The notes under the pieces: model-generated
Seen by the model: only the letters and a program-made list of their open reading frames with translations
What the model was told of the DNA's origin: nothing
Database searches by the model: none
Part shown: piece by piece, positions 1-64,000 of the stretch
How the letters are laid out: every line of letters begins with the position of its first letter
Numbering within the stretch: the first letter of the stretch is position 1
Origin: Heterodontus francisci
Taxonomy: Eukaryota
Length of the DNA stretch: 64,000 nucleotides
Direction of reading: 5' to 3'
Assembly: GCF_036365525.1 (NCBI RefSeq)
Contig: NC_090391.1
Coordinates: forward strand, 79,434,085 to 79,498,084
Program-made: the position numbers and the translations under genes

Positions 1-215
1 ACGGTAATGACTTGGAACTCACTGCCCAGGAGAGTGGTGCAAGCGAAGACAATCAATGATTTATAAATGAATCCGGAGGGGCACCTGAATGAAATAAACA
101 TGCAGGGCTACGTGGATTGAGCGGGGCAGTGGGACTGACTCAATTTCTCCACAGAGAGCTGCCATGGAGTGGCCGAATGGCCTCCTTCTGTATCGTACAT
201 GACTCTATGACTCCA
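1..215 (+). mobile_element. CR1-type LINE 3' end fragment
   Basis: WNSLP-like C-terminal coding (tggaactcactgccc), 3'UTR ggccgaatggcctccttctgt and (gactctat)n tail. Confidence 0.65.
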
Positions 216-229
216 TCAATTTCTACATC

Positions 230-1040
230 TCGATGTTGTATACAGCACACGCACTGCCTGGAAAGATCCAAATGCATAGAATTGAATGAAACTGTGATCT
301 TAATGGTCACTGGCAGTTCAGTCCTCACCCTGGTGTGAAGCCCCAGGTCCTTTTGCAGAAGGTGACACATCCTTATTGAATCAGCGTCGCCTCACACACT
401 GCTCCTGGGTTAGGTGTAGGTAGGAAAAGTGCTCTGGAAAAACCCGGCGTGGGTAGGGCAGATCCCCTTCTTCTTCCCTCTTTACAGAGCTTCCCCTCTC
501 TGCAGCCTCTGCCACATTTGTTAGTCTTGTTACAGACCCAAAGACACTGTAACTATAGTCACCTGACCTCGTACAGGGTTTGTTCACCAAATCATCTGTC
601 CTCCCTGAATGTCTGCAGCAGCTCACAACACAACGTCCAGAAAACCATCCACAGCACCTCCACTAACTTTACAATAGCAGAAGTCGGTCAAAATCCCTCA
701 CCTGTAAGTTGGGTGCCTGGTCCTTTTAAGTAACACGAGAAGGCGGCCCTCGTGCTGCTGAATGCATGACCAGATGAGAGTGACTAACACAGATGTTCAG
801 TGGACATGCACAGTGCAAGTTTCAAAGACGTGCGTCAAAGCTTCTGGAATTGCTCATTGACATCAATTCAAACCCCTCTCCTCAACTACCGGTACCCGCA
901 CAGTACGCCCACAGCTATATTCCTGACCTGCATCGGGCACTGTGCAGGCCACACGAGAACAGGCCAGCTGTTCCGTTCACATCATTTTATAGATCCAGGA
1001 TTCTGTAACACTGGCACCAGTGGCGCCACGTGGTAAACAT
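230..1040 (-). mobile_element. PIF/Harbinger DNA transposon remnant (HARBI1-like nuclease N-terminal part)
   Basis: ORF 381..626 PYPRRVFPEHFSYLHLTQEQCVRR and ORF 140..370 CHLLQKDL..HTRVRTELPVTIKITVSFN; homologous to 28150-28400. Confidence 0.7.
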
Positions 1041-1149
1041 CACAGCCGGGGGAGATAGAGAGGGAAAGAAACTCACTTTACAAAGGGAATTGGCAAAAGA
1101 CTCACAGGCATAAGTTCTGCAGGAATATGGAAATGAGCAGGGGAATGGG

Positions 1150-1655
1150 ACTAATTGGGTGGGGTGAGTCAATGGAGGAATTCAAACACAAGAATGAGAA
1201 TATTAAAATTAAGGTGCTGGCAAACCAGTGAGCCAATGTAGATCAGTGAGCTGGGAGGAAATGGGAGATCGGGAATTGCTGTGAATTAAGTTACAGACAG
1301 CAGAGTTCTGGAAGGGCTGTGGTTTATGGAGCTTTATAACTGGGAGAATGACCAGGATAGAATTGGAATAGTCAAATTAGAATTTAATCAAAGGCACGGA
1401 TGAGGGTTTATGAAGCAGATGGGCTGAGGCAGAGGTGGAGACAGATGATATTACAGAGGTGGCAGTCGGCAGGGTTGGTGACAGAGAGAATATGGAGATG
1501 AAATCAGCTCAGAGATAAACAAAATACAGAGGCTGTAAACAGTCCGGTTCAGCCTCAGACATTGGTCAGTAAGGGTATGGCAGTTCATGGATAGGGGTGG
1601 GATTTTTTGATGAAGATCAATTACACTGTATACAGTCTTCCCAAAATTTAAATTA
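1150..1655 (-). mobile_element. L2-type LINE fragment in intron of gene A
   Basis: Degenerate L2 RT C-terminal sequence; a homologous fragment sits at the same intronic position in gene B (27235-27700). Confidence 0.6.
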
Positions 1656-1893
1656 CAAGAGCAGTATTTCAGTGAGACAGGGTTTACAGATCTCCTCGCT
1701 GGAAATAGAGAATTAGCAGAGGCAGCAACAACAGTAAAGCTCAATAACTATAATACAGTTAGGAATGATTTATAGAGCAAACAGCTGGAAATATAGGTTT
1801 ACCAGGAATAACAACAGCAGCAAGGTTAGCAGGTAAATTAAAGAAGCAGTAATGCAGTTAAACATGGTTAATAAAATGTATAGCGAGACTTAC

Positions 1894-2113
1894 CAGGGAC
1901 ACCAACAATAGCAAGGATGGGATAATAAATGCATTGCATAATCAACAGTGTGTGATAGATCCCAACTGTTATCACCTGTGAACCATACTTATGAAGTATG
2001 TAAAGAGACCATGATAAACTCTTGCCCATTGTTGTAACATTCCAGTCTAATGTTCTCAGATTCTGATCCATTGTTGTAACATTCCAATCAATTATTCTCA
2101 GATTTTGACCCAT
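1894..2113 (-). CDS. Exon 1 of GPR139/GPR142-like class A GPCR (gene A); N-terminus to start of TM1; exon 2 lies off the left edge
   Basis: ORF 1868..2305(-) contains MGQNLRIIDWNVTT-MDQNLRTLDWNVTT-MGK...IYYPILAIVGVP followed by a phase-1 donor CCTG|GTAAGT at 1894/1893; clearly paralogous to 26894-27074. Confidence 0.85.
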
Positions 2114-2155
2114 TGTTGTAACATTCCAATCTATTGCTCTCGGATTCTGATCTAC
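2030..2155 (-). repeat. 3 x 42-bp tandem repeat in GPCR exon 1 (unit xxQNLRxxDWNVTT)
   Basis: Units 2030-2071, 2072-2113, 2114-2155; ATGs at 2029, 2071 and 2113 are spaced exactly 42 nt apart. Confidence 0.9.
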
Positions 2156-2159
2156 ACTT

Positions 2160-2366
2160 TCCCTCTCTCTGGAGCCACTGCTCCCAGTTGCTGCTGAGGC
2201 TGATGCTCTCACTGACACTATGGGATAACACATGTAAAGGAGCCCCTTATTAATAGAAGAGGGAAACCCTTCAGTGACACAATTAGTGTCTGAGGAGATT
2301 GGCATTAATTACAGTGACTGAACAAACAGGTTCAGTTAACCGCTTTCAATCCAACACCTTTTGTAC
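2160..2366 (-). promoter_or_regulatory. Putative proximal promoter/5'UTR of GPCR gene A
   Basis: TATA-like TATTAATAA (2247-2255), AGGGTTTCCCT, TAATTAA and GTTAACTGAACCTG blocks shared with 26643-26850. Confidence 0.55.
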
Positions 2367-2399
2367 CACAATAAAGAGGAATATTTATCCCTTATATAT

Positions 2400-2690
2400 G
2401 TATAAGGGTTGCTGAGAGAAGGGCTGGTGAAAATAGCAGAGGCACAAGCCAGAATTTTCCAATCCTTCTTGGATATGGGAGTGATGACAGAGGACTGGAG
2501 GGTTACAAATGTAATACCCTGTCGAAAAAAAGCAGAGATTGGATAAACCCTGCATTTACTGAACAATCTAACATTGCTGGTGGGGATGTTTCTAGAAGTC
2601 ACTACCAGGAGAAAAGTTATCATTGCTGGAAAAGAAACATGGGATGACATTTGGCAAGCAGCATGGATATTCGAATGCCAAATCATATCT
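2400..2690 (+). mobile_element. CR1 RT fragment upstream of gene A promoter
   Basis: Degenerate 'IFQSFLDMGVMTEDWRVTNVIP' CR1 motif; inverted homolog at about 26380-26600. Confidence 0.6.
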
Positions 2691-3790
2691 GGCAAATTTC
2701 AACAGCAACTTCTTTTATACAGCACCTGTAATGTAATTAAATATTCCAAGTCTCTTCACAGAGGCATTATAAAACAAAATATGTAGCCGATCCATATAAG
2801 GAGACATTAGGGCAGATGACCAAAAGCTTGGTGAAAGAGGTATAGTTGATGTAGTGTCTTAAAGGAGCAAACAGAGATAGAGAGGTGCAAAATTGACGCG
2901 AGGCTATTGCAGAGCTCAAGACAGAGGCTGCTGAAGGCATGGTCATCAATCGTAGAGCAATGATAATTGGGGATGCTAAGGAGACCAGAATTGTAGGAAT
3001 TAAGATAGTTTGGAGGGTTATAGGCCTTAAGGAGTTTGCAGAGATAGGGAGGAGCCAGGCACAGAGGGATTTTCAAATAAGAACGAGCAGTTTAAAATCT
3101 AGATGTCTTTTAACTGGGAGACAATGTGTACAAGAGGTGCTGGGTGAATGGCATTTAGTGCATGTTCGGACACTGGCAGCAGAGATTTAGATGACCTAAA
3201 GTTTACAGAGGGCAGAAAGTGGGACGCGAACCAGGAAAGTGTTGGAATAACCAAGTCTAAAGATAACGAAGGTATGGATGAGAGTTTCAGCACCAGAAGA
3301 GCTGAGACAGGGGCGGAGTCGTGTGATGTTATGGAAGTGGAAACGTATCGGCTCGGTGATGGTGCAGATACCTGGTTGAAAGCTCATCTCGGAATCTGAT
3401 GTGACACAATAGTTACAAATATTCTGGTTCAGCCTTGGACTTTTGCCAAGCAGAGGGATGGAATCAATGGTGAGAGCGCACAGATTGTAACAGAGACAAA
3501 AGACAATGGTTTCAGTCTTTCCAATATTTTACAGGAGGAAATGCCTGCAAATCCAGTAACGGATGTTGGATAATACACCAGATATTTTAGGGACAGTGGA
3601 GGGGTCGAGGGTGAGGTCGAACTCTGTGTCAGCAATATATATGTGAAAAGTTATATTGTGCTCTCGGATGATGACACCAAGGGCAGCATGTAGATGAGCA
3701 ATAGGGGTGATGGATAGATCCGTCCGGAAAACCAGAGCAGGAAGAGAAGTCATTGCAAGTGATTCTCTGTATATAATTAAATAGATAAGA
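2690..3790 (-). mobile_element. L2-type LINE 3' portion
   Basis: ORF 3196..3387 FHFHNITRLRPCLSSSGAETLIHTFVIFRLGYSN is the typical L2 ORF2 C-terminus; L2-like 3' tail near 2700-2850. Confidence 0.75.
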
Positions 3791-3999
3791 CATACTCCAT
3801 AGATTTATTTCAGCCTTCGCTTATCCGACACTTTAACAAATTGCTTTTTTTCCTGTTAAGGAATGCAACCCCATCGTTGCTTCTAATCTCACCGGTTGTA
3901 ATGTATTCACAATAGCACACAATGTTCCCTCTCTGACGCTGAAAGATATGTACTTAACAAAGGATTCAGTTTAATCCCTTTACACCCCCACCTCAATGA

Positions 4000-6145
4000 A
4001 TTTCACGCTCGGCATTACGTTGAGCTTTTCTTTTATCGTCTCCGGGCTCATTTCTTTGACCAGGAGCTCTCTCCCCGATCAGTAGACCCATTCACCCACC
4101 TCCAGCATTCTCCCTCCACCTGGACCCCGCCCTCAGGTCTCAGAGCTGCTCTTGATAATTTCATTCCCAACTTTCAGCGCCTTAATTTCCCCTCTCACTC
4201 AGTCTAACACCTGAATTTGCAGCACTCCATTCACTCAGGTCTAACCCCAATAATGTAATCAAACCCGCAGACAAGGGTATTGCTATTGCTGTCGCTGACG
4301 TCATCTCCTCTGCAAATCTTCCCTCTACAGCTTCCAACCTCATTGTCCCACAACCCCGAACAGTCTGCTTCTACCTCCTTCCTAAAATCCACAAACAGGA
4401 CTGTTCCGACAGACCCATCGTTTCATCCTGTTCATGCCCCACTGAATTTATTTTTTCCTACCTTGACTCTATTTTTCTCCCCCTTTTTCAGTCTCTTCCC
4501 ACTTACATCCCCGACTCTTCTGATGCCATACGCCATTTCAACAATTTCCACTGTTCTGACCCTCTTCACGATGGACGTCCAATCTCTCTACACCTCCATC
4601 CCCCACCAGGACGGTTTGAGCGCTGTCCACGTCTTCCTTAAACAGAGACCGAAACTATTCCCCATGTTCCATCACCCTCCTCCGCCTGACTGAACCATTT
4701 CTCACATTGAACAACTTCTCCTTCATTTCCTCCCAATAAAAAGGTGTTACTATGTTTACCCGCATGGATCCTGTTTATGTCTGTCTTACTGTCACATATT
4801 TTGAATATTTCTTGTCCCAGTCATATTCAGACAACCTCCCCGAGCTCTTCTTCTGGCATTTTGAGACATACATTGACCCTCTTTCTGCTCCCGCCCCTTA
4901 CTGGAAAAAATCAACCTCGCTTCCGATTTCCACCGTTCTGTCACCTTCACATGGTCCATCTCCGACACTTCCCTTCCTCGACTTCTCTGTCTCCATCTCT
5001 ACGGATAGTCTGTCCACTAATGTTCATTATAAGCCCACTAACTCCGACGACTGCCTAGACTACATTTCCACACAACTTGTTTCCAAAAAGGATTCTATTC
5101 CAATCTCCCATTGTCTCTGTCTCCGCTGCATCTGCTCTGATGATTCAACCTTCCACAAAAGTGCTTCTGATGAGTCTTCGGTTTTCCTGTCCTGAGGATT
5201 CCTCCCACCCCCAACTATGGTTGAGAGGGCCCTCAACCGTGTACAACCCATTTCTCACACTTCAGCCCTCACTCCTCCAACACCCCCGACACTTCCTCCC
5301 CGTCCCACTGCATCTTCCCATGCAATCACGGGACGTGTAATAACTGCACTTTTACCTCCTCTCTCCTCACCATCCAAGGCCCCTAACATTCCTTCCAGGG
5401 AAAGCAGCGATTTACTTGTATTTCTTTCAATTTATGTATTCTGTATTTGCTGCTCACAACGCAGTCGCCTCTAAATGACTGAAGGGTAGCAAATGGTGTC
5501 CTATCCAGCAACGCTCGCATCCCATGAACGAATAAACAAACACACTGGGGAGATCAAATGGAGATTGGGTGATCGCTTTTCCGATGCTGTCCACTCAGTC
5601 CATAAGCATGTCCCTGAGCTTCGGGTCGTTTGCCGTTTTAATTCACTGCCCTGCTCCCACTCCGACATTTCTAAACTCGGCCTACTGCAGTTTTCCAGTG
5701 AAGCTGAACACAAGTTCGAGGAACAGTGCCTCATCTTCCAAGTAGACACTTTAAAACCTCTGGGCTCAACACTGAGTTCAACAATTACCGACCATCACCT
5801 GGTCTCAAACCTGTTTTTCATGCCTTTGCTTCCAGACAGAGCAGTTCATTATTCAACCATTAACGCTCTCTCTGGATAAATGCTTTGTTTCTTACAACAG
5901 ATGTTACCACTCGCTTTGCCTAGTTCGATGACATCTTTGTCATTTAATCATTCCGCCATCGGCCCTATCACAGGCCGTCCGTTTTCTTGTTCTTCCCCAT
6001 CTTTCACTTGCTCAAAACCTATTTTCTTTCTAACCATTGTCAGTTCTGATGAAAGGCCATCAACATGAAACGTTAACTCTACTTCTCTCTACATCAATAT
6101 TGCCAGGCCAGCTGAGTATTTCCAGCACTTTCTGTTGTTATTATC
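4000..6145 (+). mobile_element. Penelope-like retroelement remnant (RT, GIY-YIG endonuclease, terminal repeat)
   Basis: LFTMDVQSLYTSIPHQDG, LPFLD and HYKPT motifs; GIY-YIG-like YCICCSQ...GEIKWRLGDRF; terminal ctgatga...gaaacgttaac. Confidence 0.85.
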
Positions 6146-6149
6146 GATA

Positions 6150-7215
6150 TGAATGGAAGCTAGCCGAAGAGAAGCGAACGGGTATGAAGTGGAAAACGCT
6201 CCGCTGGTAAGAGTCGTACCTAGCACGAAGGGAGATGGCTGTGGTTGTTGGAGGTCAATAATCTCAGCTCCAGGACACTGCAAGAATTCCTCAGGGTAGT
6301 GTTCTAGGCCCACCCATCTTCAGCTGCTTTATCAATGGCCTTCCCTCCATCATAAGGTCAGAAGCGGGGATGTTCACTGATGATTGTACAATGTCCAGCA
6401 CCATTCGCACCTCCTCAGATACTGAAGCACGTTATATGCATCAACAGCTGGACAACATTCAGGCTTCAGCTGATAAGTGGCAACAAAAGTTGCAAGCAAT
6501 GATCATATCCAACAAGAGCGAATCTAACCATCTCCCTTCACATTCAACGGCATTCACATCAATTAATTCCCCACTATTAATATCCTGCGGTTGCCATTGA
6601 CCAAAAGCTGAATTGGACAAGCCACAGAAATACTGTTGCTACAAGTGCAGGTCAGAAGCTGAGAATTCTGCGGCGAGTAACCCACCTCCTGACTTCCCAA
6701 ATCCTGTCCACCATATACAAGGCACAAATGAGGAGCGTGAATTAATACTGTGCACTTGCCTGGATGGGTGCAGCTCCAACAGCACTCAGGAAGCTCGACA
6801 TCATCCAGGAGAAAGCGGCCCACAATCATTCACTCCCTCCACCACTGTCGCACAAAAGCAGCAGTGTGTTCCATCTACAAGTTGCATTGCAGCAAATCAC
6901 CAAGGCTCCTTAGACAGCAGCTACCACACCGCGACCTCTACCACCTAGTACGACAAGGGCAGCAGATGCATGGAAACAGCACCAGCTGCAAGTTCCCCTC
7001 CAAGTCACACACCATCCGGACTTGGAAATATATCGTCGTTCCTTCACTATCACAGGGTCAAAATCCTGGAATTCCCTTCCTAACAGCACTGTGGGTGTAC
7101 CCGCAGCAGATTGACTGCAGGAAGGCAGCTCACGACCATTGACTCAAGGGCAATTAGTGATGGGCAGTAAGCGCTGAACTAGTCTGCAGTGCCCACATCC
7201 CACGAAATAATAAAA
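6150..7215 (+). mobile_element. CR1-group LINE (second family), RT C-terminal half and 3'UTR
   Basis: GIPQGSVLGP and F(A/T)DD motifs; 3' end gcccacatcccacgaaataataaaaa shared with 47750-49450 and 51931-52530. Confidence 0.75.
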
Positions 7216-7429
7216 AGGTAACTGCAGTTCCTTCCAGCTGGACCACAGTGGAGAGACAGTGGAGGAAAATGGTGCCACCAACATTGTCACAGGGTGTAGT
7301 AAGTTTGTGAAGGGCAAGGAACGATAGTCTGCCTTTGTAACAGTCACACAGCATGTAATTTTTAACAATCTTATCAACATGTCCGGGCACCTTTATAGAA
7401 TTATGCACATGCATCCACGCTGTTGCAGC

Positions 7430-8250
7430 AGCCCCATTAAAATTACACCCTTTATTTTCCGTACTGTCCTCTCTGTCCTATGAAAATGTATCAGTGTGTC
7501 CTTCTCTTAATGTTCACCTGTCATGTGTCCTTCTAATCCACCAGGCTGACTATATCGAATTGCAGTCTATCACTGCCATCCTCACTGTGCAATACACTTC
7601 TGATTTTTGTGTCAACGGCAAATTTTGAAATTGTATAATTTACACTCAAGTCCAAGTGCTTAATATTTATAACGATAAGTATCAGTCCGAGTAACGACCT
7701 CTGCGGAAACTTTCTCCAGTTCTATAAGCAACCTTTCACCACCTGTCTCTGCTTGCTGTCATGCAGACAACTTTGTCCCTTTTATTCCATGGGCTTCAAC
7801 TTTGCTGACAAGCCAGTTAAGTGACACTTCATCAAATGCTGTTTGGAAGTCCATGCACAACACATCAACTACATATCCCTCATTAACCCGCTCTGTTACT
7901 TCACTGAAAATACGCAATCAAATTAGTTAAACACAATTTGACATCGATACATTTCCTTAATTCAACCACATTTGCCCCAGTCAGTTAATTGTATCCCGGA
8001 TTATTGTTCTTAAAGTTTTCCCATCACCGAGTTTTAACTGGCAGACCTGGATTTGATGGGCTTGTCCTTATACCCTTTTTAGGACAATGGTGTAACATAT
8101 GCAATTCTCCAGTCCCTTGACATCATTCCTGTGTGTAAGAAAATTTATGGCTAGTGCCTCCACAATTTCCATCCTTAATTCACTCAGCAACTCGGATGCT
8201 TTTTGCCTTAACATCTTTAAGTACTGCCAGCCCTTCTAATACCTCCTGTC
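7430..8250 (-). mobile_element. Degenerate CR1 LINE RT fragment
   Basis: Reverse strand gives MDFQ(K/T)AFD and KFA(V/D)DTK CR1 motifs. Confidence 0.6.
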
Positions 8251-9027
8251 GAGAAAACATGCTTTTCTGAATGAGGCATTTTAATTCCTCGGTTGTACAT
8301 CTACATTAAATTTTGAAAAAGGAAAGCTAGAAACCTACATCGCACTTTAAAATGCTGGCATCCAAGATGGCCACCACAATTTGCATTGAAATACTTCACA
8401 TTCCAGGACATCGAAGTAGAGGCACATGACCTCAAAACTCACATCCAGGACAATGGCTTTAACAGTTGAGGAGATTATCTGGCATCACCCTCAGGACATT
8501 TGAAACCATCTTGGAGCATGTATTAACGGAGACGTAGCTGCAGAGGGGTCATTGGCACAATATAATTTGAGAGAGATTTGGGATTCTTATACTTTGAACC
8601 TCATTAAAGAAAGAAAGGAGCTGAGAGTCCATGTGACAACCCTCCCTCCACCCAGTCTATGTAAACGTGGAGCTTTTTTTTGCCCACAGCAGACATGCTT
8701 TGGGAGCTACCCCATGCAAGACCCATGTGCGCTGTCTCTCTCGCCTTTTCTCTCCAGGTAGCGTTGCAGGTTTTGTAATCTCTCTGTGACTGCAGAACAG
8801 CCATGTAAACCATTGCTACTAATAGAAACCTCGGAGAAAGCCACCAACCATCATTGTCTCCAAGAAAACCGTGATCCAGGCGGACCAGCTGCATGTGCAC
8901 TCTACCAGCCAGAGACTTTGGAACCATGAATTCAGCCAGAAGAAAACTGAATTACCAAACCCCAGAGACTGTATATCAGATTTACTTTTTTTCAGGAATC
9001 GAAACCAAATGAAACGGTTCTTCATCA

Positions 9028-9367
9028 TTTATTTTTATTTAGAGATACAGCAGTGAAACTGGCCCTTCGGCCCACTGAGTCTGTGCCGACCATCAACCAC
9101 CCATTTGTACTAATCCTACACTAATACCATATTCCTACCACTTCCCCACCTGTCCCTATGTTCCCCTACCAATACTAGGGGCAATTAATAATTGCCAATT
9201 TACCAATCAACCTGCAAGTCTTGGGCATGTGGGAGGAAATGGGAGCACCCGGCGAAAACCCACGCAGATACAGGGAGAATTTGCAACCTCCACAGAGGCA
9301 GTATCCAGAATTGAACCCGGGTTGCTGGACCTCTGAAGTTGTGGTGCTAACCACTGCGCCGCCCTGC
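9028..9367 (-). mobile_element. tRNA-derived V-SINE (HE1-like)
   Basis: A-box/B-box head (GGCGCAGTGGTTAG, GGTTCAATTC), V-domain gtttgcaagttctccc, LINE-derived tail gggccgaagggcc...gctgtatctct. Confidence 0.85.
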
Positions 9368-12300
9368 AACCAATGTCTCTGTACCTGTGATTCTCATGTG
9401 TGTGTGAAAGTTGGAGCTAAAGTGACTAGGAGCCCAATTGTGGTCAAAGGCTTTAGGAACAGAGCCGATTCACGGCAAAAAAAAAATTACATCATATCGA
9501 CAGCACTGAAACGGGTCATCCAGCCCAGCTGATCCCAGCTACACCACACAAGCATCCTTACTACTCTTCATTTAACCCCATCAACATGTCCTTCAATCCT
9601 TTTGTACCTCATGCATCTCGAAGTGAGTGGAAAATAGAAAGTGTACTGATTGCCAAGCTCCAGTCAGAAAGGCACAGAGAGTGGTGAGGGGATAGCTTCT
9701 ACAAAATCTTGGGTATAACTCACAAGATAACGCTAATCCCATTTGTAACTTCATTGCAGCCAAAAGATATTGGAGCAATTTTCACTCTGGATTATCCCAA
9801 AGCCCCTGATGAGACTTTCCATCTGCATTAATACCATTCAGCACTTTGACAGAAGAAATTCGATCATGATGTCCAAAAATTATAAGAAATGCAGTTGGCC
9901 TGCTTTCCATCAGGATATACAAAGGAATGTCATATCGAAACTCCTGATAAACTTTTAAATACATCGAATGTTGTGTTTCATTTTATTATAATCTCGTATA
10001 ATAATGACACCATGATTGGTTGAAAAGCCATTGAGCACAGACACCAACATACAAGGCACAAAACTGATAGCACATGGCAAAAATGTAACCTGTACCATAT
10101 TCAAGTTCAAAGAAAGCAGATTTCATTGAATATTTCAGCAGTATAAATTATTTAATTCATGTATTAAGGATTCTCCTTAATTTGTTTCCTTTGTTATTGT
10201 CAGTGCTGCTTGTAAATGGTTAAGCAGTTGCTAGGGAACACGATGAACAGATTGAGAGTTACTCGAAACCTAAATGTGTATAGATGGTTTTACTATCCGT
10301 AGCAACCCTGGGAGCCCAATAGTCTGCTATTAATCAGCCACTCCAGAATATTATTGAAAAAACTTCAGAATGTAACATAAGTTCTTTGGCCTTCTCATCC
10401 TGAGCCAATAATATCCTGGTGATTGATAAATGTTAAATATACAATCTTATTCGATAAATCCTCAATCTCACTTTTTCTGAAGTGTCGTTAACAATGATTC
10501 ACATCCATATTTTTTTATAAAAGAGGTACTATTATCTGCACCTTCTTTAATGCTCACTCACGCCACTTGTTCCCTTCTGCATTGTAGGGCAATAAAACTT
10601 TCATGGGAGGGAACGCCAAGCAAACTGGCACTTAAATTTAGTAATTAGGCAGTAGATTCTTATTGACAAAGGAAATGTTTACAAAATGTTCAAACCCATT
10701 GTAGCCTGGCTCCTTAATGGTGACTGGGTAGAAAAAGCTTCTGCAAAAGCTAGAGAGCCAGGGAGGAAGTGAGAGGGATGATTGTCTGTTTCTAGGTCTC
10801 AGGGACCGTTGGATCACTTCTTGAAATGGTAATACTCAGCAACCTACTCATCATCTGAGATTGTATAAAATAAGTCGAACACCCAGACTGATTACTGCAT
10901 TGGTATCTGCCCAAGAGCGAGAAAGTTAAATGTTTAAATGCAGTAAACTTCTGAGACACCCTGAAATATAATCAGTTCTTGTACAGCTTAGTTTCGTATT
11001 GTAACTGAATGGGCTTCAACAGCAGAAACCTCTGACTCCGCTTGTTCATACATTACCAGGCTTGTCCTGGAAACAATTTGGCCTACTTAAAATTTTCGCC
11101 AGATCCTGATTTTTGTGAATATTCGGAGTTGCGTCAATGCACAGGTAAACTTTTGGTTGCAACTTTTCACTGAGTAAAAATTATTTTATCTGATTTTATT
11201 TCATTGTTTTATATTTTCGGTTTGGAAACATAATGGTTTGCTTTCTACGTTAGCTGTGGAATGGGATTTTCGTCCTGATTGTTTCTTGGCAACCTCAGAA
11301 CTGAATATAAAACATGGCCAGTAAAGAACAATCATAAAGGAGAATTCTGTATAAATGTGACATTCAGACTCTCCTACACAAACCGGGCTTGTAACAAAGG
11401 TTTGGGATTTAAACCTGTCACTGTCACATCAAGCTGGAAGGACTCCTAGCAAGTGTCTGAAATGACCAATTTGATCACAGAGTTCCTGCCTCGTTGCTCC
11501 CTGGTTGACAAGCCCAGGATTGACAATAGGCTTCCTTTAACCGGTGTTTGCGACGTGGCCACAACGCACTTTAAAACACAATTTTAAAAAATGTTATATA
11601 TTACGGAGCTGTTGGGCGGTGTTGATGTATCTCACGCTGAAATCTTCAGGATCGAATCTGAAGGAATCACAACTTTAGTCTCTTTAAAGAAGCGGTGGTC
11701 CAGCTGTATATCAGAGGTCTGACACAGCACTGTCACTCCACTCGAAGTGCAATGCACAAAGAGGCAGCAATGAGTTACATTTCATCACAGCACAGTTCCA
11801 CAGCACTGAGAACAGCTTGTCAGTGGGGGAAATCGGTTCAAATTTGAAAATCGTTTGGAACCAGAAAAAGTTCCATCTCTCCCCAAGTAACACATCTTCT
11901 CATCAGAATAATCTGGGCAAAACAAAGAATGCAGAATAACGTTGAATCTTTTCACTACTAACTTTTCACCTGTGATGAGAAGCGTTACCAACCCCAAAAG
12001 GGGCTGGACTTTCTCTGACCTCCAGGAACGCCACAGCAGGGCAGGGCAACATCACATTGGTGGCTTTGCAGTGACGGCCATGCACTGATCTCTGAGACAG
12101 TGTTATCAATTTATCTAGAATTTAAGGATAATCGAACACAATTAATGAATAAGTTCTGCAATTAACTGAACTGGACCAGTCAGTTTTATTATCAGTTCAC
12201 TTCGAGGGCCGAGCTCAAGGAATCTGAAGCAAAAATCAGCAATAAATTAACGCAATGAATTAATCAATTGGATTCCAATAAATTAGATAAAAGGTTTTAA

Positions 12301-13894
12301 TTTAAGATTGTGTCTGCAAAGACTAAAACCTATTTCACTTTCCCCATATATTTGGCATATGCATTCTGTGCTCATTCACTAGATTTGGAATCATAAAATA
12401 TTAGAGCACAGAAAGAGGCCATTCGGCCTATTGTGCATGTGCTATTTCTTAGAATGAACTGTTCATTTAATCATCCTCCACTGCTCTTTCCCCCAAAATC
12501 TGCAAAATTAAAATTCCGCTGAAGGCCAGTTGGAAATCTTAACCAACAGATAGGAAAGCTAAGAAACGAGGTCAAAAAAGTGTTCAAAAATTACTCTTAA
12601 AATATTTTTAGATGGAGAAAGGCATCACCATTAACAGAGATCTGTCAGTTCTAAAATCATGATATGAGAGACTTGTACTTTTTTAAGTGCAACATTGTAC
12701 CTTGTCCACAAGCAAAATGCAGATTTTCACGCTCACAGCTTCGTACAAAATTGTACAATGAACAATTTGGCATGAACAATGCCAAAATATTACTCCTGAT
12801 AATCCTACCGTCTATGGGAGCGTCACATTCCTCGTTGTCACTGGGTCAAAATCCTGCAACTCTCCACCTAACAGAACTGTGGAAGTAGCTTCTTCACAAG
12901 ATTCAAGAAGAAGGCCCATCACCACCTTCTCAAGGGGTATCTAGGGGCTGGCAATAAATATTGACTAGCCAGTGACACACACATCCCAAGAATGATTAAA
13001 AATAATGTTGTTAGCGTCAAGGATGATACTGCTTGTGCGAATTAACCGCGCTTGTATCAAGTGGCTGAGATGTGGTGATGTGTCTCTTTAAAACGAGTGT
13101 CATCACCCAGATAATAGGGCTACAAGGGACTTTGTTCTATTCAGAATTCGGCTGAGAGCTCTGTGCCATGGCAGAGAGTTACATACAAGACAGCATCAGA
13201 AAATCCTGAAGGACATCAGCAAGCTCAAACAGGGAGGAATTCCAGGACCGACCTTGGTGCAGGGCTTTGCAGTTCTGATCTGCACCACCAATTCACGTCA
13301 GTTGGTGTAGCAACGCCAATGTGGAACTACCACACCATCTTGACAACTCTACCACATCATGCATGCCATTTTACAGTTACTGTTCCTGCATGGACCGATC
13401 TAAATCCCATGCATTCAGAACCGATCCAGTCTGGCACCATGTGAAAAAGCGTTTGCACTCACGGAAATATATCCCGCTGTCACTATGATAAATGTATCAG
13501 TGGTTAACTCCAAGGGAAAGTCCTGTGACTGCGCCATTCTGTAATGCAGCGTGCTGCAGTAAAACAGGGACTTGAGAGCTTGTAACAACATTAAATCTTT
13601 CGCAGATGAACAGGTTGGAAAGATTTTGCAATCCACACTGGAAGAAGAAGTCTTTTAGAATAAAGCCAAGCTGTCAGAATCATGGCCCTTGCAGGATTAG
13701 GTTACAGGAGAAGAATTTAGTCTGTCCCCCTCATTGCATTCACGTTACATATCTGGAAAGTTATCTCTGACAAGATGGAAGCTCACTCATACCTGATAGT
13801 CTGTGACAAGTGTCTATCTGAGTGTACAGATAGTGTTATTATGTTGTTGAACTGTTAATTTCTGTTATAGAATCATCGGCCATTGTCGATTCTG

Positions 13895-15015
13895 GTATCA
13901 GTGCGAACCACACCCGGACATGCCTTGTCAGTAACAGAGAGTGAGCAGTCACATACATATTAATGCTAATTACACCCGGGCAGCTCCTGTTCGGAACAGA
14001 TAGTGCTCACCGCACCCGGGTAGGCCTTGTCAGTAACAGAGAGTGACCAATCACAGTGGGATCCCTGCTTACCGCGCCCAGGATGGCGCTGTCAGTAACA
14101 GAGATTGACCAATCACAAACATATCAGTGATAACTCCGCGCAGACAGGCCTTGTCAGTAACAGAAAGCGACCAATCACAGACGTATCAGTACTAACCCCA
14201 CCCGGGGAGCATCTGCCAGTAACAGCGAGTGACAATCACAGATATATCAGTGCTAACCCCGCCCGTGCAGCACCTGCCAGTAACAGTAAGTGACCGATCA
14301 CAGACATAACAGTACTAACTCCACCCGGGGAGCTCCTGTCAGTAACAGAGAGCGACCAACCACAAACATATCAGTACTAACCCACCCTGGGCAACTCCGG
14401 TTAGTAAAAGGTTGCGACAAATCACAGACATATCATTGCTAACCCCGCCCGGCCAACTCCAGTCAGTAGAAGGGAGAGAGCAATTGCAGATATATCAGAA
14501 GTAATGTTTCATGTCTGTGCTTGTGGTTGTTCAGTTTTCAGTCCATTAACACCCTATCTGTACTAATGCTTTGTCTTTCAGCGCACCACTAACATCTTGT
14601 TTGCCTTTGCTCCATGACCTTCTGGTCAGCTATTATGTGACCTTCTCCTATCAATACCTTCCCTTTTGTTATCTCCTGCCCCACCCCAGCTTTACTTGCT
14701 AAAAATCTTTTACATTTCCTATATCTGCCTGTTCTGAAGAAGGGTCACTGACCTGAAACTTTAACTCTGCTTCTCTCTCCACATATGCGGCCAGACCTGC
14801 TGAATTTTTCCAGCATTTACTGTTTTTGATCCAATGCTAACCCCGACTGGGCAGGCTGTCTCAGTAACAGAGAGTGACCAATCACAGACATATCAGTGGT
14901 AACCCCGCCCGGGCAGCTTAAGGCAGTAACAGAAAGTGACCAATCACAGACATATCAGTGCTAACCACGCCCAGGCAGGCCCTGTCACGAACAGAGAGTG
15001 ACCAATCACAGACAG
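13895..15015 (+). repeat. 62-bp tandem array (~13 units) carrying CCAAT and GC boxes, interrupted by a Penelope-terminus insertion
   Basis: Consensus cagtaacagagagtgaCCAATcacagacatatcagtgctaaCCCCGCCCgggcagctcctgt; unit starts near 13928, 14031, 14093, 14155, 14217, 14278, 14340, 14402, 14464, 14862, 14924, 14986. Confidence 0.9.
14498..14830 (+). mobile_element. Short Penelope-derived terminal fragment
   Basis: Matches the reverse complement of about 47080-47390; contains ctgaagaagggtcactgacctgaaac. Confidence 0.75.
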
Positions 15016-15269
15016 ATGCAGTTCCCTCCTACCCCCTCTGCTGATTGGACAGGGGAGCCGTCAATTGTAGCCAAGCCACAGGCAGATTTATGGTGTGTTG
15101 GACCGGATGAAACCTTTCCACAAGACGGATTCTCGCCTGTGTACTGTATGTAGAATAACACTTGTTTGAACTAAATTCAAGGGAGATCGCACAGAAAAGT
15201 TGAAAAGAGGAATAATGTGCATAACGTTGTGAGATAGTTGGATAGTATTTGTAAAAGAAGTCGTGGCTT

Positions 15270-16140
15270 TGCAGAAAACATTTGTTGAAGTGCCTCATAA
15301 ACGTCTGTTTCGCAAAACTGAGGCTGATGGAAGAGGAGGTTCAGTGTCAGATTGGATAAAACAATGGCTTTAGGACAGAAAACAGCGAGACTTTATAAAT
15401 GACAGTTTCTCATACTGGAGAACAGAAGGCAGTGGTGTTCTCCAAGGTTCAGTGCAGTGACCGCTGCTTTTTGTGATGAAGATCAATGACTTGAATATTG
15501 AAATATAGAGTAGAATTCCAAAATTTGTCGATGATATCAACCTGGAGGAATGACAGTGAGGATATTTCCAATCGACTGAAACAGAACATAGATAGGAAAA
15601 CAGAAGTGGCAAACATGTGGCAGATGGAATTTAATGCAGAGAATGCTGAGGTGGTGCATTTTTTTCAGAAGTGACCAGGAGAGACAACATAGCCTTAATG
15701 ACACAATTCGAAAGAGTGTGGATGAACAGAGGGACCTGGGGATGCATGTGCATCGATCTTGGAAGGTAGCAGGACATATTGAGGGAATGATTTTTCAAAG
15801 CACCTGGGATCTTTGGCTTCGTCAAGAGAGGTTTTGAGTACAAAAGCAGGAATGTTGTACTCAATCTTTGTAAAGATCTGGTTAGGCCCCGCCTACACTA
15901 TTGCATCCCGTTCTGGTCAGCACACGTTGGGAAGGAGCGGATGGTCCTCGAGAGGTAGCAGAGTAGATTTTCCCAAACGGTTCCATGGATTGGGGATATA
16001 AGCTATAAGATTTGGGTGGCAAAGCTGGGGTTGCTTTTTTTTCTTGCAGAAATGGAGATTGAGGGGAGATTTCATACAGGTGTACACGATTATGACAGGC
16101 ATGGATAGGGCAGACAAAGAACATCGGTTTGTTTTCTACG
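15270..16140 (+). mobile_element. Degenerate CR1 LINE RT/C-terminal fragment
   Basis: SGVLQGSV, KFVDD, KWQMEFN and EQRDLG CR1 motifs. Confidence 0.7.
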
Positions 16141-16159
16141 TTTGTGGAACGCATACGAT

Positions 16160-17500
16160 GCTGGCTAGAGCAGAATTCATTGCCCATACCTAATTGCCCT
16201 CGAGAAGGTGATGGTGAGCTGACGTCTTAAACCGCTGCAGTCCTTGGGGTGTAAGTAGACCCACAGTGCTCGTAGGAAGGAAGTTCCCGGATTTTGACCG
16301 AGCAACATTGAAGGAATTGTGATCTAGTTTCATGTCAGAATGGTGTGTGGCTTGTAGTCGAGCATGCAGGTGGTGGAGTTCCCATGCATCTGCTGCCCTT
16401 GGCCTTCGATGTGGTAGAGGTCGCGGGTTTGGAATGTGCTGCCTAAGGAGCCTTGGTGCGTTGCTGTATTGCATCTTGCATTTGGTACACACTACTAAAA
16501 CTGTCCATTGGTGGTGGAAATAATCTATCTTGAGGGTAGTGGATGGGGTATCCTGGACGGTGTTGAGCTTCTTGAGTGTTGTTGAAGCTACAATTCTGCA
16601 GACAAACGGAGTGTATTCCATCCCACTCCTGACTTGTGCCTTGTCGGTGGTTTACAGGCATTGAGGTGTCAGGAGGTGAGTTACTCGCCGCAGGATTGGC
16701 AGCCTCTGACATGTTGTAGTTGCCATAGTATTTATGTGATTGGTCCATTTCAGTTTCTGGTCAATGGTAACCCCCAGAATGCTGATAGTGGGGGATTCAG
16801 CGATCGTAATGCCATTGAAATTAAGGGAAGATGGTTGGATTCTCTTTTATTTGAGATTGTTATTGCCTGGCACTTGAGGGGCACGAATGTTACTTGTCAC
16901 TTATCAGCCCAAGCCTGGATATTGTCCTGATCTTGCTGCATTTCTACACGGATTCATGAAGTATCTGAGGAGTCACGAATGGTGCTGAACATTGTGCAAT
17001 CATCAGCGAATATCCCGACTCCTGAATTTATGATTGAATAAAGGTCATTGATCAAGAAGCTGAAGATGGTTGGGCCTAGGACACTACGCTGAGGAACTCC
17101 TGATGATTGACTCCAACAACCACAACCACCTCCCTTTTCGCTGGCGTAAATCCAACCAGCGGAGAGTTGTCCCCCTGATTCCCGTTGACTCCCATTTTGC
17201 TAGGGCTCCTTGATGCTGTATTCGGTCAAATGTTGCCTTTAGGTCGAGGGCAGTCACTCTCATCTCACTTCTGAAGTTCAGCTCTTTTACCCATGTTTGA
17301 ACAAGACACTAATGAGATCAAGAGCTGAGTGGCCCTGACGGAATTCAAACTGAGCGTCAGTGAGCAGGTTGTTGCTAAACAAGTGCGGCTTGATAGCACA
17401 AGAGATGACACCTTCAATCACTGTACGAATGATGGAGCGGAAATTGTCCTGTTTGCTGTATACAGGACATACCAGGGCAATTTTTCACATTGCTGGTTAG
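16160..17500 (-). mobile_element. CR1-group LINE (second family) fragment
   Basis: Collinear with 47750-49450; ORF 16190..16621 TTLKKLNTVQD...YFHHQWTV. Confidence 0.75.
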
Positions 17501-17614
17501 ATGACAATGCTGTATCTGGACTTCTATCCGCTGATGCCATACGGACTAGAGTACAGAGTTCAGGTCATGGTAAGAAATGCAGTGGTCTGTGAGAAATAAC
17601 TTGTTTTAATATAA

Positions 17615-17712
17615 CACAAAAACAAGAAATGCTGGATTCACTCAGCAGGTCTGGCAGCATCTGTGGAAAGAGAAGCAGAGTTAACGTTTCGGGTCAGTGA
17701 CCCTTCTTCGGA
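17615..17712 (-). mobile_element. Short Penelope terminal fragment with hammerhead-like motif
   Basis: Reverse complement reads ccgaagaagggtcactgacccgaaacgttaactctgcttctctttccacagatgctgcc. Confidence 0.7.
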
Positions 17713-18103
17713 AGGGTTTAATATAATTTGTTTTAATTTTGTTTTAATATAATTTGTGGTAATGGCCAGGGACTCGCTCCCGACAAGGGTGGTACAAGTG
17801 GAGATAATCAATTTGTTCAATAGGATTTTCGATGGGCTCTTGAGGGAAGTAAATGTGTTGATCTATGGGGAGATATCAGGAGAATGTGACCAGCTGGATT
17901 GCTCCGCATAGATCTGGTAAGGACTCGATGGTCCAAAATCCCCCATTCTGTGCCACATCAACTGTATGAATGTATGATATGGGAATGCTATTACTACTGC
18001 TTCTTTATTCTGGAATATATCTGTCTGTCTCAGTGCCGCGAGGGTGATACATCTCTGTGCGTCTGTTTTAGTGTCTGTGTGTCTGTATGTGTGCCTATAT
18101 GCT

Positions 18104-18452
18104 CAGTGGCGCAGTGGTTAGCACCGCAGCCTCACAGCTCCAGGGACCCGGGTTCGATTCCAGGTACTGCCTGTGTGGAGTTTGCAAGTTCTCCCTGTGT
18201 CTGCGTGGGTTTTCTCCGGATGCTCCGATTTCCTCCCACAAGCCAAAAGACTTGCAGGTTGATAGGTAAATTGGCCATTATAAATTGTCACTAGTGTAGG
18301 TAGGTGGTAGGGAAATATAGGGACAAGTGGGGATGTTTGGTAGGAATATGGGATTAGCGTAGGATTAGTATAAATGGGTGGTTGATGTTCGGCACTGGCT
18401 CGGTGGGCCGAAGGGCCTGTTTCAGTGCTGTATCTCTAATCTAATCTAATCT
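18104..18452 (+). mobile_element. tRNA-derived V-SINE (HE1-like), near full length
   Basis: A-box TGGCGCAGTGG, B-box GGTTCGATTCC, V-domain and (TCTAA)n tail. Confidence 0.9.
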
Positions 18453-18714
18453 CATGCTCATGGGTGTATATGTGCCTTTCTTTTTCTGTGCGTGTCTGGC
18501 TCAGTGACGGGATTTGATGTGTGTGCATGTTTGAGACAGAGTATGTCTCAGTGCCTAGGGTGTCATGTGTGTGTGTGTGTCGGTGTCTGTGTGTGTGAGA
18601 GACAGACAGAGAGTGTCTCATTGCCTGGGGTGTGTGCGTGTCTGTGTTTGTCCAATATTGTGTGTATGTGTGCACGTGCATGTGTATGCTTTTAGTTCAA
18701 TGCCTGGGCATTGG

Positions 18715-19340
18715 CAACATAGGAACAAAGGAGCATTCAGCACATGCTCCGACATTCAGTATGATCATGGCTGATTACCCACTGCAACCTTTTGTTCCCA
18801 CGTTATCCTTATATCCTTTGATATCATTAGTATTTCGAAATCTGTCAATCTCTGCTTTAAGCATCTCAATGACGGAGCTTCAACAGAGATAGAGAACTCC
18901 AAATAGTCACAACTCTTTGATTAAAGACATTTCTCCCCGTCTCTGTCCTAATTGGCTTCTCCCTTCTTTTAAAATTATGACCCCGGTTTTTATCTCACAG
19001 AAACCTACAAAATTCTGACAGGATTGCACAGACTAGATGCAGAAAGGATGTTCTCGATGGCGGGGGAGTCCAGAGCCTTGGTCAGAGTCTAAGGATGAGG
19101 GGTAAGTCACTTAGGATGGTGGTGAACCTGTGGAATTTTCTGCCACAGAAAGCAGTTGCAGTGAAATCATTAAATATATTCAAGAAAGAGTTAGATACAG
19201 TTCTTGGGGCTCAAGTGTTACGGGGAGAAAACAGGAACAGGGTACTGGGTTTGAATGACCAGCTATGATCATATTGAGTGACGGTGCAGGCTCGAAGTGC
19301 CGAATGGCCTACTCCTGCTCCTATTTTCTATATTTATATG
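18715..19340. mobile_element. Two CR1 3'-end fragments in opposite orientations
   Basis: Minus-strand tail 18715-18990 and plus-strand ETYKILTG...WNFLPQK and ccgaatggcctactcctgctcctatt tail 18995-19340. Confidence 0.65.
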
Positions 19341-19424
19341 TTTCGATGTTTACAATCCCCAAGCAGGGGAAATAGCCGACCTGCATCTACCCTGTCCATC
19401 TCTTTAAGTATTGTGTAGTTCTTA

Positions 19425-19740
19425 ATGAGATCACTTCCGGGGGTTGTGCCAAAGTTGGGAGCACTGTCCCACAGACTAGTCAAGCAGCAGGCTGACATAG
19501 TCATACTCACAGAATCATACCTTACAGACAATGTCACAGACATTGCCATCACCATCCCCGGATATGTCCTGCCCCACTGGCAGGAAAGATCCAGGAGAGG
19601 TGGGGGCACAGTGGTATACAGTTGGGAGGGAGTTGCCTGGGAGTCCTCGACATTAATTCAAGACCCCATGAATTCTCATGGTATTAGGTTAAACATGGTC
19701 AATAAAACGTGCTGCTGATTACCACCGTCACCACCTCGCT
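19425..19740 (+). mobile_element. LINE APE endonuclease fragment
   Basis: ORF 19425..19718 KQQADIVILTESYL...IPGY...RGGGTVVY. Confidence 0.75.
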
Positions 19741-19744
19741 ACTC

Positions 19745-21320
19745 AATAAAACAACCATTGACCCATTGTCCTGGCAAACTCCCGTCCCATCTCACTTTCC
19801 TGTCCAATGATTTTGAACGTATTGTTTGCTCCCACATTCGTTCCCATCTGACTTGGAACTTCATGTTTGAATCTTTCCAATCAGGTTTCTGCCCTTTCCA
19901 CAGTATAGAATCAATTCTTTGCAAAGTCACAAACAACATGCGATGTGACTGTGACAAGGTAAATTTTCCCTCCTTGTGGTGAGTGGGTGGGAAAGTGGAG
20001 TTGAATCGTAAGAACAGCTATGATTGCATTAAATGGCGGGGCAGGCTCGTTGGGCCATATAGTCTACTCCTACTCCAATTTCTTGTGTTCTTGTGTTCAT
20101 GACCTGCCAACAGTATTTGACATGATTTCCCACACCATCCTCCTTCAACACCTTTCCACTGTCATCCAGCTGGGTAGGTCCGCTCTCAGCTGGTTCCATT
20201 TTATGTAACTAATCATAGCCAGAGAATCAGCATCGATGGATTCTCTTCCTTCTCCCACACCGTTACTTCTGCTGTCTCACAAGGATTTACCTTGTCCCCC
20301 TTCCACTTCTCATCCACATGCTGTCCCTCATTAACATGATCCGAAAGTGCAGTGCTAGTTTTCACATGTCCACTGATAACGCTGACCTCTACCTCACCAC
20401 CACCTCTCTCAAATTTTCCACTGTTGTTAAATTATCCGACTGCTTATCCGACATCCAGTATTGGATGAGCAGAAATTCCTTCCAATTAAAACTTTGAAAG
20501 GTGGAAGCCATTGCTTTTGGTCCTTGCTCCAACTCTGCTCCCTCGCTTGACTCCATTCCTCTCCCTGGGGACAATCTGAGATTTGGTCAATCTGTTCCCA
20601 ACCTTGGGGTCACATTCAACCCTGAGATGAGCTTTCAGCCTCATGTTTACGCCATCACTAAGATTACCCATTTTCACCTCCATAACATGACCTGACTTGA
20701 CCCCTGTCTCAGCTCCTCTCCTGCAGAAACCCTCCTCCATGACTTTGTTACCTCTAGTCCTGACTATTCCAATGATTTCCTGGCTGGTCTCCCATATTCT
20801 ATTCTCTGTTAACTTGAGATCATCCAAATCTCGGCTGCCCATGTATTAAAATGTATCAAGTCTGGCTCGTCTGTCACTCTCGTGCTCGCTGACCTACATT
20901 GGCTCCTGGTCAAGCAATGTCTAGATTTTATAATTCTCATCCTTGTTTTGAAATCCCTGCGTGGCCTTACCTTCTCCCTATCTCTGAAATATCTTTCAGT
21001 CCCACAACTCTTCAAGGTATCTGTGCTTCTCCAATTCTGGTCTTTTGAGCATCCCCATTTTTAGTCATTCCATCATTTGTGGCCGTGCCTTCAGTTGCCT
21101 ATTCCCCAACCTCTGGTATACCCTCCCTACATCTCTTCACCTCCTTTTCGTCCTTTAAGTCACTGCATAAAACTTATCACTTTGACCAAACTTTTTGTCA
21201 TCAGCCCCAACATCTCCTGTTGTGTCTCAGTATCATACTTTGCTTTATAATGCTCCTGTGAAGCACCTCGGGATGTTATATCACGTTAAAGGTACAATAT
21301 AAAGATAAGTTGTTGTTGTG
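19745..21320 (+). mobile_element. L2 LINE RT to 3' end, with a small CR1 tail inserted at about 19975-20095
   Basis: ESFQSGF, DL..(A/V)FD.I.H, HWLLVKQ...FIILIL L2 motifs; tail ataagttgttgttg. Confidence 0.8.
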
Positions 21321-21789
21321 GTGTCACCTGCACATTTCCCTGCTCCAAGCCACACCATCTAAACTTGGGCATATATCACTGTTCCTTCAACGTCACTGGG
21401 TTAAAATTCTTTCTGTAACAGCACTGTCAGAGCACCTTCACCACATGAACTGCAGTGGTTCAAGATGAAGGCCCACCATTTTCCCGTAGTAACCAGGATG
21501 GGAAAGGAATGCCAGACTTTCCCTTGTTGCACATATCCTAAGAACAAACAAACAAGTGATAAAATAAGAATAAAATGAATGAGCTGTAGTTGACTGATTG
21601 AAACCAGGCGAGGCCGATATCGGAGCGGGATCTCAATCTCTGCTAAGATATTATCATCACAACTTGATTCCCCAGTCCACTGTGTTTGCTATTCTTCTGT
21701 TAATTTTATCAGAGAAAAAGTAACAATTAATCTTTGGCTCAAAAACATCTAATTGTCAATTGTGCAGATGGGAACAGTACATCTGTTAT

Positions 21790-23215
21790 CACTGTATCAG
21801 AGAAACATACAACCCACGAAGAGCCCATTCCTCCCATCATATCTGTCGTGGCTCTTTGAACGTTCTTTCCAATTAGTCCCTCTCTCCTGCTCTTTCTCCA
21901 TCGCCCTGCAAATCTCACCCACCCACCTCACTGTCCACCAGCATTTCTCCAACTCCATTTTGAAAGTTATTATTAAATATGTTTCCACCAGCCTTTCAGG
22001 GCATGAATTCCAGATTCCCGTAGCTGGCTTCCTTTCTCCCCTGGTTCTTTTACCAATCACCATAAAACTAGCTCCTTTGATTATCGACACTTGTCTCGTG
22101 GAACCAGAATCTCTTTACTCAATATGTCAAAACCAGACAAAATGTGGAATCCTCCTATTTACCATTTCTTTTTTAAGGGAAACACTCCCAGCCTCTCCAG
22201 TCACTCCATATAACTGAAGTCCCTCATATTGACATACAAACATATAAACATAGGAATTAGGAGCAGGAGTAAGCTATTCAGCACCTCAAGTCTGTTCCAC
22301 CATTCAATAATATCATAGCTGATGTGGCTGCAACGTCAATTCGACATTCTCGCCTCCTTTCACCCCATTGCTTATTGAAAATCTATCTACCTCTGCCGTA
22401 AAAATGTTCAACGACTCTGCTTCCAGCGACTTTTGGAGAATAGAGTTCCAAAGAGTCACGACTCTTTGAGAAAAAAAATCTTCCTATCTCTGTCTTAAAT
22501 GGCCGGCCCATTGTTTTAAACCGTGACAGCAAGTTCTAAATCCTCCCGCAAGAGGCAACATCTTTTCCAGATCCACCCTCTCAAGACCCCTAAGGTGTCA
22601 ATGAATGTTTCAATGAAGTCACCTCTCACTATTCTAATCTCCAATAGATACAGGCCTAGACTGTTCAAGCTTTCCTCAAAAGAGAACCCACCCAGACCAG
22701 GTATTAGTCGAGTAAACCTTCTGTAAACTGCTTCCAACGCATTTACATCCTACCTTAAATAAGGAGGCCAGTACTGTACACGGTACTCCAGATGTGGTCT
22801 CACCAATACCCTGTATAACTGAAGTATAACCGCCCTACTTTTGTATTCAATTTTCCTTGCAATAAGCAGTAACATTCTTTTAGCTTTCCTAATTACTTGC
22901 CATACTGCATACTAACTTCTTCTGATATATGAACTAGGACACCCAGATCCCTCTGAATCCCTGATCTCTGCTTTCTCTCACCATTGAGATGATATACTTA
23001 TCTTTTATTCTTCCTGCAGAAATGGACAATTTCAAATTTTCCCCATTATACTCCATTTGCGAGGTTTTTTCCCCATTCAATAACTCGCCTATATGTCATT
23101 GTAGCCTCCTTATGCCCTCTGCTCAACTTACTTTCCCAACTAACCGTGTGTCATTAGCAAAGTTAGCAACCATGCCTTTTGTCCCCTTATACATGTCATT
23201 TATATAAATGTAACA
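21790..23215 (-). mobile_element. Two stacked CR1 3' fragments
   Basis: ORF 22516..22737 EAVYRRFTRLIPGL, WNS motifs and CR1 3'UTR tails. Confidence 0.75.
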
Positions 23216-23459
23216 ATCTTGTAAAGCTCCTCTGCACTTGCTTCAAGGATTTGATGTGGTTCCTGAAGTGTGATGCCTATTATTGATTAAAATAATCCAG
23301 CTGAGGCCTAACCCGTGAAGTTTTAACTTAGCATCCTTCCTTTTGTACTCTGTCCCTCTATTGATAAAAGCAATTTTCCAATCTGCCTTTTTAACAGCCT
23401 TATCAACTTCCCCTGCGACTGGCAAATAACTGTGATCAAACAGCTGCTCTGTCCGTGTT

Positions 23460-24045
23460 CTCTTTGGCCTCCTTATCTCGAGAGACAATGGGTAAGCGCC
23501 TGGAGGTGGTCAATGATGTGTGGAGCAGCGCCTGGAGTGGCTATAAAGGCCAATTCTAGAGTGACAGGCTCTTCCACAGGTGCTGCAGAAAACATTGTTT
23601 GTCGGGGCTGTTATACAGTTGGCTCACCCCTAGCGCTTTTGTCTTTTTTACTGCCAACTGCTAAGTCTCTTCGACTCGCCACACTTTAGCCCCGCGTTTA
23701 TGACTGCCCGCCAGCTCTGGCGAACGCTGGCAACTGACTCCCACGACTTGTGATCAATGTCACAGGACTTCATGTCACGTTTGCAGACGTCTTTGAAGCG
23801 GAGACATGGACGGCCGGTGGGTCTGATACCAGTGGCTCGCTGTGCAATGTGTCTTTGGGGATCCTGCCATCTTCCATGCGGCTCACATGGACAAGCCATC
23901 TCAAGCGCCGTTGACTCAGTAGTGTGTATAAGCTGGGGTTGTTGACCGCCTCTAGGACTTCTGTGTTGGAGATATGGTCCTGCCAGCTGATGCCAAGTAT
24001 TCTCCGGAGGCAGCGAAGATGGAATGAATTGAGACGTCGCTCTTG
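23460..24045 (-). mobile_element. RTE-clade LINE 3' fragment inserted in a CR1
   Basis: RLNSFHLRCLRRILGISWQDHISNTEVL...RLRWL.HV.RMEDGRIPK...GRPCLRFKDVCKRDMK, the characteristic RTE/BovB-type C-terminus. Confidence 0.85.
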
Positions 24046-24269
24046 GCTGTCCCTATACCCTCTTTAAAATGGTACCTTTTAGTTTCTATTTCCTCTCCTC
24101 ATTCTTCCTCTGAAATGTATCCCTCAAACTTCACCAATTTAAATTTCAGCTGCCACGTGCCTGCTCATGACATCATCTCTCTATGTCTCCCTGAAGTTTG
24201 CTGCTATTCTCCTCACTGTTATATTTCGACTTGTGTGTCATCTGATAACTTTGAAATGAAGCCATTTAT

Positions 24270-24980
24270 AACTTGACATTCAACGGCATGACGATCGATT
24301 AATCCTCCACTATCAACATCCTGGAGGTTGCCGTTGACCAGAAACAGAACTGGAGTCGCCATATAAATATCATCGCTACAAAAGCAGGTCAGAGGCTAGG
24401 AATCCTGTTGTGAATGACTCACCTCCTGACTCCTCATAACCTGTACACTATCTAAAGGTACATTTCAGGAGTGTGGTGGAATCCTCTCCACTTGCCTGGA
24501 TGGGTCCAACTCCAACAACACTCAAGAAGCTCGGCACCATCCAGGACAAAGCAGCCCACTTGATTGGCACCCTATATACAAACTTACACGCTCTCGACCA
24601 TCGACGCACAGTGGCAGCAGCGTTTGCCATCGACAAGACAGATTGCAGCAACTCACCAAAGCTCCTTTGACAGCATCTGTCAAACCGGCGACCTCCGCCA
24701 CATAGAAGGACAAAGGCAGCAGATGCATGGGAAGATCACAACTTGCAAGCTTCCCTCCAAGTCACACAACATCCTGGCTTGCAGTTTATTCGCCGTTCCT
24801 TCACTGTCGCTGGGTCAAAATCCTGGAACTGCTTTCCTAACAGCACTGAGGGTACACCTACCCCACATAGACAGCAGCAGTTCAAGAAGATGGCTCACCA
24901 TCACCTTCTCGACGGCAATTAAGGATGAGCAACAAATGCTGTCAAACCAGCGATGCCCACATCTCATGAACTAATAAAAG
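24270..24980 (+). mobile_element. CR1-group LINE (second family) 3' fragment
   Basis: ORF 24473..24670 SPLAWMGPTPTTLKKLGTIQDKAAHLIG...LDHRRTVAA. Confidence 0.75.
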
Positions 24981-24984
24981 AAAA

Positions 24985-26600
24985 CTGTATTTCAAAAGAT
25001 CAGTGGCCCTAATACTGAAGCATGTGGAACACGACTTCATACTTTCAATCTGAAGAACAATTGCCTCCACTTCTCTTTGCACTCTCTTCCTTAGCAAACA
25101 TCATAACCAAAATGCCATTGACCCTTTACTCCATCGGTTTCATTTTACCAGACACGTTTCGTAAATGTTACTTTATCAAACACCTTTAGAAAGTCCATCT
25201 ACATGACATCAACCTTGGGTTGTTCCTCAACCCTACCTGCTACTTCATCAAAGAACTTGATGAATCTGTTTATCATTGAATCATACAACAGCTCCAGCAG
25301 AAGGGCAGGCATTTATACCATTTTGTCCGTGCCAGCTCTTTGCAAGTACCACTCACCTAGTCCCACTCCTCTGGCTTTTCTCCGCAGCCCTGTTTATTTT
25401 TCTGCATAATTGCCCAATTCTCTTTTGCAAGCCACGATTGAATCAGCCTGCAGCAGCCTCTCAGACGTTTATTACAGAACCTAATCACTCGCTATGCAAA
25501 GGTTTGCTCTCATGTTGCAGTCATTTCTTTTGTCAATCACCTTAAAACGGTGCCCTCTCGTTCTCGATCCTTCCAAGAATGAGAACAGTCTCTCCCTATC
25601 TACTCTGCCCAGACAACTCTTAATTTTGAACAACTCTATAAAATCATCTCTCAAATTTCACTTCTCTAAGGAGAGCAGAACCAACTTTTCCAATCAATTC
25701 ACATAACGGCATTCCCTCATTCCTATAAGTATTCTATTTAATCTTCTCTGCACCCGCTCTAATGCCTTCAAATGCTTCTTAAAGTGCGTTGCCCAGAACT
25801 GGGCACAATACTTCAATTGAGGGGAACCAGTTTCTCATGCAGGTTGATCATCACTTCCTTGCTTTTCTACTTTATGCCCCAATTTATAAAGCTCGGGAGC
25901 CCGTATGCTTCCTTGAACATTTTCTCAGCCTGCCCTTTGAACTTCACTGACTTGTGCACATATAACCCCAGGTCCCTCTGCTCCTGCAGCCCCTTTAGAA
26001 TTGTACCCTTCATTTTATATTACATGTTCTCGTTCTTCCTACCAAAATAAACCACTTCACATTTCTCTGCATTAAGTCCATCCATTTTATATATATATAT
26101 ATATATAAAAGAAGGGCTGCTACCACTGACTCCTGAAGATCTCCACTGTGTACTTTCCTACAGTCTGCACTGCTTTACGTTTCCGGTCACTCATCCAATT
26201 TCATACCCATTCCGCTGCTGCAATTTCTACAAATGTGTTCTAACTCCACCAACAAGCCTGTTATATGGCTCATTATCAAATGTTTTTTGGAAGTCCATGT
26301 ATACCACATAACCCCCATCAAACCTCTCTGTTACCCCATCAAAAGACTCAAGCATTTATTATGCCATGATTTCCCAACCAGCCAATATGTCTTCCTGGAA
26401 TATGGTCTCTGAAATTTCCCCCATCACTGACATTCTGCAGACTGACCTGTCGTTACAGGGTTTATCCCCTTCCTTTTTATTCTACAGTTTTTCATTTACG
26501 ACCCTCCAGTCCACTGGCAATACTCCCATATCCAAGGAGGATCGAAGGATTCAGGCCAATGCTGCTGCTTTTTCCACATTTCCTTCCCTCAGCAACGCTC
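24985..26600 (-). mobile_element. Several degenerate CR1 fragments with an (AT)n microsatellite at about 26088-26107
   Basis: Reverse-strand MDF.K.FD, YC.QFW.. and WRVVN motifs. Confidence 0.6.
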
Positions 26601-26642
26601 AAACATCTCCTCCAGACTGGGTAAATAGTCTACTTTATCGTT

Positions 26643-26850
26643 GTACAAACAGTGTTGAATTGAAAAGAGTTAACTGAACCTGCTTTTTCAGTCTATAATT
26701 AACATCAGTCTCCATGGACCCTAATTTTTCCACTGGAGGGTTTCCCTTTTCTATTAATAAGGCACTCTTATCAATGTGTTATCCCACAGTGTCAGCGGAG
26801 ACATCACACCTGGCAGTAACAGGGATCAGCGGCCCTGGAGACAGGGAGAG
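26643..26850 (+). promoter_or_regulatory. Putative proximal promoter/5'UTR of GPCR gene B
   Basis: CTATTAATAA at 26751-26760, AGGGTTTCCCT at 26737-26747, TAATT sites; collinear with the upstream region of gene A. Confidence 0.55.
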
Positions 26851-26893
26851 GACAGAACAGAATCTGAGAACAATAGATTGAAGTGTTAGAAAA

Positions 26894-27074
26894 ATGGGTC
26901 CGAATCTGAGAACAAGAGATTGGAATGTTACAACAATGGTCAGGAGTTTCTCCTGGGCCTTTGACTCTCTTTCTGCGTTTTCTGATTGGCTATCATTGGA
27001 TCGCCGAATCTATTTCGTCCTTTTAACGATGCATACGATTTATTATCCCGCCCTTGCTATTGTTGGTGTCCCTG
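26894..27074 (+). CDS. Exon 1 of GPR139/GPR142-like GPCR (gene B)
   Basis: MGPNLRTRDWNVTTM...IYYPALAIVGVP then G|GTAAGT donor (intron starts 27075, phase 1); joins in frame to the acceptor at 43544/43545 giving ...GVP-V-NLLTIGIL (TM1 Asn). Confidence 0.87.
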
Positions 27075-27234
27075 GTAAGTGCCTTTCACAAGTAATTGAT
27101 TCTATAAACTAAGCTTAACTTCAGAACTGTTCTTGTCATTTACTCCATCTTGCTTGTTGATATAATTGTTCCTGGCAACTCTCAGTATCCAGCTGTTAGA
27201 TCTTTATATTTGGTTTAACTGTATTGGTTTCATG

Positions 27235-27700
27235 GCACTTACATTTTGGGAAGACTACATCTATTGTCATCGATTTCCATCACAAATTCTGTTCCCGATC
27301 CATCCACTCCATCTCGCGCCCTGACCAAAGTCTGAGAATGAACCAGACTGTTAAAAACCTCAATGACCCTTTGTTCGAATCGCATAGCCTCTGTATCAGC
27401 AAACCTGCCAACTGCCACCTTCATAATATTGCATGTCTCCACCTTTCCGTCAGCTCATCTGCTGCATAAAGCCTCATACTTGCCTTTGTCAAATCCAGTC
27501 GAATATTCCTCTGTTTTCTGGCCACCATCACAATTAAAAGCCTCCTTAAATGTCAGCTCATCCAGAACAATGCTGCCTAAATCACACCAGGTACAGTTCA
27601 CCCATCACCCCCATGCTCACTAACCTATCCTGGCTCCAGGTCGGGCAATGTTACAATCTTAATATACTCATTCTTGGGTGAAAATCTCTCAATGGCCTCC
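27235..27700 (+). mobile_element. L2 fragment in intron of gene B (shared with gene A)
   Basis: ttttgggaagact...ccctgaccaaagtctgagaatgaaccagactgtt matches the reverse complement of about 1535-1650. Confidence 0.65.
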
Positions 27701-28933
27701 ACCCTCCGATTAGGCCGATTCCCTTGCACATTTCCCATATTCCAGCAACTCCTTGTATTTTGATTATTTATCATTCCCTTTTTAAAGTGAATTTCCTTCC
27801 CTGTGGATCTCTCTCTGCATCAGTAGAGTCACTGGTATCGGTGCTGTGGAATCCACGCTGGTGGTCATTTCTGTTGTGGCCTGCACGCTACCCATGATGG
27901 AGAGGGTACTAGTCCCTGAGTAACCTGCATGGACCTGCAGCAGGAACATGGTCTGAATTTGGCATCAATCAGGCGTTCTGGCAGCTTTCTAACTTGGTCT
28001 GCACTAACCACCTGTGTCAGTCACTCTCAGCTCAACAGACTATAGTTACAGTGTATCTCTGTCTGCAACATGACCAGCAAATGGAGCACAGGCTGCAGTG
28101 AGGGGCTGATAAAAGTGGGAGGAGGGTGGGGGGGTGGTGCTCTGCACTACCCAGCCGGGTTTCCCGAGAGTACTTTTCCTACATAGACATAACCCAGGAG
28201 CAGTGTGTGAGGTGACTCTGATTCAGTAAGGAGGTGGTTACAGAGCTGTGCCACCTGCTACATTACGACCTGAAGCCTCACACCAGGGTGAGGACAGAGC
28301 TGCCAGTGACCATTACGTTCACATTTTCATTGAACTTCTGTGAATCTGGATCTTTCCAGGGAGGAGCAGGCGGCATATTCAACATCTCCTAATATGTCAT
28401 CCCTCGATGTACCCGGAAGGTGATGGAGGCATCCCATATGGTTTTTCAACTCAGTTGGGAGAAGCAGGATGAGAAGACCTGTAGTTTTAACAGGATGCCA
28501 GCATTCCCGCTGGGATATGTGGCTCTGTGCAGCCTCCAAGTCAACAGGGAGAGGTACATAAACTGGCATACTCTCAGTGCATGAATGTGCTGTTGGTGTG
28601 TGAACATGCCCAGTGCATCATGTTTGTGAATATCCACTGGCCTGGCAGCAGCCACAATTCCTTCACTGTGAAGTAGTCGGCCCTTCCCAGCGTCTTCAGC
28701 TCTCCTTGTAAAAGGAGAAATTGTCTGCTCGGAGACAAATCCCTCTATACACGGTTCATTTTCCTCCCACCCACCATTGCCCCCACCCCATCACTCAAAA
28801 TGCAAGGACATCAAGTATATAATGAGAGCAAAGCAGTCACTAAAAACATCATGGAGAAGACCATCGGCTTCCAATGCCTGAACCGTTCAGGGGAAGCCCT
28901 CCAGTACACATTGAAGCAGGTGCCCAAGTTCAT

Positions 28934-29907
28934 TCTATACATAAATGATTTGGAGGAAAGTGTAGGTGGTCTGATTAGCAAGTTTGCAGACGGCACTAAG
29001 ATTGGTGGAGTTGCAGATAGTGAAGAGGACTGTCAGAGAATACAGCAGAAGATAGATAGATTCGAGAGTTGGGCAGAGAAATGGCAGATGGAGTTCAATC
29101 AGGGCAAATGCGAGGTGATGCATTTTGGAAGATCCAATTCAAGAGTGAACTAGACAGTAAATGGAAAAGTCCGGGAGAAAACTGATGTGCAGAGAGATTT
29201 GGGTGTTCAGGTCCATTGTTCCCTGAAGGTGGCAACGCAGGTCAATAGAGTGGTCAAAAAGGCATACGGCATGCTTTCCTTCATCGGACGGGGTATTGAG
29301 TAGAAGGGTTGGCAGGTCATGTTCCATTTGTATAAGACTTTGGTTCGGCCATATTTGGAATACTGCGTGCAGTTCTGGTCACCACATTACCAAAAGGATG
29401 TAGATGCTTTGGAGAGGGTGCAGAGGAGGTTCACCAGGATGTTGTCTGGTATGGAGGGCGCTAGCTATGAAGAGAGGTTGAAAAGATTAGGATTATTTTC
29501 ATTAGAAAGACGGAGGTTGAGGGGGGACCTGATTGAGGTGTACAAAATCATGAGAGGTATAGACAGGGTGGATAGCAAAAAGCTTTTTTTCCAGAGTGGG
29601 GGATTCAATTACTAGGGGTCACGAGTTCAAAGTGAGAGGGGAAAAGTTTAGGTGCGATATGCGTGGAAAGTTCTTTCCGCAGAGGGTGGTGGGTGCCTGG
29701 AACGCGTTGCCAGCGGAGGTGGTAGACGCGGGCATGATAACGTCTTTTAAGATGTGTCTAGACAGATACATGAATGGGAAGGAAGCAAAGAGATACAGAC
29801 CCTTAGAAAATAGGCGACATGTTTAGATAGAGGATATGGATCGGCGCAGGCTTGGCGGGCCGAAGGGCCTGTTCCTGTGCTGTAATTTTCTTTGTTCTTT
29901 GTTCTTT
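28934..29907 (+). mobile_element. Young 5'-truncated CR1 LINE
   Basis: YINDL, KFADGTK, WQMEFN, LYKTLVRPYLEYCVQFWSP; (TTCTTTG)n tail; GTTCAT on both flanks (28928-28933, 29908-29913). Confidence 0.9.
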
Positions 29908-30089
29908 GTTCATGGTGTTCTGCTGCACCATTCATATCATTGCCATCATGAGAATACAAGTATTGCCACCAGGAATTCAGAGGGCATCTCAGAAAGAGGA
30001 GGCAGAGAGGATTTTTTTATGGAGACCTTCCACCCAAACTGTCTATCAGAGAATTCCTGATAAGATTCTGGTTCCAAAAGGATCATGCG

Positions 30090-30985
30090 TCCATATAACC
30101 ATACAAATTAGGAGCAGAAGTAGGCTATTCAGCCCATTTAGCTTGCTCTGCCATTTAATGCTATCATATCTGATTTGTTTTCTGTCTTAAATTCCACATT
30201 CCCATTTATCCCCGATAATCTTTCGTTCCCTTTCCAAACAAGAATCTATCTTCCTCAGCTTTAAACATATTCAATTACCCCACCCCCACCACCTTCTGAG
30301 GAAGAACATTCCAAAGTCACACGACCCTCTGAGAGAAAAAACATTCTCCTCGTCTCTGTCCTAAATGGGCGGCACTTAATTTTCATCAGTGCATGCTAGT
30401 TCTGGACTCACCCACAAGAGGAAACATCCCCTCCACATTCACAATTGTCAAAACCGTTCAGGAGCTTACAGACTTCAGTCAAGTCTCCCCTCACTCTTCT
30501 AAGTTCCAATGAAAACATGCCCGACTTGTCCAACATTTCCACATCAAACAACCCACTCATTCCAGGTATCAACCTAGTAAATATCCTCTGAACAGCCTCC
30601 AATGCATATGCATCCTTCCTGAAATAAGGAGACAAAAACTGTACGCAGTATTCTAACTGTTGTCTCACCAACGCCCTGCATAACGGAAGCATAACATTCT
30701 TACTTTTATTTCCCCCCGTAATAAAAGGTCGCATTCTATTAGCCTTCTTTATTAATTGCTAAAACTGCATACTAACCTTTTGTGACTCATGCACTAGAAC
30801 TCCTGGATCCCTCTGCACCTCGGAATTCTGCAATCACTCCCCCTTTAAGAAATACTCTGTTTTTTTTATTCTTCCTGCCAAAGTGAACAACTTCGCATTT
30901 TCCCACATTATAATCCATCTGCCAGATTTCTACCCACTCACTCAACCGACCTCTAACAGTCTGCAACCTCCTTATGTCGCTTCCC
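30090..30985 (-). mobile_element. CR1 LINE 3' fragment
   Basis: ORFs 30408..30734 and 30787..30990 (LEYCVQF, RIFTRLIPGM). Confidence 0.8.
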
Positions 30986-33789
30986 ACCATGGATCCCCCA
31001 ATTCACCACCATTGCACCCATCTGAGATGCACCATCACAGCGTCTCCTTGGTCATAATCGCGCAATAATAAACCCCCACAAAACCCTTTATATTGAAATA
31101 TTTATCCAACAACATTTTCAATTATACAAACAAAACTGAACTATTTACTCTTGTGTATTCCCTCAGTGCCTGTTTTGCGGGTTCCCTCGACTTGCCTAGC
31201 GCTTCTACACAGTGCTTACCTAGTGGCTGCAGCATGGCTGGTGGAAGACAGACGACTTGCACTGGGGTAGACTGCAGATGGACTTGCAGGACGCTCTCGA
31301 GCAACTCTGGGCTTTGAGGGCTCGGATTCAGACTGCACAACATCGGCATGTGAAGCAGCAGCCTGCACTGGCTGATGGGCAACAGCAAGAACACTGGTGG
31401 AATAGCAGTGAAGGGAGAACAAATACTGACATCCTCAGAGAGGACAGCAGGTTTATGCTCCACGGAGCCACTGCCAGTAACATGGGGCAACACACCAGCA
31501 ATCCTAGTAATCTACTTGGTAACAGATTGCTCGACAGCTGTGAGAGCCTGCAAAAACCTTTGAGCACTGAGTTCCACAGCCATGATGGCAGCAGTCTGAT
31601 CCTGCATGGCAGCAAGCATGGATCTCATGACCTCAGTCTGAGCTTCCACTGTCGCACTGAAACGTTGGGTGTCTGCCGCCTGTGCTGCAGTGGAAGCTGA
31701 GACGATGGTTACCAGACGCTGTATCATGGCTGGGTTCGTGAGTGCTGTGATCGAGTTAGTGACCAATTCCACAGCAGAAAGAATGGGCTTCATGAGCCAC
31801 ATCCTCAGCGACATTGGAATTGGAATCCTCCATATTCCTTGATGGTGACAACAGACAGTTTGACAGGCCTGTCAATGGATAAAGTGTCTCAATGCACAAG
31901 TCCATCAGCATTCTCCTGTCTGATGCTCCAACAATATTCTCAGCTGAGTCCTGTGTATTATAACTCGTTCGCGACCTTGCCCTCCTGTGAGTTGACACAC
32001 GAGCTATCATTTAACCTGGCCTGGCTGCAGCCCACGCGTTTTTTGGTGACACACCAGGTGCAGATTCTGACTCAAGACCAGCCTCTAAGATAAACGCAGT
32101 GTCAGCATTTGAATTGGTAGCTGTGAGCAACAGTCCAAGTGATGGGGTGTCACCATCAGTGCTGTTCTGATTCTCTCTCTCGGTCTCCCGGAGCTGATGT
32201 GACTGGGAAGCTGGCAGTTTTGGGTTATCATTGGGAAGTATAAAATCAGAAGGGGATGGTTGGGGTGAGGAATTGGGGTGGGATGGAATGCTGAACGTCC
32301 ATGAGCCCACTATCTGCGACCTGTCCATCATCTCAGAGGGCAGGATGAGGGAGAGGTTGTGAGACCATAGCATCATCCTGAATGCTCTCATTAATGTCGG
32401 ATGCTGGATGCTCTGTCACAGCTGGTCACATGATGTGGAGAACCATCTCCTCCATCAGGCTCCGGGGATGAAGGTAAGCCGAGATAGTGTTGCACTGTGT
32501 TTGCGATGATTTGCCTGCCATAGCTGAATAGCTAGAAGTATGTGGGCGCAGTGAAAGGTGTGTGCCCTTTAGTTAAGCAAATCTGCTGTCCGAACCTGGT
32601 CTGGCCTTCATGTGACTCCAGATGCACAGCAATGTACTTGACTCTTAACTGTCCTGCGAAATGGCCGAGCAAGGCATGGAATTGTCAAGTGAAAGCAGGG
32701 ATTGGCAACAAATGCTGGCTTCGACAACGACACCCATATCCTATGGATTTCATTTACAAAGGTCTGGGAATGGTGTTTCAGAGTTTTTCACAAGGGTCGT
32801 TGTCTCGAAGACATTTCTGGTCATGATAATGTGCAGCTGCATGTTCACATATTTAAAGAACTGTTACTTATAAATTGTAATCTTCTACCCTTGACTGGTT
32901 TACTCTTTGGTTCGAACATAAGAATGGTGAGAAATAAGGAGACAACACTCAAAGGTCAAATTCAATGCCAATGACTTTACTAGATTCGGCAGGTATACAA
33001 ATGTTAAAAACAAAACAAAACATTAGTCAGCAATACACCTGTTGACAAGACACCCATTAGTCACAAATAGGTTGCAGGGAGTCATACATAGATAAGCAAC
33101 CAGTAGGCGGTCACTTCCCTGCTGATTGTTCAGTAGCTGACCAAACTATGTCCATGTTTGGAACAAGGTTGTAACGAGTTCAGGAGCTGAGTGGCCCTGA
33201 CGGATGATAAACTGAGCGTCAGCGAGCAGATAATTGCTAAGCAAGTGCTGCTTGATAGCACTGTTGACGACCACTTCCATCACTTACTGATGACTGAGAG
33301 TCGACAGATAGAACATTAACCTGGGCCTCTAGGTTACTAGTCTAGTAACATTACCGCGATGCCACTGCCTGCTCTGCATTTTCCAGTGCACGTGAAGTTT
33401 GTCCAAAGTTCTAACTTGACATCAAAGTGAAACATAACCTTAAAGTCAGTCTTTATTGGTCATTACTAATTTTTAAGACTTTTTTGCCTTTTTGTTAAAC
33501 ATTCCATCGACAACGTGTTTTTTTTCACGAGTAATTCTGTTAATCTGTAATAAAAACAGCTTACATCTGTTAACAGGTGACCTAACCTCTGATAAGGCTT
33601 TCTGGCATTTACGATGCATGCTGGTCAGATTCAGTTGATTCTCTGCACACCTGTACAAAGTGACACAAGGGCAATTGGGGATAAGGAACAAATGCTCGCC
33701 TTGTCGGCGATACCTACATCCCATGAGCAGGATCAAGATAACGATAGCGTCCTCTATTTCATTTAAATTTATTGATTCTCCTAGGTTGA

Positions 33790-35815
33790 ATATCCCCACA
33801 AATCTCAAACAGGAATCGATCAGTATGACAGACTGCAGAAACCAGACCATTCCATCCATCCGATCCGGGATGGAAATGCATTCTCTCCTGTCACAGGTCA
33901 GACAGCAGAAACCAGGCCATTGCATCCATTCCATTCGGAATAGAAAACCATTCTCATCTGTCACAGGTCAGACCGCCGAGACCAGGCAATTCCATCCATC
34001 AGATCCAGGAGAGTAAACATACTCAACTGTCAAAGGTCATACAGCAGAGACCAGGCCATTCCATACATCCGATTCGGGAGAGAAAATCATTCTCACCTGC
34101 CACAGCTCAGACATCAGAGACCAGGTGATTGCATCCATCCAAACCAGGATATACGAACATTCAAATTAGGATCAGCAGTAGTCCAATGACCCCTCGATCC
34201 TGCTGCACCATTCAATAAGTTCATGGCTGAACTGTTTGCTCCACAGCGTCACCTGCCACTGATAATCGTGCACTCCCGTGCTTAACGAGAATCCATTTGT
34301 CTCTGCCTTAAAAATATTCAAACACTCTGCTTCCACTGCCTTTTGAGTGAAATCCAAAGACTCAACGACCCTCTGAGAGAAAAAGAAAAATCTCCTCAAC
34401 GTTGTCTTAAATGGAGATCCCTTATTTTTAAACTGTGACTCCTAGTTTGAGATTCTCCCACAAGCAAAAACACCGTTTCCACATCCACCCTGTCAATACC
34501 TCTCAGGATCTTATATGTTTCAGTCATGTCGCCTCTTACTATTCCAAATTCCAGCGGATACAAGCCTAGCCTGTCCAATCTTTTCCCGTAAGACTGGCCA
34601 CCAATTCCAGGTATTAGTCTAGTAAACCTTATCTGTACTGCCTCCAACGCATTTACATCCTTCCTTAAATGAGGAGACCAGTGTTGTACACAGTAATCCA
34701 GATGTGGTCTCACCAATGCCCTGTGTAGCCGAAGCATAACCTCCCTCCTTATGCATTCAATTCACCTCACGATAAACAATAACATTTTATTAGCTTTCCT
34801 AATTATGTGCTGTACCTGCACACTAATTATTTGCGATTCCTGCACTAGAACACCAAGATCCCTGTCCATCTCAGAGCTCTGCAATCTTTCAGCATTTAGA
34901 TAATATGGTTCTTTGACATTCTTCCTACCAAAGTGGACATTTTTGCACTTTCCCATATTATGCTCCATTTGCCAGTTCTGTGCCCACTCATTAACCTATC
35001 TATGTCTCTTTGCAGCCACCTTGTGTCTTTTCCACAATGTACTTTATTCCCTATCTTTGTGTCATCTGCAAATTTAACAACCATACATTTGGCCCCTTCA
35101 TCTAAGTAATTTATATAAATCGTAAAAAGTTGATGCCCCAGCACAGACCCCCATGGCACACCACTCGTTATATCTTTCCAACCAGAAAATGACCTATTTA
35201 TGCCTACTCTCTTTTAACTGTTAGCTACCCAAAATTCTATCCATGGCAATATGTTACCCCCTGCAACATGACCTTTTCCCCCCATGCAGTAGCATTTGAT
35301 GTGGCACCTTTTCAAATGCGTTCTGGAAAGCTGAGGACAATACATCACAGGTTCCACTTTATCCACAGCACATGTAACACTCAGCTTTCACATAACCATG
35401 TTGAGTCTGCGTGATAAGCTTGAATTTTCCTAAATACCCTTCGCTTACATATTTAATAATACCTTCTGACATTTTCCCCAAGGAAGATGTTAAGCTACCT
35501 GGCCTTTAGGTTCCTGCTTTCTGCCTCCATCCCTTTTTGAATAAAGGAGCTACATTCACTATTTTCCAATCTAAAGGAACCTTCCCCGAATATAAGTAAT
35601 TTTGGAAAATTAAAACCAACGCATAAATCATTCTCCCCTGACACAGACCAGGCAGCAGATTCCAGGTCATTCCATCCATTCAATCCGGGGACAGAAAACG
35701 CATTCTCACCTGTTACAGTTCAGACAGCAGATACCAGGCCATTCCATCCATCAGATCCTGTATCGAAGACCATTCTCACCTGTCACAGGTCAGAAAGCAG
35801 AGACCAGACCACTGA
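33790..35815 (+). repeat. ~70-bp minisatellite (about 8 units) split by a CR1 insertion
   Basis: Unit ttctcacctgtcacaggtcagacagcagagaccaggccattccatccatccgatccgggatagaaaacca; units at 33881, 33951, 34020, 34090 and again at about 35630-35815. Confidence 0.85.
34155..35625 (-). mobile_element. CR1 LINE RT and 3' end
   Basis: ORFs 34896..35159 (GSVLG, KFADDTK), 34762..34968 and 34396..34737. Confidence 0.85.
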
Positions 35816-36750
35816 CTCCTGACTTGTGCCTTGCTGATGGTGGACACGATTTGGGGAGTCAGGAGGTGAGTTACTCGCCACAGTATTCCTTGCGTCTGAC
35901 TTGCTCGTGTAGCCAAAGTATTTAATGGCTACTCCAGTTCAGTTTCTGGTTAAGGGTAACCCCCAGGATCTTGATAGTGGGGGATTCAGCGATAGTAATG
36001 CCTTTGAATGTCAAGGGGACATGGTTAGATTCTCTCTTGCTGGAGTTGCTCATTGCCTGGTACTTTTGTGGTGCGAATATTACTGGACGGTTATCAAACA
36101 AACCTGCATATTGTACAGGTCTTGTTGCATTTCTACACGGACTGATGAAGCAGCAGAGGATGGTTGAGCCCAGGGTACTACCCTGAGGAACTCCTGCAGC
36201 GATGTCCTGGAGCTGAGATGATTGAACTGCAACAACCACAAACATCTTTCTTTGTGCTCGGACCGACACAAACCGTTGCAGAGTTTTCCCCTTGATTCCC
36301 ATTGACTCCAGTTTTGCTCGGGCTCCTTCATGCCGTACTCAGTCCCAACAGTAACCCCTAGGGAACTCCAATAAAAACCTTCCTGTAGGCCGGAAAAGAT
36401 CCATTAACCAATACTTTTTGTTTCCTGTCAGTTTTCCAATCCCTTTTATTCCATGAGCTATATCTTTGTTCACATGTCTGTTGTGTGGCACTGTATCAAA
36501 TGCCTTTTGGAAGTCCAGGTACACCACATCAACTGCATTGCCTTCATAAACCCACTCTCTTTCCTCCTAAAAAAAAAAACTCTTGCAAGTTACTTAAAAT
36601 GGTTTTCCCTAAAGAATTCCATACTGTCTTTCCTTAGGTATCCCTCATTTGGCCATGCGACTATTCATTATTTCACAGATTATTGTTTCAATAAATTTCC
36701 CCTCTACCAATGTTAAACTGACTGACTGCAGTTCCTGGGCTTATCTTGTT
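35815..36750 (-). mobile_element. Adjacent LINE fragments (second CR1-group family, then CR1)
   Basis: ORF 35922..36302 AGVPQGSTLG; ORF 36339..36527 VYLDFQKAFDTVPH. Confidence 0.75.
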
Positions 36751-37399
36751 TTACGACTGACCGGTCAAGTATATATATATCCAATCAAATTAGACTGTTC
36801 TCATTGCGTGAGCAATACACTGTTAAATCATTCCCGGCGTTCTGCAGATCGCCTAACATATCACTTTAAACTTTCTAAATTAAAGACATCGAAAGCCGAA
36901 TTGAACTATCTGGCAAACTCCGAATGAGGCAAACCAAACCAGATATCTTTAGACCAACAAATTAACTGTTTATCAGAAAAACTAAACTCTTAAACACTAC
37001 TAACATATAAACAGCATTAGAAAACAGCTTTCTTTGTGATTTGCACTTCCCGATTATTAATTCTCTGATTAAAGTCCACTTGCAGTATTCCAGGTTCCAA
37101 TGAGGAAAGAAAAATGACCAACATCCAAAACTTCAACTCCTCCTTCATCCAGCGAGGACATCTACAGATTAACAAATTGCAAATACTTTGATGAATTAAT
37201 TTTGCTTTCGAATATTGAGGGGTGAAAAAGTGATCAGTCTAAAATTCACCTTCCTTCAGTTTAAATTATCAGTGATCTCTGTTCCTTTCATGCTCATGCT
37301 GTCTGTCTCTGTGTCTCTCAAAAGCTGGTTTTTCAGCTAGTTTCAAAAATTAATCGTCATATTTTATCTCGATTCTACAGTCTCTGAATGGCTGTTGCA

Positions 37400-38950
37400 A
37401 AACCTACTCGGAAACAGGCTATTTTAGATCTAGTAATATGCAATGTGGTCGGATTAATAAGAAATGTCATAATTATCGTCCTCCAGGGGGTAGCAGTCAC
37501 AACATGGTAGAAATTCTAATGCAGTTTGAGGACGAGCAATTTGGGTTTCACACCAGTGTCCCCAACTTAAACAAGAGCAATTACAGAGGTATGAAGAAAG
37601 AGTTGTCTAAAACAGGCTGGGAAAATAGACTAAGGGGAAGATAAGTGGATGAGAAGTGGCAGACATTTTACCAGATATGTCATAACGCTCAGCAAAAAAT
37701 AATCAAGGTCAAAAAGAAGACTCGATGAGAAGGATGAACCACCCGTGGTTAACAAAGGCGGTCAAGGAGAGTATCCCATCAAAAACTGAGGCATACAAAG
37801 TGGCAACAACTAGTGGTACGCAAGAGGATTGGGAATCTTTTAAGGAACCAGCAGCGGATGCCTAAAAAGCTAATTAAGACGGAGAAAATTGATTATGAAA
37901 GCAAATTGGCAATAAATATAAAAAACAAACAACAAGAGCTTCTTTATAAGAAGAAAGGGAGTCGCTAAAGTGAGCGTGGGACCCTTGGAGGATGTGACTG
38001 GTGAATTGATAATGGGGAACAGGGAAATGGCAGAATATTTAAACCAATATTTTGCATTGGAATTGACGATGGGGGACACTACAAACACCCCACAGATATC
38101 AGATAAGCAAAGAGCTAATGGGAGTAAAGATCTTGTAACAGTCTCTTTCACGACGGCAGAGTATTTGACGAACTAATTGGACTAAAGGCAAACAAGTCGC
38201 CAGGACCTGATGTGCTTCATCCAAGGGTTTTAAAGGAAGGAACTGCAATAAAAGAGGAGGCAGTGGTCGAAATATTCCAGAACTCACTGGATTCCAGGAG
38301 GGTCCCAGCGGATTGGAAAACCGCTAATGTGACGCGCCTGTTCAAGAAGGGAGGGAGACAAAAAGCAGGAAACTATAGGCCAGTCAGCCGAACATCGGTC
38401 ATTGGGAAAATGCTAGAGTTCATTATTAAGGAAGAAATTGCAGACATTTAGAAAAGCTTAAAGCAATCAAACAGAGTCAACATGGTTTGAGAAAGGGAAA
38501 TCATGTTTGACACTTTTGTTAGAGTGGTTTTTGGATATAACAAGCAGAATTTATAAAGGGAACCAGGAGATGTAGTGTATTTGGATTTGCAGAAGGCATC
38601 CGATAAGTTGCCACAGAAAAGATTATTGCACAAGAGAGGAACTCACGGTATTGGGCGTCATATATTAGCATGAACTGAGGATTTGTTAACGCACAGTCGA
38701 CAGAGAGTGGGGATTAATGGGTCTTTTTCAAGGAGGAAAGACGTAAGTAGTGGAGGGCAGCAAGGATCAGTCCTAAGGTCTCAATTATTCACTATTTGTA
38801 TTAATGACTTGGAGGAGGGGTCAGAGTGTAAGACATCCAAATTTGCTGATGATACAAAAACAGGTGGGAGGGCATCTTGTGATGCGGACATAAGGAATTT
38901 GCAAGGGGATATAGTTAGGTAGAGTGAGTGGGCAAAAACTTGACAGATGC
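37400..38950 (+). mobile_element. CR1 LINE endonuclease-end/RT fragment
   Basis: ORFs 38212..38451 (VPADWKTANVT...GNYRPVS) and 38683..38922 (KFADDTK). Confidence 0.85.
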
Positions 38951-39059
38951 TTTAGAAAGCTTTCCAGAACATACTCGAGGAACTCCTTCCCCTTTCTGAC
39001 CTCTACACTACTGCTCCTCCAGTCTACATTCGGATAATTAAAGTCTTCCTTGATAACTA

Positions 39060-40480
39060 CTCCATAATCCCTGCATCTCTCTGTAAAACAGACACAACAA
39101 ATATCTTTTCATGAACACTTTTATTCAACGACACGTTGAATTCACACTTGTGTATTCCATAGTGCCTGCATTAAGGGTTCCCTCAAATTGCCTAGTGATC
39201 CTGCACGGTGCTACCCCAGTGGCTGCAGAATGGTTGGTGTAAGGCTGCTGACTTTCACTGAGGGAGGTTGTAGATGGTCTTGCATGAATCCCTCGAGCAG
39301 CTCTGGGTCTTGACGTCTCGCATTCGGACGACATTAGTTCCCCATGGTCAGCAGCAGCCTGAGCTGGTTTATGGGTATCAGCAAAAACACTGGTGGAGTA
39401 TCAGTGAAGGAAGACAAATTCTGCCAGCCTAAGAGCGGACAGCAGGTTCGTGCTCCACGGAGCCACTGCCTGTCCCACGGAGCGATACCTCAGAAATCCG
39501 ATTAATCCTCTGGATCTCTGAGTGCTGGACTGCGGTGAGAGCCTTAAAACCCCTTTGACAACTGAGATCCACTGCCATAATGGAAGCACTAAGATCCTGC
39601 ATGGCCGCAAGCATGGATCTTATGACCTCGGTCTGACATTCCACTGCAACACCGAGACGTTGAGTGTCTGCCACCTGTGCTGCAGTGGAAACTGCGACAA
39701 TGATCACCAGACGCTGTATCAAGGCTGGGTCCGCTAGTGCTGTCATGGACTTAGTGACCACTTCCACTAGGGAAAGAATGGGCTTCAAGCTCTGTGCAAT
39801 GTCCTGTGCCCTGTTGGAGTCGGACTCCTCTAAGTTCCTAAACAGTGACAACAGACTGTCTGACAGGACGGTCAATGGACAAAGTATCTCAGTGGACATG
39901 TCTATCAGCATTTTCCTGTCTGTTGCCCCATTAAATTTCTCATGTTAAGTGAGCTGGCACATGCAATCACCACGTGCAGGTCCCGACTCTATTCCAACCT
40001 CGACGGTACACGCAGTGTAAATATTTTCGCAGGTGGTTGTGAGTCCCGGACCTGCTAATGGATATTCACCATCAGTGCTGTACTGCTGCTCTCTCTTTCT
40101 CTCTCTCTCTCTGTCCCTGAGAGCTGCTGTGACTGGGAAGCTGGCACTTTTAGGTTATTATTGGGAAGTATATCATCAGAAGGGGAGGATTGGGGTGAGG
40201 TTTTGGGGATTGGATGGAAAGCAGGAGATCCAGGTACCGCCAACTGCAGCTTGTACATCATATCAGACAGCAAGATGAGGGGAAGCTAGGAGTTAAGAGA
40301 CGTCATAAGGAAAGAACGTTGCATCACCCTTGAAGCTACCAGCCAGCTTCACACACAGTTAGGATCCTGTTAAGCTTCCAGTCACCCAGCTTACAGTGCG
40401 GGTCACCCTGGGCGGCATGTATAATTCATGGCAATGAGGAGGCAGCAGGAAGTTTTGTGTGTCACCAGGAACAGGCACGG
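39060..40480 (-). mobile_element. Copy of the Harbinger-associated second-ORF region
   Basis: ORF 39429..39911 is similar to 31512..31814(-) and 62852..63067(+); identity as a Myb/SANT partner is inferred only. Confidence 0.5.
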
Positions 40481-41169
40481 GCAGATCATGAATCACCAAC
40501 CCTAGGCCTGAAAAGAAGGACAAATCTGATTTTTCCTGTTTCTCACCTTTTTCATTGTTTTCCATTTTCTCTTTCACCCTGTCTCACACTCTCACTTTTT
40601 CAGTTTCGGTCTGGCTCATAGAATCAGAGACAATGCAGCATAGAAGGAGGCTATTCGGCCCATTGTGTCAGTGTTGTCGCTTTGAAATATTATCTAATCA
40701 ATTCTGCTCCCCTGCTCTTTCCCCAGACTCCTGCATTTTTATCCTTTTCAAGTTTTTGCCAAATGCACTTTTGCAAGATATTTTTGAATCTGTTTCCACC
40801 ATATAGCCTGACAATGAATTCTAAACCCAATAACTCACAGCGTAAGAAAATTTTCCGCATTTCCCCTCAGTGTCTTTGCCAATTAACATCAAACTGTGTC
40901 TTAATATTGCACTTTCTGACACTGGAAACCTCTTCACCTTAATTACACAATCAAGACTCTTCGTGATTTTGAATTTCTATATTTAATCTCCCTTTATCCG
41001 TCACTGCTCCACAGAGGACAAAGAATAAAACAACAGAAAATGTCGGAAATAGTACTGATGATAGGTCACATATCTGAAACAATAACTCTGTTTAAGTCAC
41101 CACAGATGCTGCCAGAACTGCTGAGTATTTCCAGCACTTTCTGTTTTACCTTATGTATTTTCAGTGCGA

Positions 41170-42050
41170 ATTAAAATTTTAGAAGATTGAAGCCATTGTT
41201 TTCAGTCCCCATTGCACACACCATTAACAGCTACCGACTTTATCCCTCTCCCTGACTACTGTGTGAGACTAAAGCAGACTGTTTACAAACTTGGTGTCAT
41301 ATTTGACCCCAAGATGATCTTCCGACCACGTATATGCACTTTCACTAAAATGGCCTACCCCCACCTCAGTTACATCGCCTGACTTTGTTTCTCTCGCAGA
41401 TCCTCTGCTTAAAACCCTCATTCAAGTATTCGTTACCACCAAGACGTCTGCAGTACTGAAAGTGACCACCTCTCCTGGTGCTAGTGCCGATACTGATGAG
41501 CTGCCAGTTCTCTGATTGGCCAGCAGCTGTTGGAGGTGGGATCCTAATCTTGAAAGGGACTTGGATCCCAGCATAAGACATTTAGACAAAAAAAATGCAC
41601 GATCGCTTTGGGGCGAGGTGGGGGTGGGTGGCACGAAAAGGCCGAGGTTCTGTTAACCCCGCCTGTCTGGCCCGCTGCTAAGAGCCACGCCTGCAACACA
41701 TGTCCAGCCCCATATCACGGAAATAGCCTCCTGTCCCACAACACACTAACATACCTATATTAATCTTATATTGGCCTCTTGTGCATCCCTGATTTTAATC
41801 TCGTCACCACTGGTGGTAGTACCTTCAGTTGTATGGGCCCGAAGCTCTGTAATACCATCTCCGCGCCTCTCCAGCTAACTTTATGTCTTTAAAACACTCC
41901 TTGAAGCATATTTCTTTGATCCAGCTTTTGGTCATCTTATCTACAATCTCCTTATGTAACTCGGTATCTTATTTTGTTATATAATGCGCCTATGAAACAT
42001 CTTGGGACTTTTTACGACATTAAAGGTGCTGTAGAAATACAATTTGTGGT
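41170..42050 (+). mobile_element. L2 fragment interrupted by a non-autonomous DNA-transposon-like insert (about 41460-41740)
   Basis: LGVIFDP motif and L2 tail aaacactccttgaag...tttgatccagcttttggtca. Confidence 0.55.
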
Positions 42051-43544
42051 TATTGTTTCTGCCCAGTCCATCACCCTGTTTGTGCCCTCATGAATTCTAT
42101 TACTATCTTGCTCGCTCATCACTCGACTTCCACACTTCATGAGTTCTGAAAATTGCAACATTGTGAACTGTAGCCTGCTCCCTCGGTAACCTGTGGCCCA
42201 TGGATGGGCCCTGGCAGCAAAGATGATTCTCCCTGAAACACCCCCAAACTAAGCGAGTACCATCACCCATTTTCCAGGGGTTACCACACTGGCACTGGCA
42301 ATACCAGCCAACTCACCTGGGGTATGGGACTCCAAGGCTGCTCCTGTCCCAGGTCTGGTGTAATAGCAACAGTAGTCCCTGCTCCCTGGCTATCCCCTGC
42401 TGCAACACTTGATTTACGTCGGGTCCGGGACTCTAACAATGGGCCTGGTCCCAGACCTGTTGTGTTACCGGCACTGGCTCCGATCAGCTGACTGTGCGTG
42501 GTGTCATCGCCAGACTTACCTATGTGTCTAGGGCACGATGGGTCAAGGGTGTAATACTGGCAGTTCCACTGCTCTCAGTGGCGTTGCCGATACTAGTGAG
42601 CAGCTGGCCATGATTGTTCAGCAGCTTTGGCAGATGGGATTCCCATCCTTTAAGGGATGTGGACCACGACACCAGGCAGTTAATTGCTGAAGAGCCACAC
42701 GGAGTGTAGGCTCTGAATTTCTATGACAGGGTACGCTCATATTTTCTGCCCGCCGTCAGGAACCCCACTGGCTCCACTAAATTCAGCTCCCTGTCTCCAG
42801 CAGCAATTCCTGTCACTGGGAAAATAATTCACTGCATACTGAATACAACAACAAATGTGCAATTGTCATTCTAAACTCCTTGAAACTGCTGTTTTCACTC
42901 CCAACCTGGAGTAAAATATCCTGACAAATTCCCTTGTTTAGCTTTATCTTCGTGACGATTGAGATTATTTGTTTCATTGATTTTTCAGTGGACTCATTCC
43001 CAATTATTGCTTTGAAATAATTGAATTCCGTTCTGCCCACCACAGTTGAGGGAATCTCTCAGGCAGTCCAACATTTAATTTCCTGCTCAAGAGCGATGTG
43101 CAACAGACGTTGCAAATCTGAAATAAAAACCGAAAATGCTGGATATATTCATCAGGTCTGGCAGCACCTGTGGAGAGAGAAACACAGTTAATGTTTCAGG
43201 TCAATGACCCTTCATCAGAACTGGGAGAGATTAGAAATGGATCAGATTTTAAACCAGACAGGGACGTGAGGGAAGGGAAGGATTATGATTAACATTGATT
43301 TTAACATTTCAGTCTCATCCGGAACAGTTTCAGTTCCTGTATTCCATCCCCGTGTGTAATTTTCATTTAATCTCTCCTGCCTTCCACCCTATTACAACAC
43401 TTCTCTTGTTCTTTCAGCTTCGATCATTTCAGTACATCACTGGATACAGGAACATACTTTAAATCTCAATAAGGCCTCAAGCAAACTGGTAACTTTGATC
43501 CTAGACTGATGTATAATTTCTCTATTTATTCCCCTTCCTTACAG

Positions 43545-44428
43545 TTAACTTGCTGACGATTGGGATCTTATCTCGGGGAAAATGCGGGCTCTCCAAATGT
43601 GTCACTCGCTACCTGGTAGCCATGGCAGCGGCGGATCCACTGGTCATTTTCCTGGATGTGATATTGAGACACATTCCCATTGTTTATCCGGAACAGTTTC
43701 AGTTCCTGTATTCCATCCCCGTGTGTAATATTCACGCCATCCTGCTTTACGCAGCTACAGACTGTTCTGTCTGGTTCACCGTCAATTTCACTTTCGATCG
43801 ATTTGTGGCGATTTGTTGCCAGAAGCTGAAAAGGAAATATTGCAGCGAGAAAACGGCGGCTGTGGTTCTGGGAACAGTGATTGTGCTGAGCTGTTTAAAG
43901 AACATCTTCTGGTATTTTATGTTCACAGGTCGGTATTTGCTGTGGAACATCCCATGGTTTTGTGATGCAGCAGAGCATGCTCGGAATTCTCGTGTCTGGG
44001 GAACGATCGAGTTCCTCCATTACATTCTAACACCGTTTGTCCCATTTATGGTGATTCTACTGCTCAATGCTGTCACCGTCAGACACATTTTAGAGAGCAG
44101 TAGAGGACGCAGGAGACTCCGGGATCATAGCAGTGGGGACAGACGCAAAGACCCAGAGATGGATAGCCGAAGAAAATCCATCATTTTACTGTTAATTATC
44201 TCGGCAAATTTCATTCTGTTATGGGCAGTGTTAATGGTGTTTTCGGTATGGATCCGGATGTGGTATTTAGGCTATCAGTCTATACTTCTACCGGCGTTTC
44301 TGCGGGAATTGGGCTTCATGCTGCAGCTGCTGAGCTGCTGCACAAACACTGCGTTTTATGTCGTGACCCAGACTCAGTTCAGAGTGCAGTTGAAGAATGT
44401 GTTGAAATACCCCTTTACTAATTTTTAA
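43545..44428 (+). CDS. Exon 2 of GPR139/GPR142-like class A GPCR (gene B); TM1 end to C-terminus; spliced product about 354 aa
   Basis: Polypyrimidine acceptor ttccccttccttacag at 43544; open 292-codon frame with TM2 YLVAMAAAD, C3.25 (PVCN), TM3 SVWFTVNFTFDRFVAIC (DRF), TM5 ILTPFVPF, ICL3 DPEMDSRRKS, TM7 MLQLLSCCTNTAFY, helix 8 TQTQFR. Family assignment is by motif recognition, not by database search. Confidence 0.92.
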
Positions 44429-44449
44429 ATTAATTCAATGTTGTGATGA

Positions 44450-45554
44450 GTGCATGAGATAGAGACAGACCCGTTGTCGGTTCGAGAGAGAAATGCAGGG
44501 TGTGTGTGAGAGAGAATCGGGCAGGGAGTGGGTGAGAGAGAGACAGACAGGGAGCGTGTGCAAAAGGGACAGACAGAGAGTTTGTGAGAGAGACCGTTTG
44601 GGAATGTGTGTGAGAGAGAGAGACAGACAGGGATGCAGTGTGAGGGAGAAAGACAAGGTGTGTGTGTGAGAGAGACAGACAGGGAGTGTAGGTGAGCGAG
44701 ACAGTCGGGGAGTGTGTGAGAAATAGACAGCCAGGAAGTGAGTTTGAAGGAGAAAGACAGGGTGTGTGTGAGAAAGAGATAGTCAGACAGGGAGTAGTGT
44801 GAGAGTGACAGAGAGGGAGTAACTGCGAATAAGAAAGACAGGGTGTGTCTGTGAGAGAGACAGACAGAGACACTAGGTGAGGGAGACAGACAGTGAGTGT
44901 TTGTGTGTGAGAGAGAGAGACAGACAGGGAGTGTGTGTGAGAGGCAGATAGGAAGTGTGTGAGAGAGGGAAACAGACAGGGAGTGCGTGAGAGACTGATA
45001 GTGAGAGTGTGGGAGAGACAGACAGGGACTGTGCGTGTGAGAGTGAGGTACAGTGTGTGTGAGAGAGACTGACATGTTTTGTGTGTGAGAGAGAGGCTGT
45101 GAGGCAGTGTGTGTGAGAGACAGACAGGGTGTGTGTGTGACAGATGCAGACAGGCAGTAATTGAGACAGAGGCAGACAGGCATTGTATGTGGGAGAGACA
45201 GAGGTTGTGTGTGTGTGTGTGTGATAGAGGCAGTCAGGCCGTGCGTGAGAGACAGACAGTACATGTGAGAGATTTAGGCAAGGAGTGTGTGTGACTGAGG
45301 CAGACAGGGTGTGTGTGAGAGATAGACAGACAGGCAGTGTGTTTAAGAAAACAGCCAGGTCGTGTTTATGAGCGCGACAGGCATGGAGTGTGGGACACAC
45401 AGGGATTGTCTGTGAGAGAGAAAAGGAGGAAGTCTGCGCAAGTAAGGCAGACAAGGAGTGTATTTGAGATGCAGACAGGAAGGGTGCATGAGAGACAGTC
45501 AGCGATTTAGTATGAGAGATACGGACACACAGTACGTGTGCCAGAGAGAGCGAC

Positions 45555-45633
<79 letters not shown>

Positions 45634-46500
45634 CAGACAAAGCATGAGATAGAGAGAAAGAGAGAGAAAACAGGGACTGGGCTAGAGAGGGAGACAGAGA
45701 GGGACTGAGGGAGATGAGAACATGGAGTGAGATAGTGACTGGGAATGGGAGAGAGAGAGAGACAGGGATTTTAAATGAGAGAGAGAGGGAGTGCAGAGAA
45801 ATGTAGGTAAACAGGGAGTTAGATGAGGCAGAGTGTGAGAGAGACTGAGACAGAGAGAGAATGAAAGACAAAGGGAGTGATAGGAGTGAGGGAACGAGAC
45901 AGAGCGGGACCAGACGTGGGAAGGGGAGACACGGAGTAGAGAGAGTGAGTGTTTGAGACAGGCAAGGAGTAACAGAGAAAGAGATGGGATTGAGGGACTG
46001 ATAAAAGGAGTGGCAGAAGGTGAGAGACAGACATGATTTGTGAGATATAAAGGGAAACGGAGTGGTGGCACAGTGGTGCAGTGGCTGGCACCACAGCCTC
46101 AAATCTCCACTAACCCGCGTTCGATTTTCGGTGCTGTCTGTGTGGAGTTTGCAAGTTCTGCCTGTGGCCCCGTGGGCATTCACCAGGTGCTCCGGTTCCC
46201 TCCCATAGCCAAAGACTTGCAAAGGTTGAAAGGAAAATTGGTCAACTGAAATTGCTCCTAGTGTAGGTAGAAAATGTGAGATTACTGCAGGGTCAGTATA
46301 AATGGGTGGTTGCTGGTCGGCACTGGCTCAGTTGACCAAAGGGCCTGTATCAGTGTTGCATCTCTAAACAAATAAAAATGAGAGTTAGAGGGAAAGAAAC
46401 AGTAATAGAGTGAGTGGGGAGTCGAATACTGAGAGATAGGGACAAAGAGATCGTGACAGGGATTGGGAGAAACAAACAGACAGATTGTGTGTGGGTCGGT
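44450..46500 (+). repeat. Composite (GT)/(GA)/GACAGACAGG low-complexity satellite with a (TG)n tract at about 45559-45627
   Basis: Recurring gtgtgtgagagagacagacaggga units directly after the gene B stop codon. Confidence 0.9.
46064..46378 (+). mobile_element. tRNA-derived V-SINE (diverged)
   Basis: ggcacagtggtgcagtgg head, gttcgatt B-box, V-domain, gggcctgtatcagtgttgcatctct tail. Confidence 0.8.
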
Positions 46501-47133
46501 CACACAGACAGTGTAAGAGAGAATTACAGGGAGTTGGAGACTAAAAGTGATGCTTAATATTCTCAGCCCTCATGGTCCGCTGACCACTCGGAGAAGTGGA
46601 CGCTGTTGAGGCTCCAGAGCTGCTGGCCTTCTGATCTAACAGCAGCGGCAACATGTTGTGTGCCCTTCATTGGACAGGGAGCTCAGAGCGGAAATTTAGC
46701 AAGTTATGCACCGGGAATGTTGTTCCACCAATCTCATTGCTGGGAAGAGCAGTCTCAGGTTACCCCCATGTGGTCCTGACATCAGGTTTCGGAAACCGCA
46801 AGAAGATCCAATGCAGAAGTGCAGACATGGAGAAAGGGAACGACAGATGGAACATACTGCGTTTAATATTAGGTATGAGCTGTATGTGGAATTGACCAGT
46901 GTCACTGGTTCATTTCCCAGTCCCGGTGTGGGGTCTGTGAATGGAATCAGATATTTGAAAATTGCAGTAATATTTCCGACAAGGACTTGGAGTTAAAGAT
47001 ATCAAATCAATAAAACAGATCTCCTGATCATAATAATAAAAGCAAAATACTGCGGATGCTGGAAATCTGAAATAACAGCAAGAAATGCTGGAAATACACA
47101 GCAGGTCTGGCAGCATCTGTGGAGAAATAAGCA

Positions 47134-47170
47134 GAGTTAACGTTTCAGGTCAGTGACCCTTCTTCAGAAC
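47134..47170 (-). ncRNA. Minimal type-I hammerhead ribozyme motif in the Penelope terminal repeat
   Basis: Reverse complement GUU-CUGAAGA-A-GGGUC(ACU)GACCU-GAAA-CGUU-AAC: core boxes, stem II hairpin, palindromic AACGUU and short stem I GUU/AAC. Confidence 0.65.
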
Positions 47171-47749
47171 GAGCAAACATTAGAAATGCAAAAGGTTATA
47201 AACAAGTAAAGCGGGGGTGGACAAGTGATAACAAAGGGGAAGGTGTAAATAGGACAAGGTCACAGAAAAGCTGACCAGAAGGTCGGTGAGAAAAGGCAAA
47301 CAATATGTTAATGGTGTGTTGAAAGACAAAGCATGAGAACAGATCGGGTGTTGACAGACTGAAAATTGAACAGCTGCAAGTGCAAACATGAAAAGAACAG
47401 TGGGCAAGCAAAATGAACAAACTAGGATGAAATAAAATAAAGACGAAAAAATATTTTAAAAAGGAAAAAGAAAATGTAACTGAAAATAAAAGTAAAATGG
47501 AGCCCGTCATCTTCTGAAATTCTTCAACTCAATGTTCAGTCCGGCAGGCTGTAGTGTGCTTAATCAGTAAATGAGATGTTGTTCCTCGAGCTTGCGTTGA
47601 TGTTCACTGGAACACTGCAGAAATCGCAGGACAGAGATGCGAGCATGAGAGCACGGGGGGAGTGTTGAAATGGCAAGCAACTAGAAGCTCAGGGTCCAGC
47701 TTGCGGACTAAGCAGAGGTGTTCCGCAAAGCGGTCACCTAGTTTGTGTT

Positions 47750-49450
47750 TTTTAAAATTCATTCATGGGATGTGGGCGTCACTGGTTATGCCAGCATTTA
47801 TTGCCCATCCCCAATTGCCCTTGAGAACGTGGTGGTGAGCTGCCTTCTTGAACCGCACCAGTCCATTTCGTGTAGGTAGACCCACAGTTTTGTTACGAAG
47901 GGAGTACCCGGCTTTTGACCCAGCGATATTGAAGTTCCAAGTCAGGATTGTGCGTGTCTTGGAGGGGAACTGACAGGTGGGGATGTTACCATGTATTTGC
48001 TGCCCTTGTCCTTTCTAGCTGGTAGAGGTCGCGGGTTTGGAAGGTGCTGTCTAAGGAGCCTTGGTGCACTGCTGCAGTGCATCTTGTAGATGGTACACAC
48101 TGCTGCCACTGTGCGTCGGTGGTGGAGGGAGTGAATGTATGCAGATGGTGTGCCAATCAAACGGGCTGCTTTGTCCTGGATGGTGTCGAGCTTCGATTGG
48201 GTTGTTGGAGCTGCACCCATCAAGACAAGTGGAGAGTATTTCATCACACTCCTGACTTGTGCTTTGTAGATGGTGGACAGGCTTTGGCGAGTCAGGAGGT
48301 GAGATACTCGCCTCGGGATTCCTGGCCTCTAAACTGTTGTTGTAGCCACGGTATTTATATGGCTACACCAGTTCAGTTTCTGGTCAATGGTAACCCCTAG
48401 GATGTTGATAGGGGGGATTCAGCGATGGTAATGCTGTTGAATGTCAAGGGGAGATGGTTAGATGCTCTCTTGTTGGAGATGGTCATTGCCTGGCACTTGT
48501 GTGGCGCGAATGTTACTTGCAACTTAACAGCCCAAGCCTGGATATTGTCCAGGTCTTGCTGCATTTCTACACGGACTGGTTCAGTATCTGAAGAGTCACG
48601 AATGGTGCTGAACATTGTGCAATCATAAGTGAACATCCCCACTTCTGACCTTATGATTGAAGGAAGGTAATTGATGAAGCAGCTGAAGATGGTCGGGCCG
48701 AGGACACTACCCTGAGGAACTCCTGCAGTGATGTCCTGGAGCTCAGATGATTGACCGCCAACAACCACAACCATCTTCCTTTGTGCTAGGTATGACTCCA
48801 GCCAGCGGAGGGTTATCCTCCTGATTCCCATTGTCCTCAGTGTTGCTAGGGCTCCTTGATGCCATACTCGGTCAAATGCTGCCTTGATGTCAACGGCAGT
48901 CACTCTAACCTCACCTCTTGAGTTCAGCTCTTTTGTCCATGTTTGAGCCAAGGCTGTAATGAGGTCAGGAGCTGAGTGGCCCTGGCGGAACCAAAACTGA
49001 GCGTCACTGAGCAGGTTATTGCTAAGCAAGAGCCGCTTGATGGCACTGTTGATGACACCTTCCATCATTTTACTGATGATTGAGAGTCGGCTGATGGGGT
49101 GGTAATTGGCCGGGTTGGACATGTCCTGCTATTTTTGTGTACAGGGCATACCTGGGCAATTTTCCACATTGCAGGGAAGATGCCAGTGTTGTAGCTGTAC
49201 TGGACGAGCTTGTCTGGGGGCGCGGCAAGTTCTGGAGTACAGGTCTTCGGTACTATTGCCGGAATATTGTCAGGGCCCATAGCTTTTGCAGTATCCAGTG
49301 CCTTCAGACATTTCTTGATATCACGTGGAGTGAATCGAATTGGCTGCACTCTGGCATCTGTGATGCTGGGGACTTCAGGAGGAGGCCGAGATGGATCATC
49401 AACTCGCCACGTCTGGCTGAAGATTGTTGCAAATGCTTCAGCCTTATCTT
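47750..49450 (-). mobile_element. CR1-group LINE (second family) RT to 3' end, nested in the Penelope element
   Basis: ORF 48397..49122 (NYHPIS, QFWFR, DIKAAFDRVWH, GVPQGSVLGP, FTYD); ORFs 49065..49349 and 47942..48247. Confidence 0.9.
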
Positions 49451-51699
49451 AATGCTTCAGCCATTGGTCTTCCCAATGTAGAGGACACCACATTGTGAGC
49501 AGCGAACCCCATCTACTAAATTGAAAGAAGTACATGTAATTCGCTGCTTCGCCTGAAAGTGGTGTTTGGGGCCAGGAATAGTGATGAGAGAAGAGGTAAA
49601 TCGGCAGGTATTACACCTCCTGCGATTGCAGGGGAATGTGCCATGGGAAGGGGACGAGGTGTTGGGGGTAATGGAGGAGTGGACCAGGATGTCACGGAGA
49701 GAACGATCCCTTCGGAATGCTGACATGGAAAGGGAGGGGTAGATGCATTTGGTACTGGCATCAAGCTGGAGGTGGCGGAAATAGTGGAGGATGATCCTTT
49801 GGATATGGAGGCTGATGGGGTGTAAAATAAGGACAAGGGGAACCCTGTCGCGGTTCTGGGAGGGAGGGGAAGGAGTGATGGTAGAGGTGCGGGAAATGGG
49901 CCAGACACGGTTGAGGGCCCTGTCAACCACAGTGGTGGGGCGGGGGTGGGGGGGCGACCCTCGGATGAGGAAAAAGTAAGACATATCAGAAGCGCTGTCA
50001 TGGAAGGTAGCATCATCAGAGAATATGCGCCGGAGATGGAGAAAGTGTGAGAATGGAACGGAGTCCTTACAGGAGGCAGCGTGTGAAGAAGTGCAGTCGA
50101 GGTATTTGTGGGAGTCAGTGGGCTTATCATGGATATTAGTAGACAGCCTATCCCCAGAGATGGAGATAGAGAAGTCGAAGAGGGGAAGGGAAGTGTCGGA
50201 GATGGACCACGTGAAGGTGAGGGAAGGTTGGAAATTAGAAATAAAGTTGATAAAGTTTTCCAGTTCGGGCGGGAGCAGGCAACTGCACCAATACAATCAT
50301 CAGTGTACCAGAAAAAAGATTTGGGGGAGGGGGACTGAGGAGGACTGGAACAAGGAATGATGGACATATCCCACAAAAAGACAGGCATAACTAGGACCCA
50401 TGCGCGTACCCAAAGCGACACCTTTAACTTGAAGGAATTACGTGGAGTTGAAGGAGCAGTTGTTCAATGTGATTAGATTAGATTCGAGATACAGCACTGA
50501 AACAAGTTCAGCCTGGCGGAGGAGGGTGGTGGTGGATGGGGACTGGTTGGGTCTCTGTTCAAGGAAGAAGCGGAGAGCCCTCAACCCGTCCTGGTGGGGG
50601 ATGGAGGTGTAGAGAGATTTGACATCCATAGTGAAGAGAGGGTGGTTCGGAACAGGAAACTGGAAATTGTCAAATGAGGTCGGGCGCAAGAAGTATCACG
50701 GATGTCGGTGGGAAGAGACTGGACCAGATGAGAAAAGATAGTCAGGATTGGAAGAAATAAGTTCAGTGGGGCAGGAACAGGCTAACACAATGGGTCTGCC
50801 AGGGCAGTCCAGTTTGTGGATTTTGGGAAGGAGAAGATGAAATCAGTCAAACATGTTGTATCCTGTGTCAATGTAGAGGACACAAAGGGAACAGATTGCG
50901 AGACATCGTAACGTGTTACACTCAGAGGGTGGATTCAAACTGCTGGCCTGGGGTTTTTCTAGGTGGGAAGGGAACCAGTCCCAATCCCAAACACTCTCCC
51001 CTCCCTCTCTGCCGGGGAATGGACCTCTCTCTCAGTCTGGTGTGTGTGGGTTGTGTGTTCTCAGTATCCCTCTGACTCAATCTTGATCACTTTCAATCCT
51101 CTGTTTTCTAAGCGGCATTTGTTTGTCATGGGATGTTTCTGAGAATGTCGGTGCAACTGAGACAGGAAGCTCTGGAATCTTTCTTTACCTCTTCTTAAGA
51201 AACTCTTATTTTGATTCATCCAATTTTCGTTTTCCCTTGCCTCCTGGGAACATTTGTTCTTACTTCGAAAAATGTCATGACAAGATGTAAAGAAGAGAGA
51301 GCTTTGGGATGAGGAATTTTGTTGGACAGTATCTTCCTCTTCCTTGGACAGAGGCCTTCACTCTGAAGCAGCATCGTATGAGTCTCTGTCCGTTTGTGTC
51401 TGTTTATTACACTGAGAGTGAATTTCCTCTCCAGGAGCTCAACTTTGGTGCCACGGTTAAACGTGTTCCTGTTGTATTTCGGCGCTTGAGTTGTGCAACT
51501 GGTTTAACCCTTTGGTTAATTTCGACCTGGCCTTTCAATGTGACACAAACAGGTTAATTCACGATGCAGAATAGGGAGTGTCCACCCCTACAGAGAAAAT
51601 GTTGATGCCATCAAGAAGACCCTATGCGAAGATTTCTTATGAGTCCCGAATAATACTTCTGTTTCCGGGCAGTGGAATTTAATCAATGGTTAGGTGATA

Positions 51700-53545
51700 T
51701 GCACGACAGCCATTTTAAAATAAGAGCACATCGTGGTGGTCATTTGAAGTATTAACTTTCTGTGGCAGTGATTTTAACTGACAAGCAGTGCTGCCATTTC
51801 AATTGATGTGCAGTGTCCAGTTAAGTGTTATGCATTGTGGCCATTTTAAGTTACAGGCAGTGTGGCATTCTTAATATGAATGTGTGCAAACATTTTATGT
51901 GACAGGCAGTGCGACCATTTTAAGTGATATGACAGGTCAGAGGCTAGGAATTCTGCGGTGACTAACCCACATCCATTCTCCCCAATGTCTGTCCGCTATC
52001 TACAAGGCAAATGTCAGGAGTGTGTTGGAATACTCCCTACTTGCCTGGATGGGTGCAGCTCCAACAACACTGAAGAAGCTCGACACCATCCAGGACAAAG
52101 CAGCCCACTTGATTGTCACCCCATAGACAAACATACACTCCCTCCATCACCGACACACAGTGGCAACAAAGTATCCCATCTGCAAGAGGCACTGCAACCA
52201 AGGCTCCTTAGACAGCACCTTCCAAACGGTGAATTCTTCCACCTAGTAGAACAAGGGCAGCAGATGCATGGGAGCACCAGCACCTGTAAGTTCCCCTCCA
52301 AGTCACACACCATCCTGACTTGGAACTATATTGCCGTTCCTTCACTGTCGCTGTGCCAACATCCTGGAACTCCCTCCCTCACAACATTCTGGGTGCCCCT
52401 GCACCCCACACGGACTTCAGCAGTTCAAGATGGCAGCTCACCGCCACCTTTTCAAGGGTAATTTGGGATGGGCAATAATTGCTGGTCTATCCAGCGATGA
52501 CCACATCCCAAGAATAAATAAAAAGAAGACAACTTAAGTTACACTCATTGTGGTGATTTTAACTGACATTTGTTATTGCCATTTTAAATGATGTGCACTA
52601 TGGCAAATTTAAGTGATGTGCATACGACCATTTTAAGTGACATGCACTGCGGCCGTATTAAGTGATATGTAATGCGACCATTTAAAGTGATATATAATGC
52701 AACCATTTAAGTGAGGTGCAGTGTGGCCATTTTAAAGGATATTCAGAGCGACAGTTTTCACTGATAACCAGCGCGATCATGGTATGCCATTTACGATGCG
52801 ACCACTTTAAAAGATCTGCAGTTTGACGATTGCAGGTGATATGTGGTGCAACCATTTCAAGTGAAATTTGTTGTTTCCATTTTAAATGATGTGCACTGTG
52901 GCCCTTTTAAGTGGTGTGCACGCAGCCATTCAAGTGAGATGCAGTGCGGCAATTTTAAATGACTTGCCCTGCAGCCATCTTAAATGATATGAATTGCGAC
53001 CATTATAGGTGACATGCTGTGCAGCAATTTTAAGTGACATGCACTGCAGCCATTTTAAGTGAAATGAAGTGCGACGATTTGAAGTGATATGCTCTGAGGC
53101 CGTTTCAAAGGATATGCAAAGCAATAATTTTAAGTGACATGCCATGTGGCCATTTCAACTGATATGCAGTGCAACCATTTTAAGTGAGATGCAGAGTGAC
53201 CATTTTAAATGGCATGTACTTCCGCCATTTTGCGTGATATGCACTGCAACCATTAATGTGACATGCAGTGTGACTATTTTAACTGGCATGCATTGCGACC
53301 ATTTTAAGTGACTATCAGTGCAGCCATTTTAAGTGACATGCATTGTGGCCATTTTAAGTGGAATGCAGTGAGGCTATATGAAGTGATATGCCCGCTGGCT
53401 CTTTTAAATGACATGCACAGGTGACATGTTCTGCCAGCATTTGCAATGACATGCACTTCCGCCATTTTAAATGATATGCACTACGGCCATTTTAAGTGAT
53501 ATGCTCTGTGGCTATTTAAGTGTCATACACTGCGACCATTTTCAT
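51700..53545 (+). repeat. 25-bp satellite (ccattttaagtgatatgcagtgcga), roughly 45-50 units, interrupted by a LINE 3' fragment
   Basis: CCATTTTAAGTG recurs about every 25 nt in 51700-51930 and 52540-53545. Confidence 0.9.
51931..52530 (+). mobile_element. CR1-group LINE (second family) 3' fragment
   Basis: Homologous to 24380-24980 and 6650-7215; ends ccacatcccaagaataaataaaaa. Confidence 0.8.
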
Positions 53546-53584
53546 GGTTTTCTGTCCACAGCAGTAAATGAATGAGATGTAGCT

Positions 53585-53925
53585 GGTTATAAATGAGTAT
53601 AAAGGTTCATAAAGGATAATAAAGGGTTAACAAGGGTTATAAAGGATTATAAACAGTTACAAACGATTATACAACCATAAAGGATTATAAAGTGCTATAA
53701 ATAATTAAAAAGGATAATAAACTGTTGAAAAGCTTATGGAGGATTCTACAAGTTACAAGGGATTATATAGTGCTCCAAAGGATTAAACTGAGTTACAAAT
53801 CGTCATAGCGTATTAAAAAGGGTTCAAACGGGTGTAACGGTTCAGAATGATTATAAATGGTAACAACAATTTATAAAGGGTTCTGAGTAATATAAAGAGA
53901 TTTTCAAGATTACAAACGATTATGC
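53585..53925 (+). repeat. AT-rich ~10-11-bp degenerate repeat (aaaggattat)
   Basis: aaaggataat aaagggttaa caagggttat aaaggattat aaacagttac aaacgattat... Confidence 0.75.
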
Positions 53926-53929
53926 AAAA

Positions 53930-54493
53930 TTCTGCCTGTCGTTTCCCTGTCACCATGAGAACAGACCTGGCCCCCACACACTCTTTACCAAGGGAACAGA
54001 CGACACCCCCATTCTCCAGTCGCAATGGGTAACGAGCTCCGCCTTCATTTCCTCGCCACCATGGGAAACATGGATCGCTCCCATTCCCCCGTCATCATGG
54101 GGCAGAGAACCTGCCCCCAATCTTCCGTCACCTTGGCTTCAGGCCCCAGCCCTCGGCTGTCACTGTCGCGACAGACCCTGTCCCCGTTCAGTGAACATAG
54201 CGACAGGCTCAGCCACACCCCCCCATCCCCGTTCTCTCACCATAGCGACAAGCCCCACCCCCGCTTTGTCACCATAGCTTCAGCTCGCTCCTCCGCGCAG
54301 TCAACATAGTGACAGGTCCCACACCGCTCTGTCTCGATTTCGGCAGGACCGTCCCCGCTATGTCACCACAGTGACAGGTCCGACACCCGCTCTGTCTCGA
54401 GAGGCAATCCCCGTCCGCCGCTCTGTCTGCAGAGTGTCAGGCCCCGCCCCTGATCTGTATCCATAGTGACAGCCTCCCCCCCCCCCCCCCCCC
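53930..54493 (+). repeat. GC-rich ~31-33-bp repeat with an internal palindrome, ending in a poly-C run
   Basis: ccgctctgtc-type motif recurs at 54261, 54293, 54324, 54355, 54387, 54418; consensus ctgtcac-cata-gtgacag. Confidence 0.75.
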
Positions 54494-54522
54494 AGCTGCT
54501 GGAAATAGTGATTCAGTGCCTC

Positions 54523-55381
54523 TCATCTCTGAATGAGTTTACCAATTGCAGGAAAGGAATATTTCAGCACATTCTTCAACTGCTCTTTGAACTGAGTCTG
54601 GGTCACGGAGCAAATCGCAGTGTTTGTGCAGCAACTCAGGAGCTGCAACATGAAACCCGATTCCTGCAGAAACACAGCTAAATAAGCAGACACAGACCCC
54701 AAATGCTCCATCCGGTTCCATATCTAGTTCACCATGAACAGGGTCCATAACAGAATGATTCCCCGAGAGAACTAACAGTACAATGATGGATTTCCTTCGA
54801 TTCTCCATCTCTGGGTCTCTGCGACTCTCCCCGCTGCTGTGAGCCCAGAGTCTTCTGCGTCCTCTGCGGTTCACTAAAATGTGCCTGACTGTGAGAGCGT
54901 TGAGCAGCAGAATCACCACAAACGGGAGCCCCGGGTTTAGAATGTAATGGAGGAACTCGATTGTTCCCCAGAAACGAGATTCTGCAACATCCTCAGTTGC
55001 ATTACAAAACCAGGGGATGTTCCCCAGCCGACATTGACTTGTTAACATAAAATACCAGTAGATGTTATTTAAACAGCTCATCACAGTCACTGTTCCCAGC
55101 ACCACAGCAGCCGTTTTCTCGCTGCAATATTTACTTTTCAAATTCTGGCAATGAATGGCCACAAATCAATCAAAGGTGAAAGTGACGGTGAACCAAACAG
55201 AACAGTCTGTGGCTGCATTAAGCAGGATGGCGTGGATATTACACACGGGAATGAACAACAGGAACTGAAGCAGTTCCCAAAGAAGAATGGCAATGTGTCT
55301 CAATATCAGGTCGAGGACAATGACCATTAGATCCGCCACTGATATGGCCACCAGGTCGCGAGTGACACATTTGGTGAGACC
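54523..55381 (-). pseudogene. Pseudogenised exon 2 of a GPR139-like GPCR (copy C)
   Basis: ORFs 55166..55471, 54539..55162 and 54523..54711 are paralogous to gene B exon 2; TGA replaces the Arg of DRF (55166-55168); 2-nt deletion in TM6 near 54757; a further TAG near 54725; acceptor and first ~14 codons deleted. Confidence 0.9.
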
Positions 55382-55389
55382 AGTCCGTT

Positions 55390-55550
55390 TAAAAACCGTT
55401 CCTTCTCTCATCTCTCCCAGTTCTGATGAAGGGTCACTGACCTGAAACATTAACTCTGTTTCTCTCTCCACAGATGCTGCCAGACCTGCTGAATATTTCC
55501 AGAATTTTCTGATGTTATTTCAGATTTCCAGCATCTGCAGCACTTTGCTC
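55390..55550 (+). mobile_element. Penelope terminal fragment (paralog of 43105-43260)
   Basis: agttctgatgaagggtcactgacctgaaacattaact...ccacagatgctgccagacctgctg. Confidence 0.75.
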
Positions 55551-57279
55551 TTGTATAGAAAGTTAAATGTTGGACTGACTGATAGATTCCCTCACCTGTG
55601 ACAGGCAGCACCGAATTCAATTATTTCTAAGCAATAATTGGGAATGAGTCCACTGAAAAATCAATTCAACAAATTATCTCAATCGTCACTAGGTTAACTT
55701 TTAACCAGGGAAATTATCAGGAAATAATGCATCAGTTAGGAGTAGAAAACACAGCTTGACAGCTTGAAGGATTTCGGGTTAGATTTGTACATTTGTTACC
55801 ACGTTCTGTATGTCTCTAAGTCTTGCACCAGTGACAGGGATTTCTGCTCGAAACAGAGAGTTAAGTTTAGCGGAGCCAGCAGAGTTTGTAACAGCGGACT
55901 GAAAATATGAGGTGAGCCCGACTTGGCAATTTGGAGCTCACACAGTGCAATTCAGTGGCGCCCAGGAAGTTAACTGCCTGGTGCCCTTGTCGGCATCACT
56001 TTTAGGATGGGGATCCCACCTGCCAAAGTTACTGAACAATCAGAGGGCCAACAGCTCAGCAGTATTGGCAACACCACCAGGAGCAGTGGAACTGCTAGCA
56101 CTGTACCAGGCCTGTGTTCACGACCATCACTGGGGACCTAGACCCTAGGCAAATGTGGCCAGGACACCAGGGCCAGTCAGATAGTCGGGGCCACTGCCAG
56201 TAATTTACCAGCCCGAGGACCAGGAGCATGACTGGAGAGCCTGGACCCCATGTAAGTGTTTGTGGTCCTCTGGGTCTGGTCAGGGAGTGGGTTTCACTGC
56301 CAGAACTACTCCAACCCTGAAACCCGGACTATTACTGGAGTCCCAAATCCCAGATAGGTTTAGGGGTTTCGTGGGGACCCGTCAGAGTCTGTGGCCCACT
56401 GTCCGTACTACACCAGACCTGGAACTAGATGGCATGCTGGACCCCAACACTAAAGGAAAGTGTTGCAGGTTTTCAGGGCCCGTCAATTACCGGGTGCCAC
56501 ACACAGTACTACACAAGTCCAGGGACAAGGAATTTCACTCGAGTTTGGACTTCCGATAAGGCTGATAAGATCAGTCAGGGAACGGGGGGACTGCCAGTAC
56601 TACAGCTGGCCTGGGATCAGGACCATTCCTGGACATCCATAGCCAAGGTATATGTGAGACTGTTGCCTCGGAACTATAACGAAATGGAGGGAGGGAGGGA
56701 CACTGCTCAGTACAAGACCAATGCCTATCCTGGAGACACCAGAGCCAGGTCTGTGTGGTGGGGATGTTGGAGGTAGCTACGGAGGAGGGACAACTGCTGA
56801 CAGTGCACCAGCCCTGGGAAGAGCACCGGATCCAGAACCCGGGACCTCAGATAAATTAGGTGGGATGGCTGCGGCCAGCCAGGGAGCAGGGACCACTGCT
56901 GATACTGCACCAGGCGTGGGATCAGAGCAGCCTTGGAGTCCCATACCCCAGGTCAGTGCTGTGGGGAATCAGGGTCCAGTTTGATATCTCCTGGAAGGCG
57001 GTGAGGGGGATGGCTGATTGCGGGGGAGTTTAATGCAGAAGAAGTCTTTTCTGTTGTGTGCCGGTCCATGGGCCACGTATTACCCCTCGGAGGAGGCCTC
57101 CCCCAATTCTGCAGAGGGGCTGCCTTGTATTGCTGGGCGTCCTGCACAAGTTGCGGGGCTCCCATCAACCGATCGTGTAGTTCCACTTAGAGGCCTCAAG
57201 TGACCTCTGGGTAGGAATGTTGTCTCCATCACCACTGTCTGGGCCCCTCCGCCTTCTATGTTGGCTCCTGGAAACCCAC

Positions 57280-57631
57280 TTTTTAATTTTTGTTTTAGAG
57301 ATACAGCACTGAAACAGGCCCTTCGGCCCACCGTGTCTGTGCCGACCATCAACCACCCATTTATACTAATCCTACACTAATCCCATATTCCTACCAAACA
57401 TCCCCACCTGTCCCTATATTTCCCTACCACCTACCTATACTAGGGGCAATTTATAATGGCCAATTTACCTACCAATCTGCAAGTCTTTTGGGAGGAAACC
57501 GGAGCACACGGAGAAAACTCACGCAGACACATGGAGAACTTGCAAACTCCACACAGGCAGGACCCAGAATTGAACCCAGGTCGCTGGAGCTGTGAGGCTG
57601 CAGTGCTAACCACTGCACTACTGTGCCGCCC
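57280..57631 (-). mobile_element. tRNA-derived V-SINE (HE1-like)
   Basis: Reverse complement closely matches 18104-18452. Confidence 0.9.
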
Positions 57632-59459
57632 TCATTTAATTCCTGGGTTTAAATTATACAATGATGATTGGATTGGGAAATAGAATTTTTTAACCAACGG
57701 ATTTCAACTGGAATCAGGAGTGAATTAAGGAGTTATTAAAATAAGAGGATTAAATCAAACATGAGTAAAAGCAGGTTTATAATTTAGCAGACCCCAGTAA
57801 ATATTGACGAGGAGAGTAACAGATTACAGGAGGTCTTTTATCAACATTGTGGTGAATGACTGTTTTTCAGACTGGAGGGAGGTATACAGTGCAGTTCTCA
57901 AGGGTTCAGTACTAGGACCACTGCTGCTCCTGATATACAATAATGCCTTAGACTTCAGGCTTCAGGTCACTGTGTTGACATTTGCAGAAGTCATGAACCG
58001 TGGAAGTGCAGTGAAGGGTGAGGAAGATGGTAATACAATTCAAGAGGGCATAGACAGGGTGGTGGAATGGCCAGAAACAACAAAAACAACTGCCCATTCC
58101 ACCACCCTGTCTATGCCCTCTTGAATAAGTGACATCAGGAGAGTGAAGGTAAGATGGCCAAAAGCTGGATCAGAAAAGGAGGTTTTAAGGAGTGTCTTAA
58201 AGGCAGAACGTGAGGTGGAGAAGTGTGGAGCGAGTATTACAGAGCTTAGGGCCCAGGCAACTGAAGGTACAACCACCAATGATGAAAAGATTAAAATCAG
58301 AGTCTACTAATAGACGAACACAGATATCTTACTGTCTGGTGGGGCAGATGAGATTACATACATAGCAGACTGGACATGTGTAGTAGGCGGTGCTCCCAGT
58401 GCCTGGCCAGAAAGGCGGGGACAACATCACTTCGACTTTTTCGTACCACCCTCATGCCCTGGAGCGATTCCGCATTTTTTTTCCTGTCTCAGTCGACCGC
58501 GCCAGGATCCAAGTCCCTTTAAATATGAGAATACCACCTCCAAGAGCTTCTGGCCAATAACAGTACTGGCAGTACAGCAGTATCGGCAATGTCAGTGGGA
58601 AAGTTGTACACTGTCAGCACAGCAAAGGTCTTGGACCGAGGCCCAGCGCTAGAACTTGTACCCAGGGTGACTGAGGCGGGGTCACCGGGGCCAGTCTGCG
58701 ATGCCACAGTGAAGGGTATTGGAGAACTGGTCAGAAATTCCAGGGGGAGTGGATGGGAGTTTCATTGTTTCCCGGCTGGGACTCTCCGTGGGCCACAGAT
58801 TGCCCACAGAGGAGGAACCCTCCCACCAAGCCTGCAGAGAGGGTGATCCGTTTTACAAGGCACGCAGCCCATGTGAAGCATAATCAACCACCACGCCCCT
58901 ACCATTGGTTAGGTCCCAGTGGTGGCGGAAAGGGGCTCTCAAATGGCTACTTAAGGGCCACAGTTGGCTTCCGGGTGGGAAGGTCATCATTGGCCAACAC
59001 CCCCCCCACCCCCACTCCCCCGGCAAGCACACTTAGCAAGGGGGCGATGGCAAAGCCTCTGCCCCAGCAAAGCATAATGACTGTCTAGGTCTCCACAAAC
59101 GACCTCAACTTATGGGGGAGCATAAAATCCGACACAGGGAATGGTGAGGCAATGGAGCAATTTGAAAACAAGGATGATAATTTTGAAATCAAGATGTTTC
59201 TGAATCGACAGGCAATGTAGATCAGCGAGCTCAGGGGTGATAGGTGAACAGTGTGAGGTAACACATCAGCAGCAGTGTTTTGGATTATCTGAAGTTTATA
59301 GACAGTGGAATGTGGGAGATCAGCAGAAGGGTTTTGCAATGGTCAAGTCTCGAGGTAAGGAAGGCATGAATGAGTGTTCTGAGGAACGGAGCTGAGACAG
59401 GGGCGAAGCCAGGAGATGTTACAGAGGTGGAAAGAGGCCATCCTTGTGAAAGGGCAGAA

Positions 59460-60795
59460 ATGTGGTTGGAAATCTTGTTTGACACATTAGCTAGATTTCT
59501 TTGAGGATTTCGCAAGCAAAGTTGATGAAGGGGAACCGGTAGATGTAATGTATCTGAATTTCCAGAAGAATTCAATAAGGTTCCATGTAAAATATTATTG
59601 CACAGGATGGGAGCTTGTGGTATTGGGGGTACTGTATTAGCCTGGATTGAGGATGGGCTAACTCACAGAAGGCAGAAGGTCGGGATTCATGGGTCGTTTT
59701 TAGGTTGGAAAGACGTATCTAGTGGAGTGCCACAAGGATCAGTCCTCGGGCCTCAACTATTTATTCTCTATATTAATGACTTGGAGGAGGGGACAGGATG
59801 TATTATCTGCAAACTTGGTAACGATACAAAAATCGGTGGGAGGGCATATTGTGATGAGGACATAAGGAATCTGCAAGGGGATATAAATAGGTTGAGTGAA
59901 TGGGCAAAAACCTGGGAGATGGAGTTTAATGTAGGAAAATGTGAGATCATGCACTTCAGTAGGAATAATCAAAAGCCAGACCCATTATTTAAATGAAGAG
60001 AGACTTCCAAAAAGTGCAGCATATAGGGATCTGGGTGTTCTTGTGTATGAAACACACAACGATAGCATGCAGGTGCAGTAAGTAATTAAGAAGGCCAATG
60101 CAAGTTTGGCCTTTATTGCATGGGAGGGGGGGTGGGTGGGGGGGTGGGGGGGGGGTTGGAGTTTCAAAATAGGGAAGTCTTGTTGCAACTGTGCAAGGTG
60201 TTGGTAAGGCTGCACGTGGAGTACTGTGTGCAGTTTTGGTCCACATATTTAAGAAACGATATACTGGCATTGGAGGCAGTTCAAAAGAGAATCACTCGGC
60301 TGACTCCTGGGATGAAGGGATTGACATATCAATAATGGCTAAAAGGTAGGCCTTTTTCATTAGCATTTACAAAAATGAGGGATGATCTTACTGAAACGTG
60401 CATGATTCAGAGGGGGCTTGACATGGTAGACGTTGAGAAAATGTTTCCACCACTGGGAGAATCTCGAACTGGGGCAATGGTTGCAGAATAAGGAGGGGGG
60501 GGGGGTGGTGGGCTCATTTAAAAATGAGATATGAAGGAATTTCTTCTCTCAAAGGCTGATGAATGTCTGGAGTTTTCTACTCGCGAGAGTTGTGGAGGCC
60601 AGATCGCTGAAAGAATTTATATAGGAGGTAGATAGATTTTTGAAATATTGGGATGTTGAGGGCTATGAGGAGCTGGAACGAAAGATGAGTTGAGGCCTGG
60701 GACAGTTCAGCTATGATTTATTGAATGGCGGGGTAGGCTTGAGGGAACGAATGGCCTCCTCCTGCTTCTATTTCTTATGTTCTTACATTCTTACA
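59460..60795 (+). mobile_element. CR1 LINE RT to 3' end with expanded G-tracts
   Basis: ORF 59598..59996 (SGVPQGSVLGP, YINDL) and ORF 60120..60335 (VEYCVQFWS); (TTCTTACA)n-like tail. Confidence 0.85.
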
Positions 60796-61032
60796 AACCT
60801 CATCTCGGTGTCAAATATGGCACCAAGGTGTGAATAGTCTGGTTGATTCTCGCGCAGTTGCCAGGAAGAGGGATGGAGCAGGTAGCTAGGGAATGGAGTT
60901 TGGAGTGGGGACTGAAAACAATAGCTTCAATCATCTTAAATCTTAATCGGCACAGCAAATGTGTGAGGTAGGAACATAAAGTTCTGGACATACGAAGCAG
61001 TTCAGGTCGCATTTGTGGAGATAGAAACAGAA

Positions 61033-61373
61033 TTAATTTTAGTTTTAGAGATACAGCACTGAAACAGGCCCTTCGGCCCACCGAGTCTGTGCCGACCATC
61101 AACCACCCATTTATACTAATCCTACACTAATCCCATATTCCTACCACATCCCCACCTGTCCCTATATTTCCCTGCCACCTACCTATACTAGGGGCAATTT
61201 ATAATGGCTAATTAACATATCAACCTGCAAGTCTTTGGCATTTGGGAGGAAACAGGAGCACCCAGAGGAAACCCACGCAGACACAGGGAGAACTTGCAAA
61301 CTCCACATCGGCAGTACCCAGAATTAAACCCGGGTCGCTGGAGCTGTGAGGCTGCGGTGCTAACCACTGGGCC
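61033..61373 (-). mobile_element. tRNA-derived V-SINE inserted into a Penelope terminal fragment
   Basis: Near-identical to 57280-57631; the flanks rejoin to match the reverse complement of 41040-41145. Confidence 0.9.
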
Positions 61374-61469
61374 ATTGTTTCAGGTCTGTGACCTGTCATC
61401 AATTCTGAGTATTTCCGACACTTTTATTTTTAAGTTCAGATTTCCAGCATCCACAGTATTTTGCTTCTG

Positions 61470-62365
61470 TTATAGATGTGTAAGTGAGTACATTTTAGAA
61501 GGATGTATGCGCAGAGACAATGCAAGCTACATGTTACATCTCTAAAGGGAGTGCAAGAACAGAGAGACCTGGCGAGTTTGTGCGCAAATCATTGAAGCTC
61601 ACAGGACAGGTTAGCAAAGCAGTTCAGAAAGCATATGGGATCCTGGGCTTTATAAATAGAGACATAGATAAAAACAAAGTTATGCGAAACTAATACAAAA
61701 CAGTACGGCATGCCTCAGTGTATGTTACGTGGAGCAATATAATTTTAATAAAAGCAAAATACTGCGGATGCTGGAAATCTGAAACAAAAACAAGAAATGC
61801 TGGAATCACTCAGCAGGTCTGGCAGCATCTGTGGAAAGAGAAGCCACTGACCAGAAACGTTAACTCTGCTTCTCTTTCCACAGATGCTGCCAGACCTGCT
61901 GAGTGATTCCAGCATAATTTTAATCATGCTGTACCAGCGATCTGGGATTTCAGTTACAAGAAGAGATTGGAAAGGCTGGGATTGCTCTCTTTGGAACAAC
62001 GAAGGGTAAGGGGATATTTAATATAGAAAGCAGGAAGGATGTTGATAGCGTAATTAAGGAGTAAGTGTTTCCAATGTCAGAAAGTTCAATATTAAGAAAA
62101 CACAAACTGAAGGTAATTGGCAAAAACAATACGGGAAATGAGGAGCATTTTCTTACACAGCGAATTGTTGGGATCTGGAATTCACTGCCTGTAAACATGG
62201 TGGACGCAGATTCAATAATATCCTTCAAAAGGGAATCTAATGAATACTTGAAAATAAAAACGTTCTGGAGGCTGGGTATAGAGGACGAGAGGGGAACTAA
62301 TTAGATAGCTCTTTCAAAGAAACATCACTGACACGATGGGCCGAATAGACTAGTTCTGTTTTGCA
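61470..62365 (+). mobile_element. CR1 3' fragment containing a Penelope-derived hairpin insertion (61750-61915)
   Basis: EQRDL and ORF 62065..62304 HFLTQRIVGIWNSLP motifs. Confidence 0.7.
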
Positions 62366-62479
62366 TCAACCTCTGAATCTATGAGCAAGAGACAGACAAT
62401 AAAAAAGAGAGAGTGAGACACAGGTGAAAGAGAGAAAGGATAATAGACACAGAGATAAAAAGATGTTTATGCTGCTTTT

Positions 62480-63700
62480 CAGGCCAAGGTATTGTGATTC
62501 ATGATCTGTCCGTGCCAGATACTGTTGAGGCAGGTAACACACAAACTTCATGCTGTCTCCTCATGTCCATGAATTCCACGTGCCGCCCAGGGTGCTCCTG
62601 GCTGCTGTCTGGCTGCACGATTAACAGGAAACTAATTGTGTCTGAAGCTCGTTCGTAACTTCTGGCATCACTGAGAGATTTCAGTATGATGGATGTTCCT
62701 GCCTGATGTCCCTTCTGAACCCCCACCTCCCCTTCTTCCTGCTGTCTGGGATGATGCACAAGCTGCAGATGGCGGGACAATGGACCTCCTGCTTTCCATC
62801 CCACCCTCAATCCCTCACCCCAAGTCTCGGCTTCTGATGTGATACTTTCCAATGATAACCAAAAACTACCAGCTGATGGACATGTGCACTGAGATAATTT
62901 TTCCATTGACAGGCCTGTCAGACAGTCTGTTGTCACTCTCAAGGAACATAGAGGAATCCAGCCCCAACATGACACAGAATATTGCACAGAGCATGAAGCC
63001 CATTCTTTCTGCTGTGGACGTGGTCACTAACTCCATGACTGCACTAATGGTCCTAGCTTTGGTATAGCGTCTGGTGACCATTGCCTCAGCTTTCATTGTA
63101 GGACAGGCGACAGACACCCAAAGTCAGACTTGGGTCAGGAGATCCATGCTGGCTGCCATGCAGGATCAGACTGCATCTATCATGGCTGTGGATGTCACTG
63201 CTCAATGGGGTTTGCAGGCTCCCACAGCAGTCCATCAATCTGTGATCCAGTAGATTACCAGCATTTCTGAGTTGTCTCCCCGTCGAAGTGGAAGTGACTC
63301 CGTGGAGCATAAACCTGCTGTCCTCTCACAGGATGACAGTATTTGTTCTCCATTCACTGTCAATTCACCAGTGTTCCTGCTGTTAGCCATCAGCCAGCCC
63401 ACACTGCTGTTTCCTATTTCGAGGTGGTGCAGTCTGAATCCGTGTCCTCAAGCACAGAGATGCCCGAGTGCATCCTGCAAGACCATCTGCAGTCTCTCCT
63501 CGTGAATGTCAGCAACATTTCACCAGCCATGCCGCAGCCATTGGGGAAACATTGTGCAAGAACACGAAGCAAGTCGTGGAAACCAACAAGACAGGCACGA
63601 AGGGAATACACAAGGCTGAATAGATCAGTTTTGTTTGTATAATTCAATGTGTTGTTTGATAAAGATGTCAATGAAAAGTTTGTGTTGGTGGCCTTCTTCG
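62480..63700 (+). mobile_element. Harbinger-associated second-ORF region (inverted paralog of 39060-40480)
   Basis: ORFs 62852..63067 and 63272..63505 match 39429..39911(-) and 31122..31493(-). Confidence 0.55.
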
Positions 63701-64000
63701 AACAGAGAGATGAATGAATGAGAGAAGTTATAATGGGGAATTCAGTTATCCAAATATAGACTTATAAAGCAGTAGTGTCGAGGGCAGAGGGTAAGAGTCT
63801 CTAGAATGTGTTCAGGAAGATTTTCTGAAGCAACAAATTTCCAGACCAACGAGACGGGGTCGGGGGCATTGTTGGTCCGAGTGTTTCTTAATGAGGTGGG
63901 CCAAGTGGATAGAATATCAGTGGGAGAACATTTATGGTACAGTGATCATTGTATCATTAGTATTAGGTTGGTTATCGAAAAGGAAAAATAACAATCTCAG
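63700..64000 (+). mobile_element. CR1 endonuclease fragment
   Basis: IMGEFSYPNID...LECVQEDF...GEHLWYSDHCII, APE-domain-like. Confidence 0.65.

Follow-up and report, generated by a model that had tools for sequence, protein, structure and literature searches.

The characterised receptor closest in sequence to the genes described here is GPR139 (PDB 7vug and 9m42 for the human protein), which has a paralogue, GPR142. In the available part of PMC7318219, GPR139 is a CNS receptor encoded by a two-exon gene and 70% identical between zebrafish and human, and GPR142 is a receptor of the pancreas and gut. A polar site for L-Trp and L-Phe that includes R6.51 and N7.39 has been modelled in GPR139 (PMC5430874, PMC8807744), and the GPR139 mutant N271A loses Trp/Phe potency (PMC5430874). 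GPR139-like subtypes from non-mammalian vertebrates are already published, and the available portions of the two reports concerned (PMC6504862, PMC5207463) do not treat an expansion in sharks. Cartilaginous fishes are described as having a paucity of GPCRs (PMC8455134, in part) and, in the accessible text of PMC10869828, only 20–62 canonical olfactory receptor genes, even though their olfactory neurons are numerous.

Organisation of the Locus

Re-examination of the window, that is, the whole 64-kb stretch of horn shark (Heterodontus francisci) DNA that was analysed, located all three receptor copies reported in a preliminary description, between positions 1894 and 55381: exon 1 of copy A, a two-exon copy B, and a pseudogene, copy C (Table 1). 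The tblastn matches of A exon 1 to B exon 1 (E 3e-32) and of C to B (Table 1) indicate that the copies are not chance resemblances. The arrangement had been called tandem; the copies are clustered, but they are inverted (A−, B+, C−) and not head-to-tail. Homology between A and B continues beyond exon 1, so the duplication took in the flanks and the start of the intron, and 59% of the window is matched by a homologous copy elsewhere within it. The window contains no neighbouring gene. A, B, and C were made by segmental duplication together with their flanks, here in inverted orientation.

Table 1. Features of the receptor locus, in window coordinates.
Feature	Position	Strand	Remarks
A/B inverted homology blocks around exon 1	254..2552 (to 26456-28363)	-	68-76% identity
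Copy A exon 1 (N-terminal ectodomain and first half of TM1)	1894..2305	-	open frame 2305-1895; tblastn against B
Three in-frame 42-bp (14-aa) repeat units of A	2026..2152	-	
First repeat unit of B	26852..26893	+	in-frame TGA at 26879
B coding exon 1 (one NVT repeat unit, variable ectodomain, first half of TM1)	26894..27074	+	60 codons and one base
B intron, repeat-rich	27075..43544	+	16,470 bp, GT-AG, phase 1
Exact duplicate of B exon-2 bases 43686-43729 (ECL1/TM3 start), inside B intron	43317..43360	+	44 bp
B exon 2 (rest of TM1 to TM7, helix 8, shortened tail)	43545..44428	+	
Copy C pseudogene, exon-2 remnant	54523..55381	-	82% identical to B over 855 nt; tblastn E 1.5e-95
C intron, inverted paralogue of distal B intron (38948-43254)	55387..63832	-	blocks of 68-75% identity

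Copy A has a phase-1 GT donor after base 1894 and candidate starts at 2305, 2233, 2113, 2071, and 2029; each of its repeat units contains the N-glycosylation sequon NVT followed by an in-frame ATG. The phase-1 junction in TM1, between GVP and VN, that had been claimed for both A and B is complete in B, whereas in A the donor side only is seen. Within the window, tblastn and low-stringency blastn located neither exon 2 of A, which would sit beyond the left edge, nor exon 1 of C. A and C were also considered as two halves of one gene, which was rejected because on the minus strand exon 2 of C would come before exon 1 of A. Copy C lacks its splice acceptor and first codons, and its frame is broken by a TGA at the arginine of the DRF motif (55168-55166), by another stop near 54726, and by a frameshift of 2 bp near 54758.

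The spliced product of B is 354 aa, starting at the ATG at 26894, the same Met at which P0001, the closest database protein, begins. With the TGA in the first repeat unit, the upstream in-frame ATGs at 26714 and 26774 give short frames only. A longer N terminus from the upstream ATGs common to A and B was rejected, as pN (0.25) and pS (0.28) over 48 codons indicate no coding constraint; the start is consequently set within the repeats, where its position is uncertain.

The open frame bears out the earlier description of B as intact, but the stop in the first repeat, two private residues, L92P (TM2) and T141N (each in 0 of 120 relatives), and a 2-bp deletion in the tail do not. The deletion leads to an early end 14 residues past the QxxFR motif, compared with a median of 19 in the 119 rows where the motif was found, only two of which, B included, are as short. 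A very short C-tail, also part of the preliminary description, is nevertheless common across the family. The terminal branch of B is 0.041 and that of its sister 0.008. These lesions do not make B a certain pseudogene: over 164 conserved columns it has four rare residues where the median is two, a load that is unexceptional since 27% of rows are equally high.

Family Size and Turnover

B matches 2,342 protein clusters at E ≤ 1e-5 among 5,219 candidates; of the representatives of 50% clusters, 116 have E ≤ 1e-30. The best 120 of the 2,342, which were those listed, are all shark proteins, 118 named 'probable GPR139' and two 'capa receptor-like'. At least 85 of these 120 clusters are from the horn shark, with 214 member sequences (isoforms and loci pooled) on scaffolds of 50 distinct lengths, 36 of them under 15 Mb. 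A named skate member nests among shark rows in trees. The family exon 1 is missing from 28 of the 120 closest models, so that many models may be broken or mis-modelled; in the 92 with a real exon 1, the glycosylated N-terminal repeat is present zero to five times. A deeper set of 53 rows was also assembled, with 49 deep representatives carrying no species assignment.

The birth-and-death pattern is seen in pseudogene C, in a 15-member 90% cluster of recent duplicates surrounding P0001, and in deep subfamilies common to several species. Copies arise via segmental duplication and are lost by stops, frameshifts, and splice loss. The family is almost certainly a very large, elasmobranch-expanded, and poorly characterised class A GPCR clade, in agreement with the lineage-expanded family of the GPR139/142 superfamily that had been proposed. 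The shark expansion is undescribed in the literature searched, although bioRxiv 10.1101/2025.06.08.657570 may label the family in its tandem-cluster figure or supplementary material. No match to GPR139 was present in 24 whale-shark supplement files (which hold one GPR142 orthogroup line), eight catshark-cartilage files, or two of three skate files.

Relationship to GPR139 and Other Receptors

Exon 2 of B scores 60.9 bits against Pfam 7tm_1 (cut-off 30.5), the only other match at E ≤ 0.1 being a weak one to Srx (E 2.6e-4, below cut-off); the olfactory, vomeronasal, and taste receptor families of Pfam gave none at this threshold. Srw and Srx also occur as minority shares within neighbouring Atlas clusters. 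The microswitches D2.50, D/E-R3.50, W6.48, N7.49, and Y7.53 (receptor position numbers being counted from alignments of B and the family profiles to GPR139) are present in 118–120 of the 120 closest clusters and 49–52 of the 53 deep rows, and P6.50 and P7.50 are mostly absent. B, the two family profiles, and the two single-copy relatives described below all had GPR139 as their top PDB match, with 36 bits for B exon 2 and 57 and 130 bits for the profiles, where the next family reached 37 and 89; chemokine and related receptors lay well below. By sequence, the family is not a member of the canonical OR, TAAR, V1R, V2R, T1R, or T2R groups, GPR139 being its closest characterised receptor.

The family shares the two-exon gene structure (seen in B) with GPR139, and B's subfamily shares an aromatic 3.33, H5.42, W6.48, and a non-proline 7.50. 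Among the 120 closest clusters the aromatic floor of the GPR139 site is kept (Y/F3.33 in 116, H5.42 in 115, and W6.48 in 120), although 3.33 and 5.42 vary widely across the 53 deep rows. This retention, the RefSeq name 'probable G-protein coupled receptor 139', and the best solved-structure match would favour B as the shark orthologue of GPR139 or GPR142, or the family as L-Trp/L-Phe sensors using the GPR139 site. Either is highly improbable. B is only about 25% (24–25%) identical to human GPR139, far from the zebrafish-human value, and two other non-mammalian paralogues outscore human GPR139 with 97–99 bits. The polar residues of the site are hydrophobic in B's subfamily: position 6.51 is Leu in 67 and Phe in 50 of the 120 closest, with Arg not among the four commonest residues, position 7.39 is Phe in 107, Tyr in seven, and Leu in five, and E3.32 is likewise replaced. 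GPR139-style amino-acid sensing, which the preliminary description had entertained, is thus unsupported. Among the outcomes that the same description had named in advance as counting against it were few copies and a one-to-one GPR139 orthologue; what was found is a multi-copy family, with the horn-shark clusters counted above, at low identity to GPR139. The family further differs from the single-copy, conserved GPR139 in its fast evolution, new charged pocket residues, mostly lost P6.50, and a canonical C3.25-ECL2 disulfide and ECL2 hairpin.

In trees built without GPR139 or GPR142 orthologue sequences, the expanded clade has support of 94/89, and two groups of 'probable GPR139' genes lie outside it. 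The first (P0249) is a gnathostome paralogue conserved in coelacanth, catshark, zebra shark, sawshark, sturgeon, teleosts, amphibians, squamates, and turtles; it is ~30% identical to B, with common ICL1 and helix-8 motifs, and forms a separate clade (100/100) containing its own shark orthologues; the shark counterpart of this paralogue is therefore not the expanded family. P0265 falls with the turtle paralogue and not in the expanded clade. Two models of this group are fused with TMEM183A names. The group probably falls within the published 'GPR210A/B' or 'Orphan 139-like' subtypes.

The second (P0247) is a single-copy gene of amphibians and sturgeon (Pleurodeles, Xenopus, caecilian, Acipenser), with one cluster per named species, and is placed as sister of the expanded clade, weakly (82/64). 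Its ICL3-TM6 motif (20 of 21) is shared with 47 of 53 family rows and with none of 52 of the other paralogue, R2.61 is common to gene and family, and its median family-profile score is higher (215 versus 194 bits). On the other hand, its mean identity to the family is 0.285 versus 0.299 for the other paralogue, with 14 of 53 rows closer to it, and it retains K6.51, N7.39, and P6.50, unlike the family. This gene is likely to be the bony-vertebrate co-orthologue of the expanded family. As judged from these alignments and trees, the family is probably a paralogue lineage separate from GPR139 and GPR142, and it is distinct from the conserved single-copy gnathostome paralogue that sharks also retain.

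Sequence Variation and Structural Models

Pocket identity was compared with that of other TM positions using 25 positions taken from two GPR139 papers, an earlier list with two added sites and without the rim sites giving the same outcome. Among the 53 deep members the pocket is strongly divergent (0.24 versus 0.52, p = 2.6e-7), whereas in the single-copy controls it is the more conserved part (0.93 versus 0.82 in 20 amphibian orthologues; 0.72 versus 0.67 in 52 paralogue orthologues). The 120 closest clusters show no such excess variation in the pocket (0.75 versus 0.80, p = 0.09), a pattern unlike the odorant-receptor style. Extracellular loops are less conserved than intracellular loops and helix 8 in both family sets (0.55 versus 0.78 in the 120 closest; 0.29 versus 0.50 in the 53 deep), compared with 0.80 versus 0.66 and 0.48 versus 0.53 in the controls. 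The variable ectodomains noted earlier are borne out, as is a repertoire-like character of the family, and the pocket variation is probably the signature of a ligand-diversified repertoire.

Between B and C, dN/dS is 1.26 in 54 loop codons and 0.43 in the other 222; the loop value comes from one pair with one pseudogene member, and an excess over 1 is not demonstrated. The nonsynonymous rate differs between loop and non-loop codons (Fisher p = 4e-7) and the synonymous rate does not (p = 0.84). In B's young subfamily a deep pocket with the charged residues D2.57, R2.61, H3.28, and D3.37 is kept. Hypervariability is seen there in the N-terminal helix and ECL3, on one face of the extended TM1, and at every other residue of the ECL2 hairpin. 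A kept deep pocket beneath a varied outer surface hints at peptide-sized ligands for these closest paralogues.

A mostly non-adaptive amplification, in which duplication-prone, repeat-rich regions generate redundant or decaying copies and loop variation reflects relaxed constraint, would fit the extent of internal duplication in the window, the state of the local copies (one dead, one with private lesions, and one incomplete in the window), the small size of most scaffolds that bear horn-shark matches, and the tolerance of most GPCRs to loop change. We consider it improbable, as the deep subfamilies, which occur in skate and in several shark orders, are old, 49–52 of 53 deep rows keep D2.50, R3.50, the disulfide, and Y7.53, deep-set variation is specifically concentrated in the pocket, and non-loop dN/dS is low even with a pseudogene in the pair.

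An AlphaFold2 model of P0001 (96% identical to B), built on a deeper alignment than a first, weaker model (pLDDT 63.5), has a pLDDT of 89.5 and predicts a 7TM bundle, helix 8, an ECL2 β-hairpin, and an N-terminal helix. It resembles many class A structures (Z 26–29, r.m.s. deviation 2–4 Å). Foldseek ranked GPR139 1–2 with the weaker model, whereas VIA-align with the better model did not place GPR139 in the best 50 rows listed, where peptide receptors tie (Z 26.5–29). For these models, scores of fold similarity do not tell one class A family from another.

Discussion

The explanation we favour, which includes a chemosensory role for the family, is given a probability of roughly 0.4 as a whole. 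Ligand-pocket positions differ strongly between old subfamilies with a common intracellular face, and each receptor would bind a different extracellular ligand, probably a peptide or another polar molecule, that touches the outer surface and the charged pocket. All members may signal through one common G protein, Gq/11 by analogy with GPR139. The most likely single role, as a guess, would be chemosensory: sparse cells in exposed epithelia of the olfactory organ, mouth, gill, or skin would use the repertoire to detect cues from the environment or from conspecifics. The family resembles OR, TAAR, V1R, and T2R, MRGPR and FPR, and nematode srw/srx receptors in copy number, clusters, pseudogenes, variable pocket, and conserved signalling face, and differs from them in its independent origin from the GPR139/142 branch and a coding intron in TM1. 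The srw chemoreceptors themselves derive from FMRFamide-type peptide receptors.

Counting against this explanation are the pocket pattern of the 120 closest clusters, the limits of the loop dN/dS value, the models without exon 1, and the terminal branch and private lesions of B. The CNS and pancreas/gut sites of GPR139 and GPR142 mean that the ancestry is not sensory-epithelial, and the catshark 'brain & olfactory epithelium' top-50 list contains no GPCR in the available part of PMC11979771, which is weak evidence, as V2Rs are also missing from it. It is doubtful that the proposal holds in its full form, namely that an extra class A chemoreceptor repertoire evolved independently in elasmobranchs from peptide receptors of the GPR139 branch, outnumbers all their canonical olfactory receptor genes together, is expressed in sparse sensory cells, and is hidden under the automatic name 'probable GPR139'.

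The hypervariable outer surface that, in members of B's young subfamily, covers a conserved deep pocket, the variable number of glycosylated repeats, and the rapid turnover would also suit immune or barrier sensing, with leukocyte or epithelial receptors for microbial, parasite, or damage-derived peptides and an outer surface shaped by an arms race with ligands or pathogen binders. The MRGPR and formyl-peptide receptor expansions of mammals are an analogy. The reported absence of MAS1 and its relatives from cartilaginous fishes (PMC8455134, in the part available) would leave this niche open. We hold this to be the next most likely role, yet unlikely; no immune gene lies within the window, and chemokine and related receptors fall well below GPR139 in profile searches.

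An internal ligand repertoire, that is, endogenous peptides or metabolites of the gut, brain, or reproductive organs, would continue the GPR139/GPR142 and MIP/FMRFamide-receptor ancestry. The superfamily and the protostome receptors for MIP, FMRFamide, proctolin, and myosuppressin go back to one origin (from the portion available of PMC8514136), the ECL2 hairpin and disulfide resemble peptide receptors, and expression beyond the nose is frequent for the OR and V2R genes of catshark in the part of PMC11979771 at hand. We give this explanation little credence, because hundreds of copies, divergent pockets, and frequent pseudogenes fit few endogenous ligands badly, and the single-copy relatives show the opposite, a near-invariant pocket.

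At least 85 horn-shark clusters among the best 120 matches stand against the 20–62 published olfactory receptor genes. If sensory, the family would explain how sharks combine large olfactory organs with few known receptors, and if the extra chemoreceptor repertoire is real, it would overturn the view of sharks smelling with a few dozen receptors. If the role is instead immune or at barriers, the oldest jawed-vertebrate lineage would possess a large recognition system that has gone unnoticed. For the ancestral ligand, the single-copy amphibian gene provides a tractable model.

Organization of the Receptor Copies

Three copies of one receptor family were located in the window, as the preliminary description had proposed: exon 1 of copy A, the two-exon gene B, and the pseudogene C. 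The intron of B spans 16,470 bp, is phase 1, and lies inside TM1. Inverted homology is present between A and B around exon 1, and between C and ∼5.5 kb of B comprising distal intron and exon 2, which shows that segmental duplication, with alternating orientations, gave rise to the copies. The frame of C is broken by two stop codons, one of them in place of the DRF arginine, and by a 2-bp frameshift. B had been considered intact and is indeed a complete two-exon gene, but its tail has a 2-bp deletion (both bases are retained in C), beyond which a tail like that of P0001, the closest database protein, resumes in another frame; moreover, the first N-terminal repeat contains a stop codon, and L92P and T141N are seen in none of 120 relatives. 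A 44-bp segment of exon 2 also recurs in the intron as a recent local templated duplication.

Features of the window
Feature	Position	Strand	Remarks
A, exon 1	open frame 2305–1895; GT donor after 1894	−	
B, complete two-exon gene	ATG 26894; stop at 44428	+	354 aa
C, exon-2 remnant	55381–54523	−	no splice acceptor
42-bp coding repeat (14-aa unit)	2026–2152 (A); 26852–26935 (B)		N-glycan site and alternative start codon per unit
Exact 44-bp copy of B exon-2 bases 43686–43729	43317–43360		∼185 bp upstream of splice acceptor
Long degenerate purine-rich/GT microsatellite tract	44455–45632		starts <30 bp from B stop codon
First AATAAA downstream of B	not before 46371		
Degenerate LINE-like remnant	2375–2644; ∼26380–26620	+; −	antisense, just upstream of exon 1 of A and of B
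Minisatellite, period 25 bp	52534–53542; 51765–51931		
Minisatellite, period 62 bp	14002–14498; 14832–15022		
Minisatellite, period ∼70 bp	33829–34140; 35625–35811		
∼340-bp interspersed element	9025–9372; 18101–18445; 46063–46381; 57283–57630; 61033–61378		five copies, 70–92% identical
∼0.8–1.3-kb element	31077–32357; 38948–40281; 62725–63832		three copies, 72–79% identical
Degenerate retroelement-like sequence	4375–5476; 49476–50833		two inverted copies, 72–77%
LINE RT remnants	48400–49128; 28677–29150; 59529–59993		RVT_1 match

The surrounding sequence is repeat-rich vertebrate DNA, 59% of the window having a homologous copy elsewhere within it, and three of the nine non-receptor frames scanned contain reverse-transcriptase remnants. 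The LINE-like remnant, by its translation a putative CR1/L2-type ORF2 piece, precedes exon 1 of A as well as that of B and thus predates their duplication; it may sit in the promoter region. The ∼340-bp element is probably a SINE. No Pfam match was obtained at E ≤ 0.01 for the 150–175-aa open frames of the ∼0.8–1.3-kb element, or in the frames scanned of the retroelement-like copies.

Family Size and Membership

Exon 2 of B matches Pfam 7tm_1. A homologue search returned 2,342 proteins at E ≤ 1e-5 among 5,219 candidates, and the best 120 of these are all shark proteins (85 Heterodontus francisci, 26 Heptranchias, three Stegostoma, three Rhincodon, two Pristiophorus, and one Mustelus), the top match being 97% identical to B. 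The lineage-expanded family is therefore larger than first proposed. The 85 H. francisci clusters among these 120 comprise 214 member sequences, with isoforms and loci pooled, on 50 scaffolds of distinct length; the family exon 1 is absent from 28 of the 120 closest models. In a 50%-clustered library, 716 proteins were matched at E ≤ 0.001, 157 at 1e-10, and 116 at 1e-30. One skate protein is a family member. Three Heptranchias models (P0002, P0003, and P0110; 462–493 aa) obtain much higher scores than their identity would predict, which suggests internal duplication or the merging of gene models.

Relationship to GPR139

The sequences are public. RefSeq lists family proteins as "probable G-protein coupled receptor 139", a name given automatically, which mislabels the family as GPR139. 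Human GPR139 is the best solved-structure match of B (36 bits) and heads the solved structures matched by the family profiles (57 bits with one; 130 bits with the other, next family 89). However, B is only ∼25% identical to GPR139, compared with 70% between the zebrafish and human receptors (PMC7318219, available part), and two other genes are nearer to B (97–99 bits). Assignment of family members to GPR139 is not supported.

The first of these, represented by coelacanth P0249, is a conserved gnathostome gene also present in catshark, zebra shark, sawshark, sturgeon, teleosts, amphibians, squamates, and turtles; the named species in the 120 of 145 rows listed include neither mammals nor birds. 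This GPR139-like gene, to which P0249, P0271, P0274, and P0278 belong, is single-copy, and two models carry TMEM183A isoform names, which suggests that it adjoins TMEM183A. The second, the P0247 group, consists of amphibian and sturgeon proteins in 21 of 25 rows, the other four being family members. In all 21 (P0247 and P0389–P0408) D2.50 is replaced by Asn, and the pocket is near-invariant; this gene is a candidate co-orthologue of the shark family. A 41-row tree, rooted on three invertebrate-looking proteins (one long-branched) with true GPR139 and GPR142 absent, gave three clades, with support of 94/89 for the expanded family and 100/100 for either single-copy gene, and placed the amphibian/sturgeon gene as a weak sister of the expanded family (82/64). 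A common ICL3–TM6 motif and profile scores agree with this placement, whereas mean identity disagrees. GPR139-like subtypes of non-mammals have been named GPR210A/B (PMC6504862, whose accessible text lacks the word "shark") and "Orphan 139-like" (PMC5207463, in part).

Receptor Anatomy and Ligand Pocket

A confident model of P0001, built from an 86-row alignment (pLDDT 89.5), comprises an N-terminal helix (19–28), a long TM1 (35–70), an ECL2 β-hairpin (187–202), and helix 8; in structural comparison, peptide-type class A receptors match it about equally well. The N terminus of B's subfamily contains a 14-aa repeat, each unit contributing an NVT sequon and an in-frame Met of its own. A has three units and B one intact unit, and copy number ranges from 0 to 5 among the 92 models that have a genuine exon 1; with occurrences in only 2 of the 53 rows of the deep set, the repeat is nearly confined to this subfamily.

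Putative agonist-binding residues of GPR139 were taken from the available parts of PMC5430874 and PMC8807744, with positions counted by hand from alignments of B and the family profile to solved GPR139 structures. B's subfamily shares the aromatic residue at 3.33, His5.42, and Trp6.48 with that site, but has hydrophobic residues in place of Arg6.51, Asn7.39, and Glu3.32; it also has new charged residues, nearly invariant, at 2.57, 2.61, 3.28, and 3.37 (119–120 of 120). A Trp/Phe sensor of the GPR139 type is very unlikely.

Pattern of Variation

The family is old, with ongoing turnover, and its members differ at ligand-binding sites and agree at G-protein-binding sites. Four sets were compared in one alignment by mean pairwise identity: the 120 closest clusters; 53 deep rows, which may include broken models (65 of 150 representatives spanning TM1–TM7, minus six of other clades and ten split matches, plus four named rows); 20 amphibian orthologues; and 52 other-paralogue orthologues from the 120 listed P0249-group rows. 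The pocket, 25 positions drawn solely from the two papers on the agonist site, was less conserved than other TM positions in the deep set (0.24 versus 0.52, p = 2.6e-7); the closest set showed no clear difference (0.75 versus 0.80, p = 0.09), p values being descriptive for related rows. The controls gave 0.93 versus 0.82 (amphibian) and 0.72 versus 0.67 (other paralogue). Extracellular loops compared with intracellular loops plus helix 8 gave 0.29 versus 0.50 (deep) and 0.55 versus 0.78 (closest), against 0.80 versus 0.66 (amphibian) and 0.48 versus 0.53 (other paralogue). Because the amphibian control and the closest set are equally identical overall (0.77 and 0.76), the inversion is not a distance effect. 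Variation in the TM1 extension runs along one face (period ∼3.9), and in the ECL2 hairpin it alternates; when B is compared with C, the loops are enriched in nonsynonymous change (dN/dS 1.26 versus 0.43 elsewhere). Judged from sequence, the variation is repertoire-like, and a largely non-adaptive amplification appears improbable.

Proposed Role

Such a family would recognize many ligands and signal through one downstream pathway, which, as a guess from GPR139, may be Gq/11. The old subfamilies appear to have rebuilt the deep pocket and the youngest wave to have varied the outer surface, as would be expected if the ligands are peptides or larger. Our guess is a chemosensory role in exposed epithelia (probability about 40%), ahead of immune or barrier sensing, which is doubtful; internal sensing of peptides or metabolites is as improbable as non-adaptive amplification. 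The number of members does not by itself identify the tissue, since in catshark even the genes of canonical chemoreceptor families are frequently expressed in places other than the nose (PMC11979771, in part).

No description of the shark expansion was found in the open-access literature, to which the search extended, and prior notice in subscription journals is possible. It is not mentioned in the accessible portions of a GPR139 review (PMC12208981), the whale shark and zebra shark genome papers (PMC8455134 and PMC10620051), or a vertebrate chemoreceptor survey (PMC10869828), or in the text, without figure or supplements, of a preprint on elasmobranch tandem clusters (10.1101/2025.06.08.657570). 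Expanded GPCR repertoires as such are already known; what appears to be new is a GPR139-branch expansion of such size in the cartilaginous lineage, for which the accessible part of that survey reports 20–62 olfactory receptor genes.
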